Shown here in pieces: positions 1-64,000 of a DNA stretch of 64,000 nucleotides. Source of the DNA: Octopus sinensis (taxonomy: Eukaryota); contig NW_021832533.1 in NCBI RefSeq assembly GCF_006345805.1, forward strand, positions 186,001-250,000. The letters run 5' to 3'. Each line of letters begins with the position of its first letter. Positions within the stretch are counted from its first letter, which is position 1. The notes under the pieces were generated by a model. That model was not told the DNA's origin. It worked only from the letters and a program-made list of their open reading frames with translations, and made no database searches. The translations under genes and the position numbers were made by a program.

Positions 1-1310
1 ACGCAGAAAATATTTTTTTTAATTTTTTAGCTTGAAGGTTTTGGGGGACCACATCATGTGAGTCGAGGACTTTCTTGTTGTTCATTTAACACAAAAACGC
101 AGAAAATAATTTTTTTAATTTTTTAGCTTGAAGGTTTTGGGGGACCACATCATGTGAGTCGAGGACTTTCTTGTTGTTCATTTTTACAAAAAAAAACGCA
201 GAAAATAATTTTTTTTAATTTTTGGCTTGAAGGTTTGGGGGACCACATCATGTGAGTCGAGGACTTTCTTGTTGTTCATTTTAACAAAAACGCAGAAAAA
301 ATAATTTTTTTAATTTTTTGGCTTGAAGGTTTTGGGGGACCACATCATGTGAGTCGAGGACTTTCTTGTTGTTCATTTTAACAAAAACGCAGAAAATAAT
401 TTTTTAAATTTTTTAGCTTGAAGGTTTTGGGGGACCACATCATGTGAGTCGAGGACTTTCTTGTTGTTCATTTTAACAAAAACGCAGAAAATATTTTTTT
501 TAATTTTTTAGCTTAAGGTTTTGGGGGACCACATCATGTGAGTCGAGGACTTTCTTGTTGTTCATTTTTACAAAAACGCAGAAAATAATTTTTTTAATTT
601 TTTGGCTTGAAGGTTGGGGGACCACATCATGGAGTCGAGGACTTTCTTGTTGTTCATTTTAACAAAAACGCAGAAAATAATTTTTTAAATTTTTTAGTGT
701 GAAGGTTTTGGGGGACACATCATGTGAGTCGAGGACTTTCTTGTTGTTCATTTTAACAAAAACGCAGAAAATATTTTTTTTAATTTTTTAGCTTGAAGGT
801 TTTGGGGGACCACATCATGTGAGTCGAGGACTTTCTTGTTGTTCATTTTAACAAAAACGCAGAAAATAATTTTTTTAATTTTTTAGCTTGAAGGTTTTGG
901 GGGACCACATCATGTGAGTCGAGGACTTTCTTGTTGTTCATTTTTACAAAAACGCAGAAAATAATTTTTTTTAATTTTTTGGCTTGAAGGTTTGGGGGAC
1001 CACATCATGTGAGTCGAGGACTTTCTTGTTGTTCATTTTAACAAAAACGCAGAAAATAATTTTTTTTAATTTTTTTAGCTTGAAGGTTTTGGGGGACCAC
1101 ATCATGTGAGTCGAGGACTTTCTTGTTGTTCATTTTAACAAAAACGCAGAAAATAATTTTTTTAATTTTTTAGCTTGAAGGTTTTGGGGGACCACATCAT
1201 GTGAGTCGAGGACTTTCTTGTTGTTCATTTTAACAAAAACGCAGAAAATAATTTTTTTTAATTTTTTAGCTTGAAGGTTTTGTAACAAAAACGCAGAAAA
1301 TAATTTTTTT
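1..1310. repeat. ~95-bp tandem satellite, variant A (>=13 monomers)
   Basis: Monomer ...gcttgaaggttttgggggaccacatcatgtgagtcgaggactttcttgttgttcattttaacaaaaacgcagaaaataatttttt...; gtcgaggac recurs at 62, 158, 256... (~95-bp spacing); no spacers. Confidence 0.97.
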
Positions 1311-1416
1311 ATTGATCTGGTTTGTAACAATTTGAATGTGGGTGTGCACAGACAGACAGACAGACAGACACACAGACAGACAGACAGACACACACCATAC
1401 CATTTTATTATTAAGA
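1..1416 (-). mobile_element. Non-autonomous Helitron, concatemer unit 1 (5' part only; runs off the window start)
   Basis: Minus strand begins TCTTAATAATAAAATGGTATGG at 1416, then (GTCT/GTGT)n microsatellite and ~95-bp satellite; directly abuts the CTAG 3' end of unit 2 at 1417-1420. Confidence 0.88.
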
Positions 1417-1545
1417 CTAGCACAGCAGTTCGCTTCGCTCACTGCGAGCTAGCTCCTGCGGAAGCCCTGCTCGCTACGCTCGCAGTTTCCTTAAATAACT
1501 ATAAATTTATGTAGATATATAAATGCGACCTGCTTTGATATAACC

Positions 1546-2378
1546 TTATTCTAAGGCCTGTGAATAAACGATGTTTGCAGTCCGTCCATCCTTGGCAAAT
1601 ATAAATAATTTCTCTTCACCTACCCTTGAGCACCCCACATACAGCTGGCCATGTGAAAAGCACTCGTTCTCTAAAAATAAGCCTACTACCTTTAAAGACT
1701 GTCCCTGGGCCTTGTTTATTGTCATAGCAAAACTTATCTTCAGCGGAAATTGTAGTCTCTTAAATCTATCGCAGGCCCTTTCATGGTCCATAATAACGTC
1801 GACCGATTTATATATTCTTTCTCTGCCAGGGATTTTCATTAATAAATCTAAATTTATATTAAGTACCTCATCATTAAGTGGAGCTAATATAGCTCGTTCA
1901 CGCAGCCAGTCGAAATTCACGTAGTGTTCAGATAGTTCGGAATAGACGGCATTCAATAATTCTTCTGCTGTTTCTACGAAAATACATAATTCTTCCGGTA
2001 GCCTAATTTTCTGGTCGTGCATTTCTGAAGTGATTGCCCCATTTCCAATATCTAGAAGGATTTGTGGGAATATGCTATTAACGCCTTGTAAATGTGCATG
2101 TACATTTACATCTAAGCTTACCTTTTTCACGTGTGTCCACAAATATGACGATTTGAGGCAGGCATTCAATTCATCCGCAGGCGTCCCTCTTTGAATAATT
2201 GGCAGCGTCTGTCTAAAATCACCTGCCAATACAACTAATGCTCCCCCAAACAAATGGTCGCTACAATTCTTGATATCTCTATATGTTCGGTCAACTGCTT
2301 GAATGCGCCTTTATGAGCCATCGTACATTCATCCCAAACAATTAACCTAGAATGCATAATTCTATTACCCGTAGTTGA
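1546..2378 (-). pseudogene. PIF1-like helicase C-terminal fragment with internal deletion (Helitron unit 2)
   Basis: [14 protein letters not shown] and [13 protein letters not shown] motifs; near-identical to 46581-47663 but lacks ~250 bp (HERAC|DRFKRLQ join). Confidence 0.93.
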
Positions 2379-3061
2379 GTCTAACAGCAGTCCTGACCTT
2401 GTTCAGCTGTGTCTAAGTTCCCTCACCATTTAAGCACATCTTCCCTCGTTTCTCTTTTTTTGTTATATGGTTCATATTCTCTTGTTTGTTAACATTCTCA
2501 GATCTCTCTTTATAGGACATGCTTATGATTTTGTAAACGCGAATCAGTAATTTATATTAAATTTTCTACGTAAATTTATTTAGTGAAATTTATGTAAAGT
2601 GTATTATCCAATCAAAGCCATTATACTTAATTGCCTCTATGTTTAAAGGAATTGAAACTTTAGCATAATCGAACTTGTCTGTTTCGGTAAAGAAAATGAT
2701 AATCAGCTTCATCTTTGTAGTATTATAAGGAAAAAAATTAAAGCCTGTTAAATCAAGGAGATTTAAATATAGGCAAATTGAAATTTACATGACTAATTTA
2801 AATTTTATTTGCCTCTATCTTTTAAGAAATCTAAACAGTAGCATAATCGAATTTGTCAGTTTCGGCAGTTTAAAAGAATCAAATATGTAAATCTCTAATA
2901 ATTTTTGCTTTTTTTTTTTAGTGGTTTTCAAAATCTGATAATTGCACAGTCTATTCATGGTCGATAACAATTAGAGCTTTTATTTTATTTTAACGAAAAT
3001 TAACAAAAAAGAATTTATGTCATCGAAAAAAGATAGCTAAGCTAATTAATGGCCTCACGAG

Positions 3062-5250
3062 GCTTGAAGGTGTGGAGGACCTCATCATGTGAGTCGAGGA
3101 CTTTCTTGTCGTTCATTTTAACAAAAACGCAGAAAATTTTTTTTTAATTTTTGGGCTTGAAGTTTTGGGGGACCACATCATGTGAGTCGAGGACTTTCTT
3201 GTTGTTCATTTAACAAAAACGCAGAAAATAATTTTTTAAATTTTGGCTTGAAGGTTTTGAGGGACCACATCATGTGAGTCGAGGACTTTCTTGTTGTTCA
3301 TTTTAACAAAAACGCAGAAAATAATTTTTTTTAATTTTTTAGCTTGAAGGTTTTGGGGGACCACATCATGTGAGTCGAGGACTTTCTTGTTGTTCATTTT
3401 AACAAAAACGCAGAAAAAATTTTTTAATTTTTTAGCTTGAAGGTTTTGGGGGACCACATCATGTGAGTCGAGGACTTTCTTGTTGTTCATTTTAACAAAA
3501 ACGCAGAAAATAATTTTTTTTATTTTTGGCTTGAAGTTTTGGGGGACCATCATGTGAGTCGAGGACTTTCTTGTTGTTCATTTTAACAAAAAACGCAGAA
3601 AATAATTTTTTTAATTTTTTGGCTTGAAGGTTTTGGGGGACCACATCATGTGAGTCGAGGACTTTCTTGTTGTTCATTTTAACAAAAACGCAGAAAATAA
3701 TTTTTTTTAATTTTTTAGCTTGAAGGTTTTGGGGGACCACATCATGTGAGTCGAGGACTTTCTTGTTGTTCATTTTAACAAAAACGCAGAAAATAATTTT
3801 TTTAATTTTTTAGCTTGAAGGTTTTGGGGGACCACATCATGTGAGTCGAGGACTTTCTTGTTGTTCATTTTTACAAAAACGCAGAAAATAATTTTTTTTA
3901 ATTTTTTGGCTTGAAGGTTTGGGGGACCACATCATGTGAGTCGAGGACTTTCTTGTTGTTCATTTTAACAAAAACGCAGAAAATAATTTTTTAAATTTTT
4001 TAGTGTGAAGGTTTTGGGGGACCACATCATGTGAGTCGAGGACTTTCTTGTTGTTCATTTTAACAAAAACGCAGAAAATATTTTTTTTAATTTTTTAGCT
4101 TGAAGGTTTTGGGGGACCACATCATGTGAGTCGAGGACTTTCTTGTTGTTCATTTTAACAAAAACGCAGAAAATAATTTTTTTAATTTTTTAGCTTGAAG
4201 GTTTTGGGGGACCACATCATGTGAGTCGAGGACTTTCTTGTTGTTCATTTTTACAAAAACGCAGAAAATAATTTTTTTTAATTTTTTGGCTTGAAGGTTT
4301 GGGGGACCACATCATGTGAGTCGAGACTTTCTTGTTGTTCATTTTAACAAAACGCAGAAAATAATTTTTTTTAATTTTTTGGCTTGAAGGTTTGGGGGAC
4401 CACATCATGTGAGTCGAGGACTTTCTTGTTGTTCATTTTAACAAAAACGCAGAAAATAATTTTTTTAATTTTTTAGCTTGAAGGTTTTGGGGGACCACAT
4501 CATGTGAGTCGAGGACTTTCTTGTTGTTCATTTTAACAAAAACGCAGAAAATAATTTTTTAATTTTTTAGCTTGAAGGTTTTGGGGGACCACATCATGTG
4601 AGTCGAGGACTTTCTTGTTGTTCATTTTTACAAAAACGCAGAAAATAATTTTTTTTAATTTTTGGCTTGAAGGTTTGGGGGACCACATCATGTGAGTCGA
4701 GGACTTTCTTGTTGTTCATTTTACAAAAAACGCAGAAAATAATTTTTTTTAATTTTTTGGCTTGAAGGTTTGGGGGACCACATCATGTGAGTCGAGGACT
4801 TTCTTGTTGTTCATTTTAACAAAAACGCAGAAAATAATTTTTTTTAATTTTTTTGGCTTGAAGGTTTGGGGGACCACATCATGTGAGTCGAGGACTTTCT
4901 TGTTGTTCATTTTAACAAAAACGCAGAAAATAATTTTTTTAATTTTTTGGCTTGAAGGTTGGTTTGGGGGACCACATCTTGTGAGTCGAGGACTTTCTTG
5001 TTGTTCATTTTAACAAAAACCAGCAGAAATAATTTTTTTAATTTTTTGGCTTGAAGGTTTGGGGGACCACATCATGTGAGTCGAGGACTTTCTTGTTGTT
5101 CATTTTAACAAAAACGCAGAAAATAATTTTTTTTAATTTTTTGGCTTGAAGGTTTTGGGGGACCACATCATGTGAGTCGAGGACTTTCTTGTTGTTCATT
5201 TTAACAAAAACGCAGAAAATTGACTTGAAGGTTTTGGGGGACCTCATCAT
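3062..5250. repeat. ~95-bp tandem satellite, variant A (~23 monomers)
   Basis: Same monomer; first monomer is a diverged edge copy (gacctcatcatgtgag, cttgtcgttc). Confidence 0.97.
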
Positions 5251-5581
5251 CGAGGATATTCTTTCTTATTAAAATTTTTGACAGGAAGGTTCTTAGAGGA
5301 TATCAACCTTTTATTGTGCCTCATTATCGAATAACTACAAAAGGAAGGTTTGACAATTTGATCTGGTTTGTAACAATTTGAATGTGGGTGTGCACAGACA
5401 GACAGACAGACACACAGACAGACAGACACACACCATACCATTTTATTATTAAGACTAGCTCAGCAGTTCGCTTCGCTCACTGCGAGCTAGCTCCTGCGGA
5501 GGCCTGCTCGCTACGCTCGCAGTTTCCTTAAATAACTATAAATTATGTAGATATATAAATGCGACCTGCTTTGATATAACC

Positions 5582-6412
5582 TTATTCTAAGGCCTGTGGA
5601 TAAACGATGTTTGCAGTCCGTCCATCCTTGGCAAATATAAATAATTTCTCTTCTACCTACCCTTGAGCACCCCACATACAGCTGGCCATGTGAAAAGCAC
5701 TCGTTCTCTAAAAATAAGCCTACTACCTTTAAAGACTGTCCCTGGGCTTGTTTATTGTCATAGCAAAACTTATCTTCAGCGGAAATTGTAGTCTCTTAAA
5801 TCTATCGCAGGCCCTTTCATGGTCCATAATAACGTCGACCGATTTATATATTCTTTCTCTGCAGGGATTTTCATTAATAAATCTAAATTTATATTAAGTA
5901 CCTCATCATTAAGTGGAGCTAATATAGCTCGTTCACGCAGCCAGTCGAAATTCAGTAGTGTTCAGATAGTTCGGAATAGACGGCATTCAATAATTCTTCT
6001 GCTGTTTCTACGAAAATACATAATTCTTCCGGTAGCCTAATTTTCTGGTCGTGCATTTCTGAAGTGATTGCCCCATTTCCAATATCTAGAGGGATTTGTG
6101 GGAATATGCTATTAACGCCTTGTAAATGTGCATGTACATTTACATCTAAGCTTACCTTTTTCACGTGTGTCCACAAATATGACGATTTGAGGCAGGCATT
6201 CAATTCATCCGCAGGCGTCCCTCTTTGAATAATTGGCAGCGTCTGTCTAAAATCACCTGCCAATACAACTAATGCTCCCCCAAACAAATGGTCGCTACAA
6301 TTCTTGATATCTCTATATGTTCGGTCAACTGCTTGAATGCGCCTTTATGAGCCATCGTACATTCATCCCAAACAATTAACCTAGAATGCATAATTCTATT
6401 ACCCGTAGTTGA
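5582..6412 (-). pseudogene. PIF1-like helicase fragment (Helitron unit 3)
   Basis: Same fragment and same deletion junction as unit 2. Confidence 0.92.
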
Positions 6413-7099
6413 GTCTAACAGCAGTCCTGACCTTGTTCAGCTGTTGTCTAAGTTCCCTCACCATTTAAGCACATCTTCCCTCGTTTCTCTTTTTTTGTTA
6501 TATGGTTCATATTCTCTTGTTTGTTAACATTCTCAGATCTCTCTTTATAGGACATGCTTATGATTTTGTAAACGCGAATCAGTAATTTATATTAAATTTT
6601 CTACGTAAATTTATTTAGTGAAATTTATGTAAAGTGTATTATCCAATCAAAGCCATTATACTTAATTGCCTCTATGTTTAAAGGAATTGAAACTTTAGCA
6701 TAATCGAACTTGTCTGTTTCGGTAAAGAAAATGATAATCAGCTTCATCTTTGTAGTATTATAAGGAAAAAAATTAAAGCCTGTTAAATCAAGGAGATTAA
6801 ATATAGGCAAATTGAAATTTACATGACTAATTTAAATTTTATTGCCTCTATCTTTTAAGAAATCTAAACAGTAGCATAATCGAATTTGTCAGTTTCGGCA
6901 GTTAAAAAGAATCAATTATGTAAATCTCTAATAATTTTTGCTTTTTCCTTTTTAGTGGTTTTCAAAATCTGATAATTGCACAGTCTATTCATGGTCGATA
7001 ACATTAGAGCTTTTATTTTATTTTTTTAACGAAAATTTAACAAAAAGAATTTATGTCATCGAAAAAAGATAGCTAAGCTAATTAATGGCCTCACGAGGC

Positions 7100-8042
7100 T
7101 TGAAGGTTGTGGAGGACCTCATCATGTGAGTCGAGGACTTTCTTGTCGTTCATTTTAACAAAAACGCAGAAAATATTTTTTTTAATTTTGGGGCTTGAAG
7201 GTTTTGGGGGACCACATCATGTGAGTCGAGGACTTTCTTGTTGTTCATTTAACAAAAACGCAGAAAATAATTTTTTAAATTTTTTGGTTTTGAAGGTTTT
7301 GAGGGACCACATCATGTGAGTCGAGGACTTTCTTGTTGTTCATTTTTAAACAAAAAACGCAGAAAATAATTTTTTTTAATTTTTTGGCTTGAAGGTTTTG
7401 AGGGACCACATCATGTGAGTCGAGGACTTTCTTGTTGTTCATTTTAACAAAAAACGCAGAAAATAATTTTTTTTAATTTTTTGGCTTGAAGGTTTTGGGG
7501 GACCACATCATGTGAGTCGAGGACTTTCTTGTTGTTCATTTTAACAAAAACGCAGAAAATAATTTTTTTAATTTTTTGGCTTGAAGGTTTTGGGGGACCA
7601 CATCATGTGAGTCGAGGACTTTCTTGTTGTTCATTTTAACAAAAACGCAGAAAATAATTTTTTTTAATTTTTTGGCTTGAAGGTTTTGGGGGACCACATC
7701 ATGTGAGTCGAGGACTTTCTTGTTGTTCATTTTAACAAAAACGCAGAAAATAATTTTTTTAATTTTTGGCTTGAAGGTTTTGGGGGACCACATCATGTGA
7801 GTCGAGGACTTTCTTGTTTTTATTTTAACAAAAACGCAGAAAATAATTTTTTTAATTTTTTGGCTTGAAAGTTTTGGGGGACCACATCATGTGAGTCGAG
7901 GACTTTCTGTTGTTCATTTTAACAAAAACGCAGAAAATAATTTTTTTAATTTTTTACCTTGAAGGTTTTGGGGGACCACATCATGTGAGTCGAGGACTTT
8001 CTTGTTGTTCATTTTAACAAAAACGCAGAAAATAATTTTTTT
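7100..8042. repeat. ~95-bp tandem satellite, variant A (~10 monomers)
   Basis: Counted gtcgaggac occurrences. Confidence 0.97.
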
Positions 8043-8285
8043 ATTGATCTGGTTTGTAACAATTTGAATGTGGGTGTGCACAGACAGACAGACACACAGA
8101 CAGACACACAGACAGACAGACAGACAGACACACACCATACCATTTTATTATTAAGACTAGCTCAGCAGTTCGCTTCGCTCACTGCGAGCTAGCTCCTGCG
8201 GAGGCCCTGCTCGCTACGCTCGCAGTTTCCTTAAATAACTATAAATTTATGTAGATATATAAATGCGACCTGCTTTGATATAACC

Positions 8286-9118
8286 TTATTCTAAGGCCTG
8301 TGGATAAACGATGTTTGCAGTCCGTCCATCCTTGGCAAATATAAATAAATTTCTCTTCTACCTACCCTTGAGCACCCCACATACAGCTGGCCATGTGAAA
8401 AGCACTCGTTCTCTAAAATAAGCCTACTACCTTTAAAGACTGTCCCTGGGCCTTGTTTATTGTCATAGCAAAACTTATCTTCAGCGGAAATTGTAGTCTC
8501 TTAAATCTATCGCAGGCCCTTTCATGGTCCATAATAACGTCGACCGATTTATATATTCTTTCTCTGCCAGGGATTTTCATTAATAAATCTAAATTTATAT
8601 TAAGTACCTCATCATTAAGTGGAGCTAATATAGCTCGTTCACGCAGCCAGTCGAAATTCACGTAGTGTTCAGATAGTTCGGAATAGACGGCATTCAATAA
8701 TTCTTCTGCTGTTTCTACGAAAATACATAATTCTTCCGGTAGCCTAATTTTCTGGTCGTGCATTTCTGAAGTGATTGCCCCATTTCCAATATCTAGAGGA
8801 TTTGTGGGAATATGCTATTAACGCCTTGTAAATGTGCATGTACATTTACATCTAAGCTTACCTTTTTCACGTGTGTCCACAAATATGACGATTTGAGAGC
8901 AGGCATTCAATTCATCCGCAGCGTCCCTCTTTGAATAATTGGCAGCGTCTGTCTAAAATCACCTGCCAATACAACTAATGCTCCCCCAAACAAATGGTCG
9001 CTACAATTCTTGATATCTCTATATGTTCGGTCAACTGCTTGAATGCGCCTTTTGAGCCCATCGTACATTCATCCCAAACAATTAACCTAGAATGCATAAT
9101 TCTATTACCCGTAGTTGA
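8286..9118 (-). pseudogene. PIF1-like helicase fragment (Helitron unit 4)
   Basis: Same fragment and same deletion junction as unit 2. Confidence 0.92.
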
Positions 9119-9811
9119 GTTTAACAGCAGTCCTGACCTTGTTCAGCTGTTGTCTAAGTTCCCTCACCATTTAAGCACATCTCCCTCGTTTCTCTTTTTT
9201 TGTTATATGGTTCATATTCTCTTGTTTGTTAACATTCTCAGATCTCTCTTTATAGGACATTCTTATGATTTTGTAAACGCGAATCAGTAATTTATATTAA
9301 ATTTTCTACGTAATTTATTTAGTGAAATTTATGTAAAGTGTATTATCCAATCAAAGCCATTATACTTAATTGCCTCTATGTTTAAAGGAATTGAAACTTT
9401 AGCATAATCGAACTTGTCTGTTTCGGTAAAGAAAATGATAATCAGCTTCATCTTTGTAGATATTATAAGAAAAAAAATTAAAGCCTGTTAAATCAAGGAG
9501 ATTTAAATATAGGCAAATTGAAATTTACATGACTAATTTAAATTTTATTGCCTCTATCTTTTAAGAAATCTAAACAGTAGCATAATCGAATTTGTCAGTT
9601 TCGGCAGTTAAAAAGAATCAATTATGTAATCTCTAATAATTTTTGCTTTTTCTTTTTCCTTTTTAGTGGTTTTCAAAATCTGATAATTGCACAGTCTATT
9701 CATGGTCGATAACAATTAGAGCTTTTATTTTATTTTTTAACGAAAATTTAACAAAAAAAGAATTTATGTCATCGAAAAAAGATAGCTAAGCTAATTAATG
9801 GCCTCACGAGG

Positions 9812-10965
9812 CTTGAAGGTTGTGGAGGACCTCATCATGTGAGTCGAGGACTTTCTTGTCGTTCATTTTTACAAAAACGCAGAAAATATTTTTTTTAATT
9901 TTTGGCTTGAAGGTTTTGGGGGACCACATCATGTGAGTCGAGGACTTTCTTGTTGTTCATTTAACAAAAACGCAGAAAATAATTTTTTTTAATTTTTTGG
10001 CTTGAAGGTTTTGAGGGACCACATCATGTGAGTCGAGGACTTTCTTGTTGTTCATTTTAACAAAAACGCAGAAAATAATTTTTTTAATTTTTTGGCTTGA
10101 AGGTTTTGAGGGACCACATCATGTGAGTCGAGGACTTTCTTGTTGTTCATTTTAACAAAAACGCAGAAAATAATTTTTTTATTTTTTGGCTTGAAGGTTT
10201 TGGGGGACCACATCATGTGAGTCGAGGACTTTCTTGTTGTTTATTTTAACAAAAACGCAGAAAAAATAATTTTTTTAATTTTTTGGCTTGAAAGTTTTGG
10301 GGGACCACATCTTGTGAGTCGAGGACTTTCTTGTTGTTCATTTTAACAAAAACGCAGAAAATAATTTTTTTTAATTTTTTGGCTTGAAGGTTTTGGGGAC
10401 CACATCATGTGAGTCGAGGACTTTCTTGTTGTTCATTTAACAAAAACGCAGAAAATAATTTTTTTTAATTTTTTGGCTTGAAGGTTTTGGGGGACCACAT
10501 CATGTGAGTCGAGGACTTTCTTGTTGTTCATTTTTACAAAAACGCAAAAATAATTTTTTTTAATTTTTTGGCTTGAAGGTTTTGGGGGACCACATCATGT
10601 GAGTCGAGGACTTTCTTGTTGTTCATTTTAACAAAAACGCAGAAAATAATTTTTTTTAATTTTTTGGCTTGAAGTTTTGGGGGACCACATCATGTGAGTC
10701 GAGGACTTTCTTGTTGTTCATTTTAACAAAAACGCAGAAAATAATTTTTTTTAATTTTTTGGCTTGAAGGTTTTGGGGGACCACATCATGTGAGTCGAGG
10801 ACTTTCTTGTTGTTCATTTTAACAAAAACGCAGAAAATAATTTTTTTAATTTTTTGGCTTGAAGGTTTTGGGGGACCACATCATGTGAGTCGAGGACTTT
10901 CTTGTTGTTCATTTTAACAAAAACGCAGAAAATTGACTTGAAGGTTTTGGGGACCTCATCATCGA
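9812..10965. repeat. ~95-bp tandem satellite, variant A (~12 monomers)
   Basis: Counted gtcgaggac occurrences. Confidence 0.97.
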
Positions 10966-11463
10966 GGATATTCTTTCTTATTAAAATTTTTTGACAGGAA
11001 GGTTCTTAGAGGATATCAACCTTTATTGTGCCTCATTATCGAATAACTACAAAAGGGAAGGTTTTGACAATTTGATCTGGTTTGTAACAATTTGAATGTG
11101 GGTGTGCACAGACAGACAGACAGACAGACAGACACACAGACAGACAGACAGACACACACCATACCATTTTATTATTAAGATTTATCACATTTGTATAATT
11201 GAATTCTTAGTTGATGTAAATATTCTAATTGGTAAATCAAATCAGAATTCTTCGACTAGTCTACTCAGAATTGACATGAAAGAATTAAATCGTGAATTTT
11301 CACTTCTGCCATTTGCTATGTGCTCATTAAAAATGTGACAATCAATAGAAAAGGTATATTAAAAATGTTAACTGTAAAATAAACCAAGATTTTAAACAAA
11401 TTAGTTTTAATGCCTTATTTAATATTTTTGACTTGTTTCCATAGAAGCAGACGCAACGAAGAG

Positions 11464-14010
11464 ATGCAGCAAATCCTGGAGAAAGAAGACTTGATATCAC
11501 TGGGAGACATAATATTTCACTATCCCGACCAAGAAATTCCAATCGACGTGTGGTCACTGTGTTGGTTGTGTGCACAATGTCTTGAGACCCTGAATACTAT
11601 AAACAGAAAATACTTTTACGTGTGTCCAAGCAGTGTACTATTTGATTACTTCGGAAATGTCCGGTTTTACAACAACGTGGAAGGTACTCCATAAATAAGA
11701 CTTGCTAGTCGACCCATTATTCAAAAGTGGTCAATCTGAGCTGAATCAAGCAGTAAAGTTGATTGTGCATTGGTAGGAACAGATATATTCACTCGGGATG
11801 ACTTTGATGTATGTGTTCGAACACAACAACGACCTGAGTGGAGTCGTGTGCCCTAATCTGGGAGAACTAATGAATGCAATGACCTCCCCTACGACCGAAA
11901 CCTCCATTACATATCACCAGATTTTACAAATGTGCAAGGAACATGCAAAATGTGCCAAATCACAAATCTGTCGAATATATCAACAAGTACAAGCCAGTAT
12001 AGAATACAATCAACCAACAATCGAGTCTCCAGTCTCTGAAGAACAAGACAGTCAAATTCATTTCGAGGAGACTTCAGTCTACCATTCAGAGAGTGGGGAC
12101 TCGTGTTTTGGGGAAGGGGAAAACGTCCCTGTCGAAAGAGAGGAAGTAATGTCGATTAGACAACTTCTACAAGTATATGAACAGTTTTGAGTGACAGTTC
12201 TATAAACATGATTGCGCACAAATCATAAAGAGTAACTTTAAATTGTCTGCTGTGTTTTATCTGTTTGCGGAAATGCTCAATGAGGACTGTTTTCCCCTCC
12301 TGGATTCGGTCACGTGATTAATTCATTGAGTAGATAAAGTTCGCAGAGTTCGTAAAAAAGGATCCACAAGTCGGGGACAAATCCAAACTCGACATGTTCG
12401 GACGTCTCACATCCAAACTGAGTGAGTAGATTATGGACATTGTAGAAATGAAAGCTCGAACTACTATCGACCAGTCGAATTACTACTCAGCGCTGTTCCT
12501 CCAAGTGAGAGGGAATGAAGTCATATAGATTTGCTCGTTTGTGGTGGAAAACAAATGTCAGTCTCTTCAATTCCCAGTCAGGACAATATTCGAACAAAAA
12601 CTGGCCGATAAAACCGACTTTGTCGATTATTTGAAAAACGTCTTAAACAAGTAGTGAGGAATACTAATGATAGAGAAAACATATTTGATGCCAATAATCT
12701 GTACGTTCTGTACATTTACCGACTGTTTGTCAGTCCTCAAGAATTTCTGGAAATACTGATCAGTCACATTGACTTGTTGTACAAGTATTCATTCTTTTCA
12801 TTGCAGATACAACCAACTCTATTACATTCAACTCGTCAGTATTTGGGTTTTTGAGTTCTACCAAATCGACTTTAAGGACACCAACATGACTCTCCAAATC
12901 GAGCAATTACTCGACAGACCTTCTGTTTACTCCTAATCTTGACATTTAGTCGATTTTACAACAAATAAAAAAATCATGGAACTTGGCCTCTCTACAAAAC
13001 ACTCATTCCTCCCAATTTGTGAATTACATTCTTCTGACACCCTCCAATAGAGAGGACGACCATAATTTGTTTCCCAATCTCAGGCCGTGGGAGATCCTGG
13101 AGGCCCTGCACTTCATCCTGCAGAACGTCTACTCAACCATTCAGTCGATAACATTCGCAAACAATCTAAAAAAGAACAATTTTCTCAGGTTGTGGGTGTC
13201 TGGGATGGGTAGAGTGATGGGAGACCAATTGGTGGACGATTGGCAGGCACAGACGAGGACTGTGAGAGTAGTGGAGGACAAATGTTCAAATTGGATATCA
13301 GCAGAGGTGTTGGGTGGGGGTGACTGGGTGGAATGTGCACTGCTCACATGATAGACACAAGTCATAAGAACAATAATCCAAGTAGTCAAATTGGCTGCAC
13401 ATAAACACGACTACGCGTCCCTCGACGTACTTCTGGCTGGTTTGCAGTGTCCTCGGGTAAGACAACTCAAAGTAGACACATTGGTCCTCATTTTTTAGGC
13501 CTGGGACCACATTTCTACCAAAAATATGAAACTCCTCAAGAAACTTGAACAGACAATTGTAGTCGACTCACTTCATGTTTTAGGAACAACTGGGAAACAG
13601 TCATGAACTACTCCCAAAATATGCCAAACACTTCTCCTTTACTTGTTCGGTGGGAGTATTCGGCAAATATATTTTTGGGACCACCGAGAAGACGGAAACA
13701 CGTGATCTCGACTACTTCCGGTATCCCCCATGTCATATTCAGGGGGTTGTGTGATCGACTGGTCTACTGGGACATCCTCAATCGGCGTAACAGAACTACT
13801 GTCACTCGAGACTGTGCTTTGGTGGAAAGAGTTGTGGAAAGAATTAGACATTTGACCATATATTACTAATTGAGAGTGAATATGTCGAGCAATATTCATT
13901 AAATTTGTATTTTGAGAAGTAGAGCGAGAGCTTTTTGAGTGTCCTCCCTTATTCGAGTCTCAATTTGGGCTAAAAGAGCACGTCGACGGCGAATCTCGGA
14001 TATGATAAAT
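11464..14010 (+). CDS. KNDC1: KIND domain + REM + CDC25 RasGEF protein (very-KIND/KNDC1-like), multi-exon; start and end approximate
   Basis: KIND-like LISLGDII...VWSLCWLCAQCL...SVLFDYFGNVRF, then after 25-nt (11684-11708) and 24-nt (11753-11776) introns QIYSLGMTLMYVFEH...LGELMNAMT; REM-like LYIYRLFVSPQEFLEILISHI; CDC25-like SNWISAEVL, DYASLDVLLAGL, VRQLK|AWDHI. Domain order matches KNDC1 (comparison from memory). Confidence 0.78.
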
Positions 14011-14952
14011 TGACGGACGTCATCCCTTGACAACAATTTGATCTGTTGTGATGTCATTTAGTACTAATTGGGATTATTGAATTGAAAATTTAATAATTTG
14101 ACAGATTAGTTATAATATGATAATTATATGGACTATCAATGTTATGGGAAATAATACATGAATACATCAAAATGTATTATAAATGAAAGGGTTTTAGAAT
14201 TTTGGGACTTTTTCTACCTGGACTTTTCTAATTGAAGTGCTTCACTTGGAAAAAAAATTTATTACAAAAAAGGTGTAAAAACAGTTACAGAAAAATAAAA
14301 ATTACAAAAAAAATTATACTAAAATTTTGTTTAATTCAACGTGTTTTGTTTACCTCTATTTGATCCGAAATACAAAATTACAAAAAAGATTAATTTATGT
14401 AGGGAGAAAATTACTTAACTGTCCCGAATTCTTTTCCAGGACCATGAAAATTCCCGTGGCTTACTTCTACCAAAAGCAATCCTTCTTCCGATGTCATATT
14501 AAAGGCCGTAGAGAAATTTCTTGCGAGAATGCGTCCCCGTAATTAACACAAATTTTGTTTACTTATTAAATATACACTCTTAAATATTTGGATGAACGGA
14601 ATTTAGATTTATCTTCTTCAGAGTAACTAAAAAAATAGAAATTCGTTTTTCTTATCAATTAAATAATCATTGAAAGAAAAGCAAAAAAACTGTTGACCAT
14701 TTGGCCACTCACAGCAGTAAAATATTAACTAACATTAAGTATATTTATCTGTGCAAAATCCATCCAATTAAAATAAATCATTAATAAATTTTTTCTTGTA
14801 TATATAATAGAGAGTAAGCTAAGAGTACAGCGAGAGCCAAAAGTACATATTCAAAGGGTAAAAGGAACAGCACAATCGACTACTAAAACACAGAAAATAG
14901 AATGACTAAATAAAAAAGAACATCGCAAAAGAAAGAATTAAGAAATAGAGAA

Positions 14953-15207
14953 TTATTCTATTTTACGACGGAATTGGCAGCCTTCTCGGAGTTTGCATTT
15001 TCCTCCCTTGGGGAAGCAGAGAGGGACATTACACCCAACACAACTGATCACCGTCTGAGAGTGACTGAAGATTGTCGTCATTGCATTGCATCCCCCACAA
15101 CGAACGTCCATGAAGTAGGAATTCGGAGATGGGACCAGACGTTTTAATTTGTGCTTTCGTTGTTCATCCTTAGGGTCAGGGTATAATAAATCTTGGGCGA
15201 GTGTCAT
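14953..15207 (-). CDS. RPS27: 40S ribosomal protein S27 (eS27)
   Basis: 84-aa intronless [13 protein letters not shown]...[22 protein letters not shown]...C..C...GCQFRRK; same length and motifs as eS27. ATG at 15207. Confidence 0.97.
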
Positions 15208-15254
15208 TAGTATACCCACAACAAGACTTAATATAACGTGGTTCCTTTATTATT

Positions 15255-18227
15255 ATTATTATTATTTGCAACATACGTAGAATCATATTAGTTATAATTT
15301 TACTCGTGCAGCATTAAAAACAATCCTTTGAACCAGCCTCCTCCAACCTCCTCTGTCGTGAGCGAGTTTCCTCAGCTCGTCCAGATCCTCACCACTCCTT
15401 AGCCTTTTCTTCACACATTTCAGGTCTCCGTCAAGTGTTCCGGCAGCGTAACACGTGGACGTCCACGGAAGCTCGATCCCTCTTTCAGGAAGTAGCCCTC
15501 CATTGCTATGTTAGCTGGGGCAAGCATGTCCATTCGTAGAATTTGGCCAAATAACCTCCACCGCATATTAACGATTTCCACACTCAGAGGGCCAGTTCTG
15601 CATCTATTGTATAGCGATTCCTAATTGATTCTTATAGGCCAGTTCAATCCCAGTAGGGATCTAAGTTGCCTGCGGTGAAAAGAATCGAGTCCACGTTGTT
15701 CAGTACTAGACATTCCCCAGGTCGCCGAATTATATGTCAGGATTGGTTTGACAAAGGCTTCATACATCCTCAGACGAAGTGACGTACAGAGTCGTCGTTT
15801 GCCGATCCACTCTTTCTTTATCTTGTTCATCGTGGCCCAAGCGAGAGCCTTTCTTCTGACAATATCATGGCCGTCCCCAAGTAGAGAACCGAGTTTGTTC
15901 GTTTTGCGCCAGGCTTCACTTGAGCTGCTCTCCATCCTCATGATTTCAACGATGTCGGTTTTTTCAACGTTCATTTTAAGGAACCATCTGTTCAGCTCAG
16001 CAGGTGCCACTTCAAGGAGTCGAAGTAAGTAAGGCCGATTTGTCGTCTGACACGAAGTCGACGTCATCTGCATATACAATTTCGACGATATTGCCAGCAT
16101 AGAATTTTCGAAGGTCTCGTAGTGCCGTCTCCAGATAGATCACGAATAGCAACGGCGAGAGGGCGTCTCCCTGAGGGGTACCGACGTTGCACGTGAATTC
16201 ACGGGAAAACGCCGTGCCGACCCGCACCTTGAGCTTTGTATTCGATAGTAGTACTCTTATCATATTGACAGAGTCAGGGTCCAGGAATTGTTCCAGTATT
16301 TTGAGGAGTAGACCACGGCGTACCGTGTCAAAGGCCCTAGACAGGTCTATTCCCAGGACTGTTGTTGCATTTGTATCTCTGGGTGATAGCGCAGTACCAC
16401 TTGTGGGCCCAGACAGCATCGGCGGTGGATCTTCCTGTCCTAAATCCACTATGACTCGGGGATAGATAGTTGTCCACTTGTTCTCTTATTCGGTTCAGTG
16501 TAACTAATCCCAAAAGTTTCCGTAAGGTGTTTAGCAAGATTATAGGGCGTAGATTTTCGACAGGCCCAGCCTGCTTGTTAGGCTTTTGGATCGGTATTAA
16601 TAATCCGGAATCAAGACCGAGGAATTCCTTTTTCATAAACATACCATTGAGTAGCTCCGCCAGTTTGTCTGTTAGTGCAGGCGGTCCGTATTTAAACAGT
16701 TCTGAATTTATTCCATCCGGTCCAGAGGAGCGGCCATTTTTAAGTTTGGCTATTGCAGTTGATACTTCACCGGTGGTGATAGGTAGGCTGAGATGAGTGG
16801 TGTATCCGCTGGTGTAATCGGATATTTCTCCGTGAGCGGTTAATATACTCTCGAATACGAGGCTATATATTCAGCCTGCTCTTTGGGATTTGTGATGAAT
16901 CTTCCATTGCTGTCATGGATTTTGAGTTTGTTAGTTTGTTTTTTCCTGTTGAGTAGGCGGATTGCCGTAAACATTTTTGAAGAGTCCTTTAGCTGTTCAA
17001 TTCCTGCAGCTATTAAGTCGAGTTTGTTAGTGAAGTTTGTCTTGTTCAACATTTTGATTTTTTTCTGGGTAGATGAACGTCTATTCTGTAAGATTTGTTT
17101 CTTCTTCGGATCAGATGTGTTTTCCAGTTGTAGTCTTAGCTCCTTTTGTTCTTTGATGAGGGCAGGGAGATCAGAGTGTATACCTTTGTTGCATAGTACT
17201 TGCGACCGAAGGCCAATTGCCTCGTCGGCTGCCAAGAGGATCCCTTTCATTGTCTCCGCCCAGGCACCTCCTGGAGAAAGTTCGGCATTTATGTTTCCAA
17301 GAGATTTCATGATTGACAGTTGGTAGTTGTCTCTGACCAGCGTAGATGAGCACAGTTGTTCGATTTTATGCCTTATCCTTACATCAGCGTTGGGCCCCCT
17401 TCGTCGTAGGTCAATTGATGTCTTCATAGCAAACTTGGCAGAGACAATTTTATGATCACTGTAAGTAGCTGCACCTCCATAAGACCTTGAGTCTCGGAGA
17501 AGCGATTTTTCCCCGGCTCGACAGACGATGTAGTCAATTTGGTTGAAAATGTTGACGGACCCTGCGGTCGGTGAGGGTCGTTGGCCAGTCCACGTCGTTT
17601 TGTGACGCGCGGGATGCTGGAAACCGGTGTTGCATAGGAATAGGTCAAAGACCGACAGAATTCAGCTAGAACAGTTCCTGGATAGTTTCTGATTCCTCTT
17701 CCGTGATGGCCAATAAAACTTTCGTTTCCCTTACGGGTTCCAACTTTCGCATTCCAGTCCCCGGCAACAAACAGAAAGTACGAAGAACCGAGGTCTGTTA
17801 ATGTCCTTCCTAATTCCTCATAGAAGATATCAAGTTCTTCTGGATTTTTTTGAATACGTCCACTGTGTGGCGCGTAGACATTGACAATTGACGTGAGTCT
17901 CCTCGATTTGCTGCTTGAGATTGTACGTAGTTGTAAGACGCTGATCCTATCGCTGACTTTCCAATATCGATATAGTCTGGAGGTGTGGTTCTTGTGTATT
18001 GCGAATCCTTGTCCATAATGTATAGATTCTGAGGAAGCAGTATTAGGCGATAATTTCCGTGTATTTCGTCAAGTCCGTGTTTTACTTTAGTCTCCTGTAG
18101 ACAGCATATAGAGCCCTGGTATTTTTCGAGATCAGTACATAGAAGGTGCCTCTTAGCCACGGTTTTCAGACCTCTGACATTGAAGGTAAGGATTGTTAGT
18201 TCATTAGATTGTTTCGAATGCTTTCTT
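15255..18227 (-). mobile_element. RTE-like non-LTR retrotransposon (APE-RT, frameshifted, (TAA)n tail, 15-bp TSD)
   Basis: APE start TILTFNVRGL...CLQET; RT motifs ENLRPIILL, DLSRAFDTV, GTPQGDALSPLLF, YADD; (TAA)n tail at ~15255-15266; TSD GGTTCCTTTATTATT at 15240-15254 and 18228-18242. Confidence 0.93.
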
Positions 18228-19959
18228 GGTTCCTTTATTATTGTATATATTTAAATTTTGTAATAATTATAACTTATTTTTAAGAATATAAAAACCAATA
18301 TAAATTCTGATTCTATCACATAAATATACTCTCTTTGAGAAAGGAGAGTTCGGTGGTAAATATTTAATATTAAAATTCGGAATGAATTATTCATTATAAA
18401 TAATTAATTTGGAAATTTTTATTAAAAGTTTCTTTGAGCTTGTTCAAACATTTTTTAAAGTATCCCCATTTCAGTAAAAATTAAAAATGTCATGGAAAAT
18501 AGTTGTATATTTGTTCACTGTCGCAACATAGATATGTTTCTGTTTTTTACTTGGGGACCGTCAAATAGGGCGGGTTTCCAGACTTTTTTTTCTTGCTGGC
18601 GGTTTGTTCAAGAATCACGGTTCCGTGTTTTTGTTAGTACTCCAAAGCCCCTATGAGACTAATTTGCATAGAATTGACTCATAATCATTGTAGTTAGTGA
18701 TGACTCGTAAAACAGTTTGACAATCATACAGATACTGTCAAAAATTTAAACTTTCTTATAATTTTTTATAGAGTCCAGTTCAGTTCAAAAACTAAAAATT
18801 GATAATTCGAGTTGAGGTGGTTGACTTTCCCCTTATGTACAAAGTATCAATCTAAATCAGTAATTCTCAACGGGGGCGCTGGAATTTAATTATTATAAAT
18901 ATTTGTATTAGATTTTGTAAATCATTATCAAGTGCTTTTAAAAGCAAAATATTTGTGCTGATAATCAATGTATTCGGACGTATATTCAGCAAAAAGCCTT
19001 TCAATGATGATATCATCATTCTTTTGTTCCCTGTCTTCAAAATGTGTTTCAAAATTTACATAAAAACTTCACTGACTGAATCCACTCACACATGATCATA
19101 ATTGTAAATATCACTTCTAATGGATACAAAGGGCCTTTAATTGCTACCATTCCTTTCATGTTTTATTTTGAGCTTTTTCAGCTTGCTATAAATTGATTTA
19201 TGACAAGCTTTTCGATCCAAGTGAATGCTTATTTATAATGGATAATCCTACTCAAATGAAAGTAATAACTTGAATTTTAAAATACTCAGTTAGTTTACTT
19301 TAAGAGATGCATACATGGCTCTCTACATGTCGAATAACTACAATAACACTGTAGCAGTTATCATAGTATATTTTAAGGGTGATTCTAAAATTACAAACAA
19401 TTCCACATGCAGAAACGTGTAAAATTGAGATAATAGATATCCAATCAATTTTATTCCTTACCAGCCTATCTTGTATTTTACAAAATAAATTGATTTATAT
19501 GTTAGATCAACCTCAAGTCTTGCATCAATCTCGAACTGGTCAACAATTGGATAAAGGGACCATTTGTCTAGCAAATCAATTTGGGTTGGTGGTCTTCAAT
19601 TTTGATTACTCATTTTAGCTTTCCTTGAAACAAGTCGAATGTCGTATTTCGACCGAATACAACACCTATTACAACGGTATGCAGAAAGAAAGTCAAGTGG
19701 AAAAAAGGTCAAGTGGAAAAAAGTCAAGTCGTCTTTGTTTATTTTATATCTTATCTTTATAGAAATAATAACAACTTTTAATTTTTAACAATTTTTTTAA
19801 ATACTTGACTTTTTTCCGCTTTAATTTTTTTTTATTTATCAATTTCGAAATAATAAAAGTGACTTGACTTATTTGCTTTGATAAATCTTTTTGGCTTAAT
19901 CAGTTTCAAGGCGTATCTTAATCTTAATATCGTATCTTAAATATTATGCATGCCGCAAA

Positions 19960-20390
19960 AATAAGTGACAAAATGAAGATAATATAATTTAACAAAGGAG
20001 GCAAAAAAATTGTTTCAAAGGTTACAAGGCACTCGACAACAAAAAATTATATAATTTTTTAATTGTGTCAAAAAGTGTTCACAAGGATGCAGAGGAAGCT
20101 TAAGAACAGATCATAACTTTGAGTTTCCTAAAAAAGGAATCTCTCAAAATCACGAATTAAACGAAACTCAAATAAAAATGACGAAGTTGTGCAACAAAGC
20201 AAAACTTCTTGCAAAAAGAGCCAAGAGAATCCCTTACAAATCTATTCAAATGTTTTTTCTCAATGTGATACAGCATCCAGAATTATTCTCCCTTCTGCAG
20301 ATTCTTTCAAGCAAACAATAAGGAATCAACTCTTGTCTCTACATATTCCAAAAAATATTCTAGATCTCGAAGATTTTTTTAAAAACATAT
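19960..20390 (+). mobile_element. Possible degenerate MULE-type transposase remnant
   Basis: Peptide QQSKTSCKKSQENPLQIY...ILPSADSFKQTIRNQ resembles the region following FLYWCH in MULE transposases; weak. Confidence 0.3.
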
Positions 20391-20399
20391 GATTATATT

Positions 20400-20700
20400 T
20401 TTTTCTCGCCATGATAGAGCCCTTCTCAAACTCGATATAAAGAACGCATTCAACTGCATCCGCCGGGATTACTTCCTTTCAGTTTGCCACGACCATTGTA
20501 CCCCTGGCGCTCTTGTCCTATGGAAGACCCAGCTCTCTAATATTCGGATCAAATATTATCCCCTCATGTACGTGAGTTCAACAGGCGATCCACTAGGACC
20601 CCTCCTCTTTGCTTTGGGCATCATTGGAATAGTCCAGTCGGTTTCTTCTGAATTGAATATTTGGTATCTGGATAGCGCTACTATCGGCGGCAATTCATAA
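20400..20700 (+). mobile_element. CRE-clade-like reverse transcriptase fragment (degenerate)
   Basis: LLKLDIKNAFNCIRRD, GDPLGPLLFALGI and SELNIWYLDSATIGG correspond to CRE-type RT motifs (catalytic YLDD decayed). Confidence 0.72.
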
Positions 20701-21039
20701 TTTGAATTTTGTCTTGAAATAAGTTCTTAAAGAAGAAATCTCTCACAATCACGGATTAGACAAAACTCATGAAGTTGTGAAACAAAGCAACAGTATTACA
20801 ATCTTCCGACGATGTGAATAATTGCCAATTGATTTATTATAAAGACTGTTGAGATTCTCTTCAGTATATCATGAATGACACTTTTCATTATATGAAATCA
20901 TGAAATACAGTGAAATGGCGTAGGTAAATTAATTTTTAACTACACAGGTCTCCATTACCTCTGGGAATTACAGTATTTCACCCGTTCGACATTCTCGACG
21001 TGTTCGAGTTTGTCATTTATGTATTTTTCTATACAACAA

Positions 21040-22092
21040 ATTGTTTTGGAAACTTTCTGTCCATTCACTCCATTCTGTCCTGTTCAGGTTTAAAGAAGAC
21101 TCTAACTCCGACCTCAAAATGTCTAGCGAGTGGCTGTACAAAGGGAACAATACACCAAAGACTGAAGCTTTGTATTGCCTCTTGCAAGATAGAAATTTGT
21201 TTTTTTCTTCTGCGCGTGGTGCGCTGTGTGATCATTGCAAAAAAACTAAGAAGACAGTAGACCACATGGCTACACGGTGCAACAGAATGCTAAACAGTGA
21301 CTATGTGAGAAGGCACAATGAGGTTGTGAGATGCATCCATTTGCACGTATGCAGACAGTTTGGAATAAATAAAACTGGGAAACTAAAGTCTCACTCAGTA
21401 CAGTCTAGTTTATCGACTCAAATGTCGAAATAAGAGTAGATACACCAATATTGACTGATACGCAAGTTCAGTTCAATAAGCCAGATATCTTTATCTATGA
21501 CAGATTGAAGAATGAGATCACCATAATTGAGGTGGGGATTACATCGCAGGAAAGACTCAAACAAACCAAAGTTGAGAAATTACATAAATACGATTTGCTG
21601 GCTGGAGAACTAAAGATGTTTTACGGGGCACCAGTCCAAATTATTCCGATTGTGCTGACGTGGGACGGGGTGGTTTCAACGTGTTACAAAGCCTATATGG
21701 AAAAGTTATCCGTTGAAGGCCCGACAAGAACGTACATTCAGGGACTTGTCATGAAGAAGACATTGGAGGCAATTGTGGTGGAACATAGGCATGGAATCCA
21801 TACGTCTCAAGAGGAATTCATTACGGAAACCAGTCAGTTGGCTGAAGTGGCAAATCAATCTTGCGAGGACCCTTCGGATGAAGCAAACTGGAAAATCTTG
21901 TGTTCGGAGAATGAAAGTGCTGATGGTGCGTTGGTAGAAAGCTCTCCCAAGAGGAGAAAAATGGGAAAATGTAAAAATGATAACCAGAATTTAACCATTT
22001 TATTGAAATTTCATTTTCAGTTACTTTTAAAAACAAAATATCAAGTTAAAAACTCAAGAGGAAAAACATTTGAATATAAATTGATAAAATAA
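21040..22092 (+). mobile_element. 3' part of R4/Dong-like non-LTR retrotransposon (CCHC knuckle + REL endonuclease), RT absent
   Basis: CDHCKKTKKTVDHMATRC knuckle, YVRRHNEV, KPDIFIYD...IIEVGIT (PD-D/ExK), EKLHKYDLLA; one -1 frameshift near 21420. Confidence 0.85.
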
Positions 22093-22669
22093 AAACAGAT
22101 ATAAATCTAGTACATTGAAAATTGACAAGGACAATTAAAAATTCCAAAATATTCTAGATTATAGAATATTCTGAAACTCAACAATGTATTAAATTATAAA
22201 AAAAATATGAAAAATAACAAATAAATGGAAAAAAATTACACCACAACAATTAAACGTGTTTTTCAAAACATTTTAAAATTTAAGGTAACTTAATTAATAA
22301 AACGGCTTTTTTAAATTAAATAAATTTTATTCATTAATTTGTTTTGAAATTATGATTTTTACTCAAATATCCAACTGGCTATGGCTAGCAAACTTCTTGA
22401 GTGGACGTTGAGGTTTTGTGAATCATGGCCAAATAAACTCTGTTTCTAAATTATTACCAAACGGTGTCTCCCAAGGATCACCACTGTCTTCAATTCTTTT
22501 CAATCTTTATATGGGCGACATTCCTATATCATACTAACAAGGACGACATCTTACTCTCTTATTCTGATGATATCAGATCACGAGACCAAAGACCAAAACC
22601 AAGTTTTATAATGATTACTACTTTTGACAGCTTTTATAACAAGAACTGAACTGTCATTAATCGACCAAG

Positions 22670-22931
22670 TTCAGGTCCTCCAAAGAAAATAACTCAACGT
22701 TCTTGCTCATTAATGAAAAGAATAGTCGGTACAAAACCAATAATTACTCTAAGAGAATTCGCTGATGATTTAAATAATACAGGACCATTAGTATCCCTTC
22801 GTACAATTACTTTTACAATACGCAGTGAAGGCATCAATAAACGAAAGCCCTGTCGTGTTCCGTTATTAAAGAAAATACATATTTCTGCACGAATTAAATA
22901 TGACAAATATCTTTTAAAACAAAGAAAATGA
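22670..22931 (+). mobile_element. Tc1-like transposase N-terminal (HTH) fragment
   Basis: GPPKKIT...ITLREFADDL...VSLRTI...RKPCRVPLLKKIHISARIKY. Confidence 0.65.
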
Positions 22932-22969
22932 ATTTATAAACAATATTTTATGGTAAAAATGAATTTATT

Positions 22970-23900
22970 TAGTTTAATTTCTGATTGCCTACCGATACGA
23001 TTTTGCATTTCTTCTTTAATATTTTTGAGTACATCCTTTGCACCTGTCTTCTAGCACTCCAAAATAGCGATAGAACAACACAAAAAAGTCTTCCGATTAG
23101 AAAGTACTTAACTAAATTAGATATAAACTCTTTGCTAACATAAAGTCTTCTAGCATTCATCATTTTTTGATTGAGTCCGTTCGAGTCATGTATAGTCAGT
23201 TTTCAATATATTTATTTGCAGATCCAATTGATTCAAAATAATTTGGTCAAATATTTTCTTGTCAGTAGATACAAAGTCTCAATAGAGTAGTCGACTATAT
23301 TTCCGTATTTTGGATTCCTGTCGATTCTCAGCTCTCTAAGAAACGCTTCGAGATATATTATGAATCGAATTGGCGATTGGCGCTGAATCTCGTTGAATTC
23401 TTGCTTCCAATTTCCACGGATATGTCTGTTTCCGAAAGCAACAGACTTATTAGTTTCAGACAGTCCTTGTCAAGCAGTTCCTTCATGAGTTTTTTTCTTT
23501 ATCACGTTAATACTGTCGAATGCATTTTTAAGATCGATTCCTAGGATTTGGAATACTTTTGAGTATTTTTGACGTATTGAAATAAGCAATTTATGGCTCC
23601 ATATTAAATCTGAGATAGACCTTTTCACTTCTGAATCCACTTTGGCTATTAAAAAGGTATTTTTCCACGAACTCTCGTATACGTATAAAGGAATTTGTGA
23701 TTATTATCTAAAATTTATCAGCCTGGTCTTAATATTACATATTCTTGTCACTATTATGATTAACCGACAATATCTTTATAAAACGAAAATTCAATTTATG
23801 TGATCCTGACAATCCTTTTTTAATTTTTTTGGATTCTTGCTATGTGAGTATATAACCGCGAAGGACTTCTGTCTAAAGAGGAGCCTTTATTTCAACGGGA
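22970..23900 (-). mobile_element. Degenerate RTE-like RT fragment
   Basis: Minus-strand ILGIDLKNAFDSI...LISLLLSETDISVEIG...FIIYLEAFLREL, homologous to the RT at 16.1-16.4 kb. Confidence 0.65.
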
Positions 23901-25742
23901 GGTGTGCTTTCAGAGTGAAGTTCCAATGACTTGTTCAATATGTCGGTGATTATATTCGAAACAATAATTAAAGCATGTTTTAGTAAAATCCATCATAGCA
24001 AGCTGACCGATTGCTTTTGAAGTGTATGAATGCATTTGTAACTTACATTACTGTAACTTATTAAAAGTAGACTACGCAAAAACCGGACGGAAATTGCTGG
24101 AAAATGTTTAAATGAAGGCCAGAAACAAGGCAGCTAACTAGGAAGAATGGATAAGGAAATGTTACAATTCCATTTATTAATAACCAGAATGACGTGTTGA
24201 TTAATTAGTTCAAATTAGTAACGCAGTTCTCCCTGCAAATCAAATTTCTTGTATGGCCACCACGACATTGATTGCATTCTATTTATACACAAATATTAAT
24301 ACTATAAGCCTCTTGAAATCTAATCTCACAATCTCCCTCAAAAACATCTAGATGACCATCAAATAATCTTATTTGAACAAGCCCACCATAGGAACCAAAC
24401 CTACAATCTAAAATAAAGAAGCAAACATTATAGGTTGAGACCAATTTCCCAAAAAGCAAATTTTTCCGGGTTCATTTATTCTATAAAGAAATTTGAATGA
24501 TCATACTCATAATTTAATCTGTTTGTTCGGATTGCCAAAAAGACGGAATTACTTGGTATTGCGCTTTAATGGATATAATATTAATGTTACAGAAATGCTA
24601 AACTTGAAAGTCCTTCAAATGCGTCACGGTCAACATATTCAAGGTTTAGACAGTTTTTTAGATCTCTAAATATGAATAATTTCAAATTAAACATTGTCCT
24701 CAACAAAGTCAATCCAGCAAAGGTATTGGCATATATTTGTGTCATTGAAGTACCTAGACACCCACTAAATAATATTAGTTAAGTCATTTTTTAATTACAA
24801 AAAATCTAAATTTTTTAACTCTGAAAAAATGGGTGTTCCATTGAATTGTACATTACTTGCGATTGTAATTCTTGTTATATCATCATTCGGTGTAGAAATA
24901 AATTTACATTTTTTCAAAATACTAATAATGGTTAATCATTAATAAACTCATTTTGTCCTGGCAAAGTACAGATTGGTAAATCTGAGATAGATCTCGGTAG
25001 GATTAAATTAGCAAGTAGATAGGTCAGGAATAGCATTTATGAATAATTATCAAATATTTTATTCATTTCAAACATACTTTTATATCAAATTTTACTTAGC
25101 AAAAATAAAAAAGAACTTTTAAATCATACCTGTTTATCCTTAGATGTATTTAATATCCACATGTGTTAGCACATCTCCAAAGCAGCTCCAGTCCTATTCG
25201 TACTTAGAACTGGTTCTTGGTAACATATTCCTTTTTTTTGTTTGAGATTAAAAAAGTAAATCGAAATAAAACGAAAGCTGATCATAACTGCCATTTGGTT
25301 AAGTTCTCGATGTCTCGACTTGAGTAGATCGTTCTTGATGTCAAAGACAACCGCGAAAATGTGGACGAATCATTCCAACAGGTCTCCGCAAACGTGGAGA
25401 GATCAGTAATATATGACAAACATATTTATGTGCCTTTAAAGACTGGCACTGAATTTTAGAAATTAAAATTCTTTTCCCATGCCCAACTTGGTTACCCATA
25501 AAAACAATAAATTCTCGAAATATAAATGCCATAGACGGGCTTGCATAAACTAAAAGATCAAAAGTCCTAACACAAGACCGTATCACCCCAACTCCTATCT
25601 TCATATTCCTTATATCTTCTCCAAAAATTGAGGTACCTCGAATGAAACCAACTCAGTCTGGATTGTACAGGGCTAGTAAGTCAATATGCACACAGTTGGT
25701 TATATAAGTGAGTGTAAAACACAATTGATTGTGAATTAATAA

Positions 25743-28260
25743 TCAAATGGACGACCCACTCATGGAATCAAATTGGTGTGCACTCAACCTCAAATACTTG
25801 TTCTCGTAGTACTGGGAATACAACCAAGTCATCACCCTCTTTGCACGCAGGACATTGGCAAACTGGACTGATATTTTGTCAAAGTCCTTCATGACACTTT
25901 TCAACTTGGCGTTCATTTGGGTAATACTCCCCTCCATCTCCCCATTCCTGCACTCCAATTGTCTGTTCCGCCCACTCACATGTGCCAGACGACTCTCATA
26001 CTCACTCCCCATCCTCTCCATCCTCTACAATACAACAACTCCACCACCCTCCCACTCTCCTCTCGACACCACTCCAACTCACTCCTCAACTCACCGTTCT
26101 TCTCACTCAACACTCGGATTGTCCCCTCTCGGGAGGTCAGTCTGCACGACAGTCCCTCCATCTGCTGGGCCATCCGCACACTCCCTTGTCTATGCACTCG
26201 AATGCACTCCTCTATGTCCCTCAGGTGATCCTTCATGCTCTCTCTTATCCCCCCCACACTCAACTGATCCACCACCCTCCACAACTTGTACAACTCACTC
26301 CTCCTCCCCTCTCTGGTCTCCCTCAGTTGTCTCTCCAATGTGTCCACTCTCAGTCTATACCCCTCACATGACTCCTCCAAGTGGGCAATCTCCTCCTCCT
26401 GTGCTGCACTCACACTCTACAGTCAGAGTGGGGACTACTATGCTATTCTCATATTGCACGTGCAGATTGAGCATGTCCTGTCGACATGTCCACAACTGGG
26501 CATCACTACTACACACTCTCCTCTCATATTCCTCCAACATGTCCTCTGCTTGCACACGTGACTTGCTCCACTCCTCCTCCTGCTTGCACAGTTCTTCCTT
26601 TGCCTCCCTCAGACTGACTTGCAGACTGTTCTTCTCACTCCTCACCTCCGCCAACTCACTGCGAAGACTGACTACTTCATTCTCCAGTCTCCTTGTCCTC
26701 TCACCACTCTACTCTCATCACACTGTCCTCCACTTGCTGTCTTTCCTCCTCCAACTGACTGGCCTGTTCTTCACACTGACTGACCAGTTCTCCATTCCTC
26801 GCCTCCTCCCTCTCCAGACTGTCCTCCATCTCCCTCAGTCTGTCCTCATACCCCACCATCTACCACTCTCTCTCACCCTCACACCTTCTCACTCCTTCTA
26901 TCCCCCTCTTGTTGGTAATACTCCACTTCGTCCTCCAACTGACGCAGTCGGTGACTCAGTTGGCTGACTGTCTCCTCCAGGTGGACTGTCTTTTCCACTT
27001 TCTTCATATTTTGGAGATTAATCCTCTCCAGACTGGCTATGGTGGCCTCACTCCTCTACTCCTCTCACTCACCCACCTCACTTTCTGTTCTTCCATCAAG
27101 CCATGTCCATTACACGTCCTCAGTCTGCTCAATTCGTTCTTTAATTCACTAATTTCCCCCTTTTTATTCGCAATTATTTTAATTTGTTTATCACATTTGA
27201 GTGTGGCCTGACTCACTCTCTCCTCACACTTGGCCAGTTTGGTCTCATAGCTCTTCCTCAGACCACTCATTGCCCCACGCAGACGCCCACACTCACTCTT
27301 GTGCCCCTGCAGTGACTCATTCTCCTACTGTCCTCACTGTGGGACATACCTGGGTCACCTCCTCCACCTTCTCCACCAATTCCTTCAGTTTAGAGCTGTA
27401 GCCTTCCACTAATTTGTCACTGTCCTGTCGAAGGCGTCTCTCCTTGCACAATTCCTGGCTCTTTTCCCTCAACTGTGCTCGGAGTGAGTCCATTGCTGTG
27501 TAATTGGCAGTCATCTCCTCCCGCAGTCGACTGCACTCCTCTTGTCTCCCCACCAACTGTTCTAACTCCTCCTTCTGACTCCTCACAGGTCACACACATT
27601 CCCTACTCGTTTTCCCGCCTCAGTCTGCCCACGTCCCTCTCCCCTTCCTCACACTCCGCCTTCAGTGTGGTTAACCTGTTTTGTGTCTGCCTCAGTTCTT
27701 GTCTTAATTTTCCCTCCATTTCTTCAGACTAGGGACACTGTGGGCACGTGGGCTACTTTTTTGAGTTTTTTGAGGTAATTGGTGTCGACTAGTTGTAATA
27801 TCTCCCCAACACTGCTTATTATGTTGTTCTGGACTTGGCGACTCCTTTTTTGGCATGTCTTTGCTTGGTCCAGCTTATTTCTCAGTTTGTGGCATATTCC
27901 CTTGTATTTGTGGGCATCCCTCGACTGGGGACTGCTGGAATATTCTAGAATACATTTTCTGTGGTCATTTTTGTGTTTTCATCACAAAGGTCGTTTATTC
28001 TGTCCACCAGGTCGATTGAGTTAATCGAACCTACAACAATGAGAATATAATAATAATTTATTAATGTATTAAATCAATATTATTTATATATATTATATTT
28101 ATAACAAACATTCACAGTCGGAGAGTCCTCTCTGTTTGCTAAAAGTTATTTTCCAAGACTACCTGTCTGAGGAATAGTTCGAAGACATGTCGTTGAGGGT
28201 TTTTAAGTCAGTCTCCTGGCTATTATTCATATTAGTGCAGACAAATGTCGTCAGGACAAC
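25743..28260 (-). CDS. Long coiled-coil protein (E/R/L/K-rich), multi-exon; identity unknown, 5' end approximate
   Basis: Consecutive E/K/R/L-rich ORFs joined in frame by 25-nt GT-AG introns (e.g. gtagggaatgtgtgtgacctgtgag, gtatgtcccacagtgaggacagtag). Confidence 0.72.
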
Positions 28261-28396
28261 AAAACATGTTTAATTTTTGACATTTTATTTAAAATACGAC
28301 CCTTCTGGTTGACCTCACATTACCCCAATTAATTAACACCTATATAATTTAAATATAATTAATCTTTAAAATATGAATTATTTATAAAAGTCCTCA

Positions 28397-29058
28397 TTAT
28401 AATTTTCCTGTCCCAATCCTAGTGTTAGAAGGTCTCCCCCGGTAGCGAGGAGTCCCATCACACAGGAGACTGTGTTCCTTCCACTTATCCTTCCGATAGA
28501 ACCTTTTGGAACACTTCCCACACACGTGTTTATAGTGTTTGCTGTGACTCTGAGAATGTCGGTAGAACGCCCCTTCGGTCACCACCCTTCCACATTCGGG
28601 ACATTTCATCAGCTTCTTTCCATTCACAAACACGGTCTCCCCCCACAGTCGAGTTTTCTTCGTATCACAAGATTTCGTGTCTTCTTCCTCGGTTTTCGTT
28701 TTTTGAGTCATTTTGACGAATGCTCTGTAGTTGGGTGTGGTCCTGTACTCCCCCAGTCTTTGTACCATCCAATTGGTTTGCTGCCACATGTAGTGATTGA
28801 GCAGTTGTAAGTAATATGTTTGTGTCAGTGCCATTTGGAATGCCTGGTAATCTGCCACTGACAACATATATATACCAAACAAGGCACCCCACATCCCCCG
28901 ATTGTGCACACCTTGTCCTCCCATTGGAAGATCAGTTTTATCACAGCCATTCCCAGCAGTGTGAGCTAATAATGTGATTTATTCCGTTTACACTGCCTGT
29001 CCAGGTCCCAGTTGACACGACCAGCCTGCCTATCACCCCCAGAGTAGCCAAAGTTCAT
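28397..29058 (-). CDS. C2H2 zinc-finger protein (two fingers)
   Basis: CPECG...FYRHSQSH and CGKCSKRFYRKDKWKEHSLLC; upstream ATG at 29058 joins in frame through a 26-nt intron (gtaaacggaataaatcacattattag). Confidence 0.8.
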
Positions 29059-29199
29059 ATTTTCTCTCGTAAGTGTTAAATCGGGAATGTTGAGTTAAAG
29101 CAATTAATTAAGCGCAAAAAAAATAAATCAATGTGAGAATATCATTGCTGTATTGATCATCATTTTTTGCTAATTACTTGCCCAAAATACCCTCACGGA

Positions 29200-29720
29200 G
29201 TATGCTGTGGGTCATATTGGAATATAGGAGTGTCCCCACTGTTCTGCAGTGGTCGATTTTTGAGGAATTTAGTGATCAATATGACCCAAGGAGGATGCAC
29301 TGTACATTTGAATATGACACTAATTCACACGACTGGCACGAATTGGCGACGGTTAGTGAATGTGTTGAGAGGAGAATGTCAAATCTATTCAAAAAACGTA
29401 ATCAAGTGGAGTGCTCAATCACATCTACGAGTAGAACAGAATGAGATGACACTCCATGAGATAACCATTTATTTACGATTCATTAATTTCTCACACATTT
29501 TGAACATCCAATTATCTCTAAAATACCACATTTTTACAAACCCTCAATTTTTGACTTGTTTGTTGGGATTCCCTTCAGATGGACACATTCGGACATGTTA
29601 GTGGATAATGTCAGGCAGACACGCACTTGTCATCTGTTGCCTGGAATACAACAATGACGAGTTAATTGGAATATTATTGAATTTAATGTTCATAACACCA
29701 TTCGGGCACATCTCAAAGGT
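29200..29720 (+). CDS. Possible small hypothetical gene
   Basis: GC level like neighbouring exons and overlapping open frames; no motif recognised and no confident splice model. Confidence 0.25.
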
Positions 29721-31311
29721 GGTCGATCGGGTCTTTCTAAATGTACCCGATCATTGCTTTTTGGTGAAATTTTAGCAAGTTTTCAAGCTAAACAGTATTC
29801 GAGGAAAAGAACGTGATTAGGGACTAATTGGAGACACAGCTGACAGTAAGTGGACTAATTGGTGTATTGAGAAAAGAAGGAAAACTCAGTTAGGTGACCA
29901 CAAGTAAGAAGGATGAGAGTACTCACATTGGCGATGAAAAGACGAAGGAAAATATTTAGAATTCTATTTACAGTAAACCTTGACTTGAAGCCTAATTTTT
30001 AAAATGCCTCAAAAACCGAGAGGCAACAAAATTTTTTTGATTTTCTCTAAATTTCTGTTTTTATTTAACCTTAAATGGTATATTTAAAATGGAAAAATTC
30101 TGATATCTGCCAAAAGATGAACATGCTGATAAGCTGAAAATTGTTACTAAAAAGAATGTTATCAATCTTTACAAATAATCAAAGATAATTGGGCTATTAG
30201 CTGAAATAAAATAAGTAAGGCTGTCAAGGAAGAAAAACTACATAATCTAGATAATTGGGCGATTTAAAAATAAATCCAGCTTTGAAATCTTTGAATATAT
30301 AGGATATATTATAGTACAGGCAAACATCTAAATCTCGCCAAGATTTGGTGGGTCGCATAAAATGGGGGGATTTAGAATTTGGTGAGGAATAGAGGTTTTG
30401 TAGAATATTCCTATTTCGTCCGCATTATAGATATTTTCAGGTCCATATTCTTGCAATTTTGTGAAAATTACTGAAATAAAAGAATTGATTGAAATAATAA
30501 AAGTTATTAGCTTAATATTATTCAGCTTCTTGAATTCAAAAAGCCAGACAGTCCTAGCCTTGAAATCAGTAATTCCTTGTAGAACGGCAACTTTTTTTTG
30601 CTTTCAAAAGAATAGAATTATCGTCCAAGAATCCGCCAAGAAGTTTCACTTTGTATCCACTTCATAACTTTTGTACCAATAGTTGAATATGTTAGATTAA
30701 ATAAGCGTTTGATAAGAGGATCACATTCAAGTATTTTTTGTTTCTCAAGCCTGCGATGATTGATTGATCTTCGCGAAATTGTTTTCTTAAGATTGAAGAA
30801 AAAACAGAGGTTGTATGTTGCATTGTCATATGTTTGTTATCATCAATTCATTAAACGACAGTACACTTGCGCATGTTGGATAAAGCGTAGTTAAGATTAT
30901 TTTATATTAAAAGTTAGATTAACCAAAAATTTTTTAATAATGAAAAATAGTGGCGAGATTTATAACTTGGCGAGCAATAGAGGTTTCTTTAGAAATTTTC
31001 ATTTTTGAAAAAAATAATTAAGTGTTGGCAATAATTAAGTGTTAGAAGAAAATTGAGGAAATTAGAGAATTAGTTGAAAATAAATAATCCCATAAACAAG
31101 TCCTGAAAGAAAGAATAACTGAAGTAATATATAACAGATATCTAGCCAAGAGTAGCGAATCTTATAATGGAATTAAAACAGAGGACAAACAACAATATCG
31201 GAAATGTATGATGGATTTGCAAAAATTGAATGTTTAAATCAGTGTCAATTAATTCATAAAAGGAAGTGAAGGAGGATTAAGATTAGGGAATCCTTAAAAG
31301 TGAGAATTAAG

Positions 31312-31993
31312 TTAAATAAGCCGACAAAGGGCAGTCTTTTTGGGCTGAGGAGTGAAGACCTGTTTCATAGCCTCATCAAAGACCTCCTTGACCCGAATCA
31401 ATTGCATGGCCGAACACTCGATGTACTTGGCGGCCTCTGTAAGTGAGGACATGGAAGGAACTGAGTCTCTTGGCCTCCTCGACTGCCATTTGGTAGGAGA
31501 TGGGGACCTGTCCGTTGGCCGCCAACTTTTTACTGGCCTCGTCGTCATCTCGGAGGTCACTCTTAGTGCCGACGAGAATGAAGGGAGTGGTAGGACAGTG
31601 TGCCTGTATTTCGGGGACCCACTGAGAGTAAGGTTGGACACCCACCTTGGAGGCCACGTTTTTGAATGACTGAGGGGACATGACAGAGAAACAGACGATG
31701 AAGACGTCCTGAGGGTAAGAGAGGGAGGGGACTGTTTGAGGGTAGGAGAGAGGTCTGAGACGGTCGTAGTCCTCCTGTCCTGCCGTGTCCCACAGTCCCA
31801 ACTGGACGTGTGTGCTTGTATTGCTCGTCTGGGCCATCACTCGCATTGTGTAGTTGTCGAACACTGTGGGCACGTACTGCTCGGGAAACGTGTTGGTCGT
31901 GTAACTCACCAGCAGACATGTCTTGCCCACTGCACTGCCAATCACTACACTCCCTCACCCATCTCCTACTATCACACATTTTACGTGCTGCAT
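31312..31993 (-). CDS. Rac1: Rac-subfamily Rho GTPase, 4 introns (24, 24, 24, 25 nt)
   Basis: [12 protein letters not shown]|[37 protein letters not shown]|DVF (Trp at Rac position 56), TKSD, YIECSA, C-terminal CRLI CAAX. Introns 31935-31958, 31709-31732, 31622-31645, 31437-31461. Confidence 0.93.
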
Positions 31994-32165
31994 TTCCGGA
32001 TTAATCTTATTAATTTATTTATTCTCCATATTCCTATTCTTTTATTTTATTAATAACCCACTTATTTTATTTATCAATCAAAACTCGAAATATCTAAATG
32101 ACTATTTAAATATTAGATAACAAATGGTACCACATCACTCAACTAGAATGGACATTTTATTACAA

Positions 32166-32954
32166 TTATTTAAAAGCATGATCCAACAACTTGGGTGGAG
32201 GACTGAACAGTCCATCAATGAAGCAGTCGGGCAACTTGTCCTCCAACAACAACCCAATCAAGTCCGCATTCTCCACTCCAGTCATATTGAATGCTCTCAA
32301 TCTTTTCAAATTCCTCAACCGTGCTAAAAACAACAAAACTGAAAGCAATGAAGCGTGGCAAGGCCTCTCTCACTGACCGAAGAACACCCACTCAAGTCCA
32401 AGTAGCGAAGGGAGTCACTAAAAGTCCTCAACCTGGCCACCACAAAGTCATCCACGTTGACACATTCACTTAAATCAATATAATTTAAATTTTCACATTT
32501 ATCTATAAATATATATAATAAATATATATATAATATATATATAACCAATATAATCCAGAATATCATAGAAAAATAAAGTGCCCGAGGCGTTGATAGCCTC
32601 CAGTCGAAGACCAGGGACAAAGCAGGTGGGGAGGGAATGGAGGGAGGTGACCCACCTGGGAGGTCCTTTTATGGGCAAACCGGTCTTGGTCGTGGAACTT
32701 GACTGCCCCTTTGTAGGAGAGGATTATGTTGGCTGAGGCTATTTCATCCCCCCACACCAGTTTTTTGTCGCATTTCTTTCTAGTTTTGTCGGGTGGCTGC
32801 CTCACTTGAATCGTTGTTGGTATTTGTCCATTAAGTTGAGGGACAGCATCTCCATTAGTGTTTCTGTGTTTGATATATTCCATAAATATTTCAAATATTG
32901 CTGGAAGCTGCGTTCTGGTTTGTAAAACAGTTTATTTGCAAGGTTTTTCAACAT
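32166..32954 (-). CDS. DMAC2: DMAC2/ATP5SL-like mitochondrial complex I assembly factor (LRR), 4 short introns
   Basis: Spliced product ...ASANIILSYKGAVKF..., LEAINASG, YIDLSECVNVDDFVVARL...SLRYLDLSGCSSVSERGLATLHCFQ|NLKRL...LLEDKLPDC matches DMAC2 C-terminal motifs (from memory); introns 26, 25, ~41, 26 nt. Confidence 0.8.
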
Positions 32955-33080
32955 GAGTATAATCCCCACAAGAACCTTTTTGAAATTTATTTAATTTAAA
33001 TTTTAAAAATACTTGCGTGACGTGGGTATTTTGTGACCAATAATAAAATGAAATAAAATAATGTTAGAAATATTAAAAAG

Positions 33081-33902
33081 TCAATTATTCCTAAAATAGT
33101 CAATTCCTGCCTGATTGATGAGTGCAATGTGCTAGAAAGTGAGCCAAACAAACAAACAGGGACATCCCTGAACTCCTGGTTGTAGTCAAACCCCATCCCC
33201 ACGATGAATCTGTCAGGAATACTGAACCCCACGACTATATATAGTCCAATAGTAGTACAGTCTGCAGGCATCGTCGGCTTGGCCAGTCGTTTAGAAATAA
33301 AAAAGGCGGTTTTGACAGAGAGGGGATCATACTCGGCCAGAACCTCCTTTAGCTTGGTTATAGTCCTCCCAGTATCCACAATGTCTTCAAGAATAAGAAC
33401 ATTCTAATTAATAATAATTTATATTTAATTAATTATTATTAAAATAATAATTTACCTTCTGGCGAACACAGGATAACACCTGGGGGGAGAATACACTCAC
33501 ACTTCCGGTCGACTGGTCGTTCTGGTGGTAACATTAGTGATTAAACCAGATAACTGGCAGTCCTGATGAATTCCAAATGGAACCTCACATAGGATTCCTT
33601 CGAAGAGGAGAGATTGAGACGTTCCATAGCCTCAGTGACCTTCACAGTGAACTTGAATGCCCCTTTGAGAACACAGAGGAGAATGAGGGACTGTCCTTTA
33701 TATATATTCCATATTTCATTGCTCATTTCATTAATCCTACTGCATTAGTAGTGCTGTGTGCCTGTCCACTGCCTCCTCCTGTGGAATTAAAATGTCGTCT
33801 ATGAAGGGGCGGTAAAATTCGGGCAATTCGAATTGGTCCGCGTTATTTCGCTCGTGGTCGTCAGGTATCTGTTTGTCACGTGCTAACACTAACCGTTATC
33901 AT
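33081..33902 (-). CDS. HPRT1: Hypoxanthine-guanine phosphoribosyltransferase
   Basis: LCVLKGAFKF, FIRTASYL|NDQSTG, NVLILEDIVDTGRT, VGFSIPDRFIVGMGFDYNQEFRD; six introns (25, 25 GC-AG, 25, ~49, 24, 26 nt). Confidence 0.95.
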
Positions 33903-34031
33903 TCCACGTCACCAATTATATTTATTAGCATTTTTAAATTTTAAAAAATAATAAATTAATTTAGAACAAGTTTTGACGTGGTGCTTTCCCGCGTCCAAAA
34001 ATGTCACTAAAAATGCCTGGAGTTATATATA

Positions 34032-34740
34032 CAGTGAACAACAATAAAAACTAATAAATCGTCATTTTTATTATCAATTTTATTAAATTAAAAACTTAAG
34101 CATGATAATATCATCTATATTTTTTAAGTTTATAATATTTATCCATAAATCTTTTTAAAATATTGAGAATAAAGCAAAAACCGATTTTTTAAGACAAAAA
34201 ATTCCGGACAAATGTCAAAAAATAAAATATCAGTAAGGAATATGCTTTCCTCTCGATTTATATAACTCTAAACTACGAGTTTTCATCGAATTTATTAATT
34301 TTCGAATAAAATCAGTTGGAATTTTATTCCAAATTTCTAATATTTTATCCTTTTGTTGATGTTTATTTTTTTGTCGATTTTTTGTATCATCCCTCGATAA
34401 TTCATATTTAATTTTCGACCAAATATGTTCAATGGGATTCATATCGAGGAATTGTGCCGGCCAATCAAGTAAATTAATTTTGTTTGCAGAAAAATACTCC
34501 TTTGTTGCTTTCGAAGTATGACATGGGGCATTGTCTTGCTGGAATATGAAGCTGTTTAATCCCATTTTTATGGCTGATTTTTCCAGATTGTTAGCAAGAA
34601 TGTTTATATATTGTCCTGAGTTTATTTTTTCATCGATGAAACATTACGAACCCATTCCAAAATATGAATATCATCCCCAGACCATAATTTTGCCGCCACC
34701 GCTAGTCATTGAATTCGTTCAAATTCAATCATAGCTAATC
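34032..34740 (-). mobile_element. Tc1-like element, 3' half (DD34E region) with one TIR
   Basis: FQQDNAPCH...WPAQFLDMNPIEHIW; TA|CAGTG terminus at 34030-34036. Confidence 0.85.
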
Positions 34741-35029
34741 ATTGAACATCTGAAGAAAAGGCAGAATAATTGGCATGTATAAATCTGGAAAAACATACTG
34801 AGAAATACAAGAATCAGCAAAAGATTCCTCAGAACGATATCGCAAATTATCAGAAGCTATTTAAATAAGTGCTCAACAAACAAACAAGTCGGGTCTGGTT
34901 GACCATCGTTGCTCAATCGTCAATAAATATTTTAAAGAGGTTTGAAATGAGGATGTCAATTTAAACTGTTTTAAATTTGCCAAAACATTTACAAAAAAGA
35001 ATGGAAATCAGCTCAAAGAATAAGAAAAA

Positions 35030-36597
35030 TTATTTTCCATCAATTAGTTTGAGAACTCTGCCAAAGGCAATAGTCCTGCCCTCATCCCTGAGAATAATCC
35101 TCCCCAGAATGGGCAGGTCGGCAGCCACGGCCACACAGATGGGCTCCTCCACAGCCAAGACCACCTCACATCGACTGTCCGTCCTCAGGAAACGAGGATT
35201 CCTCACCTTCTCCTCCCCCATCTCCTGAGTACTCACCAGCCGTCGGAATGTCACCTGGTGAGTCACGTGGTGGATGTGCATCATGGCGGGAAAACCAGCA
35301 CAAATTATATTCGACAGGTCCATTGTCACTATCTACACACTCTAATTGACACTACACCTCCACTTTGAAGTTCTTGGCCATTTTGACTGGATGTTCGGGG
35401 GGACACATCACAGAGCCCACTGAGATCTCCTAAATCACGTTTTTTAGTCACAACAAACATCTTCTGAGGCTCCCAGGATTCTCAGACGGATATTATAGCC
35501 TGGACTCGACTGCTCGACCTCAATCTCGTCCACCATCACTTGGGAGACCGTGACAGTCACCTTATTAAATTAAATATTAATTTTAATTAATTTTAATTAT
35601 TATTATCAATATATTAATAATATACTTTGGCGGGAAGAATCATTAGTTTTTGTCCTGTGGTGACAGTCCCACACTCCAGTTTGCCAAAAACCATTGTCCC
35701 GATTATTATTGCCTTGTCGGCCACCAAAAACCTGACTGGGTGGTCAGGCCTTCGATCAATTGGCTCCAGACTGTCCAACAGACCCAGAAAAGTCCACTTT
35801 CTTTGCATTACTCGAGCAATCAGACCTAAACCAGGGACACACAGCCACAGGAGGCATTTCCTTAAGGAAAGACCCGTCAAACCCCGAGCAAGGCATAATA
35901 AAGCACTCAGACTTGGAGAATCCCAACTGTTTCAAAAAGGGCGCCAATTTCGCGCCACAGAATTTAAACCTTTGGCGGGAAAAGTGTGAAATTACCTTTG
36001 TTCAGCCCAGGTGACAGAGGGGTCATCCATTTTATTAATAAGGACAATAAGATATTTAATGCCAGAAGCGCGGGCAATGATGGCATGTTCCCGCGTCTGC
36101 CCGCCCTTGTCAAAGCCTGCCTCGAACTCCCCCGCCCTGGCCGAGATGACGAGTACTGCCACGTCTGCCTGGACCACCCCGTTGATCATGTTGGGGACAT
36201 ATGCCTTGTGGCCTGGAGCGTCCAATATAGTCACGTGCTTCTTGGGGGTTTTGAAGTAGGCACACCCCACTTCCACTGTCTTGCCTTTTTCCCGCTCTTC
36301 CGGGTTGGTGTCGAGAGCATAGGAGAGGTACCTCACACATTACAGTTGGGAGTACCACGACTCACGGTTTAGTTCCCGCGCTTCTGCCTCGTACTTCTCC
36401 AATGTTCTCTTGCTTATCATTCCTGTTAGGAGCATTAGGTTCCCGCCAATTGTCGATTTTCCCGCGTCCACGTGGCCAATGAAGATTATATTTATGTTAT
36501 CTTTTTTGCCCAAATCGGCTGTCTCTTCATTTGGTGGTGCTGGTTGATTATATATTAATATTTTACTGTCCTCGTGCTCCAGATCATACCCCACCAT
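35030..36597 (-). CDS. GSPT1: Eukaryotic peptide chain release factor 3 (eRF3/GSPT), short N-terminus, about 7 introns
   Basis: FIGHVDAGKST, RESW|YLSYALDTNPEEREKGKTVEVG, LDAPGH, GQTREH, LINKMDDP, C-terminal GRIILRDEGRTIAFG; introns of 24-29 nt plus one ~66 nt. Confidence 0.95.
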
Positions 36598-36629
36598 GTT
36601 GTATATTTATTTTATATTAATTTAATTTG

Positions 36630-37112
36630 TTAAGTTTATTAAATATTATTTATAATATGTTAGTGGTGGTCTCGTGTCGTTGGTCACATCGCCTCACTAT
36701 AGTGTATTCTGTTTTCTCAGTGTTAATTTTTAGGAGTGATTTTTCAAAAGTGTTGGCCAATTTGTCCATAGTACCTTCTAGTTGGCGGAACGACACAAGG
36801 AAAAATGGAGGCATACAAAGAAACTTGCTCAAAAGATTAAACAACATATGGTTGAGAGGCAAACAAATTTCTGCGTCTCTAAAAATCAAACTTTACAATA
36901 TGTTCGTAAAACCAGTCCTACTATACAACTCCTCCTCTTGGGCACTCAGGAAATGGAAAATCTCAATTCCTTCCACAGAATGCAGCTGAAATACATCCTA
37001 GGAATATTTTGGCCAAAACGGATTTCAAACAAACATCTCTACTCCAGGTACAATGTACACCCGTTGGACAAAGAAATAAGAAGCAATAGATGGGGTTTAT
37101 TCGGTCACATCC
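36630..37112 (+). mobile_element. RTE-like LINE 3' fragment
   Basis: KINTEKTEY, KIKLYNMFVKPVLLYNSSSW, FHRMQLKYILGIFWPKRISN, WGLFGHIL; frameshifted. Confidence 0.8.
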
Positions 37113-37394
37113 TGGCAGAGATAGCGACAGATAATCGACTTTATTGCACACTTCATGTTGTACTACGTCAGTTTAATTGACTATTTATTTTCTCCAAACA
37201 CAAGTCATTGTGTGGGGGCATGTTGGCCTCCTGGATGATAATTAAGTACCCTGCTTACATCACCAGGTGGATATCCTCTCTCAGTTAATCACCCATTTGG
37301 CTGGGTGACCATTTCTAGTCACTCAGTAGTTTAGTTAAAGGCATAGATCACACTCTTGTTAGTTTAGAGCTTAATTTAGTCAGCAATGCCAATT

Positions 37395-37637
37395 TGGCAG
37401 AGATAGCGACAGATAATCGACTTTATTGCACACTAAAAAGAAAGGAAGGCTACTCAGTGCCTCCTTGTAGTCCTCCAACTGACACTTTCAGTCGTGGACT
37501 CTGAAATAGCCAGATTATGACTCAGTGATGATAGACTGCGCGGTAAGGAAACCCTCGCCAAACGGAAATAGCCAGTCTAGATCACGCTTTATTGCATACG
37601 ACGTCCAGCACAAAACTGAAAATTCTAGTTTACGACA
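37395..37637 (-). repeat. Possible LTR remnant
   Basis: Minus strand starts TGTCGTAAAC, contains AATAAA twice, ends ...CTCTGCCA followed by aatTGGCA (PBS-like); no TSD found. Confidence 0.35.
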
Positions 37638-38167
37638 AATATGAGCTTCTTTTCTGAGCTCCATTGACAATATTGATATATTTTCTGTCAATGAACGACT
37701 GATGATTAGTAAAAAATGCAGTATCTAATGATTTGTTGGAGGTTCTGGTAGATACTACAATAAATACCAAATTGTCAAAAACAATGTTGGAAACACGAAT
37801 GAGTAATTATTGAAGAAAGTTATAGGCTGGAAGATGTATTAGTACAATGTGCTTTCCACCGAATTATTATTGAATAACCTCACAAATTTTCTTATTTACA
37901 GATATCTTATGAATAATATTGAGTTAGCCAATTTTTGTTCAATTTATAAATGATTTATTTACGGATTTTATGGAAGTATCCAGTCATTACTCGAAATGCT
38001 TCAGAGGTAAAATATTTATACAATCCGAATAAAAAAAATTTTTGTTGTCATTACGCCTTGGAATATATGTGTAAAGTAATATATATTAACAAAAACAGTT
38101 AAAAAAATATATCAATTAAATGTCTAACCAATGAGTTATTCACAATAAAATATGACCTATATTTAGA

Positions 38168-38912
38168 ATGGTTCCACTTGTTCTACTTTTTGTTCGTTCT
38201 GTGATCCAAAACGACTGTAACCTAGCAGAACGGGTTTCGGGAAATTTTAATAGAACTGAATTACAAAACTGTACATTTAATACAGAACACGTTTTGACAC
38301 ATACAGAACACCTTCTAATTCGAGATTACGTTGAATTTCGAAATGGAGAAATATTTTCGAATTTACCCAACTTGATATCATTGTAATAACATTTCATTAT
38401 TACCAGTGAGTGTCGAGGAAACTCGTTAACGAGAATACTAAACAACTCATTTTATAGAGTGATTGACTTATTCTGGATGTACATTCAAATATTTTAAATT
38501 ACTAGAAAACTTACTTTATGCAGTAATCTTCGTTACATTGATGTAAATGCCTTTGCAAGTCTACACACCTTAACATATCTGTACAAATCCTATTTTTACA
38601 TTAAAGTTATATGCCACCAAATTTTATTTTTCTGCCACCAAAAATCATTAGTTCGCCCAAACTTCAGTATTTTACATTACTGACTGTGTAGTATTACTAA
38701 TAGAACGAAAATGTGCATATACACGCCTTCATCAGTGCAACCCACTATGTATACTTTATTATTCTTATATAAGGATTACAAAAGTGACTAATGAACTAGG
38801 TTTTCTGTCCATTGAATTAGACACCAAAAGTGTAGAAAAGTCTACAAATCAAGTTAATGGAGTAATACTAATCACACCACAAGCATATGGTGTGTTTGTT
38901 TACTCACAATAG
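38168..38912 (+). CDS. Small leucine-rich-repeat protein, copy 1 (possibly secreted)
   Basis: Phase-2 introns 38383-38406, 38479-38505, 38581-38606 flank a 72-nt and a 75-nt exon encoding LRRs (e.g. NLRYIDVNAFASLHTLTYL); hydrophobic N-terminus; start uncertain. Confidence 0.7.
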
Positions 38913-39419
38913 ATTGCAACCGCTGCCGATACCCTAATCCCAGCAATCTTCTATGCACAGAAGATTGTGCTTAAATTAAAAATTTCGGTGTTCTAATTTA
39001 CTAACCTGATTATTTGTTCCAATTTTTCTTTGTTCCACTTTTTAGCTCTATTAGTGTTAGATGCGCAAGTCCCGTTGGCCAATACAAACAGTCTCAGCTT
39101 CTGAAGATAATGACGATGACTCAGATAAGCAAACAGAGCCAGAAAATATAGAGAAATTACTACGCACAAATGTTCCAAAAATGCTAAATCTGCCACTTTG
39201 TTTGCATTCAAGACCCTGCATTACTCGATCCCGTCGACAGACTGATCTATCCAAAAAATAAAACGATTGCTAAATCGAGGCTAAAAACGAGGCAATCCTT
39301 ATTGACAAATTTTTATTAATTTCACTTTGTCGTTATAAGTAAATAGATTTAGGAAAAATAGTCAAAAATGAACATTTTATTGAACTGCAGAACACACAGG
39401 TGGCTAAGTCTGGCCAGGA

Positions 39420-40360
39420 CCTGTTAGATGAGGGAAATGGAGGAAGCCAAGATCAAGCAGGAGGCTCAGATGGACCTTCTGACCCGCAGGGACAATCAAT
39501 TGCGGTTTCAGAAGAACGAAGCAGTAACGCTCGCGATGTTCCTAAAATAAATTTACGAGTTTTACCAAATTGCCTTTTTAGCTTTCTCTTCGCTCGCATC
39601 CATGTGTTCTCAATATTTGGAGTATGGATGGAGCGGTCCAAAGGGTCAACAAAATGTTCGTAGTGATTTATCACAGGATGTGAATAAATCCCTCCTCCAA
39701 TGTGCACAATCCCACTATAGGCTGCCCAACCATCAGTAATAATATGGGTGCCGGGAAGTACGCGTCGAACGATAACTTCATTGAGTGTTTCCGCTGTCCT
39801 GTCTAAAGGATAAATGGAAAAAAGAACCTGCAACTTCTTCAAAAAAGCACTTTCTAGTTTCCCTGTCTATTCCACCCAATACCCAATGGCCTGGTCGCCA
39901 ATGACCTCGATGGTACTTTCTGTTAAAAAATTTGCACTCGTCGATTTCCACTATCGACTCTTCTAAAAATTAAATGAATTACGTAATGTATCTTCATTAA
40001 CCACGAGTCCCCCAAGTTTAATAGGAGCATTTGCAAGAGACACCGTAATAAGTTCTCTGCAAAAGTTCGTCCAATCTGTAATCGTATTTTGCGAAATTTC
40101 TAGTTCGTACGAGATGAGATTTCCTGGGTAATTTAATGCCCACATATACGTAAGCATCAAAATTTTCGCTAACGGTAAATGACTTCCTAAAATTAGTTTA
40201 AGGATGACTTACTGGAAAACCAGCTGTTCGTTCTTATACTGCATAACCAAATTGCGTTGTCCACGTTATCGCCGAAGAGCCTGTTTAGAGACGAAAACCG
40301 GTTATATTCCTGCATTATTTGCTCATCAAACTTGATTGCAGCCGCATCAACAATAGACAA
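39420..40360 (-). mobile_element. Merlin/ISXO2-like transposase remnant
   Basis: VEIDE...RKYHRG, RTAETL...VLPGTHIITDGWAAY, VNH-like VINHYEHFVDP, HTPNIENTWMRAK; frameshifted. Confidence 0.85.
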
Positions 40361-40997
40361 ACCTATTTAAATAAAATTAACTTAAATTAATAAAAAATGA
40401 AAAAATAATTAAAATCTATTGCTTATACGTCGAGATTTATACCATGCCTAAAATTGGAGATTACCTCAGAACGTACCCTGAAGAGTTATACTTGGAAGAC
40501 CTCGATGGAGTCATATTAGAACGGACTATACATTTGAAACAACTCGAAGAAACTGTCCAAAATGTCCCCTAATCCTGCAGATCTCAAACGAGGAGGAGAC
40601 GATGAGAACTCTCAAGTCGAGTCTCAATGGAACACGACTACGACCTAATCGTGGCTCAAAATGAAGACCGTGTCTCACAATTCACCAAATCATTCACCCA
40701 ACTGGAAATTCTTCAATTTATTAACTTGGACGTTAAAGAAACGAGTTAAAAACGACTGGAAATTAGACTAGAAAACAGCGAATGTGACCTAAAAGTACAA
40801 GATGTAACAAAATCAAGGCAAAAAACGTGAACCTGGCCAACTCTCGACAGGCACACGAGGACATTCTCCTCAGAATAGAGAAGGAGACCTCAAAACTGGG
40901 AGATCTCCAGTCGAAAGTATCCCTAAAAGAGGAGGAGTTGACAGTTCTGGAGTCAGAAAGAAAAGAAGGTGAGAGAGAAATGCAAGAATTAATGGTA

Positions 40998-42507
40998 CAG
41001 TGAATACTCCCAAATTGCCATTTTTGGTTCCGTCATTTTTGCGACGAATTTGAGAAATGGCGAATTTCAGAATATAATCAATAATTTTTGAATGCGAGTA
41101 GAACTGTTTAATAATTCGAAAATAGCCAAAATTGACGTAATTGAAAAAATTAATTTTATTTTAAAAAAGAATTATGCTTTTTATCAAAGTAATATTCCAG
41201 TCCCGTTTGTTTTCTCTTTATATTTTGATTTTTTTCCTCAAATCTTCGAATTGAAATAATTAGACGCACATCTTCGTTTTCGACAATTTCGATTAGTGAT
41301 TTCTCAATTTCTCTTAATTTTACACCAATCTCATTTCTAGTGAAATGAACTATTGTTTGTTCATTTAAAGGACAATTTTTATCTGCAGATTGTTTTTCAG
41401 GATCTTCATTATCGAAATTACTTTCTTCGCTAATTGCAAATTTTTTTTATAAGCGAATTAAATTGCATTTTCTTCTAAATAATTTATAGAAATGAATTCT
41501 TCAATTTGAATAGGATCATAAATATCTGTTTTAATTATCAATTCATCAATTAAATTTTTATCTGTAAATTGTTCATCAAAATCTATTTTTTTCAGTTTTT
41601 TGAAGTAATTTTCAATAGTTTTTGAGCATACGTTTTCCCAAGACATTTTTATAAAAAAAACAGTGTCCTTAAGATTTAAATGTTTATAGGATTCATAAAC
41701 CGAAACTTTGTCAGTTTCCAAAATTTTAGTGAGATAAAATAATTGGTGCCTATTAAAGTGCACTTTAAATGTTTTGATAATTCCCAAGTCCATTGGTTGA
41801 ATTATTCTTGTTGCATTTTTAGGAAAGAACATAATTTTTATATTTTCAAGATGACAAGATATACAATGAGAAGTACAATTACCGATCAAAATCAAAATTG
41901 ACTTTTTTCCTTCGTCAAAAAGTTGTCAAAATTAATCAGCCATTTACTAAAAATTGGCCCGTCATCCAAGCCCTTTTTGAACTGTAATATGAAACAGAGC
42001 ATTGATAGTCGTAATTTTTGAAACATCTTGGCATCTTTGAGTTTCTAATTAAAACAGGCTTTAGTTTGTTATTATTTGCACACAACATTACAGATACCCG
42101 ATCCTTAAAATCTTTATATCGTCCAAACTGAGTCTTGCAAATACTTTTAGGTGGAATTAGTTTGTAGAAAATCCCTGTTTCATCAAGGTTATAAATTTCA
42201 TCGAGAGTATAGGACTTGGATAAATTTTGAAATTCATTTAAAAATCCTTCGATGTTAACTTTTTTTATCCGTTTTCATCTGCCCGTGCAATTTTCTCAGA
42301 CGGAATTCATGCCTTTTTTAACTTGAACAAGAACTTTTTAAAAATGTATTATTTATCCATATTTTTTTATTTTTTATCTAAAAATTTTAAAAAATTGTGG
42401 CGAATTTTAGAATTGGCGAATTTCCATTGAAACTAGAATTTTTTTTTAAAAAAGGCGAATCTAAGAATTGGCGAATCTAAGAATGGCGAATTTTGGGGTA
42501 TTCACTG
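40998..42507 (-). mobile_element. pogo/Tigger-like DNA transposon (internally deleted)
   Basis: TIRs CAGTGAATACTCCCAAATT / CAGTGAATACCCCAAAATT with TA on both flanks; DDE_1 motifs YNLDETG, FFPKNATRIIQPMDLGIIKTFK. Confidence 0.9.
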
Positions 42508-42539
42508 TATATATAAAAACACGCTAATTGGACCAACTA

Positions 42540-45448
42540 TACCATTTACAAGTCAATTTTGCAGCCTAGAACATCATTTTTGCAATCTGGAAATTAAATT
42601 TTCAGTCAAGAATGTCAATTTTGCATGTAAGAAATCCGGTTTGCGGTTAGGAAAATCATTTTTGCAAATAGTAAATGAATCAAGAAATTAAATTTGCGGT
42701 CATGAAAACCAATTTTGCAAGTGAGAAATTCTATTTTGCAAGAAATTTTTATTACAAAAAAGATTTGTCAGTTAAATCTTCACATCGAATAACTGAGGGA
42801 TAATATCTCTCCACATGATTCAAGAATTCCATTAACTTTTGTGGAGTTAATACTTCTTTTGCCTCAATTGTAATCCTTTCCAAGATTCTCATTCTGAATT
42901 CGGTTATTGACAGTCCCTCTGCAGTTTTTTTATAATTTATAATTATATCCATATTTCACGAATTCTTTTCTTTACTTCAGCTTTGAATGAACTCCAAGCA
43001 AGTTCTATTTGGTTGATTAAATAAGAATATGGCGCTAGTCTTAATAATTCACTTTTTTCTCCTGAATTTATTACAGACTCAAGTTGACTGTGAATAGGAG
43101 CATTATCAATTACGAATGTTGGATGTGTAGCTCCTGATTCATCACATTCATTAATAAGTTGCTTAAACCATGTTTTACAGGACTCCCCTGTATATGAGCC
43201 TCTTCTGCACTTAAAATTATATATTTGTGACGATGACATTACAGCTATACAATGTAAATTTGATCCTCTGCTACTAGGTGCAAGAACAATAGACCGACAT
43301 CCAATTTTTGAACGTCCTTCTTTACAACGACAAAATAAATTAAAATTTGACTCATCTATCCAAATTATAGTTCTTCCTTTAGATCTCGCATTCAAAAGAC
43401 GTGTTAAATACTCCATTCTTTTTATTTTATTTTCCTCTGTATTCGTGTTAATTGTGATTGGCTGAATTGATTTCAATGAAATTAATTGTCCATCAAGCCA
43501 AAGACCTCTTTCTTTCACTCCCAAAGACCTGCATAAAGAGCGCCAATCTCCATCTCTATGTGTGTGTCTATGATCAATTTCCGCTTTTCCATTGAATATT
43601 TTCCGTAATGTCCTCTTCCTTGTCTGTTTATGCAAATGTCTTCTGTACCATTTTCTTGTGAATTTTCGGAGGCTTCTCGATTTTGTGCCATTTTTAATTT
43701 AATTTTAAACGTAAAAATACTTGATATACACTCCATGTAATAAAAAACCGGATTTTCAAGTTTGCATGTTTTTACTAGTATTTTTTTAAATGTATATCAA
43801 TTTTTAAATTACTTTTCAGCAATCGTTTGTTGTATCTTTTTACTATTTTTAAAATTATAATGTATATTTGAATAATTGATCTTGATAAAATCTTAGCGTG
43901 TATTAAAAAACCGGATTTTTTTGATTAGTCTGTTGCTAAGCCAATTTTTAGGTATTTGAAAAAAATGCTTGATAAAATCACTAAAGGAAAGATTCTAGCT
44001 CTCATTCAATTAAATTGGACACAAAAGAAGATTGTTGAGGAGCTGAATATTCCAACTTCGATTCTCAATGATTTTCTGAATAAGTTAAATAAAAAAGGGA
44101 CTGTTGATCGTATACCTGATTCTGGAAGACCCAAAAAGCTCTCTAACTCAGATATTTGTAAACTTGTCAACATTGTGAAAGAAAATCCAAAAAAAACACT
44201 GGCCAACCTGAAAGAAGAAGTCTTTGATTTTACAGGAAAAGTTGTCTGCAAAAAACAATAAGCAATTATCTACATGAAAATCATTACAAAGCATGTGTGT
44301 GTAAAAGAAAACCTTTTTTATCAAAAAAAATAGTGAAAAACAATACGAGCTTTCAATAATCTTTCTGCAATAAGCAATGAAACGTGGAGAACTGTTATAT
44401 AGAGTGACGAGGCTTCCTTTGAAATTTTTTCATCTAAAAAAAGAACATTTTGCTTTAGAAAAAAAATAAAGCCTTAAATTATGCCCATTTAACGCCAACT
44501 TTGAAGTTTGGTGGTGGAAGAATTATGGTATGGGGTTGTATTCTATAGGAAAGGGGAGGGAATGGTTATAGTAATGAAAAAATAAATTCTGCTGTATATA
44601 TCAACATTTTAATAAATAATTTGTGGAAATCGCAGATAAAATGGGCTAAATCGTTTTATTTTCCAACAAGATTTCGCCCCCTGTCATAATTCCAGAGAAC
44701 AAAACAATTTTTGGATGAGAAAAAAATTGAATTATTAAATTGGGCACCGCAATCACCAGATTTGAACCCAATTGAACATGTGTGGAGCTACATAAAGGAA
44801 GAATTGAGTAAAAAAATGCTGATAGTAGTAAAAAGGATTTATGCAAAAATATTATAAAAATTTGGGACGAAATACCAATGGAATTAGTGAGAAAATTAAC
44901 TGAAAACATGGCAAGAAGAAGCATTGAGCTTTATAAGGCACATGGAGGACACATTAATAATTAATCATTTGACTTTTTGTCTAATCCGGTTTTTTTTTAC
45001 ACAGAAAAAATTTAATATAGTCAGTTTAGCTGTACAAAAAGATTATTGAAAAATTATAAAAAGAAAGTTACGAAGATTATCATTATAAATTAAATAAAAG
45101 TCTAAAATTAAAAACAGAATATCAAAAAAATTAAGCATTCGAAAATCCGGTTTTTATTACATGGGGTGTATATTGTTTAAACGCATTAATGTTGCGTCAA
45201 GGTTATACAAAATGAATTTGCAAAATTAAATTTCCTACTTGCTAAATTAATATTCCTACTAGCAAAATTGATTTTCCTACCCGCAAATTAAATTTCCCAC
45301 TTGCAAAACCGATTTTCATGACCGCAAATTAATTTTCTTGATTGCAAAATTGACTTTCTTAACCGCAAAAATCATTTCTTACTTGCAGAAATGAGTTTAC
45401 TGACCGCAAATTAAATTTCGTACATGCAAAATAGAGTTGTAAATGGTA
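42540..45448 (-). mobile_element. IS630/Tc1-superfamily (DDE_3) element with long repeat-rich inverted ends
   Basis: Termini TACCATTTACAA / TTGTAAATGGTA flanked by TA; ~200-bp subterminal arrays of (a)ttttgca units in inverted orientation; transposase ~42752-43691 with WIDESNF, IDNAPIH, LAPYSYLINQIELAWS. Confidence 0.85.
43729..45168 (+). mobile_element. Tc1-like element nested in the IS630-like element
   Basis: TIRs CACTCCATGTAATAAAAAACCGGATTTTC / CACCCCATGTAATAAAAACCGGATTTTC, TA TSD; transposase remnants SGRPKKL, SDEASF, FQQDFAPCH, QSPDLNPIEHVW. Confidence 0.92.
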
Positions 45449-45951
45449 TAGTTAAAGGCATAGATCACACTCTTGTTAGGTGGTCATTAACTGGCTAGCA
45501 AAGATAGGTTACCCTGATTGTGGGTTTCTTCTTGTGACTAAGAGTTTCCAAAGAGAAAGACCCAATTCATCCGAGAACATTAAACGCTGTGGAACATACT
45601 AAATGACCATGGTTTATTTTACAGGTCCACTCTTTGACTTTGCCGACACTCAGTAGACTTGGTTTCCTGGGGTTGTCATGTTGAGTAATATGACAGATTG
45701 ATGTGTTTGAGGGAGTGTGTGGACAATATGTTCCCCCCAATTGAGTACAACAGAAGTAGGGTCAATTAATTCCCTTGGTTAAGCGCAACAAATCGCAGTT
45801 CTTCTTTGGTTAGGTGACCACTATCTCACAATGTAAGGTAGATTAGTGACCTTTATTTGTGCCTTTTCGCAAGCCATGTTTTACTGGTGTAAACGTATTT
45901 CACTACATTAAGCAAAGAGTTTAGAGCTTAATTTAGTCAGCAATGCCAATT

Positions 45952-46181
45952 TGGCAGAGATAGCGACAGATAATCGACTTTATTGCACACTAAAAAGAAA
46001 AAAGGCGACTCAGTGCCTCCTTGTAGTCCTCCAACTGACACTTTCTGTCGTGGACTCTGAAATAGCCAGACTATGACTCGATGATGATAGACTGCGCTGT
46101 AAGGAACGGAAATAGCCAGTCTAGATCACGCTTTATTGCATACGACGTCCAGCACGAAACTAAAAATTCTAGTTTACGACA
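45952..46181 (-). repeat. Possible LTR remnant (second copy)
   Basis: Paralogous to 37395-37637; followed on minus strand by a short gag-like peptide (LTKEELRFVALNQG); weak. Confidence 0.35.
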
Positions 46182-46580
46182 AATATAAGCTCCTTTTCTG
46201 TGATCAATTGACAATATTGATATATTTTCTGTCAATGAACGACTGATGATTAGTGAAAAATGCAGTATCTAATGATTTGTTGGAGGTTCTCGTAGATACT
46301 ACAATAAATAGTTAAGTTTGATCGGAAACACGAATGAGTAATTATTGAAAAAAGTTATAGGCTGGAAGATGTATTAGTGCAATGTACTTTTCACCGAATT
46401 ATTATTGCATAACCTCACAAATTTTCTTATTTACAGATATCTTATGAATAACTAGCTCAGCAGTTCGCTTCGCTCACTGCGAGCTAGCTCCTGCGGAGGC
46501 CCTGCTCGCTACGCTCGCAGTTTCCTTAAATAACTATAAATTTATGTAGATATATAAATGCGACCTGCTTTGATATAACC

Positions 46581-49500
46581 TTATTCTAAGGCCTGTGGAT
46601 AAACGATGTTTGCAGTCCGTCCATCCTTGGCAAATATAAATAAATTTTCTCTTCTACCTACCCTTGAGCACCCCACATACAGCTGGCCATGTGAAAAGCA
46701 CTCGTTCTCTAAAAATAAGCCTACTACCTTTAAAGACTGTCCCTGGGCCTTGTTTATTGTCATAGCAAAACTTATCTTCAGCGGAAATTGTAGTCTCTTA
46801 AATCTAAAAGGTAATTCTTCCGAAATCAGAGGTATTCGTGGGATATAAACATCCTCACCTCTGTAATTACCTGTTAATATTGTCGCTTCTATTACGTTAG
46901 CCATCAAATTCTTGATAACCAACCTTGTACCATTGCATAATTTAGGTGGCGCAAGATTGCGGAGTAACACAACCGGTACACCTATTTTTAATTTCAATAG
47001 ATGATTCGGCATTCCAGATGGATCTAAGGAATTTAAAAATTCTACAGGATATTCGCAGGCCCTTTCATGGTCCATAATAACGTCGACCGATTTATATATT
47101 CTTTCTCTGCCAGGGATTTTCATTAATAAATCTAAATTTATATTAAGTACCTCATCATTAAGTGGAGCTAATATAGCTCGTTCACGCAGCCAGTCGAAAT
47201 TCACGTAGTGTTCAGATAGTTCGGAATAGACGGCATTCAATAATTCTTCTGCTGTTTCTACGAAAATACATAATTCTTCCGGTAGCCTAATTTTCTGGTC
47301 TTGCATTTCTGAAGTGATTGCCCCATTTCCAATATCTAGAAGGATTTGTGGGAATATGCTATTAACGCCTTGTAAATGTGCACGTACATTTACATCTAAG
47401 CTTACCTTTTTCACGTGTGTCCACAAATATGACGATTTGAGGCAGGCATTCAATTCATCCGCAGGCGTCCCTCTTTGAATAATTGGCAGCGTCTGTCTAA
47501 AATCACCTGCCAATACAACTATTGCTCCCCCAAATAAATGGTCGCTACAATTCTTGATATCTCTATATGTTCGATCAACTGCTTCGAATGCGCCTTTATG
47601 AGCCATCGTACATTCATCCCAAACAATTAACCTAGAATGCATAATTCTATTACCCGTAGTTGAATTTTTTTTACATTACAAACCGGTTCAGTAGTATATG
47701 AGAGATTCAACGGAATGTTGAATGTCGAATGTGCGGTTCGACCGCCATCTAAAAGAGTTGCAGCAATTCCAGAAGATGCAACTGCTAAAGCTAGTTTATT
47801 TTCGCTTCTGACCTTAGCTAATAATAGATTTAGAAGATAGGTCTTACCTGTTCCACCCGGTGCATCAATAAAAATGATAGAACCGTTTTCTTCTTGGATG
47901 ACTCGATTAATTTCTCTGTATACCTCCAACTGGCCAGTGGTTAAGCTTTGTCTCTTTCTTCCACTATTGTTCGAAGTTCTTCTAAATTATAATGCTCATC
48001 AAATGAATTAATATTATGAATATCGCTGATTATAAAACCAAATTCACCTATACTCTTACCAACGATAGATATTAGCAATCTATCTATCATGATTAATCCA
48101 ATGTTGAAAATCTCTGCATCGAAACTCAATCTATTCTTCTCTCTTAATATATCTTCACACATGCTTTCTCGGTGACCTTCCCACAGTTGTTGTGGATTTG
48201 CTAACCCACAATGGGCTAGCATCAAAGTAAATAAATACCTTAGTCGCGATGGGGAATCTGCAAGTTCAGCTTCTGTTAAAGTCTGATTCCAGTGATTATC
48301 ATCCTCTAAAAGACCTAATTTAAAACAGGCTTCTCTGTATGTTTCGCAGAGTACTCCATCTACAGTCCGTAGATCAGTGAAAGATTCTGGCCCTCGTACG
48401 GTGTGCAAAAGTAACCTAACACAATAACATTCAAAATTATTTGGATGCACTGTATATACTCTACCCAATGCATCTGCACTTACAATTCCTGAATGTCCAT
48501 TTACTGGATTTCCTCTTATCCTTCTCTTAAATCTCTTCCCCGCGACATCCCATGTATAATATCTAGGAACATCAACATAATATATAGTCTTTGCAAATTG
48601 ATCTGTACGACATAATTCGAAGAATGCCATCAGAGTTGAATTTCTTGCATTTGTAACTTGATTGCGTGCATTCTGCTCTGTGAAATAAATTCTTTGCCCA
48701 TTTTCCAGGTGAACCCCTAAATGCATAACCAATGGATATCTTTCATGAATCGGATATCCAAAAATTCTCCATGCTCCTTCATTACTGCAGATATAGCGTC
48801 CATGTTGATAAAAAGTTGGCTCATCACGTTGCTCTATTGAAAAGATTGCCTGATCTGACCCTTTATTAATGTACTTACATACATATTTAATTGATCTAAT
48901 TGAATTACAAAATTCCACATTGATATGTGCATCAAAAATCTTACTTAATAGTGGATTATAAGGCACTATCCATCTGTTATCAACTGTTATTTCATTTTCT
49001 TTTCCTTCGTGGAGGGTTGCAGTATATCCTCCTTCAGCTGCTCCCCTTCTCTGGTAAAATGGAAATCCATTTTCACCTGTTTGCGTGTTAATTATTAAGT
49101 TTTTTGGGTACCCTTTAGAACACTTACCATCTTGCATACACGGTGATGATCTGTTATATATGCCACACGGACCATGTATCATATTTCTTTTGATGATCTC
49201 GTATAATTCTCTATCTTCATTTGGATTTGGCAATTCTGCCCGTATGCAATCGTCTATCTCTGTAGGCCTAATTTTAGTTACTAACCATACTAATATATGT
49301 ATATGTGGTAACCTCTTTTTGCCACTCTACTGTATACATGTGGCATCTTGTCTTCCCAAAAATCTGTCCCTTGCATAGAAGATCAATCATCTTATCGACT
49401 TTTTGTTTAAAAACACGTGCTATGATGTCTTGTCTATACTCGACCTTTTGTCCTACAAATATGTTATCACTAATTTCTGGCCATTTCGGATTACACGTAA

Positions 49501-52200
49501 AAGTGATAAACAGATCCGGAGTTCCGTAATTTCTAACGTATGTCATAGCATCTTGAGTTCGCTCATGCATATATCTTGGTCCTCCCGTGAATGACGAAGG
49601 CAAAATAACCATTTGACCTACATTAGACACATTACCGTCATTCATTATGGCATCTCTTAGATGTATATACTCTTCTGCTCTCAGTTTCCGCTGATTCAAC
49701 CGAATGTAGAGAAGTCTCTCTGCCTCTATTTTCGCATACATATCTACAATAAACTGATTAAATAACTGGCCTGTACGATGTAGAATGTTGAATTCCTGCT
49801 CTCTTTCATCAACCTATAAGAATAAAATTCCATACAACTGGTTTTTTAGTAGTAGTTAAACCAGTCGACGGATTAAAATGCATTACCTTAAAATTGTACC
49901 CATCCTCTCCTCTCGGAAATAATAATGGGTACTGAAGTGCATCATATGACCGATGTGTCTCTGAAATTCTCATTAATCCAGTGGATCTCTTGTTTATTAT
50001 TATGTCTCTCGAGTCATAGTGTTGACCTACTATTAGAATTCCAACCTGGTTTGACGTTGGTGCGTTGTATCGACGGTTATGTTCATTTGCAGGTGTCCTA
50101 TCTGCATGTATAATTACCTTACAATCTTCATCTGCTGTGGATCTCAGAACAGATCTAAAAGATGAAATATACGTGTTGCACATTTGCAACATATTTTGCA
50201 ACGAACTAATAATGTTGCCTCGTAGTCTTGAATCTGCTAGACATCTTCGGTTAGATTGTTCTTCGTGATTATCTATAAAGTAATTTGTAAAAAGTTAAAA
50301 TCCTCGCCTTCACTTGGAAGGAGTGAACCCATCCTGTGATACACTTGCCCAAGTACCTTAAATGTGGGCATATAGCCCGTCGGATTGAAATTTCCACTTG
50401 TACCAAAAGATGTCATCTGAAAAACATTATTGTACCTGCGAAATTATCAACGAAGTGCCTAGATGATGGTGTATCATTCCTCAACAGTGTTAAAAGAGGC
50501 TCAGGAGGCGGGTCTAAAACTGGTAAACGTACCTTTCCGCGACTGCAGCACATTCCGATAGTTTCCCCTTAAATTTCATAGCTAAACAAAAAGTACATAT
50601 CTCCGTTAAAGCACCTACATTACCTAAATTTCTATACTCAATGCCCCTATTATAATTAAATCCAGTGTTTTCTAACCAATAGAATTTGATACCCTACTAT
50701 TCCTGCGTGAAACTCGTAGTCGATTTTCTGTCTGATGTTCATCCTGAGTTAGTTGGTTCCTCCTAACTGAATTTCTTCTTGTGTTCCGATCTCGTCGGCA
50801 TTCCCTTTGTTGTTGTGACTCTTGTTCCCTACTAATAGCCGTTGCCATTCTATCTTGTTCTTGCCTATGTTCCCTCTGTTCTTGAGTCTCTTGTTCCCTA
50901 CTAATAGCAGTTCCCATTCTATCTTGCTCTTGCCTATGTTCCCTTTGTTCTTTTGTCTCTTGTTCCCTACTAATAGCCGTTGCCATTCTATCTTGTTTTT
51001 GTCTATGTTCCCTTGTTGTTGTGACTCTTGTTCCCTACTAATAGCCGTTGCCATTCTATCTTGTTCTTGCCTATGTTCCCTCTGTTCTTGAGTCTCTTGT
51101 TCCCTACTAATAGCCGTTGCCATTCTATCTTGTTCTTGCCTATGTTCCCTCTGTTCTTGAGTCTCTTTTCCTACTAATAGCAGTTCCCATTCTATTTGCT
51201 CTTGCCTATGTTCCCTTTGTTCTTCTGTCTCTTGTTCCCTACTAATAGCCGTTGCCATTCTATCTTGTTCTTGTCTATGTTCCCTCTGTTCTTGTGACTC
51301 TTGTTCCCTACTAATAGCCTTCCCCATTCTATCTTGTTCCTGCCTATGTTCCCTCTGTTCTTGTGACTCTTGTTCCCTACTAATAGCCTTCCCCTTCTAT
51401 CTTGTTCTGCCTATGTTCCCTCTGTTCTTGTGACTCTTGTTCCCTACTAATAGCCTTCCCCATTCTATCTTGTTCTTGTCTATGTTCCCTCTGTTCTTGT
51501 GACTCTTGTTCCCTAGTAATAGCCTTCCCCATTATATCTTGTTCTTTTCTGAAATTCCTCATATCATCGGTCTCTGCCTCCTTCTATATAGTTGCTCTTA
51601 ATCTGTTGCATTCTTGTCGATGTTCCTTTTGATCTTGTGACTCGGCTGCCCTTTTCATAGCCATGCGCAATCTATTCTTTTCTCGTCTAAAATTTGAGAT
51701 CGAAAACGTCTCATTTGAACTATTTACTTTAATGTTAAATTTATTATCTAGACTAACACTCATATCATCGAAACTATATCGTTTAAAATTATTATTTCCT
51801 ACACTAACTTTTTTACGTTTCGTGCTACATAAATTATTTAAAACCTGTGTATTTTCCAAATATTCTTTGTTTCTCAATAGGTAATCCGTTTCCATACACT
51901 AAAAATAAATCTAATATTAATACCTCTTTACTGAAGTTATTTTCATCGAAACGGATCGATTGATGATCTTCTGACAACTGATGAGTAATCTTATTTTCTC
52001 TGACAATACATAGCCTACACTACCTACATTTCCTGCACCTAGATTACCTACGCATGCACCTACACTACCTACACTCCCTGCGCCCACATTTCCTGCATTT
52101 CCTACACCTATATTACCTATGCCCGCACCTACATTACTTACACTCCCCCCAAGCTCAGTTTGTTCGTTTGTTTTGGCATCCACGATATCTTCGGTGTGAA
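46581..52200 (-). CDS. Helitron RepHel (HUH replication initiator + PIF1 helicase); reading frame broken by single-base deletions; 5' start approximate
   Basis: C..C...CC..GK motif (~50.5-50.6 kb), [27 protein letters not shown](RG)[43 protein letters not shown]; no C-terminal endonuclease. Confidence 0.93.
50780..51560 (-). repeat. 63-bp coding tandem repeat (21-aa unit [21 protein letters not shown]) in the RepHel N-terminus, ~12 copies
   Basis: Directly visible periodicity; charged helical repeats are common at RepHel N-termini. Confidence 0.9.
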
Positions 52201-52899
52201 ACTCTCCATATTCTGACTACCCACCATACTAATCTTATTTTTTACGCCACGCAGTAATACATATTGAACATTTAACGCTCTTAAGCCTTGTCTTATCTTA
52301 ATTGCTATCTGAAGTGGTTGTCTAATCAAGGTCACTAAGCCTAATTTCCGTAAACTGTAAAGGGCTCTTAAGCCTTATCTTAATTGCTATCTGAAGTAAT
52401 TTGTCTAATCAAGGTCACTAAGCTAAATTTCCGGAAACTGTAAAGGGCTCTTAAGCATTATCTTAATAGGCTGTTAAAAAATTGACAGGTTGTTAAAGAT
52501 AAGTGAAAATAAGAATTAATCTAATTTTAATTCAAAGTAAATAATTTTTAAGTGAAAATAAGAATCAATTAAGAGATCCAGCTCGATCTGCGTGCTCGAC
52601 GGGGCAGGGGTTAGAGCCCAGCAGTACGGTTGCTTCCGCGTTCCGCGCACGGTTTGTTGAAGTGTGCACACACGGCGGCAGACAAATTTTTAAAGTTTTT
52701 TTGTTATTTTCTTTTTTTATTTTAAAAAATTTTTTTTTTATTTTATGAATTTTTTTTTGTGTTTTTATTTTTTTATTTTTGGTTTTTATTGTGTGTTTTT
52801 ATTTATCTAATAATAAAATGGTATGGTGTGTGTCTGTCTGTGTGTCTGTCTGTGTGTCTGTCTGTCTGTCTGTGTGTGCACACCAACTTCAAATTGGCA

Positions 52900-54276
52900 A
52901 TACGATGTCCTCGACTTACATGATGAGGTCCTTAAAACCTTCCCCCCAAAAAAATTAAAAAAAAATTTTCTGCATTTTGGTTAAAATGAACAACTACAAT
53001 GTCCTCGACTTCCATGATGAAGTCCTTAAAACCTTCCCCCCAAAAAAATTAAAAAAAAATTTTCTGCATTTTGGTTAAAATGAACAACTACAATGTCCTC
53101 GACTTACATGATGAAGTCCTTAAAACCTTCCCCCCCAAAAAAATTAAAAAAAAATTTTCTGCATTTTGGTTAAAATGAACAACTACAATGTTCTCGACTT
53201 ACATGATGAAGTCCTTAAAACCTTCCCCCCAAAAAAAATTAAAAAAAAATTTTCTGCATTTTGGTTAAAATGAACAACTACAATGTCCTCAACTTACATG
53301 ATGAAGTCCTAAAACCTTCCCCCCCAAAAAAAATTAAAAAAAAATTTTCTGCATTTTGGTTAAAATGAACAACTACAATGTCCTCGACTTACATGATGAA
53401 GTCCTTAAAACCTTCCCCCCAAAAAAAATTAAAAAAAAATTTTCTGCATTTTGGTTAAAATGAACAACTACAATGTCCTCGACTTACATGATGAAGTCCT
53501 TAAAACCTTCCCCCCAAAAAAATTAAAAAAAAATTTTCTGCATTTTGGTTAAAATGAACAACTACAATGTCCTCGACTTACATGATGAAGTCCTTAAAAC
53601 CTTCCCCCCAAAAAAAATTAAAAAAAAATTTTCTGCATTTTGGTTAAAATGAACAACTACAATGTCCTCGACTTACATGATGAAGTCCTTAAAACCTTCC
53701 CCCCCAAAAAAATTAAAAAAAATTTTCTGCATTTTGGTTAAAATGAACAACTACAATGTCCTCGACTTACATGATGAAGTCCTTAAAACCTTCCCCCCAA
53801 AAAAATTAAAAAAAAATTTTCTGCATTTTGGTTAAAATGAACAACTACAATGTCCTCGACTTACATGATGAAGTCCTTAAAACCTTCCCCCCAAAAAAAA
53901 TTAAAAAAAAATTTTCTGCATTTTGGTTAAAATGAACAACTACAATGTCCTCGACTTACATGATGAAGTCCTTAAAACCTTCCCCCAAAAAAAATTAAAA
54001 AAAAATTTTCTGCATTTTGGTTAAAATGAACAACTACAATGTCCTCGACTTACATGATGAAGTCCTTAAAACCTTCCCCCCAAAAAAAATTAAAAAAAAA
54101 TTTTCTGCATTTTGGTTAAAATGAACAACTACAATGTCCTCGACTTACATGATGAAGTCCTTAAAACCTTCCCCCCCAAAAAAAATTTAAAAAAATTTTC
54201 TGCATTTTGGTTAAAATGAACAACTACAATGTCCTCGACTTACATGATGAAGTCCTTAAAACCTTCCCCCCAAAAA
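52900..54276. repeat. ~95-bp satellite, variant B (~15 monomers; 2 more resume at 57026-57220)
   Basis: Monomer cttacatgatgaagtccttaaaaccttcccccc...ttttctgcattttggttaaaatgaacaactacaatgtcctcga, 94-96 bp; homologous to variant A. Confidence 0.96.
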
Positions 54277-57025
54277 TAGAATAGAATAGAATAGTGTTTA
54301 TTGAGCGAAAAGAAAAAGAAAAACAAGGAAGAAAAACATCGGCGGGGAGATAAAAACAAGGCACCGAAGTGTCTCTTTCCATGCGTATCCCCAATACTAG
54401 TCATGTTTGACGACAATTCTCCAAGACCATCCGGATCGTGGGCACAGAGGATTCTTGTGAGTCTTTTAGCCTTCCGTCAAGTTGTACTCCGTAAGCCAAT
54501 TTCATAGCGAAACGTCTTGTCTTTTCCAACTGTTCGATCAGGTAGTCACTCTCCTCCGTACCGTACCAGCCCTCGTAGCCATATGTGAGGACTGGCTGCA
54601 CACACGTTTTGTATACGTAGATGTACGTTTCCGGATCCAGATGGAACCTGGTTAAGCTTTTGAGGATCCTCACACTCCTCTTTCTCTGATTTGCTATATG
54701 CTCTACGTACGAGCCACGACAGTTAATGGTTGCTCCCAGGTAAGAAAGATTTTTTCTTTTCGAGAGATCCATCACATAGCTACTCATCGCATATGCACAA
54801 GACTCCGCATAGCGACTCCCTCTCCGCAACCATGAAATGGTGCTCTTCTCCGGTGCTAGGGTCAAACCCTTCTCTATAGTCCACATCTTTAGCGTTGCAA
54901 TGTATGATTTCAGTCGTCTCCAAGACTGCGATATCCTTTTCGAGGTATCCATGACCAGGATATCGTCAGCATAGATAACGAGCTTGCCAGTACGTGTCGA
55001 CGGCAGAGGAATGTCCGCCAAGAAGAGGTTGAACAGAAGTGGACTCAAGATAGATCCCTGCGGGACTCCCTTCTAAGTTCCACACACCCCGATAGGCGGT
55101 TTCCACAGCGGACAAATGATTGTCTTCCTGACAAGAAGCTCTCCAGCCATCGATAGGTCTTTATCCCGGCTCCGATGTCATGGATTCTGGAGAGTAGGCC
55201 CAGGTGCCACACGCTATCGAAGGCTTTGGCCAGATCCAGACACACCACAGTTAGCCATGCTTCATTTCTGTCAGCACGGGATAATTGGTGCTCTAACTCC
55301 CTGAGGCAGTCCCCTGTGGATCTTCCTCCACGAAATCCCCATTGTTCAGGTAAAAGCAAATTTTGTGATTCTATATGACCAGAGAGTCTGTTAAAGACAA
55401 TCTTTTCCATTGTCTTAGAGAAAGCACAAATGAGGCTAATTGGCCGGTAGTTCTGTGCCAGCAGTGTCGATTTACCAGATTTTGGAATCATTCGAACAAT
55501 CGTATGCTTCCACGCCGATGGAAGGTGTCCGAACGTCCAGCTGGCGTGAAACAACATAGTCAATGCTCGTATCAAGATTTCAGGGGCCTTCTTTAACAAC
55601 TTCGGAGGGATGTAGTCGAAGCCAGGCGCCTTGTTCTTCAACCCAGCAATTGCCCTTTCAACCTCTTCCTGTGTTATCGCCCCACATAATGGTCCCTCCG
55701 ATAATTGCGAAGAGCCAAGCTTCTTCACAATTCGGTCATAAGTCCCTCGTGGAACGGTAGATTCGACCTCTTGAACCTTACTCAGTTGGTTCCTGAGTAC
55801 TTCCGGGATACGATCAGAGGAGATATATTTCCCGTCTGGTTCTTTTAGTGAAATTTCAAATCCTTTGGCATCATTTCTGGTAAGGCGTTGATATGCTTTC
55901 CAGAAATTAGGGTTTCGCTTATCCAGTTTTCTGCATTCAGACCTCCATTTACTTTCGACCTCAGTCTTGGCCATTTTTGCAATAGTAGATTTTATCTTGT
56001 CGATCTCCAATTTCAGGCGGCATTTGATTGACTCAACCCGACATCTTCTCCTGCGATTTTCCAGGGTACCTTTCGTTCTGATCAGAGTGACAAGTTTCGA
56101 ATTCATCCGCTTTTGCGTTCCTTTGGGTTTCCATACATTTTTTAATGCATAAACATCCAGGAATTTTATGATTGACGATCTAAGGTGATCATCGAGATTG
56201 TCAATATCATCTCTGCTTCTCAGAGGCTGGGACACGACATTTCGAAGAGAATCCCGCATATATGATTCGAATAAACTCCAGTTCATGTTCACGAGGTTGT
56301 AACCAATGAACAAGTCCTCCGTAACATTCATAGTCATCTTTATCAACATCGTTTGCGGCACGTGGTCAGAGCCAATGTCCGCTTCCAACCTCGGTATGTA
56401 ACATAAAGGACTAATTGATGCCGAGCATAGAAAGAGACCCAAGCGATCAGCCCTGCCTCTGTCTGCATAATGATTCAGTTCTTCCGATGTAAAGACCGAA
56501 AAACCCAAGCTACTGGCCAAGTCCTCAAGGACAGTTCCATCCATATTCGTAGTTTCACATCCATAACTCACATTTTTGGCATTAAGATCTCCTGCTAGGA
56601 TTGACAGGCAATTTTCCTCAAAGAACGTCCCAATAACGTTTGAATAGCGCCTTAGCGACTTTGAGTACATTCCCCCGACGGTTAGCCAGCCAGCAGTCGT
56701 GTGCAGCTCGAGCACAATAAGTTCACAGAGTGACTCCTCCACAATTCTGATGTTTCTTACCTTAAGGTTCGCCCTGTAGTAGACTGAGGTTCCTGTCCCC
56801 GCCACTGAGTTTATTTTCCATGGTATATTAATAGACTTATAGCCTTCGAATTCCACCCTCGTAGCTTCCTTCAGCTTAGTCTCATTGATAATCAATATGT
56901 GAGACTTCGCTGTGGCCAGCAGGAGCCTCAGCTCCGATGCCCGTCTCGCAAGCGAGCGGGCATTTAGAATTGTCAGAGCAAGGAATCCTTCCGACATGGG
57001 TGGCTGACCTCCCGTGGGAGCGCCA
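54277..57025 (-). mobile_element. APE-RT LINE (I/Jockey-group-like), ORF2 only, (CTATT)n tail, 11-bp TSD
   Basis: LTILNARSL, IINET, AGDLNA, SDH; NYRPISL, DLAKAFDSV, (G)VPQGSILSPLLF, YADD; AATAAA plus (CTATT)3 tail; TSD CCCCCCAAAAA at 54266-54276 and 57026-57036; one -1 frameshift at ~55050. Confidence 0.95.
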
Positions 57026-58385
57026 CCCCCCAAAAAAATTAAAAAAAAATTTTCTGCATTTTGGTTAAAATGAACAACTACAATGTCCTCGACTTACATG
57101 ATGAAGTCCTTAAAACCTTCCCCCCAAAAAATCAAAAAATTTTTTTCTGCATTTTGATTAAAATGAACAACGCGAATGTCCTCGACATCATGATGAGGTC
57201 CATTAAAACCTTCAAGGCAAAAATCTCACGTATTAAGAATATCCTGATAAACGACAGCGAGAATATTAACAATGATGAACTCCCAATTATTCGCGATAAA
57301 GAAATTCAATTCATCCTATGTTTTTCTCTTTAAAATTAATTGCATAATCATTATCGACCATAAATCAAAATTAAGCTATTATCATATTTGACTTTGACAG
57401 AATGTGCAATCCAGATGAATAGAGTGTTGCAATTAACAGATTTTGAAAAACCACTTTGATAGTTGAAACCACATTAGCACATCATTAACACAATTTACCA
57501 CCAATTGACGCACGACCTTGAATAGAGTGTGCAATTAACAGATTTTGAAAAACACTTTGATAGTTGAAACCACATTAGCACAATCATTAACACAATTTAC
57601 CACAAATGACGCACGACCTTGAATAGAGTGTGCAATTAACAGATTTTGAAAAACACTTTGATAGTTGAAACCACATTAGGACAATCATTAACACAATTTA
57701 CCACCCATTGACAGCGCAATCAGAAGAATTGCGTAAAAAATTAACTATTTACTTGAGTTTTTCGTAAAGATAGAATTTATTTTCGGTATGCCTCTTTTCC
57801 TAAACTTTTTTATTATTCAAAAATAATTTTTTAAATAGATAACCGAAGGAGGAAAAACGAAGCTGAAGAAAAAACGGTCAGCTTAATAAGGTAATTAATT
57901 AAATCTTTTTTGTGTGTCGCTTTCTTGCCTGCCGCATCTCTGCCTGCCGCATTTCCGCCTGCCGCATCTCCCCCTGCCCCATTTCCGCCAGTAAAAAATA
58001 AAAAAAGAAAAAAAAGGAAATTACAAAGGAAAAATGAAAAAATTAAATATAAAAAAAAATAAACCACAAAAAATGAAAAAAAAAGTTTGCAATGACAATA
58101 AACAAGGCCCAGGGACAGTCATTAAAGGTAGTTGGGTTATTTTTAGAGTGAGTGCTTTTCACATGGACAGCTGTATGTGGGATGCTCGAGGGTAGGCAGA
58201 AGAGAAAAAATTTTCATATATGCAAGGAAGGACGGACGACAAACATCGTTTATCAACAGGCGATAGAATAGGGTTACATTAAACCAGGTAGTTTTATACA
58301 TCTACATAAACTTTAGTTGTTTGATGATGAAACAGGCCCTCCGCAGGATCTAGGTCGCGGTGAGCGAAGCGAGCTGCCGAGCTAG

Positions 58386-59520
58386 TTTTTTATATTTTTT
58401 TTCTTTTTTTGTGTTTTAGTTTCTTTTTTTTATTTAAATTTTTTGTTTTATTTTTTAATTTTTTCTTTTTTGGTGTTTTAGTTTCTTTTTTTTATTTAAA
58501 TTTTTGTGTTATTTTTTTAATTTTTTTCTTTTTTTGTGTTTTTATTTTCTTTTTTTTATTTTTTAACTTTTTTTGTTTTATTTTTTATTTTTTTTTTTAT
58601 TTTTTTTGGTTTTTATTTTTTCTTTTTTTTTGTTTTATTTTTTTTATTTTATTTTTTTTTTAACTTTTTTTTTATTTTTTAATTTTTTTTGTTTTATTTT
58701 TTCTTTTTTTGATTTTTTTGGGTTTATTTTCTTTTTTTATGTTTTAAATTTTTTTTATTTTATTTTTTAACTTTTTTTTCTTTTTTTATTTTTTAACTTT
58801 TTTTGTATTTTTTGATTTTTTTTTGTTTTGATATTTTACCTTTTTTATTTTCGATTTTTTGTTTTTTATTTTCTTTTTTTGTCTTTTGCGGTGTTTTATT
58901 TTATTTTTTTTGATTTTTTTAACTTTTTTTTTGATTTTTTTTCTATTTTTTGTTTTTTTATTGTGTTTTTATTTTCTTTTTTTATTTTTTAATTTTTTTT
59001 CCTTTTTCATTTTTTTTTAAATTTTTTTTTTATTTTTGAATTTTTTTTTGTTTTATTTTTTATTTTTTATTGGTTTTATTTTTTTTATTCTTTTTTGTTT
59101 TGTGTTTTTATTTTCTTTTTTTGATTTTTTTTTTATTTTCTTTTTTTTTTTTTTATTTTTATTTTTATAATTTTTCGATTTTTATTGTGTTTTTTTTCGA
59201 TTTTTATTGTGTTTTTATTTTATTTTTTTATTTTTTAAAAGTTTTTTTATTTTTTTATTTTTTTTATTGTTAAATTTTTTTTTATTTTTAAATTTTTTTT
59301 TATTTTTATTTCTTTTTTTGTCTTTTAGTTTCTTTTTTTTATTTATTAAGTTTTTTTTTCTTTTTTTGTTTATTTTCTTTTTAATTTTTTAAGTTTTTTT
59401 TCTTTTTTTTATTTTCTTTTATTTTCTTTTTTTTGGGCTTTATTTTCTTTTTTTTATTTGTTAACTTTTTATATTTGATTTTTTCGTGTTTCTTTGTAAT
59501 TTCCTTTTTTTTCTTTTTTT
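58386..59520. repeat. T-rich low-complexity tract inside the autonomous Helitron leader
   Basis: Mostly T on the plus strand; continuous with 52690-52805. Confidence 0.9.
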
Positions 59521-59540
59521 ATTTGGGTGAGATGGGGGGA

Positions 59541-59805
59541 AATGCGGAAATGCGGCAGGCAGAGATGCGGCAGGCGGAAATGCGGCAGGCAGAGATGCGG
59601 CAGGCAGAGATGCGGCAGGTAGAGATGCGGCAGGCAAGAAAGCGGCAGGCAAGAAAGCGACAGGCAAGAAAGCGACAGGCAAGAAAGCGACAGGCAAGAA
59701 AGCGACAGGCAAGAAAGCGACAGGCAAGAAAGCGACACATAAAAAAGCGACAGGCAAGAAAGCGACACACAAAAAAGCGACAGGCAAGAAAGCGACACAC
59801 AAAAA
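59541..59805. repeat. 15-bp tandem repeats (gcggcaggcagagat grading into gcgacaggcaagaaa)
   Basis: About 17-18 copies here versus about 5 at 57915-57990 in the nested copy. Confidence 0.92.
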
Positions 59806-60489
59806 AGATTTGATTAATTACCTTATTAAGCTGACCGTTTTTTCTTCAGCTTCGTTTTTCCTCCTTCGGTTATCTATTAAAAAAATTATTTTTGAATAAT
59901 AAAAAAGTTTAGGATAAGAGGCATACCGAAAATAAATTCTATCTTTACGAAAAACTTCTTTTCTTAAGGTCGTCTTCCCTCCTTCGGTTATCTATTGAAA
60001 AAATTATTTTTGAATAATAAAAAAGTTTAGGAAAAGAGGCATACCGAAAATAAATTCTATCTTTACGAAAAACTTAACTAAATAGTTAATATTTTTACGC
60101 AAATTCTTCTGATTGCGCTGTCAATGGGTGGTAAATTGTGTTAATGATTGTCCTAATGTGGTTTCAACTATCAAAGTGTTTTTCAAAATCTGTTAATTGC
60201 ACACTCTATTCAAGGTCGTGCGTCAATTGTGGTAAATTGTGTTAATGATTGATGCTAATGTGGTTTCAACTATCAAAGTGGTTTTTCAAAATCTGTTAAT
60301 TGCACACTCTATGATAATAGCTTTATTTTGATTCATGGGCGTTAATGATATATGCATTTAATTTTAAAGAGAAAAACATTGGATGAATTGAATTTCTTTA
60401 TCGCGAATAATTGAGAGTTCATCATTGTTATATTCTCGCTGTCGTTTTCATCAAGGAATTCTTAATACGTGAGATTTTTGCCTGAAAGT

Positions 60490-61090
60490 TTAATGGACCT
60501 CATCATGAATGTCGAGGACACATTCGCGTTTTCATTTAATCAAAATTCAGAAAATAATTTTTTGATTTTTGGCGGGAGGTTTTAAGGGACCTATCATGTA
60601 AGTCGAGGACATCGTAGTTGTTCATTTAACCAAAATGCAGAAAAATTTTTTTTAATTTTTTTGGGGGGGAAGGTTTTAAGGACCTCATCATGTAAGTCGA
60701 GGACATCGTAGTTGTTCATTTTAACCAAAATGCAGAAAAATTTTTTTTAATTTTTTGGGGGGGAAGGTTTTAAGGACCTCATCATGTAAGTCGAGGACAT
60801 CGTAGTTATTCATTTTAACCAAAATGCCAGAAAATTTTTTTTAATTTTTTGGGGGGGAAGGTTTTAAGGACCTCATCATGTAAGTCGAGGACATCGTAGT
60901 TGTTCATTTTAACCAAAATGCAGAAAAATTTTTTTTATTTTTTTTGGGGGGGAAGGTTTTAAGGACCTCATCATGTAAGTCGAGGACATCGTAGTTGTTC
61001 ATTTTGACCAAAACGCAGAAAATTTTTTTTAATTTTTTTTGGGGGGGAAGGTTTTAAGGACCTCATCATGTAAGTCGAGGACATCGTATG
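60490..61090. repeat. ~95-bp satellite, variant B (~7 monomers) at the autonomous 5' end
   Basis: gtcgaggac recurs 7 times at ~94-bp spacing. Confidence 0.95.
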
Positions 61091-61185
61091 ATTGCCAATT
61101 TGAAGTTGGTGTGCACCCACAGACAGACAGACAGACAACCAGACAGACAGACAGCACACACCATACCATTTTATTATTAAGATAT

Positions 61186-61327
61186 CGAATCGAGATGGTT
61201 TTTCGAGCGGAATCCCTTGCGATAGTACGCTCTAATTCTTCTCGATCGCGTCTGGCTTCCCGCACTGAAGTTTTAATTAATTACTTGTAGTTATTGGTTG
61301 TTTTTTCAAAAAAAAAAAAAAAAAAAT

Positions 61328-61358
<31 letters not shown>
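61186..61358 (+). mobile_element. 173-bp poly(A)-tailed insertion with (AA)GATAT duplication
   Basis: aagatat at 61179-61185 and 61359-61365 flanks a unique ~120 bp plus an interrupted poly(A). Confidence 0.6.
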
Positions 61359-61362
<4 letters not shown>

Positions 61363-61645
61363 TATTGAGTTAGCCAATTTTTGTTCAATTTTTTTTTTTT
61401 TTTTTTTTTGTTCAATTTATAAATGATTATTACGGATTTTATGGAAGTATCCGTCATTACTCGAAATGCTTCAGAGGTAAAATATTTTTATACAATCCGA
61501 ATAAAAAAAAAATTTTGTTGTCATACCGCCTCGGAAATATGTGTAAAGTAATATATATTAACAAAAAAACAGTTTAAAAAAAAATATATCAATTAAATGT
61601 CTAACCATGAGTTATTCACAATAAATATGACCTATCTATATTAGA

Positions 61646-62388
61646 ATGGTTCCACTTGTTCTACTTTTTGTTTCGTTCTGTGATCCAAAACGACTGTAAC
61701 CTAGCAGAACGGGTTTCGGGAAATTTGAAAAGAACTGAATTACAAAACTGTACATTTAATACAGAACACGTTTCGACACATACAGAACACCTTCTAATTC
61801 GAGATTACGTTGAATTTCGAAATGGAGAAATATTTTCGAATTTACCCAACTTGATATCATTGTAATAACATTTCATTAACACCAGTGTTTGTCGAGGAAA
61901 CTCGTTAACGAGAATACTAAACAACTCATTTGATAGAGTGATTTACTTATTCTGGATGTACATTCATATATTTTAAATCACTAGAACACTTTATTCATGC
62001 AGTAATCTTCGTTACATTGATGTAGATGCATTTGCAGGTCTACCCAGTTTAACAAAGCTGTACAAATCCTATTTTTACATTACAGTTATATGCCATCAAA
62101 TACCATTTTTCTGCCACCAAAAATCATTAGTTCGCCCAAACTTCTGTATTTTACATTACTGACTGTGTAGTATTAATGAGAGAACGAAAATGTGCATATA
62201 TACGAATGGGTCTCAACCCACTATGTATACTTTGTTATTCTCATATAAGGATTACGAAAGTGACTAATGAAACAAGTTGGCTGTCCATTGAATTAGACAC
62301 CAAAAGTGTAGAAATGACTACAAATCAAGTTAATGGAGTAATACTAATCACAGCACAAGCATATGGTGTGTTTGTTTACTCACAATAG
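61646..62388 (+). CDS. Small LRR protein, copy 2 (one +1 indel near the start)
   Basis: Colinear with 38168-38912, same intron positions, many amino-acid differences (e.g. YIDVDAFAGLPSLTKL). Confidence 0.65.
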
Positions 62389-63228
62389 ATTGCAACCGCT
62401 GCCGATACCCTAATCCCAGCAATCTTCTATGCACAGAAGATTGTTCTTAAATTAAAAATTTCGGTGTTCTAATTTACTAACCTGATTATTTGTTCCAATT
62501 TTTCTTTGTTCAACTTATTAGCTCTATTTGTGTTAGATGAGCTAGTCACAATGATAAATACATAATTTGAAAAAGATACATGTCGAGCACTAAGATTTGA
62601 CCCTCTGTAAAAAGACGTTCCCGATTGTAATCTTTATTGGTATCTTAATCCTGAAATGGACAGCTATTCAAAATTCTCTTAATATGACTTTATTGACATT
62701 AATGTGATTGATTATTCATTCTAATATTTCTTTGCTTCTTGCTCTGTCTGACAAAAGCGTAAAAATACATGCAAATCGAGCTCGAGAGGCAGCACTAATC
62801 ACGGAGGAAGCCTATGGTGCGTTAGTTTACTTACAATAGATTGCAACCTCTACCGATATCCCGCATTAAACAATCATCTATGCGGAAGGGATTGTGCTTA
62901 ATTTAAATATTCAATGTCATTAATTAACTAACCTAATCATTCATTCTAATATTTCCTTGTTCCTCTTTTGCGACACCACTTGTCAGAAATTCTTTCTTAG
63001 ATGCTAATCATAAATAAAACACAATCTTCCCCTGCTTTAATAAGTGTGGCATTTCTGTAAAAATGTAATTTACACGACAATCATGCAAACAATTTAGTGT
63101 TCAATCTCAGACTTACTGGAATTAATGACCAGACTAATGTTAGATAAAATGGGAATTAGAGTAGCTAGGTCCCTCAACAAAACATCAGGAGGACCGCCCA
63201 AAGTACAATCGTCGAGATCCCTTTAGAT

Positions 63229-64000
63229 CAGGGGTGCGCAAGCTTTTTGGGTTTGCGGCCGCATAGCATTTGTTTTCCCTTCTCTTCCACGGCCGCACAT
63301 TTTCTGCATTATTTTTTCGATATTAATATAGTAATTTTTTTTAATTATTAAAAGTGACCGCATAAGTTGCCCATTGTCATCGAGACCGAATGAGTTCTTG
63401 GACAGGAAATGCTCTCGTTCATCAGGGACATCATATTATTAAAATAAATAATTATTTCATGGACAAAAGATAAGAAAGAAGGAAAATTAATTAAAAGAAA
63501 TGTATTATACAAGTTATTCTAATGACGGTCAGGATCTTTGGTATTTTTTGCGAGCTTATTGAAATCCACTGGTAGGGTAGATATCATTATGCGCAAACAT
63601 TACTCTAAGTTTGCATCCGTTATCCGAGATCTATATTGACTTTTTAAATATTTCATTTTGGAAAATGTAGACTCACATAAATATGTGCTTCCGAATAAAA
63701 CGAGAATATTTCTTGCCATTTCACGTAAATTTGGATAATCTGTCGCTGATTTCCATACATTCAATAAATCTTCGCTTTCATTAAATTTATTTATCAAAAT
63801 TAAATCATTTTTTAATTTCAATAATTCAATTTGAAATTCCAATGGCGCATTCTCAATCGAAACAGTATGTGGTGCTGCAGTTAATTGAAGTTTGAGTTCA
63901 ATTTTTTTAAATTTGTTAAATCGCTCTTCAAATTGTTTCAAAATATAATCGAATATAGTATGTGACCGTCCGCTGAATGGACCACGCCGTTTTATTTTGT
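63229..64000 (-). mobile_element. hAT (Charlie/SPIN-like) transposon, 3' end
   Basis: Terminus CAGGGGTGCGCAAGC preceded by 8-mer CTTTAGAT; hAT dimerisation motif YPNL...FGSTYLCESTFSKMKYLKSQYRSRITD at 63600-63941. Confidence 0.88.

Follow-up and report, generated by a model that had tools for sequence, protein, structure and literature searches.

When the Helitron Helibat/Helraiser (Myotis lucifugus) forms circles, its 5′-TC is precisely joined to its CTAG-3′, and the double-stranded circles act as transposition donors (PMC4778049, PMC5876387). Tandem arrays of Helitrons in the genomes of bats and plants have been read as footprints of rolling-circle transposition (PMC5876387), head-to-tail arrays are known from the D. 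pseudoobscura Y chromosome, and further tandem arrays occur in Metarhizium (PMC5148889), rice, maize and Drosophila. The plant arrays (Xiong, Dooner and Du 2016, Plant J) and those of the D. pseudoobscura Y were detected through last bases fused to first bases and were interpreted as rolling-circle concatemers, their copies being often truncated and located in centromeric or Y heterochromatin. Other short non-autonomous elements, namely Drosophila DINE-TR1, oyster Cg_HINE and the left-end–satellite–right-end Helitrons of Paramecium, contain a central tandem repeat.

We analyzed a 64,000-nucleotide stretch of Octopus sinensis DNA (contig NW_021832533.1, positions 186,001–250,000; hereafter the window), the first 11,180 nucleotides of which (>11 kb) are occupied by at least four Helitron units arranged head-to-tail, all on the minus strand (Table 1). 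Three of these units are complete and one is cut by the window start, in agreement with the count proposed by an initial sequence-only reading of this DNA. The locus resembles the Helraiser circles in its TC and CTAG termini, its apparent A/T target and its joint of TC on CTAG (throughout, a slash marks a joint or boundary), but its joint lies in a chromosome, where it occurs three times, and its units are non-autonomous with an internal satellite. With the plant and D. pseudoobscura Y arrays it shares head-to-tail copies of the kind interpreted as rolling-circle concatemers, although the octopus units are complete end to end. With DINE-TR1, Cg_HINE and the Paramecium elements it shares the central tandem repeat, to which the octopus unit adds an internal microsatellite; unlike in those elements, the whole octopus element is itself tandemly repeated, and, whereas Cg_HINE is of the Helentron/Helitron2 type, the octopus units are canonical (TC/CTAG, an apparent A/T target, no terminal inverted repeats).

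Table 1. Features of the tandem array and of the other Helitrons in the window (positions on the forward strand).
Feature	Position	Strand	Description
Unit U0	1–1416	minus	1416 nt present, cut at window start; 5′ terminus, microsatellite 1349–1392, S leader, at least 13.5 copies of the 95-bp satellite (1–1282)
Junction 1	1415–1420	minus	CTAG of U1 (1420–1417) joined to TC of U0 (1416–1415) at 1416/1417, zero filler
Unit U1	1417–5454	minus	4038 nt; terminal palindrome 1417–1456; PIF1-derived pseudogene 1546–2378; AT-rich spacer about 2379–3060; satellite 3061–5220 (22.8 copies); L leader; microsatellite 5395–5430; 5′ terminus at 5454
Junction 2	5453–5458	minus	CTAG of U2 joined to TC of U1 at 5454/5455, no filler
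Unit U2	5455–8156	minus	2702 nt; PIF1 fragment 5582–6412; satellite 7097–8043 (9.9 copies); S leader; microsatellite 8081–8132
Junction 3	8155–8160	minus	CTAG of U3 joined to TC of U2 at 8156/8157, no filler
Unit U3	8157–11180	minus	3024 nt; PIF1 fragment 8286–9118; satellite 9810–10933 (11.8 copies); L leader; microsatellite 11109–11156
Host A (T on + strand)	11181	minus	Precedes outermost 5′ TC at 11180; followed by AT-rich unique flank
3′ part of autonomous-type Helitron of the array's family	46452–52805	minus	Helitron_like_N, PIF1 with 2B domain; CTAG/T at 46452/46451
Probable 5′ part of that autonomous-type element	58386–61182	minus	A/TC at 61183/61182, microsatellite, 94-bp satellite, A-rich low-complexity tract
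Diverged-subfamily non-autonomous Helitron	52806–58385	+	Nested in the autonomous-type element; A/TC…CTAG/T; own 95-bp satellite, LINE-interrupted

From 5′ to 3′, the unit opens with TC and 20 nucleotides of AT-rich sequence, followed by a (TG)n(TCTG)n microsatellite and an array of a 95-bp satellite; next come AT-rich spacer DNA, a dead fragment of the PIF1 C-terminal part, a terminal palindrome and, as the 3′ end, CTAG. The array repeats a single non-autonomous canonical Helitron (Helitron1). Homology starts with the canonical 5′ TC at 1416, 5454, 8156, 11180, 61182 and 52806, and it closes with a 3′ CTAG, which conforms to CTRR, at 1417, 5455, 8157, 46452 and 58385, as well as at position 11982 of L001, a locus from elsewhere in O. 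sinensis that holds a relative of the element. Because other Helitron copies with host flanks show A/TC and CTAG/T, the unit termini could be defined independently of the array: the same termini delimit the three other Helitron copies or parts in the window (Table 1), an A precedes the TC at three independent 5′ ends (11181/11180, 61183/61182 and 52805/52806), and a T follows the CTAG at 46452/46451, at 58385/58386 and at one L001 end, with the array's own 3′ flank lying outside the window.

The terminal palindrome has a stem of 12 bp that contains a single bulge (CTAGCTCGCAGT…ACTGC(T)GAGCTAG; ΔG –11.6 kcal/mol, z –3.45) and is kept in L001, whereas the corresponding hairpin is weak in the diverged plus-strand subfamily (z –0.37); an alternative stem upstream of the palindrome has a ΔG of –17.9 (z –2.3). 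In Helraiser, the palindrome sits upstream of the terminal CTAG, whereas that of the octopus element takes in the CTAG itself. A scan of the whole window against Rfam at gathering thresholds gave no matches. We also considered membership in Helentron/Helitron2, given an internal satellite and microsatellite like those of bivalve elements, and ruled it out by the termini and the target: the 5′ end agrees with the reverse-complemented 3′ end at just 5 of 22 positions, too few for the asymmetric terminal inverted repeats of Helentrons, and the element is flanked by A and T, as opposed to the T and T of the Helentron TT target. The ORFs yielded no endonuclease domain.

The three exact junctions claimed by the sequence-only reading were borne out at their positions, each flanked by exact terminal blocks. 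The junction hexamer (GACTAG on the plus strand, equivalent to CTAG/TC on the minus strand) lies at 1415, 5453 and 8155, but it has 11 further, chance-like matches in the window and by itself is not significant. What makes the junctions significant is the terminal sequence on either side. The 22-nucleotide 5′ terminus TCTTAATAATAAAATGGTATGG occurs without mismatch at 1395–1416, 5433–5454, 8135–8156, 11159–11180 and 61161–61182 (0 expected in shuffles), and a 27-nucleotide subterminal 3′ block occurs without mismatch at 1423–1449, 5461–5487, 8163–8189 and 46458–46484 (0 expected). At the three junctions, only the element's own final 6 nucleotides, ending in CTAG, separate the 3′ block from the next 5′ terminus. 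Host A adjoins only the outer 5′ end of the array, which likewise upheld the earlier claim.

All three complete units retain a PIF1 fragment, that of U1 matching Pfam PIF1 with E = 7.8e-16, and the best solved relative of the fragment is Helraiser (7lcc, residues 1169–1333 and 1411–1459), with the intervening stretch absent. The units have lost the PIF1 2B domain through a 246-nucleotide in-frame deletion, which corresponds to positions 47052–46807 of the autonomous-type copy and has the same breakpoint, CCTGCGA/TAGATTT on the plus strand, in 3 of 3 units (1768/1769 in U1, 5804/5805 in U2 and 8509/8510 in U3). The shared deletion had been noted from the sequence and is real; the accompanying description of the unit as a PIF1-deleted derivative was incomplete, however, in that the units also have neither Rep nor the helicase's N-terminal half, contain ~700 nucleotides of unrelated AT-rich spacer and carry a frameshift. 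This frameshift and five substitutions, scored against the autonomous-type copy at 46452–61182, are also common to the complete units. The non-satellite parts of the units are 99.0–99.5% identical to each other, and the units share common descent.

The autonomous-type copy at 46452–52805 has predicted domains of a RepHel protein (HUH Rep plus PIF1-type helicase), the hallmark of autonomous members: Helitron_like_N (3.7e-45), PIF1 (4.4e-29 and 3.5e-26) and Pif1_2B (6.6e-18), in a reading frame broken into at least 5 ORFs. Its final 1216 nucleotides are 98–99% identical to the array units, barring the 246-nucleotide deletion. This part and that at 58386–61182, whose 94-bp satellite (60489–61088) is about 80% identical to the array satellite, are probably one element continuing across the nested insertion, of the kind that would supply RepHel in trans. 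The solo relative at L001 (contig VCDQ01013506.1; positions 5677–11982 of L001) shares with the array A/TC, the AT-rich end, (TG)n(TCTG)n, satellites, the palindrome and CTAG/T, and also has RepHel. Its last ~250 nucleotides are 97% identical to the array and single 95-nucleotide monomers are 94–96% identical, but in the coding region DNA identity falls to about 72% (helicase protein, 74%), and its 5′ end sequence is different. No tandem junction was present in the 30 kb of sequence covered there. Transposable elements and gene fragments abound around the array; an eRF3-like ORF, searched as protein, matched sequences of mixed taxa at no more than 76% identity (over 84% of the query; 75% at full coverage).

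Although closely related, the units are not identical. Their lengths differ because the internal 95-bp satellite has 10–23 copies (9.9–22.8 among the complete units). A long (L) leader is found in U3 and U1 and a short (S) leader, with an identical breakpoint in both cases, in U2 and U0, such that leader types alternate L-S-L-S along U3-U2-U1-U0. Satellite types instead group by neighbors: U3 and U2 have AAGCC only, whereas U1 and U0 have an AAGCC/AAGCT higher-order pattern with a common monomer order that includes the rare TTCACACT monomer. The U2 satellite opens with a T-type monomer (AAGGT), resembling in this U0, the first full monomers of which are AAGCT, and is then U3-like. Differences between units comprise 31 indel columns and 17 substitution columns, mainly 1-nucleotide homopolymer indels, an excess that suggests a noisy long-read assembly. 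In the non-satellite parts, unique substitution columns (8 in U1, 8 in U3, 1 in U2) indicate star-like divergence with no nested pairs; five of the 8 in U3 derive from one local alignment shift at a GGCTCAT/GGGCTCA site, and an A-to-T change at position –5 is found in U1 only. The mosaic of leader and satellite types among non-identical units therefore means that units exchanged sequence with each other or that the array was built up in several steps. Starting from a dimer, neither one or two unequal crossovers nor integration of a circle through homologous recombination gave us a simple path to the observed mosaic.

The best explanation of the array, which we hold with moderate confidence, is that a multimer made by RepHel integrated at one AT site and was later remodeled by unequal exchange or gene conversion. 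The junctions are right-end-to-left-end joints of the type made by the Helitron RepHel transposase. Acting in trans from an autonomous relative, such as the element 35 kb away, the transposase may have generated the multimer by missing right-end termination while a joined-end (circular) intermediate underwent rolling-circle replication, or through an equivalent end-joining step. The multimeric product would have integrated at a single AT site, and subsequent exchange or conversion, both between units and inside the internal satellites, would have produced the present differences. That head-to-tail junctions are expected from rolling-circle or circular Helitron intermediates, as the sequence-only reading had stated, matches the Helraiser circles and the literature on arrays (PMC4778049, PMC5876387). 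Its proposal that a deleted derivative was amplified at one locus stands insofar as there is an array of deleted units, but given the structural heterogeneity among units, one round of amplification from one monomer cannot be the whole story. A multimer formed in one step should have identical units, and further events are needed to account for the alternating leaders and the two types of satellite.

The sequence of the window fits a one-event multimer, serial insertion at A/TC and later unequal crossing-over alike. One or a few transposase junctions (for example, a dimer) might have been followed by the gain of most of the copies through unequal crossing-over or sister-chromatid exchange, as in a macrosatellite. 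Reconciling the L-S-L-S leaders with the U3+U2/U1+U0 satellite grouping requires inter-unit exchange or conversion, the satellite copy number spans 9.9–22.8, and the AAGGT start of U2 followed by a U3-like run is what a crossover within the satellite is expected to leave. Nonetheless, a simple series of exchanges from a dimer does not seem to reproduce the observed order, and the star-like divergence outside the satellite lacks nested pairs; we consider this origin rather unlikely. A separate reading takes the L-S-L-S alternation as a sign that an L-S heterodimer was amplified, the transposase having read through the internal right-end-to-left-end junction and replicated the two-unit multimer as one transposon; this strikes us as improbable.

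Serial independent insertions, each landing between host A and the leading T of a resident 5′ TC, would need no multimeric intermediate and, because the A/TC boundary is itself an AT target, would yield the exact CTAG/TC joint. At the A/TC boundary the preferred AT dinucleotide arises anew amid AT-rich sequence (TCTTAATAATAAAAT), Helraiser favors AT within AT-rich DNA (PMC4778049), the same alternative has been proposed for three tandem copies in Metarhizium (PMC5148889), and differing source copies could account for the structural differences between units. But three events at one dinucleotide of a gigabase-scale genome would be very improbable unless the left end were actively targeted, all units have the private deletion, frameshift and substitutions in common, and the sole independent insertion of a Helitron into a Helitron here (52806–58385) is internal rather than terminal; we thus regard serial insertion as improbable. 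We consider it highly unlikely that the array is an assembly artefact in which the assembler chained up a single element, or copies drawn from several loci or haplotypes. Repeats of 2.7–4 kb at 99% identity are prone to misassembly, and the indel-rich, homopolymer-type differences are those of noisy long reads, but the four units, with two types of leader, two types of satellite and 10–23 monomers, differ in structure and so are not stutter copies, the exact junction is seen three times with unit-specific variants adjoining it (such as the U1-only change at –5), and mis-joined separate loci would have carried host flanks along.

The octopus array is a further case of a phenomenon known from bats, plants, flies and fungi and leaves the known Helitron mechanism unchanged; we found no description of tandem Helitron arrays from cephalopods in the literature searched. 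A metagenome collection scanned with the 3′ subterminal 27-mer and a conserved 5′ 23-mer gave zero matches, and an exact look-up of six window-encoded ORFs in a collection of 15 billion proteins found none. As a natural footprint of the right-end-to-left-end joint seen with Helraiser in cell culture, the array is textbook-clean, and it belongs to a class of repeat able to confuse the assembly and repeat annotation of octopus genomes. It also displays a transposon turning into a nested satellite or macrosatellite, a satellite inside a non-autonomous rolling-circle element being a path from transposon to satellite DNA, and each internal junction could in principle serve as a circle-like donor site. 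If the L-S heterodimer was indeed the amplified unit, the array would provide evidence from nature that multimers of Helitrons can themselves move and be amplified, and a Helitron with an internal satellite would have a direct path to a two-level satellite with higher-order structure, in which a 95-bp repeat lies inside a ~3-kb repeat.

Over its first 11.2 kb the window is AT-rich eukaryotic DNA (GC about 0.35), in which blocks of a ~95-bp satellite alternate with stretches of about 1.65 kb of non-satellite DNA that are 99.0–99.5% identical to one another. Read on the minus strand, one period of satellite plus non-satellite DNA corresponds to one element. Its 5′ end (5′-TCTTAATAATAAAATGGTATGG) is followed by a microsatellite, (TG)n(TCTG)n, and by a short leader ahead of the 95-bp satellite array; an AT-rich spacer of about 700 nt then leads to a ~830-nt remnant of a PIF1-type helicase gene, and after a short untranslated 3′ segment the element closes with a palindrome and CTAG-3′. 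The array is seen from the partial unit U0 to U3, its outer 3′ end lying beyond the window.

Coordinates of the array units, satellite blocks, element ends and shared deletion
Feature	Position	Strand	Remark
U0	1-1416	minus	incomplete, cut at window edge
U1	1417-5454	minus	4038 nt
U2	5455-8156	minus	2702 nt
U3	8157-11180	minus	3024 nt
Satellite block, ~95-bp monomer	1-1282		13.5 copies
Satellite block, ~95-bp monomer	3061-5220		22.8 copies
Satellite block, ~95-bp monomer	7097-8043		9.9 copies
Satellite block, ~95-bp monomer	9810-10933		11.8 copies
Outer 5′ end of array	11180		host A precedes
Second copy, 5′ end	61183/61182	minus	A|TC
Diverged copy, 5′ end	52805/52806	+	A|TC
Diverged copy, 3′ end	58385/58386	+	CTAG|T
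Fourth 3′ end	46452/46451	minus	CTAG|T
Deletion breakpoint in U1, U2, U3	1768/1769, 5804/5805, 8509/8510	+	CCTGCGA|TAGATTT

The sequence-only reading had placed exact CTAG|TC junctions between these units and a host A at the outermost 5′ end, and both were borne out: the minus-strand joint, GACTAG on the plus strand, lies at 1415, 5453 and 8155 with no intervening base. The hexamer by itself is uninformative; the evidence is its flanking sequence. The window holds five exact copies of the 22-nt 5′ terminus and four of the 27-nt subterminal 3′ block (none expected from shuffles in either case), and in three instances the two are parted by just the last 6 nt of the element. Because copies with host flanks show the same termini, these are the true transposon ends.

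By its sequence features, the array element is a canonical Helitron. The family's termini are TC and CTAG, its copies with host DNA in view are flanked by A on the 5′ side and T on the 3′ side, and it has a 3′ palindrome (CTAGCTCGCAGT-11 nt-ACTGC(T)GAGCTAG; dG −11.6 kcal/mol, z −3.45) of which the terminal CTAG is itself a part, with an alternative stem upstream (dG −17.9, z −2.3). RepHel domains are present in a same-family, autonomous-type copy elsewhere in the window, and no terminal inverted repeats were found (the 5′ end agrees with the reverse-complemented 3′ end at 5 of 22 positions). Membership in Helentron/Helitron2, considered since bivalve satellite-bearing elements belong there, was ruled out by the termini and target. 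U1 alone carries an A-to-T change at 1421 (position −5 from the 3′ end) that lowers the stability of the palindrome from −11.6 to −8.7 kcal/mol, the adjoining junction still being exact, and the upstream stem-loop region of U1 also differs by a C-to-T change.

The helicase fragment includes a 235-aa ORF (1546-2253, minus) with a Pfam PIF1 match (E=7.8e-16). Among solved structures, the ORF is closest to Helraiser (7lcc), the transposase of a bat Helitron; it aligns to Helraiser residues 1169-1333 and 1411-1459, the intervening stretch being missing. In the autonomous-type copy, ORFs at 46581-50201 (minus) match Helitron_like_N (3.7e-45), PIF1 and the Pif1 2B domain, and the RepHel frame lies in at least five broken ORFs, breaks that may be real or long-read indel errors. 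Homology between the units and this copy starts at the helicase Walker B motif (47663 in the copy), and over the last 1216 nt the two are 98–99% identical. Neither Rep nor any of the helicase's N-terminal half is present in the units. The internal PIF1 deletion previously said to be common to the complete units proved to be an identical loss from U1, U2 and U3 of 246 nt (47052-46807 of the autonomous-type copy), removing the 2B domain in frame. Together with five substitutions and a 1-nt frameshift that the units also have in common, this deletion shows that they are copies of a single dead, non-autonomous derivative. Their satellite shares only about 80% identity with its counterpart in the autonomous-type copy, and alignment found nothing there that corresponds to the unit spacer.

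Differences among the units form a mosaic. In U3 and U1 the microsatellite is followed by a long leader (about 150 nt) that consists of two degenerate monomers, and in U2 and U0 by a short leader with an identical breakpoint (CCAGATCAAT|AAAAAAATTAT). The satellites of U3 and U2 contain only AAGCC-type monomers; those of U1 and U0 have a common higher-order pattern of AAGCC and AAGCT monomers, with a rare TTCACACT variant at the same pattern position. The 3′ edge monomers are common to all units. Because leader types alternate whereas satellite types group by neighbours, the mosaic is not explicable by one amplification of one monomer plus point mutation alone, and requires exchange or conversion between units, or stepwise growth. 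Within the non-satellite parts of U1–U3 (within 1417-9809), 31 indel columns (26 in homopolymers) versus 17 substitution columns suggest residual long-read assembly error, which calls for caution on single-base differences between units and on reading-frame breaks within the window.

The Helraiser transposase yields covalently closed circles in which 5′-TC directly follows CTAG-3′; double-stranded circles act as donors, and the joints are both made and cut by the enzyme in purified form (PMC4778049; PMC5876387). The joint seen here matches these known circles, and the original reading of the array as a probable Helitron rolling-circle product was sound. Genomic head-to-tail junctions or tandem arrays have been taken as rolling-circle footprints in bats and plants (references 17, 18, 32 and 33 in PMC5876387), have been described in M. 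lucifugus, Drosophila, rice, maize and Metarhizium (PMC5148889), and include tandem Helitrons of Arabidopsis and other plants (Xiong et al., 2016, as cited in PMC11934779). Helitron tandem arrays on the D. pseudoobscura Y chromosome have been taken as such footprints too.

In the most likely account, which we consider somewhat more probable than all others combined, RepHel supplied in trans would have generated a multimer with intact end-to-end joints, which would have integrated at one AT site and later been remodelled by unequal exchange. A transposase-made dimer enlarged chiefly by unequal crossing-over is a lesser possibility. Serial insertion at the A|TC boundary of a resident copy, where an AT target is recreated, seems improbable; PMC5148889 raises this alternative too. 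The window sequence itself fits all three of these accounts. Least probable is an assembly artefact: the homopolymer-rich indels among units do resemble long-read error, but the mosaic argues against trivial stutter, while being compatible with other assembly errors.

The autonomous-type Helitron (46452-61182, minus) spans about 9.1 kb once the nested Helitron that splits it is discounted, and matching T-rich flanks indicate that its two halves are probably continuous. A 69-nt tandem repeat (50801-51546; 10.9 copies, 91% matches), within ORFs upstream of its Rep domain, codes for a reiterated 23-letter protein motif. The nested Helitron (52806-58385, +) is diverged and non-autonomous (A|TC...CTAG|T, 3′ end about 81% identical, weak hairpin), and its 95-bp satellite is in turn broken by a LINE (about 54290-57026, minus) with endonuclease and reverse-transcriptase ORFs, giving three levels of nesting. 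Repeats of 101–102 nt occur in the nested element (57416-57712, +) and, oppositely oriented, in the autonomous-type copy (60120-60312), with a 44-nt piece of them in the array-unit spacer (U3 positions 1473-1516 from the 5′ TC at 11180). Elsewhere, intronless-looking Ras-family GTPase, phosphoribosyltransferase (HPRT-like) and eRF3/EF-Tu-type GTPase fragments (31376-31945, 32996-33379 and 35992-36336, all minus) lie inside 5 kb and may have arisen as retrocopies or by gene-fragment capture; terminus searches of the window found no ends of the array's Helitron family near them. A GC-rich (0.50) block at 25855-28000 with a strong C and T skew (GC skew −0.43, AT skew −0.31) carries long ORFs that overlap on the two strands and gave no Pfam match.

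Among named helicases, the closest comes from Octopus sinensis (74% identity). A solo Helitron on Octopus sinensis contig VCDQ01013506.1 (5677-11982) resembles the array family in its A|TC, AT-rich end, (TG)n(TCTG)n, satellites, RepHel, palindrome and CTAG|T, and its single 95-nt monomers are 94–96% identical to the array satellite. These similarities make an octopus the most likely source of the window. Between its 7543-11982 and window 46452-50700, identity switches sharply from about 72% in the coding DNA to 97% in the ~250 nt at the 3′ end, palindrome included, which suggests that 3′ ends have been exchanged or shared between Helitron subfamilies.

The finding is real and the phenomenon, including the CTAG|TC joint, previously known; novelty is confined to the host lineage, which is probably a cephalopod, together with the nesting of a 95-bp satellite within a ~3-kb tandem unit and the mosaic makeup of the array units.

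Follow-up and report, generated by a model that had tools for sequence, protein, structure and literature searches.

Shortened introns were reportedly described in dicyemids by Ogino, Tsuneki and Furuya in 2010 (Gene 449:70). The median dicyemid intron is 27 bp long and intron positions are conserved (Zverkov et al. 2019, PMC6543705), in line with the statement in a first-pass annotation of the present locus that dicyemids combine shortened introns with conserved positions. In D. japonicum, the 5' splice site is reduced to 'GTa' and the 3' splice site to 'AG', and A residues lie farther from the AG in longer introns (Hadjez et al. 2026, PMC13644364). The genome of D. japonicum, which was collected from O. 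sinensis, has 36.7% GC and 49% repeats and is LINE-rich (PMC6736024). Myxobolids, which belong to a cnidarian lineage with fish and annelid hosts, are reported as an independent convergence and resemble the present locus in their median intron length of 22–27 bp, a 'GTa' donor, an A whose distance from the 5' end is roughly constant, and conserved positions (RPS13) (PMC13644364). The orthonectid Intoshia linei, likewise a parasitic 'mesozoan', also has reduced introns, at a density similar to that of the present locus.

The 64,000-nucleotide stretch of the O. sinensis assembly analysed here (the window) carries ultra-short introns at ancestral positions, a phenomenon already described for dicyemids; the window is a local sample of it and brings no new principle. 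Its likeness to dicyemids extends to a length mode in the mid-20s, about 5–6 introns per gene at ancestral positions, about 37% GC, richness in repeats and LINEs, and the host Octopus sinensis (Lu et al. 2019, PMC6736024; PMC6543705). The reduced GTa...AG consensus is also found in the window. The difference is nothing essential: this small sample shows a stronger YAG and branch-like A than the bare 'AG' logo of D. japonicum.

Introns of the Rac, eRF3, HPRT and KNDC1-like genes

Three genes were anchored with a protein-to-genome aligner that used a flat intron-length penalty, allowed introns of 15–150 nt and had no length prior.

31312..31993, minus strand: Rac-family GTPase gene, 194 aa with a CAAX end, spliced alignment to RAC1/RAC2 references with the flat intron penalty
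31935-31958, minus strand: Rac intron, 24 nt, phase 2
31709-31732, minus strand: Rac intron, 24 nt, phase 0
31622-31645, minus strand: Rac intron, 24 nt, phase 0
31437-31461, minus strand: Rac intron, 25 nt, phase 1
35030..36597, minus strand: eRF3 (GSPT) gene, 457 aa, manual model recovered in spliced alignments with the eRF3 proteins of scallop, Lingula and Xenopus
36332-36355, minus strand: eRF3 intron, 24 nt, acceptor GAG
35970-35995, minus strand: eRF3 intron, 26 nt, acceptor AAG
35801-35825, minus strand: eRF3 intron, 25 nt, acceptor AAG
35561-35625, minus strand: eRF3 intron, 65 nt, 5% GC
35430-35458, minus strand: eRF3 intron, 29 nt
35333-35357, minus strand: eRF3 intron, 25 nt
33081..33931, minus strand: HPRT gene, about 224 aa, spliced alignment to human HPRT1
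33889-33912, minus strand: HPRT intron, 24 nt, N-terminal, not homology-anchored, with a 30-nt alternative
33737-33761, minus strand: HPRT intron, 25 nt, best read as GC-AG, with a 19-nt GT-AG alternative at 33722-33740
33522-33546, minus strand: HPRT intron, 25 nt
33404-33455, minus strand: HPRT intron, 52 nt, 4% GC
33235-33258, minus strand: HPRT intron, 24 nt
33132-33157, minus strand: HPRT intron, 26 nt

All ten introns of Rac and eRF3 coincide with mapped introns of limpet RAC1, bird RAC2 and scallop eRF3. The four Rac introns, which the first-pass annotation had placed at ancestral positions, share position and phase with bird RAC2 introns 1, 3, 4 and 5, and three of them do so with introns 1, 3 and 4 of limpet RAC1. 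The six eRF3 introns agree in position and phase with six introns of the scallop gene, which has 13; the same set was obtained with three different reference proteins, and the Pfam domains GTP_EFTU, D2, D3 and eEF1A_C are contiguous in the spliced product. The Pribosyltran domain of HPRT (E=5e-20) is likewise contiguous. Five HPRT introns lie at what we take to be the human exon boundaries c.134/135, 318/319, 384/385, 532/533 and 609/610, so that five of the six positions earlier said to be shared with human stand on these boundaries, while the sixth is merely nearby.

In the fourth gene, all GT/GC..AG joins between successive open frames were enumerated.

11464..13869, plus strand: KIND + RasGEF (KNDC1-like) gene, 695 aa
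11684-11708 (25 nt), 11753-11776 (24), 12173-12197 (25), 12309-12333 (25), plus strand: KNDC1-like introns 1-4, join enumeration
12422-12445 (24), 12505-12528 (24), 12651-12673 (23), 12785-12806 (22, alternative 28), plus strand: introns 5-8, join enumeration
12925-12949 (25), 13328-13354 (27, alternative 13335-13361), 13472-13498 (27), plus strand: introns 9-11, join enumeration
13559-13583 (25), 13721-13742 (22), plus strand: introns 12-13, join enumeration

Taking out these 13 GT..AG segments of 22–27 nt leaves a single uninterrupted ORF of 695 aa. RasGEF is recognized across three junctions (E=4.5e-9) and KIND across two (E=2e-4), the latter at 21.7 bits, under Pfam's cut-off of 26.7 bits. 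A few boundaries are ambiguous because this gene has no orthologue anchor, and its introns were picked among the possible joins partly by length, which makes them no independent evidence for the length mode. In a chance control, only 14–15% of neighbouring open frames, whether taken from the rest of the window or from shuffled sequence, allowed a GT..AG join of 22–29 nt, against 13/13 in the KNDC1-like chain.

Together, the four genes hold 29 introns: ten of 25 nt, nine of 24 nt, two each of 26, 27 and 22 nt, and one each of 23, 29, 52 and 65 nt. The earlier count of more than 25 introns with a mode of 24–26 nt therefore holds, with a mode of 24–25 nt (19/29) and 15 introns anchored by homology (Rac 4, eRF3 6, HPRT 5); 12 of these 15 measure 24–26 nt. 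Dicyemid-type lengths were defined as lying around the mid-20s, with roughly two thirds below 30 nt, and here 27 of the 29 introns are at most 29 nt long. The 52-nt and 65-nt introns are about 95% AT. Longer AT-rich introns, previously given as 41–66 nt, do occur, at 43–65 nt, the longest being 65 and not 66 nt. Paramecium depletes stop-free introns of 3n length; in the window, 11/29 introns are 3n, and three of these, all 24-nt segments (two in Rac, one in HPRT), are free of stops.

The segments of these four genes are confirmed in the sequence, and their reading as real introns is supported because they are bounded by GT-AG and because their removal, which we infer to occur from the mRNA, restores homology and open frames. 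It yields full-length collinear proteins with contiguous Pfam domains in the Rac, eRF3 and HPRT alignments, and the single ORF of the KNDC1-like gene. The opposing view, that the segments are assembly indels, frameshifts of decayed pseudogenes, or DNA eliminated or bypassed in some other way, has a negligible probability. Open-frame logic alone is blind to the three in-frame, stop-free segments, which leaves this view some room. However, these segments interrupt invariant motifs, such as YPQT|DVF in Rac; 28/29 segments begin with GT (one is GC-AG) and 29/29 end with AG; and each of the ten segments that could be compared with real gene structures agrees exactly in position and phase with an orthologous intron. 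An independent contig shows this architecture as well, in its UPF1 gene, and published dicyemid gene models with such introns had RNA-seq support (PMC6736024).

Outside the four genes, the evidence for introns is weaker. The gene list of the first-pass annotation stands for Rac, eRF3, HPRT and KNDC1-like, whereas the DMAC2-like and coiled-coil genes are weaker candidates only, and the introns of its ZF and LRR genes are putative.

32166..32883, minus strand: small LRR protein gene of the ATP synthase subunit s / DMAC2 type, introns inferred by eye
32598-32655, minus strand: candidate DMAC2-like intron, 58 nt, pyrimidine-rich
32503-32545, minus strand: candidate DMAC2-like intron, 43 nt, AT-rich
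32339-32373 (GT-AG, 35 nt), 32324-32346 (GC-AG, 23 nt) or 32339-32364 (GC-AG, 26 nt), minus strand: ambiguous DMAC2-like junction
25743..27968, minus strand: coiled-coil protein gene, nine frame junctions, each with a 22-29-nt GT-AG join (join enumeration)
27925-27953 (29 nt), 27729-27756 (28 or 25), 27582-27606 (25), 27325-27349 (25), 27056-27081 (26 or 23), minus strand: coiled-coil candidate introns 1-5
26860-26884 (25), 26709-26733 (25), 26417-26438 (22), 26025-26047 (23), minus strand: coiled-coil candidate introns 6-9
14953..15207, minus strand: RPS27 gene, intronless, one exon of 84 codons (ORF listing and translation)

The DMAC2-like protein is collinear with bovine ATP synthase subunit s (3dze, E=2.7e-5) and matches FBXL2-type repeats in a PDB search. 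A word-indexed homologue search gave no match for it, and Pfam gave LRR matches below threshold only. The earlier identification as DMAC2 of complex I reduces to an LRR protein collinear with that subunit. The coding sequence of the coiled-coil gene is purine-rich and contains many other possible GT/AG pairs, so that its joins are candidates only. A comparison of the two LRR-segment copies, 95% identical to each other, revealed no contrast between exons and introns. An ab initio gene finder built for this analysis, which scored codon log-odds and GT..AG introns under a flat or peaked length prior and was blind to in-frame stop-free introns, mis-called its own training genes and was dropped as evidence. 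Rfam and tRNA scans of the window gave no match, exact database look-up of its ORFs (RPS27 with two starts; a Helitron ORF) gave no record, and a search of the protein collection gave no identical or close entry for the spliced Rac and eRF3 proteins.

Splice signals of the short introns

The 27 short introns were compared with 112 exon decoys, which are GT..AG pairs of 22–29 nt. The acceptor is YAG in 24/27 introns against 38/112 decoys (p=2e-7), and position -3 holds T in 16, C in 8, A in 2 and G in 1. The GAG and AAG acceptors mentioned in the first-pass annotation are thus present, but in only three of the 27. At the donor, position +3 is weakly A/G (A 12, G 7, T 5, C 3), and positions +4 to +6 are near-uniform. 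A residues are most frequent some 17 nt into the intron, with A at index 16 in 15/27 introns, and yTnAy with its A at index 13–19 occurs in 12/27 introns against 7/112 decoys (p=6e-6). This A may be regarded as branch-like, a statistical reading with n=27 that does not separate 5' from 3' anchoring. Interior T reaches 0.35 in introns and 0.23 in decoys (p=7e-7), and the purine at exon position -1 also differs between real introns and decoys. In these comparisons, the splice signals are weak, yet go beyond GT/AG plus length. A leave-one-out weight matrix separated introns from decoys moderately (AUC 0.84), and given this value, the information captured here is not everything that the spliceosome uses.

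It was previously proposed that these introns are defined largely by length. In the strict form, the spliceosome would measure length, and apart from GT, AG and a fixed length the introns would carry essentially no signal. The near-uniform donor beyond its weak +3, the very tight lengths and the moderate weight-matrix separation speak for this form, but we regard it as improbable. The exons of the four genes contain 112–118 GT..AG pairs of 22–29 nt against the 27 real short introns, about 4:1, which makes GT, AG and length insufficient, and real introns are set apart by YAG, yTnAy at a fixed place, T-richness and the exon -1 purine. Furthermore, HPRT exon 4 holds a canonical-looking 21-nt GTGAGT...CCCCCCAG at 33480-33500 that is apparently unspliced, and introns of 43–65 nt occur beside the short class.

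Taxonomic source of the window

The window is almost certainly dicyemid, to judge from its sequence, and the candidate species are D. japonicum and other dicyemids living in O. sinensis. A transposable element served as taxon marker.

54281..57027, minus strand: LINE (endonuclease + reverse transcriptase ORF)

The best representative match of the LINE protein is XP_029654785.1 '[Octopus sinensis]', with 99% identity. At the DNA level, the LINE and contig VCDQ01012147.1 of the Octopus sinensis assembly share 99.1% identity along 2.75 kb. This contig also has a UPF1 gene, in which there are 14 or more introns of 24–32 nt. The shared LINE, together with the host of D. japonicum, strongly though indirectly supports the dicyemid origin guessed earlier. 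The window has about 36% GC and is TE-rich.

Other origins were considered and rejected. The eRF3 of the window is just 52% identical to that of a cephalopod (Acanthosepion pharaonis) and its Rac reaches at best 64% identity to any database protein, which counts against octopus, as does the fact that cephalopod introns run to kilobases. Ciliates have tiny introns in the same length range (about 25 nt in Paramecium, 15–16 nt in Stentor) with similarly minimal signals. However, stop codons are reassigned there, whereas the window has standard-code ORFs of 457 and 695 aa, and its best matches are metazoan. Among the best 120 matches of eRF3, all are Metazoa and none exceeds 53% identity; about 20 are molluscs, one is a brachiopod, and there is no cnidarian or myxozoan. 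Microsporidia are thereby rejected, and the argument against them from DMAC2 is unneeded. The orthonectid I. linei has a median intron of 57 bp, with most introns longer than 30 bp (PMC6543705), against the mode of 24–25 nt here.

Myxobolid myxozoans, which are parasitic cnidarians, are the other animal lineage with introns below 30 nt, and a source among them would make the introns a convergent case. Their median intron lengths of 22–27 bp and their donor, likewise reduced to 'GTa' (PMC13644364), fit the window, as do the fast-evolving Rac and eRF3, which have no close database relative. This source is nevertheless very unlikely, since the LINE is 99% identical in DNA to an octopus-assembly contig with a tiny-intron gene, while myxozoans cycle through fish and annelids, and since cnidarians and myxozoans are missing from the best 120 eRF3 matches, where molluscs and a brachiopod occur. 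In addition, the window is transposon-laden while myxozoans are described with relatively few TEs, and H. salminicola has 29% GC.

Proposed origin and meaning of the introns

The segments are very probably ordinary U2-type GT-AG introns of a dicyemid nuclear genome (D. japonicum or a close relative in O. sinensis), reduced almost to the physical minimum and derived from ancestral animal introns located at identical codon positions. The bulk of each intron has been deleted, leaving about 24–26 nt, while a minority stayed at 43–65 nt and almost pure A+T. Recognition would proceed by intron definition spanning the entire unit. The donor would be a bare GT(R) after a purine-rich exon end, followed by a branch-like A, often in yTnAy, about 16–18 nt from the 5' end, and the acceptor would be the first YAG about 7–9 nt past this A. 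A T-rich, G-poor interior may replace a true polypyrimidine tract, and length is a tight constraint and not the sole signal.

A more specific proposal, which we consider doubtful, is that the ultra-short class is spliced by a 5'-anchored ruler, in which a branch A about 16–18 nt from the GT is followed by the first YAG with no U2AF65/polypyrimidine step, and that the near-pure-AT introns of 43–65 nt form a second class recognized differently. If so, retained stop-free 3n introns in Rac and HPRT would give in-frame isoforms invisible to NMD, although UPF1 is present.

Under the preferred reading of U2-type dicyemid introns, the window provides a clean, hand-checked example set. Such genes will be broken up by gene finders whose minimum intron length exceeds about 20 nt. 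Dicyemid DNA appears to make up at least one contig of assembly GCA_006345805.1 of Octopus sinensis, a contig that bears a RefSeq protein model. Introns of 24–26 nt probe the lower size limit of the spliceosome and reveal which splice signals are dispensable. The retention of ancestral positions shows that genome reduction in parasites can shrink introns instead of deleting them, as established for dicyemids and, since 2026, for myxobolids.

Gene content and intron models of the window

The GC content of the 64-kb window is about 36%, and most of it consists of transposons and satellites. Compact host genes occupy 11.4-36.6 kb, and no tRNA genes or Rfam families were found in scans of the 64-kb window. 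It contains the following features:

1-11200 and 57000-61300: long tandem arrays with a unit of ~100 nt, reading ...KKIIFCVFVKMNNKKVLDSHDVVPQNLQAKKL... in reverse frames
11464-13869, plus strand: KIND+RasGEF gene
~15.3-18.2 kb and 54.3-57.1 kb: LINEs
~46.5-50.3 kb: Helitron
Within the window: Tc1/mariner and pogo fragments
Minus strand: RPS27, a coiled-coil gene, a C2H2 zinc-finger gene, Rac, a small LRR protein (DMAC2-like), HPRT and eRF3

The ~100-nt-unit arrays are flanked by (CAGA)n-like microsatellites, and Helitron fragments are interspersed with them (~1.5-2.3, 5.5-6.3 and 8.4-9.1 kb). On the minus strand (31312-33931), HPRT is followed head-to-tail by the DMAC2-like gene and then Rac, with stop-to-next-ATG gaps of ~197 and ~172 nt, a spacing that is operon-like; the DNA around this cluster is tens of kilobases of transposons. 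A separate segment annotated as an LRR gene (38050-38950) has a second, 95% identical copy 23 kb away (61500-62430; both on the plus strand) and may belong to a repeat instead of being a host gene present once.

Introns were modeled with a protein-to-genome aligner (BLOSUM62) that demanded GT..AG ends, considered all three phases and permitted lengths of 15-150 nt under a flat intron penalty. Rac was aligned with a RAC1 sequence and then with database limpet RAC1 and bird RAC2, which gave introns of 24, 24, 24 and 25 nt. Scallop, Lingula and Xenopus eRF3 proteins each returned the identical set of 24, 26, 25, 65, 29 and 25 nt, and the anchored HPRT introns measured 25, 25, 52, 24 and 26 nt. 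The first of these, HPRT intron 2 (33737-33761, minus strand), is best modeled as GC-AG, 25 nt long and in phase 2 at the conserved position in codon 45; the sole GT-AG option is 19 nt long and displaces the junction five codons downstream. A further N-terminal HPRT intron of 24 nt (or 30 nt) is needed to connect the sole available ATG with the HPRT body. Thus, 12 of the 15 anchored introns are 24-26 nt long despite the permitted range of 15-150 nt, and the ultra-short introns that gave the first-pass annotation its title and main interpretation were recovered without a length prior. The pooled lengths of 29 introns were 25 nt (ten), 24 nt (nine), 26, 27 and 22 nt (two each), and 23, 29, 52 and 65 nt (one each).

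In the KIND+RasGEF gene, the complete set of 15-90-nt GT/GC..AG joins linking each open frame to the next was enumerated. Every junction offered a join of 22-28 nt, and excision of 13 segments left one 695-aa ORF. A Pfam RasGEF match (E=4.5e-9) crosses three of the junctions and a KIND match (E=2e-4) crosses two, the latter at 21.7 bits, under the Pfam cut-off of 26.7 bits. Only 14-15% of adjacent open-frame pairs in the rest of the window and in block shuffles allowed such a join, so 13 joins out of 13 is far above chance. The coiled-coil gene offers 22-29-nt joins at 9/9 junctions, where alternatives are also present, and these are candidate introns. The DMAC2-like gene requires three introns, one with ambiguous boundaries. 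Its naming as DMAC2 holds as far as collinearity with ATP synthase subunit s and no further, this collinearity (E=2.7e-5) being the whole basis for the name.

Splice signals and their limits

Signal statistics were taken from 27 short introns, except for the last exon position, which was counted over 29. The donor is GT in 26 and GC in one; position +3 favors A (A12 G7 T5 C3), +4 to +6 are flat, and exon position -1 is a purine in 24/29. Acceptor position -3 is T16 C8 A2 G1. The GAG and AAG acceptors described earlier are real and at the same time exceptional (3/27, all in eRF3). A branch-like signal shows as an excess of A at index 16 counted from the 5' end (15/27), equal to -8/-9 from the 3' end, and intron interiors are T-rich (0.35 vs 0.23) and G-poor.

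Within the exons of Rac, eRF3, HPRT and the KIND+RasGEF gene there are 112-118 GT..AG pairs spaced 22-29 nt, roughly four decoys for each real intron. Twelve of 27 introns, vs 7/112 exon decoys, carry yTnAy with the A placed at index 13-19 (p=6e-6), and a leave-one-out weight matrix separated real introns from decoys with an AUC of 0.84. The splice signals are genuinely weak, yet GT, AG and length are insufficient to define the introns, because decoys are this abundant and real introns differ from them in signal. The proposal that introns are defined largely by length was thus overstated. HPRT exon 4 carries a canonical-looking 21-nt GTGAGT...CCCCCCAG (33480-33500, minus strand) that is coding by homology (a conserved beta-strand), apparently a strong-looking decoy that is left unspliced.

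Of the 29 introns, 11 have a length divisible by three; three of these 11, each 24 nt long, lack an in-frame stop:

31709-31732, minus strand: Rac intron
31622-31645, minus strand: Rac intron
33235-33258, minus strand: HPRT intron

If retained, each would add eight residues without triggering NMD. Paramecium avoids 3n introns, from which these stop-free 3n introns differ.

The longer introns at 35561-35625, 33404-33455 and 32503-32545 (minus strand; 65, 52 and 43 nt) are almost pure A+T and in this resemble the DNA flanking the genes. The GC content of the 65- and 52-nt introns is 4-5%, and that of the 24-26-nt introns is ~0.4, which is exon-like. This suggests two compositional intron classes.

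Source of the DNA

Searches of the protein collection with spliced Rac and eRF3 returned no close relatives, the best identities being 64% and 53%, respectively. The best 120 eRF3 matches all came from animals, namely molluscs and vertebrates together with a brachiopod, a few arthropods and one sponge, and cnidarians were absent among them. A transposon proved decisive: the 662-aa ORF of a window LINE is 99% identical to the RefSeq entry XP_029654785.1, "uncharacterized protein [Octopus sinensis]"; three more LINE matches named O. sinensis reach 34-45%. XP_029654785.1 is encoded on the 31.6-kb contig VCDQ01012147.1 of assembly GCA_006345805.1, which has 2.75 kb in common with window 54281-57027 at 99.1% DNA identity. 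Alignment of this contig to a human UPF1 sequence revealed a gene for the NMD helicase UPF1 (14785-17491, plus strand). It has no fewer than 14 introns in the 24-32-nt range, one of which (17094-17122) looks misplaced, and one of 50 nt. These introns are far more AT-rich than the window's short introns (mean GC 0.22 vs 0.41). When the longer UPF1 introns were pooled in, A enrichment still fell 15-18 nt from the 5' end in this small sample. The shared LINE and the tiny-intron UPF1 gene indicate that the contig comes from the same organism as the window, and it has the appearance of dicyemid contamination in the host (octopus) assembly, in line with the dicyemid origin suggested in the first-pass annotation.

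Dicyemid introns have a median of 27 bp, and two thirds are <30 bp (Zverkov et al. 2019, PMC6543705). The 5' splice site is described as cut down to "GTa" and the 3' splice site to "AG", with weakly conserved A residues whose distance from AG grows with intron length (Hadjez et al. 2026, PMC13644364). The window introns agree with this description throughout. Judged from the spliced alignments, the ultra-short introns can be taken as real, well beyond chance and rightly interpreted at first reading, and the phenomenon is already known (Ogino et al. 2010). The sole other animals known to have such introns, myxobolid myxozoans, have fish and annelids as hosts (PMC13644364). Dicyema japonicum was collected from the renal sacs of Octopus sinensis, and its genome has 36.7% GC, 49% repeats, many LINE ORF2 copies and a mean intron of 38 bp (PMC6736024). 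We conclude that the window is of dicyemid origin, most likely from D. japonicum or a co-occurring species.

Ancestral intron positions

Intron maps of limpet RAC1 (four introns), bird RAC2 (five) and scallop eRF3 (13) were made with the same aligner. Each of the four Rac introns has a bird RAC2 counterpart of identical position and phase: GD|g|AVGK in phase 2, YPQT|DVF and K|W in phase 0, and codon 150 in phase 1. Three of the four also agree with limpet RAC1. The six eRF3 introns all share both phase and position with scallop introns, at RET|w|Y, EE|r|Y, PWY|r|G, NR|A, EEE|D and AQ|IV. The five anchored HPRT introns coincide with what we take to be the human boundaries c.134/135, 318/319, 384/385, 532/533 and 609/610. 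The claim that these introns occupy ancestral positions is thereby upheld.

Intron loss has occurred as well: Rac lacks one, eRF3 no fewer than four that can be aligned, HPRT two, and RPS27 all of its introns. The RPS27 gene (14953-15207, minus strand) is a single exon, whereas the vertebrate gene has introns, indicating that this genome drops introns wholly in some genes and shrinks them in others.
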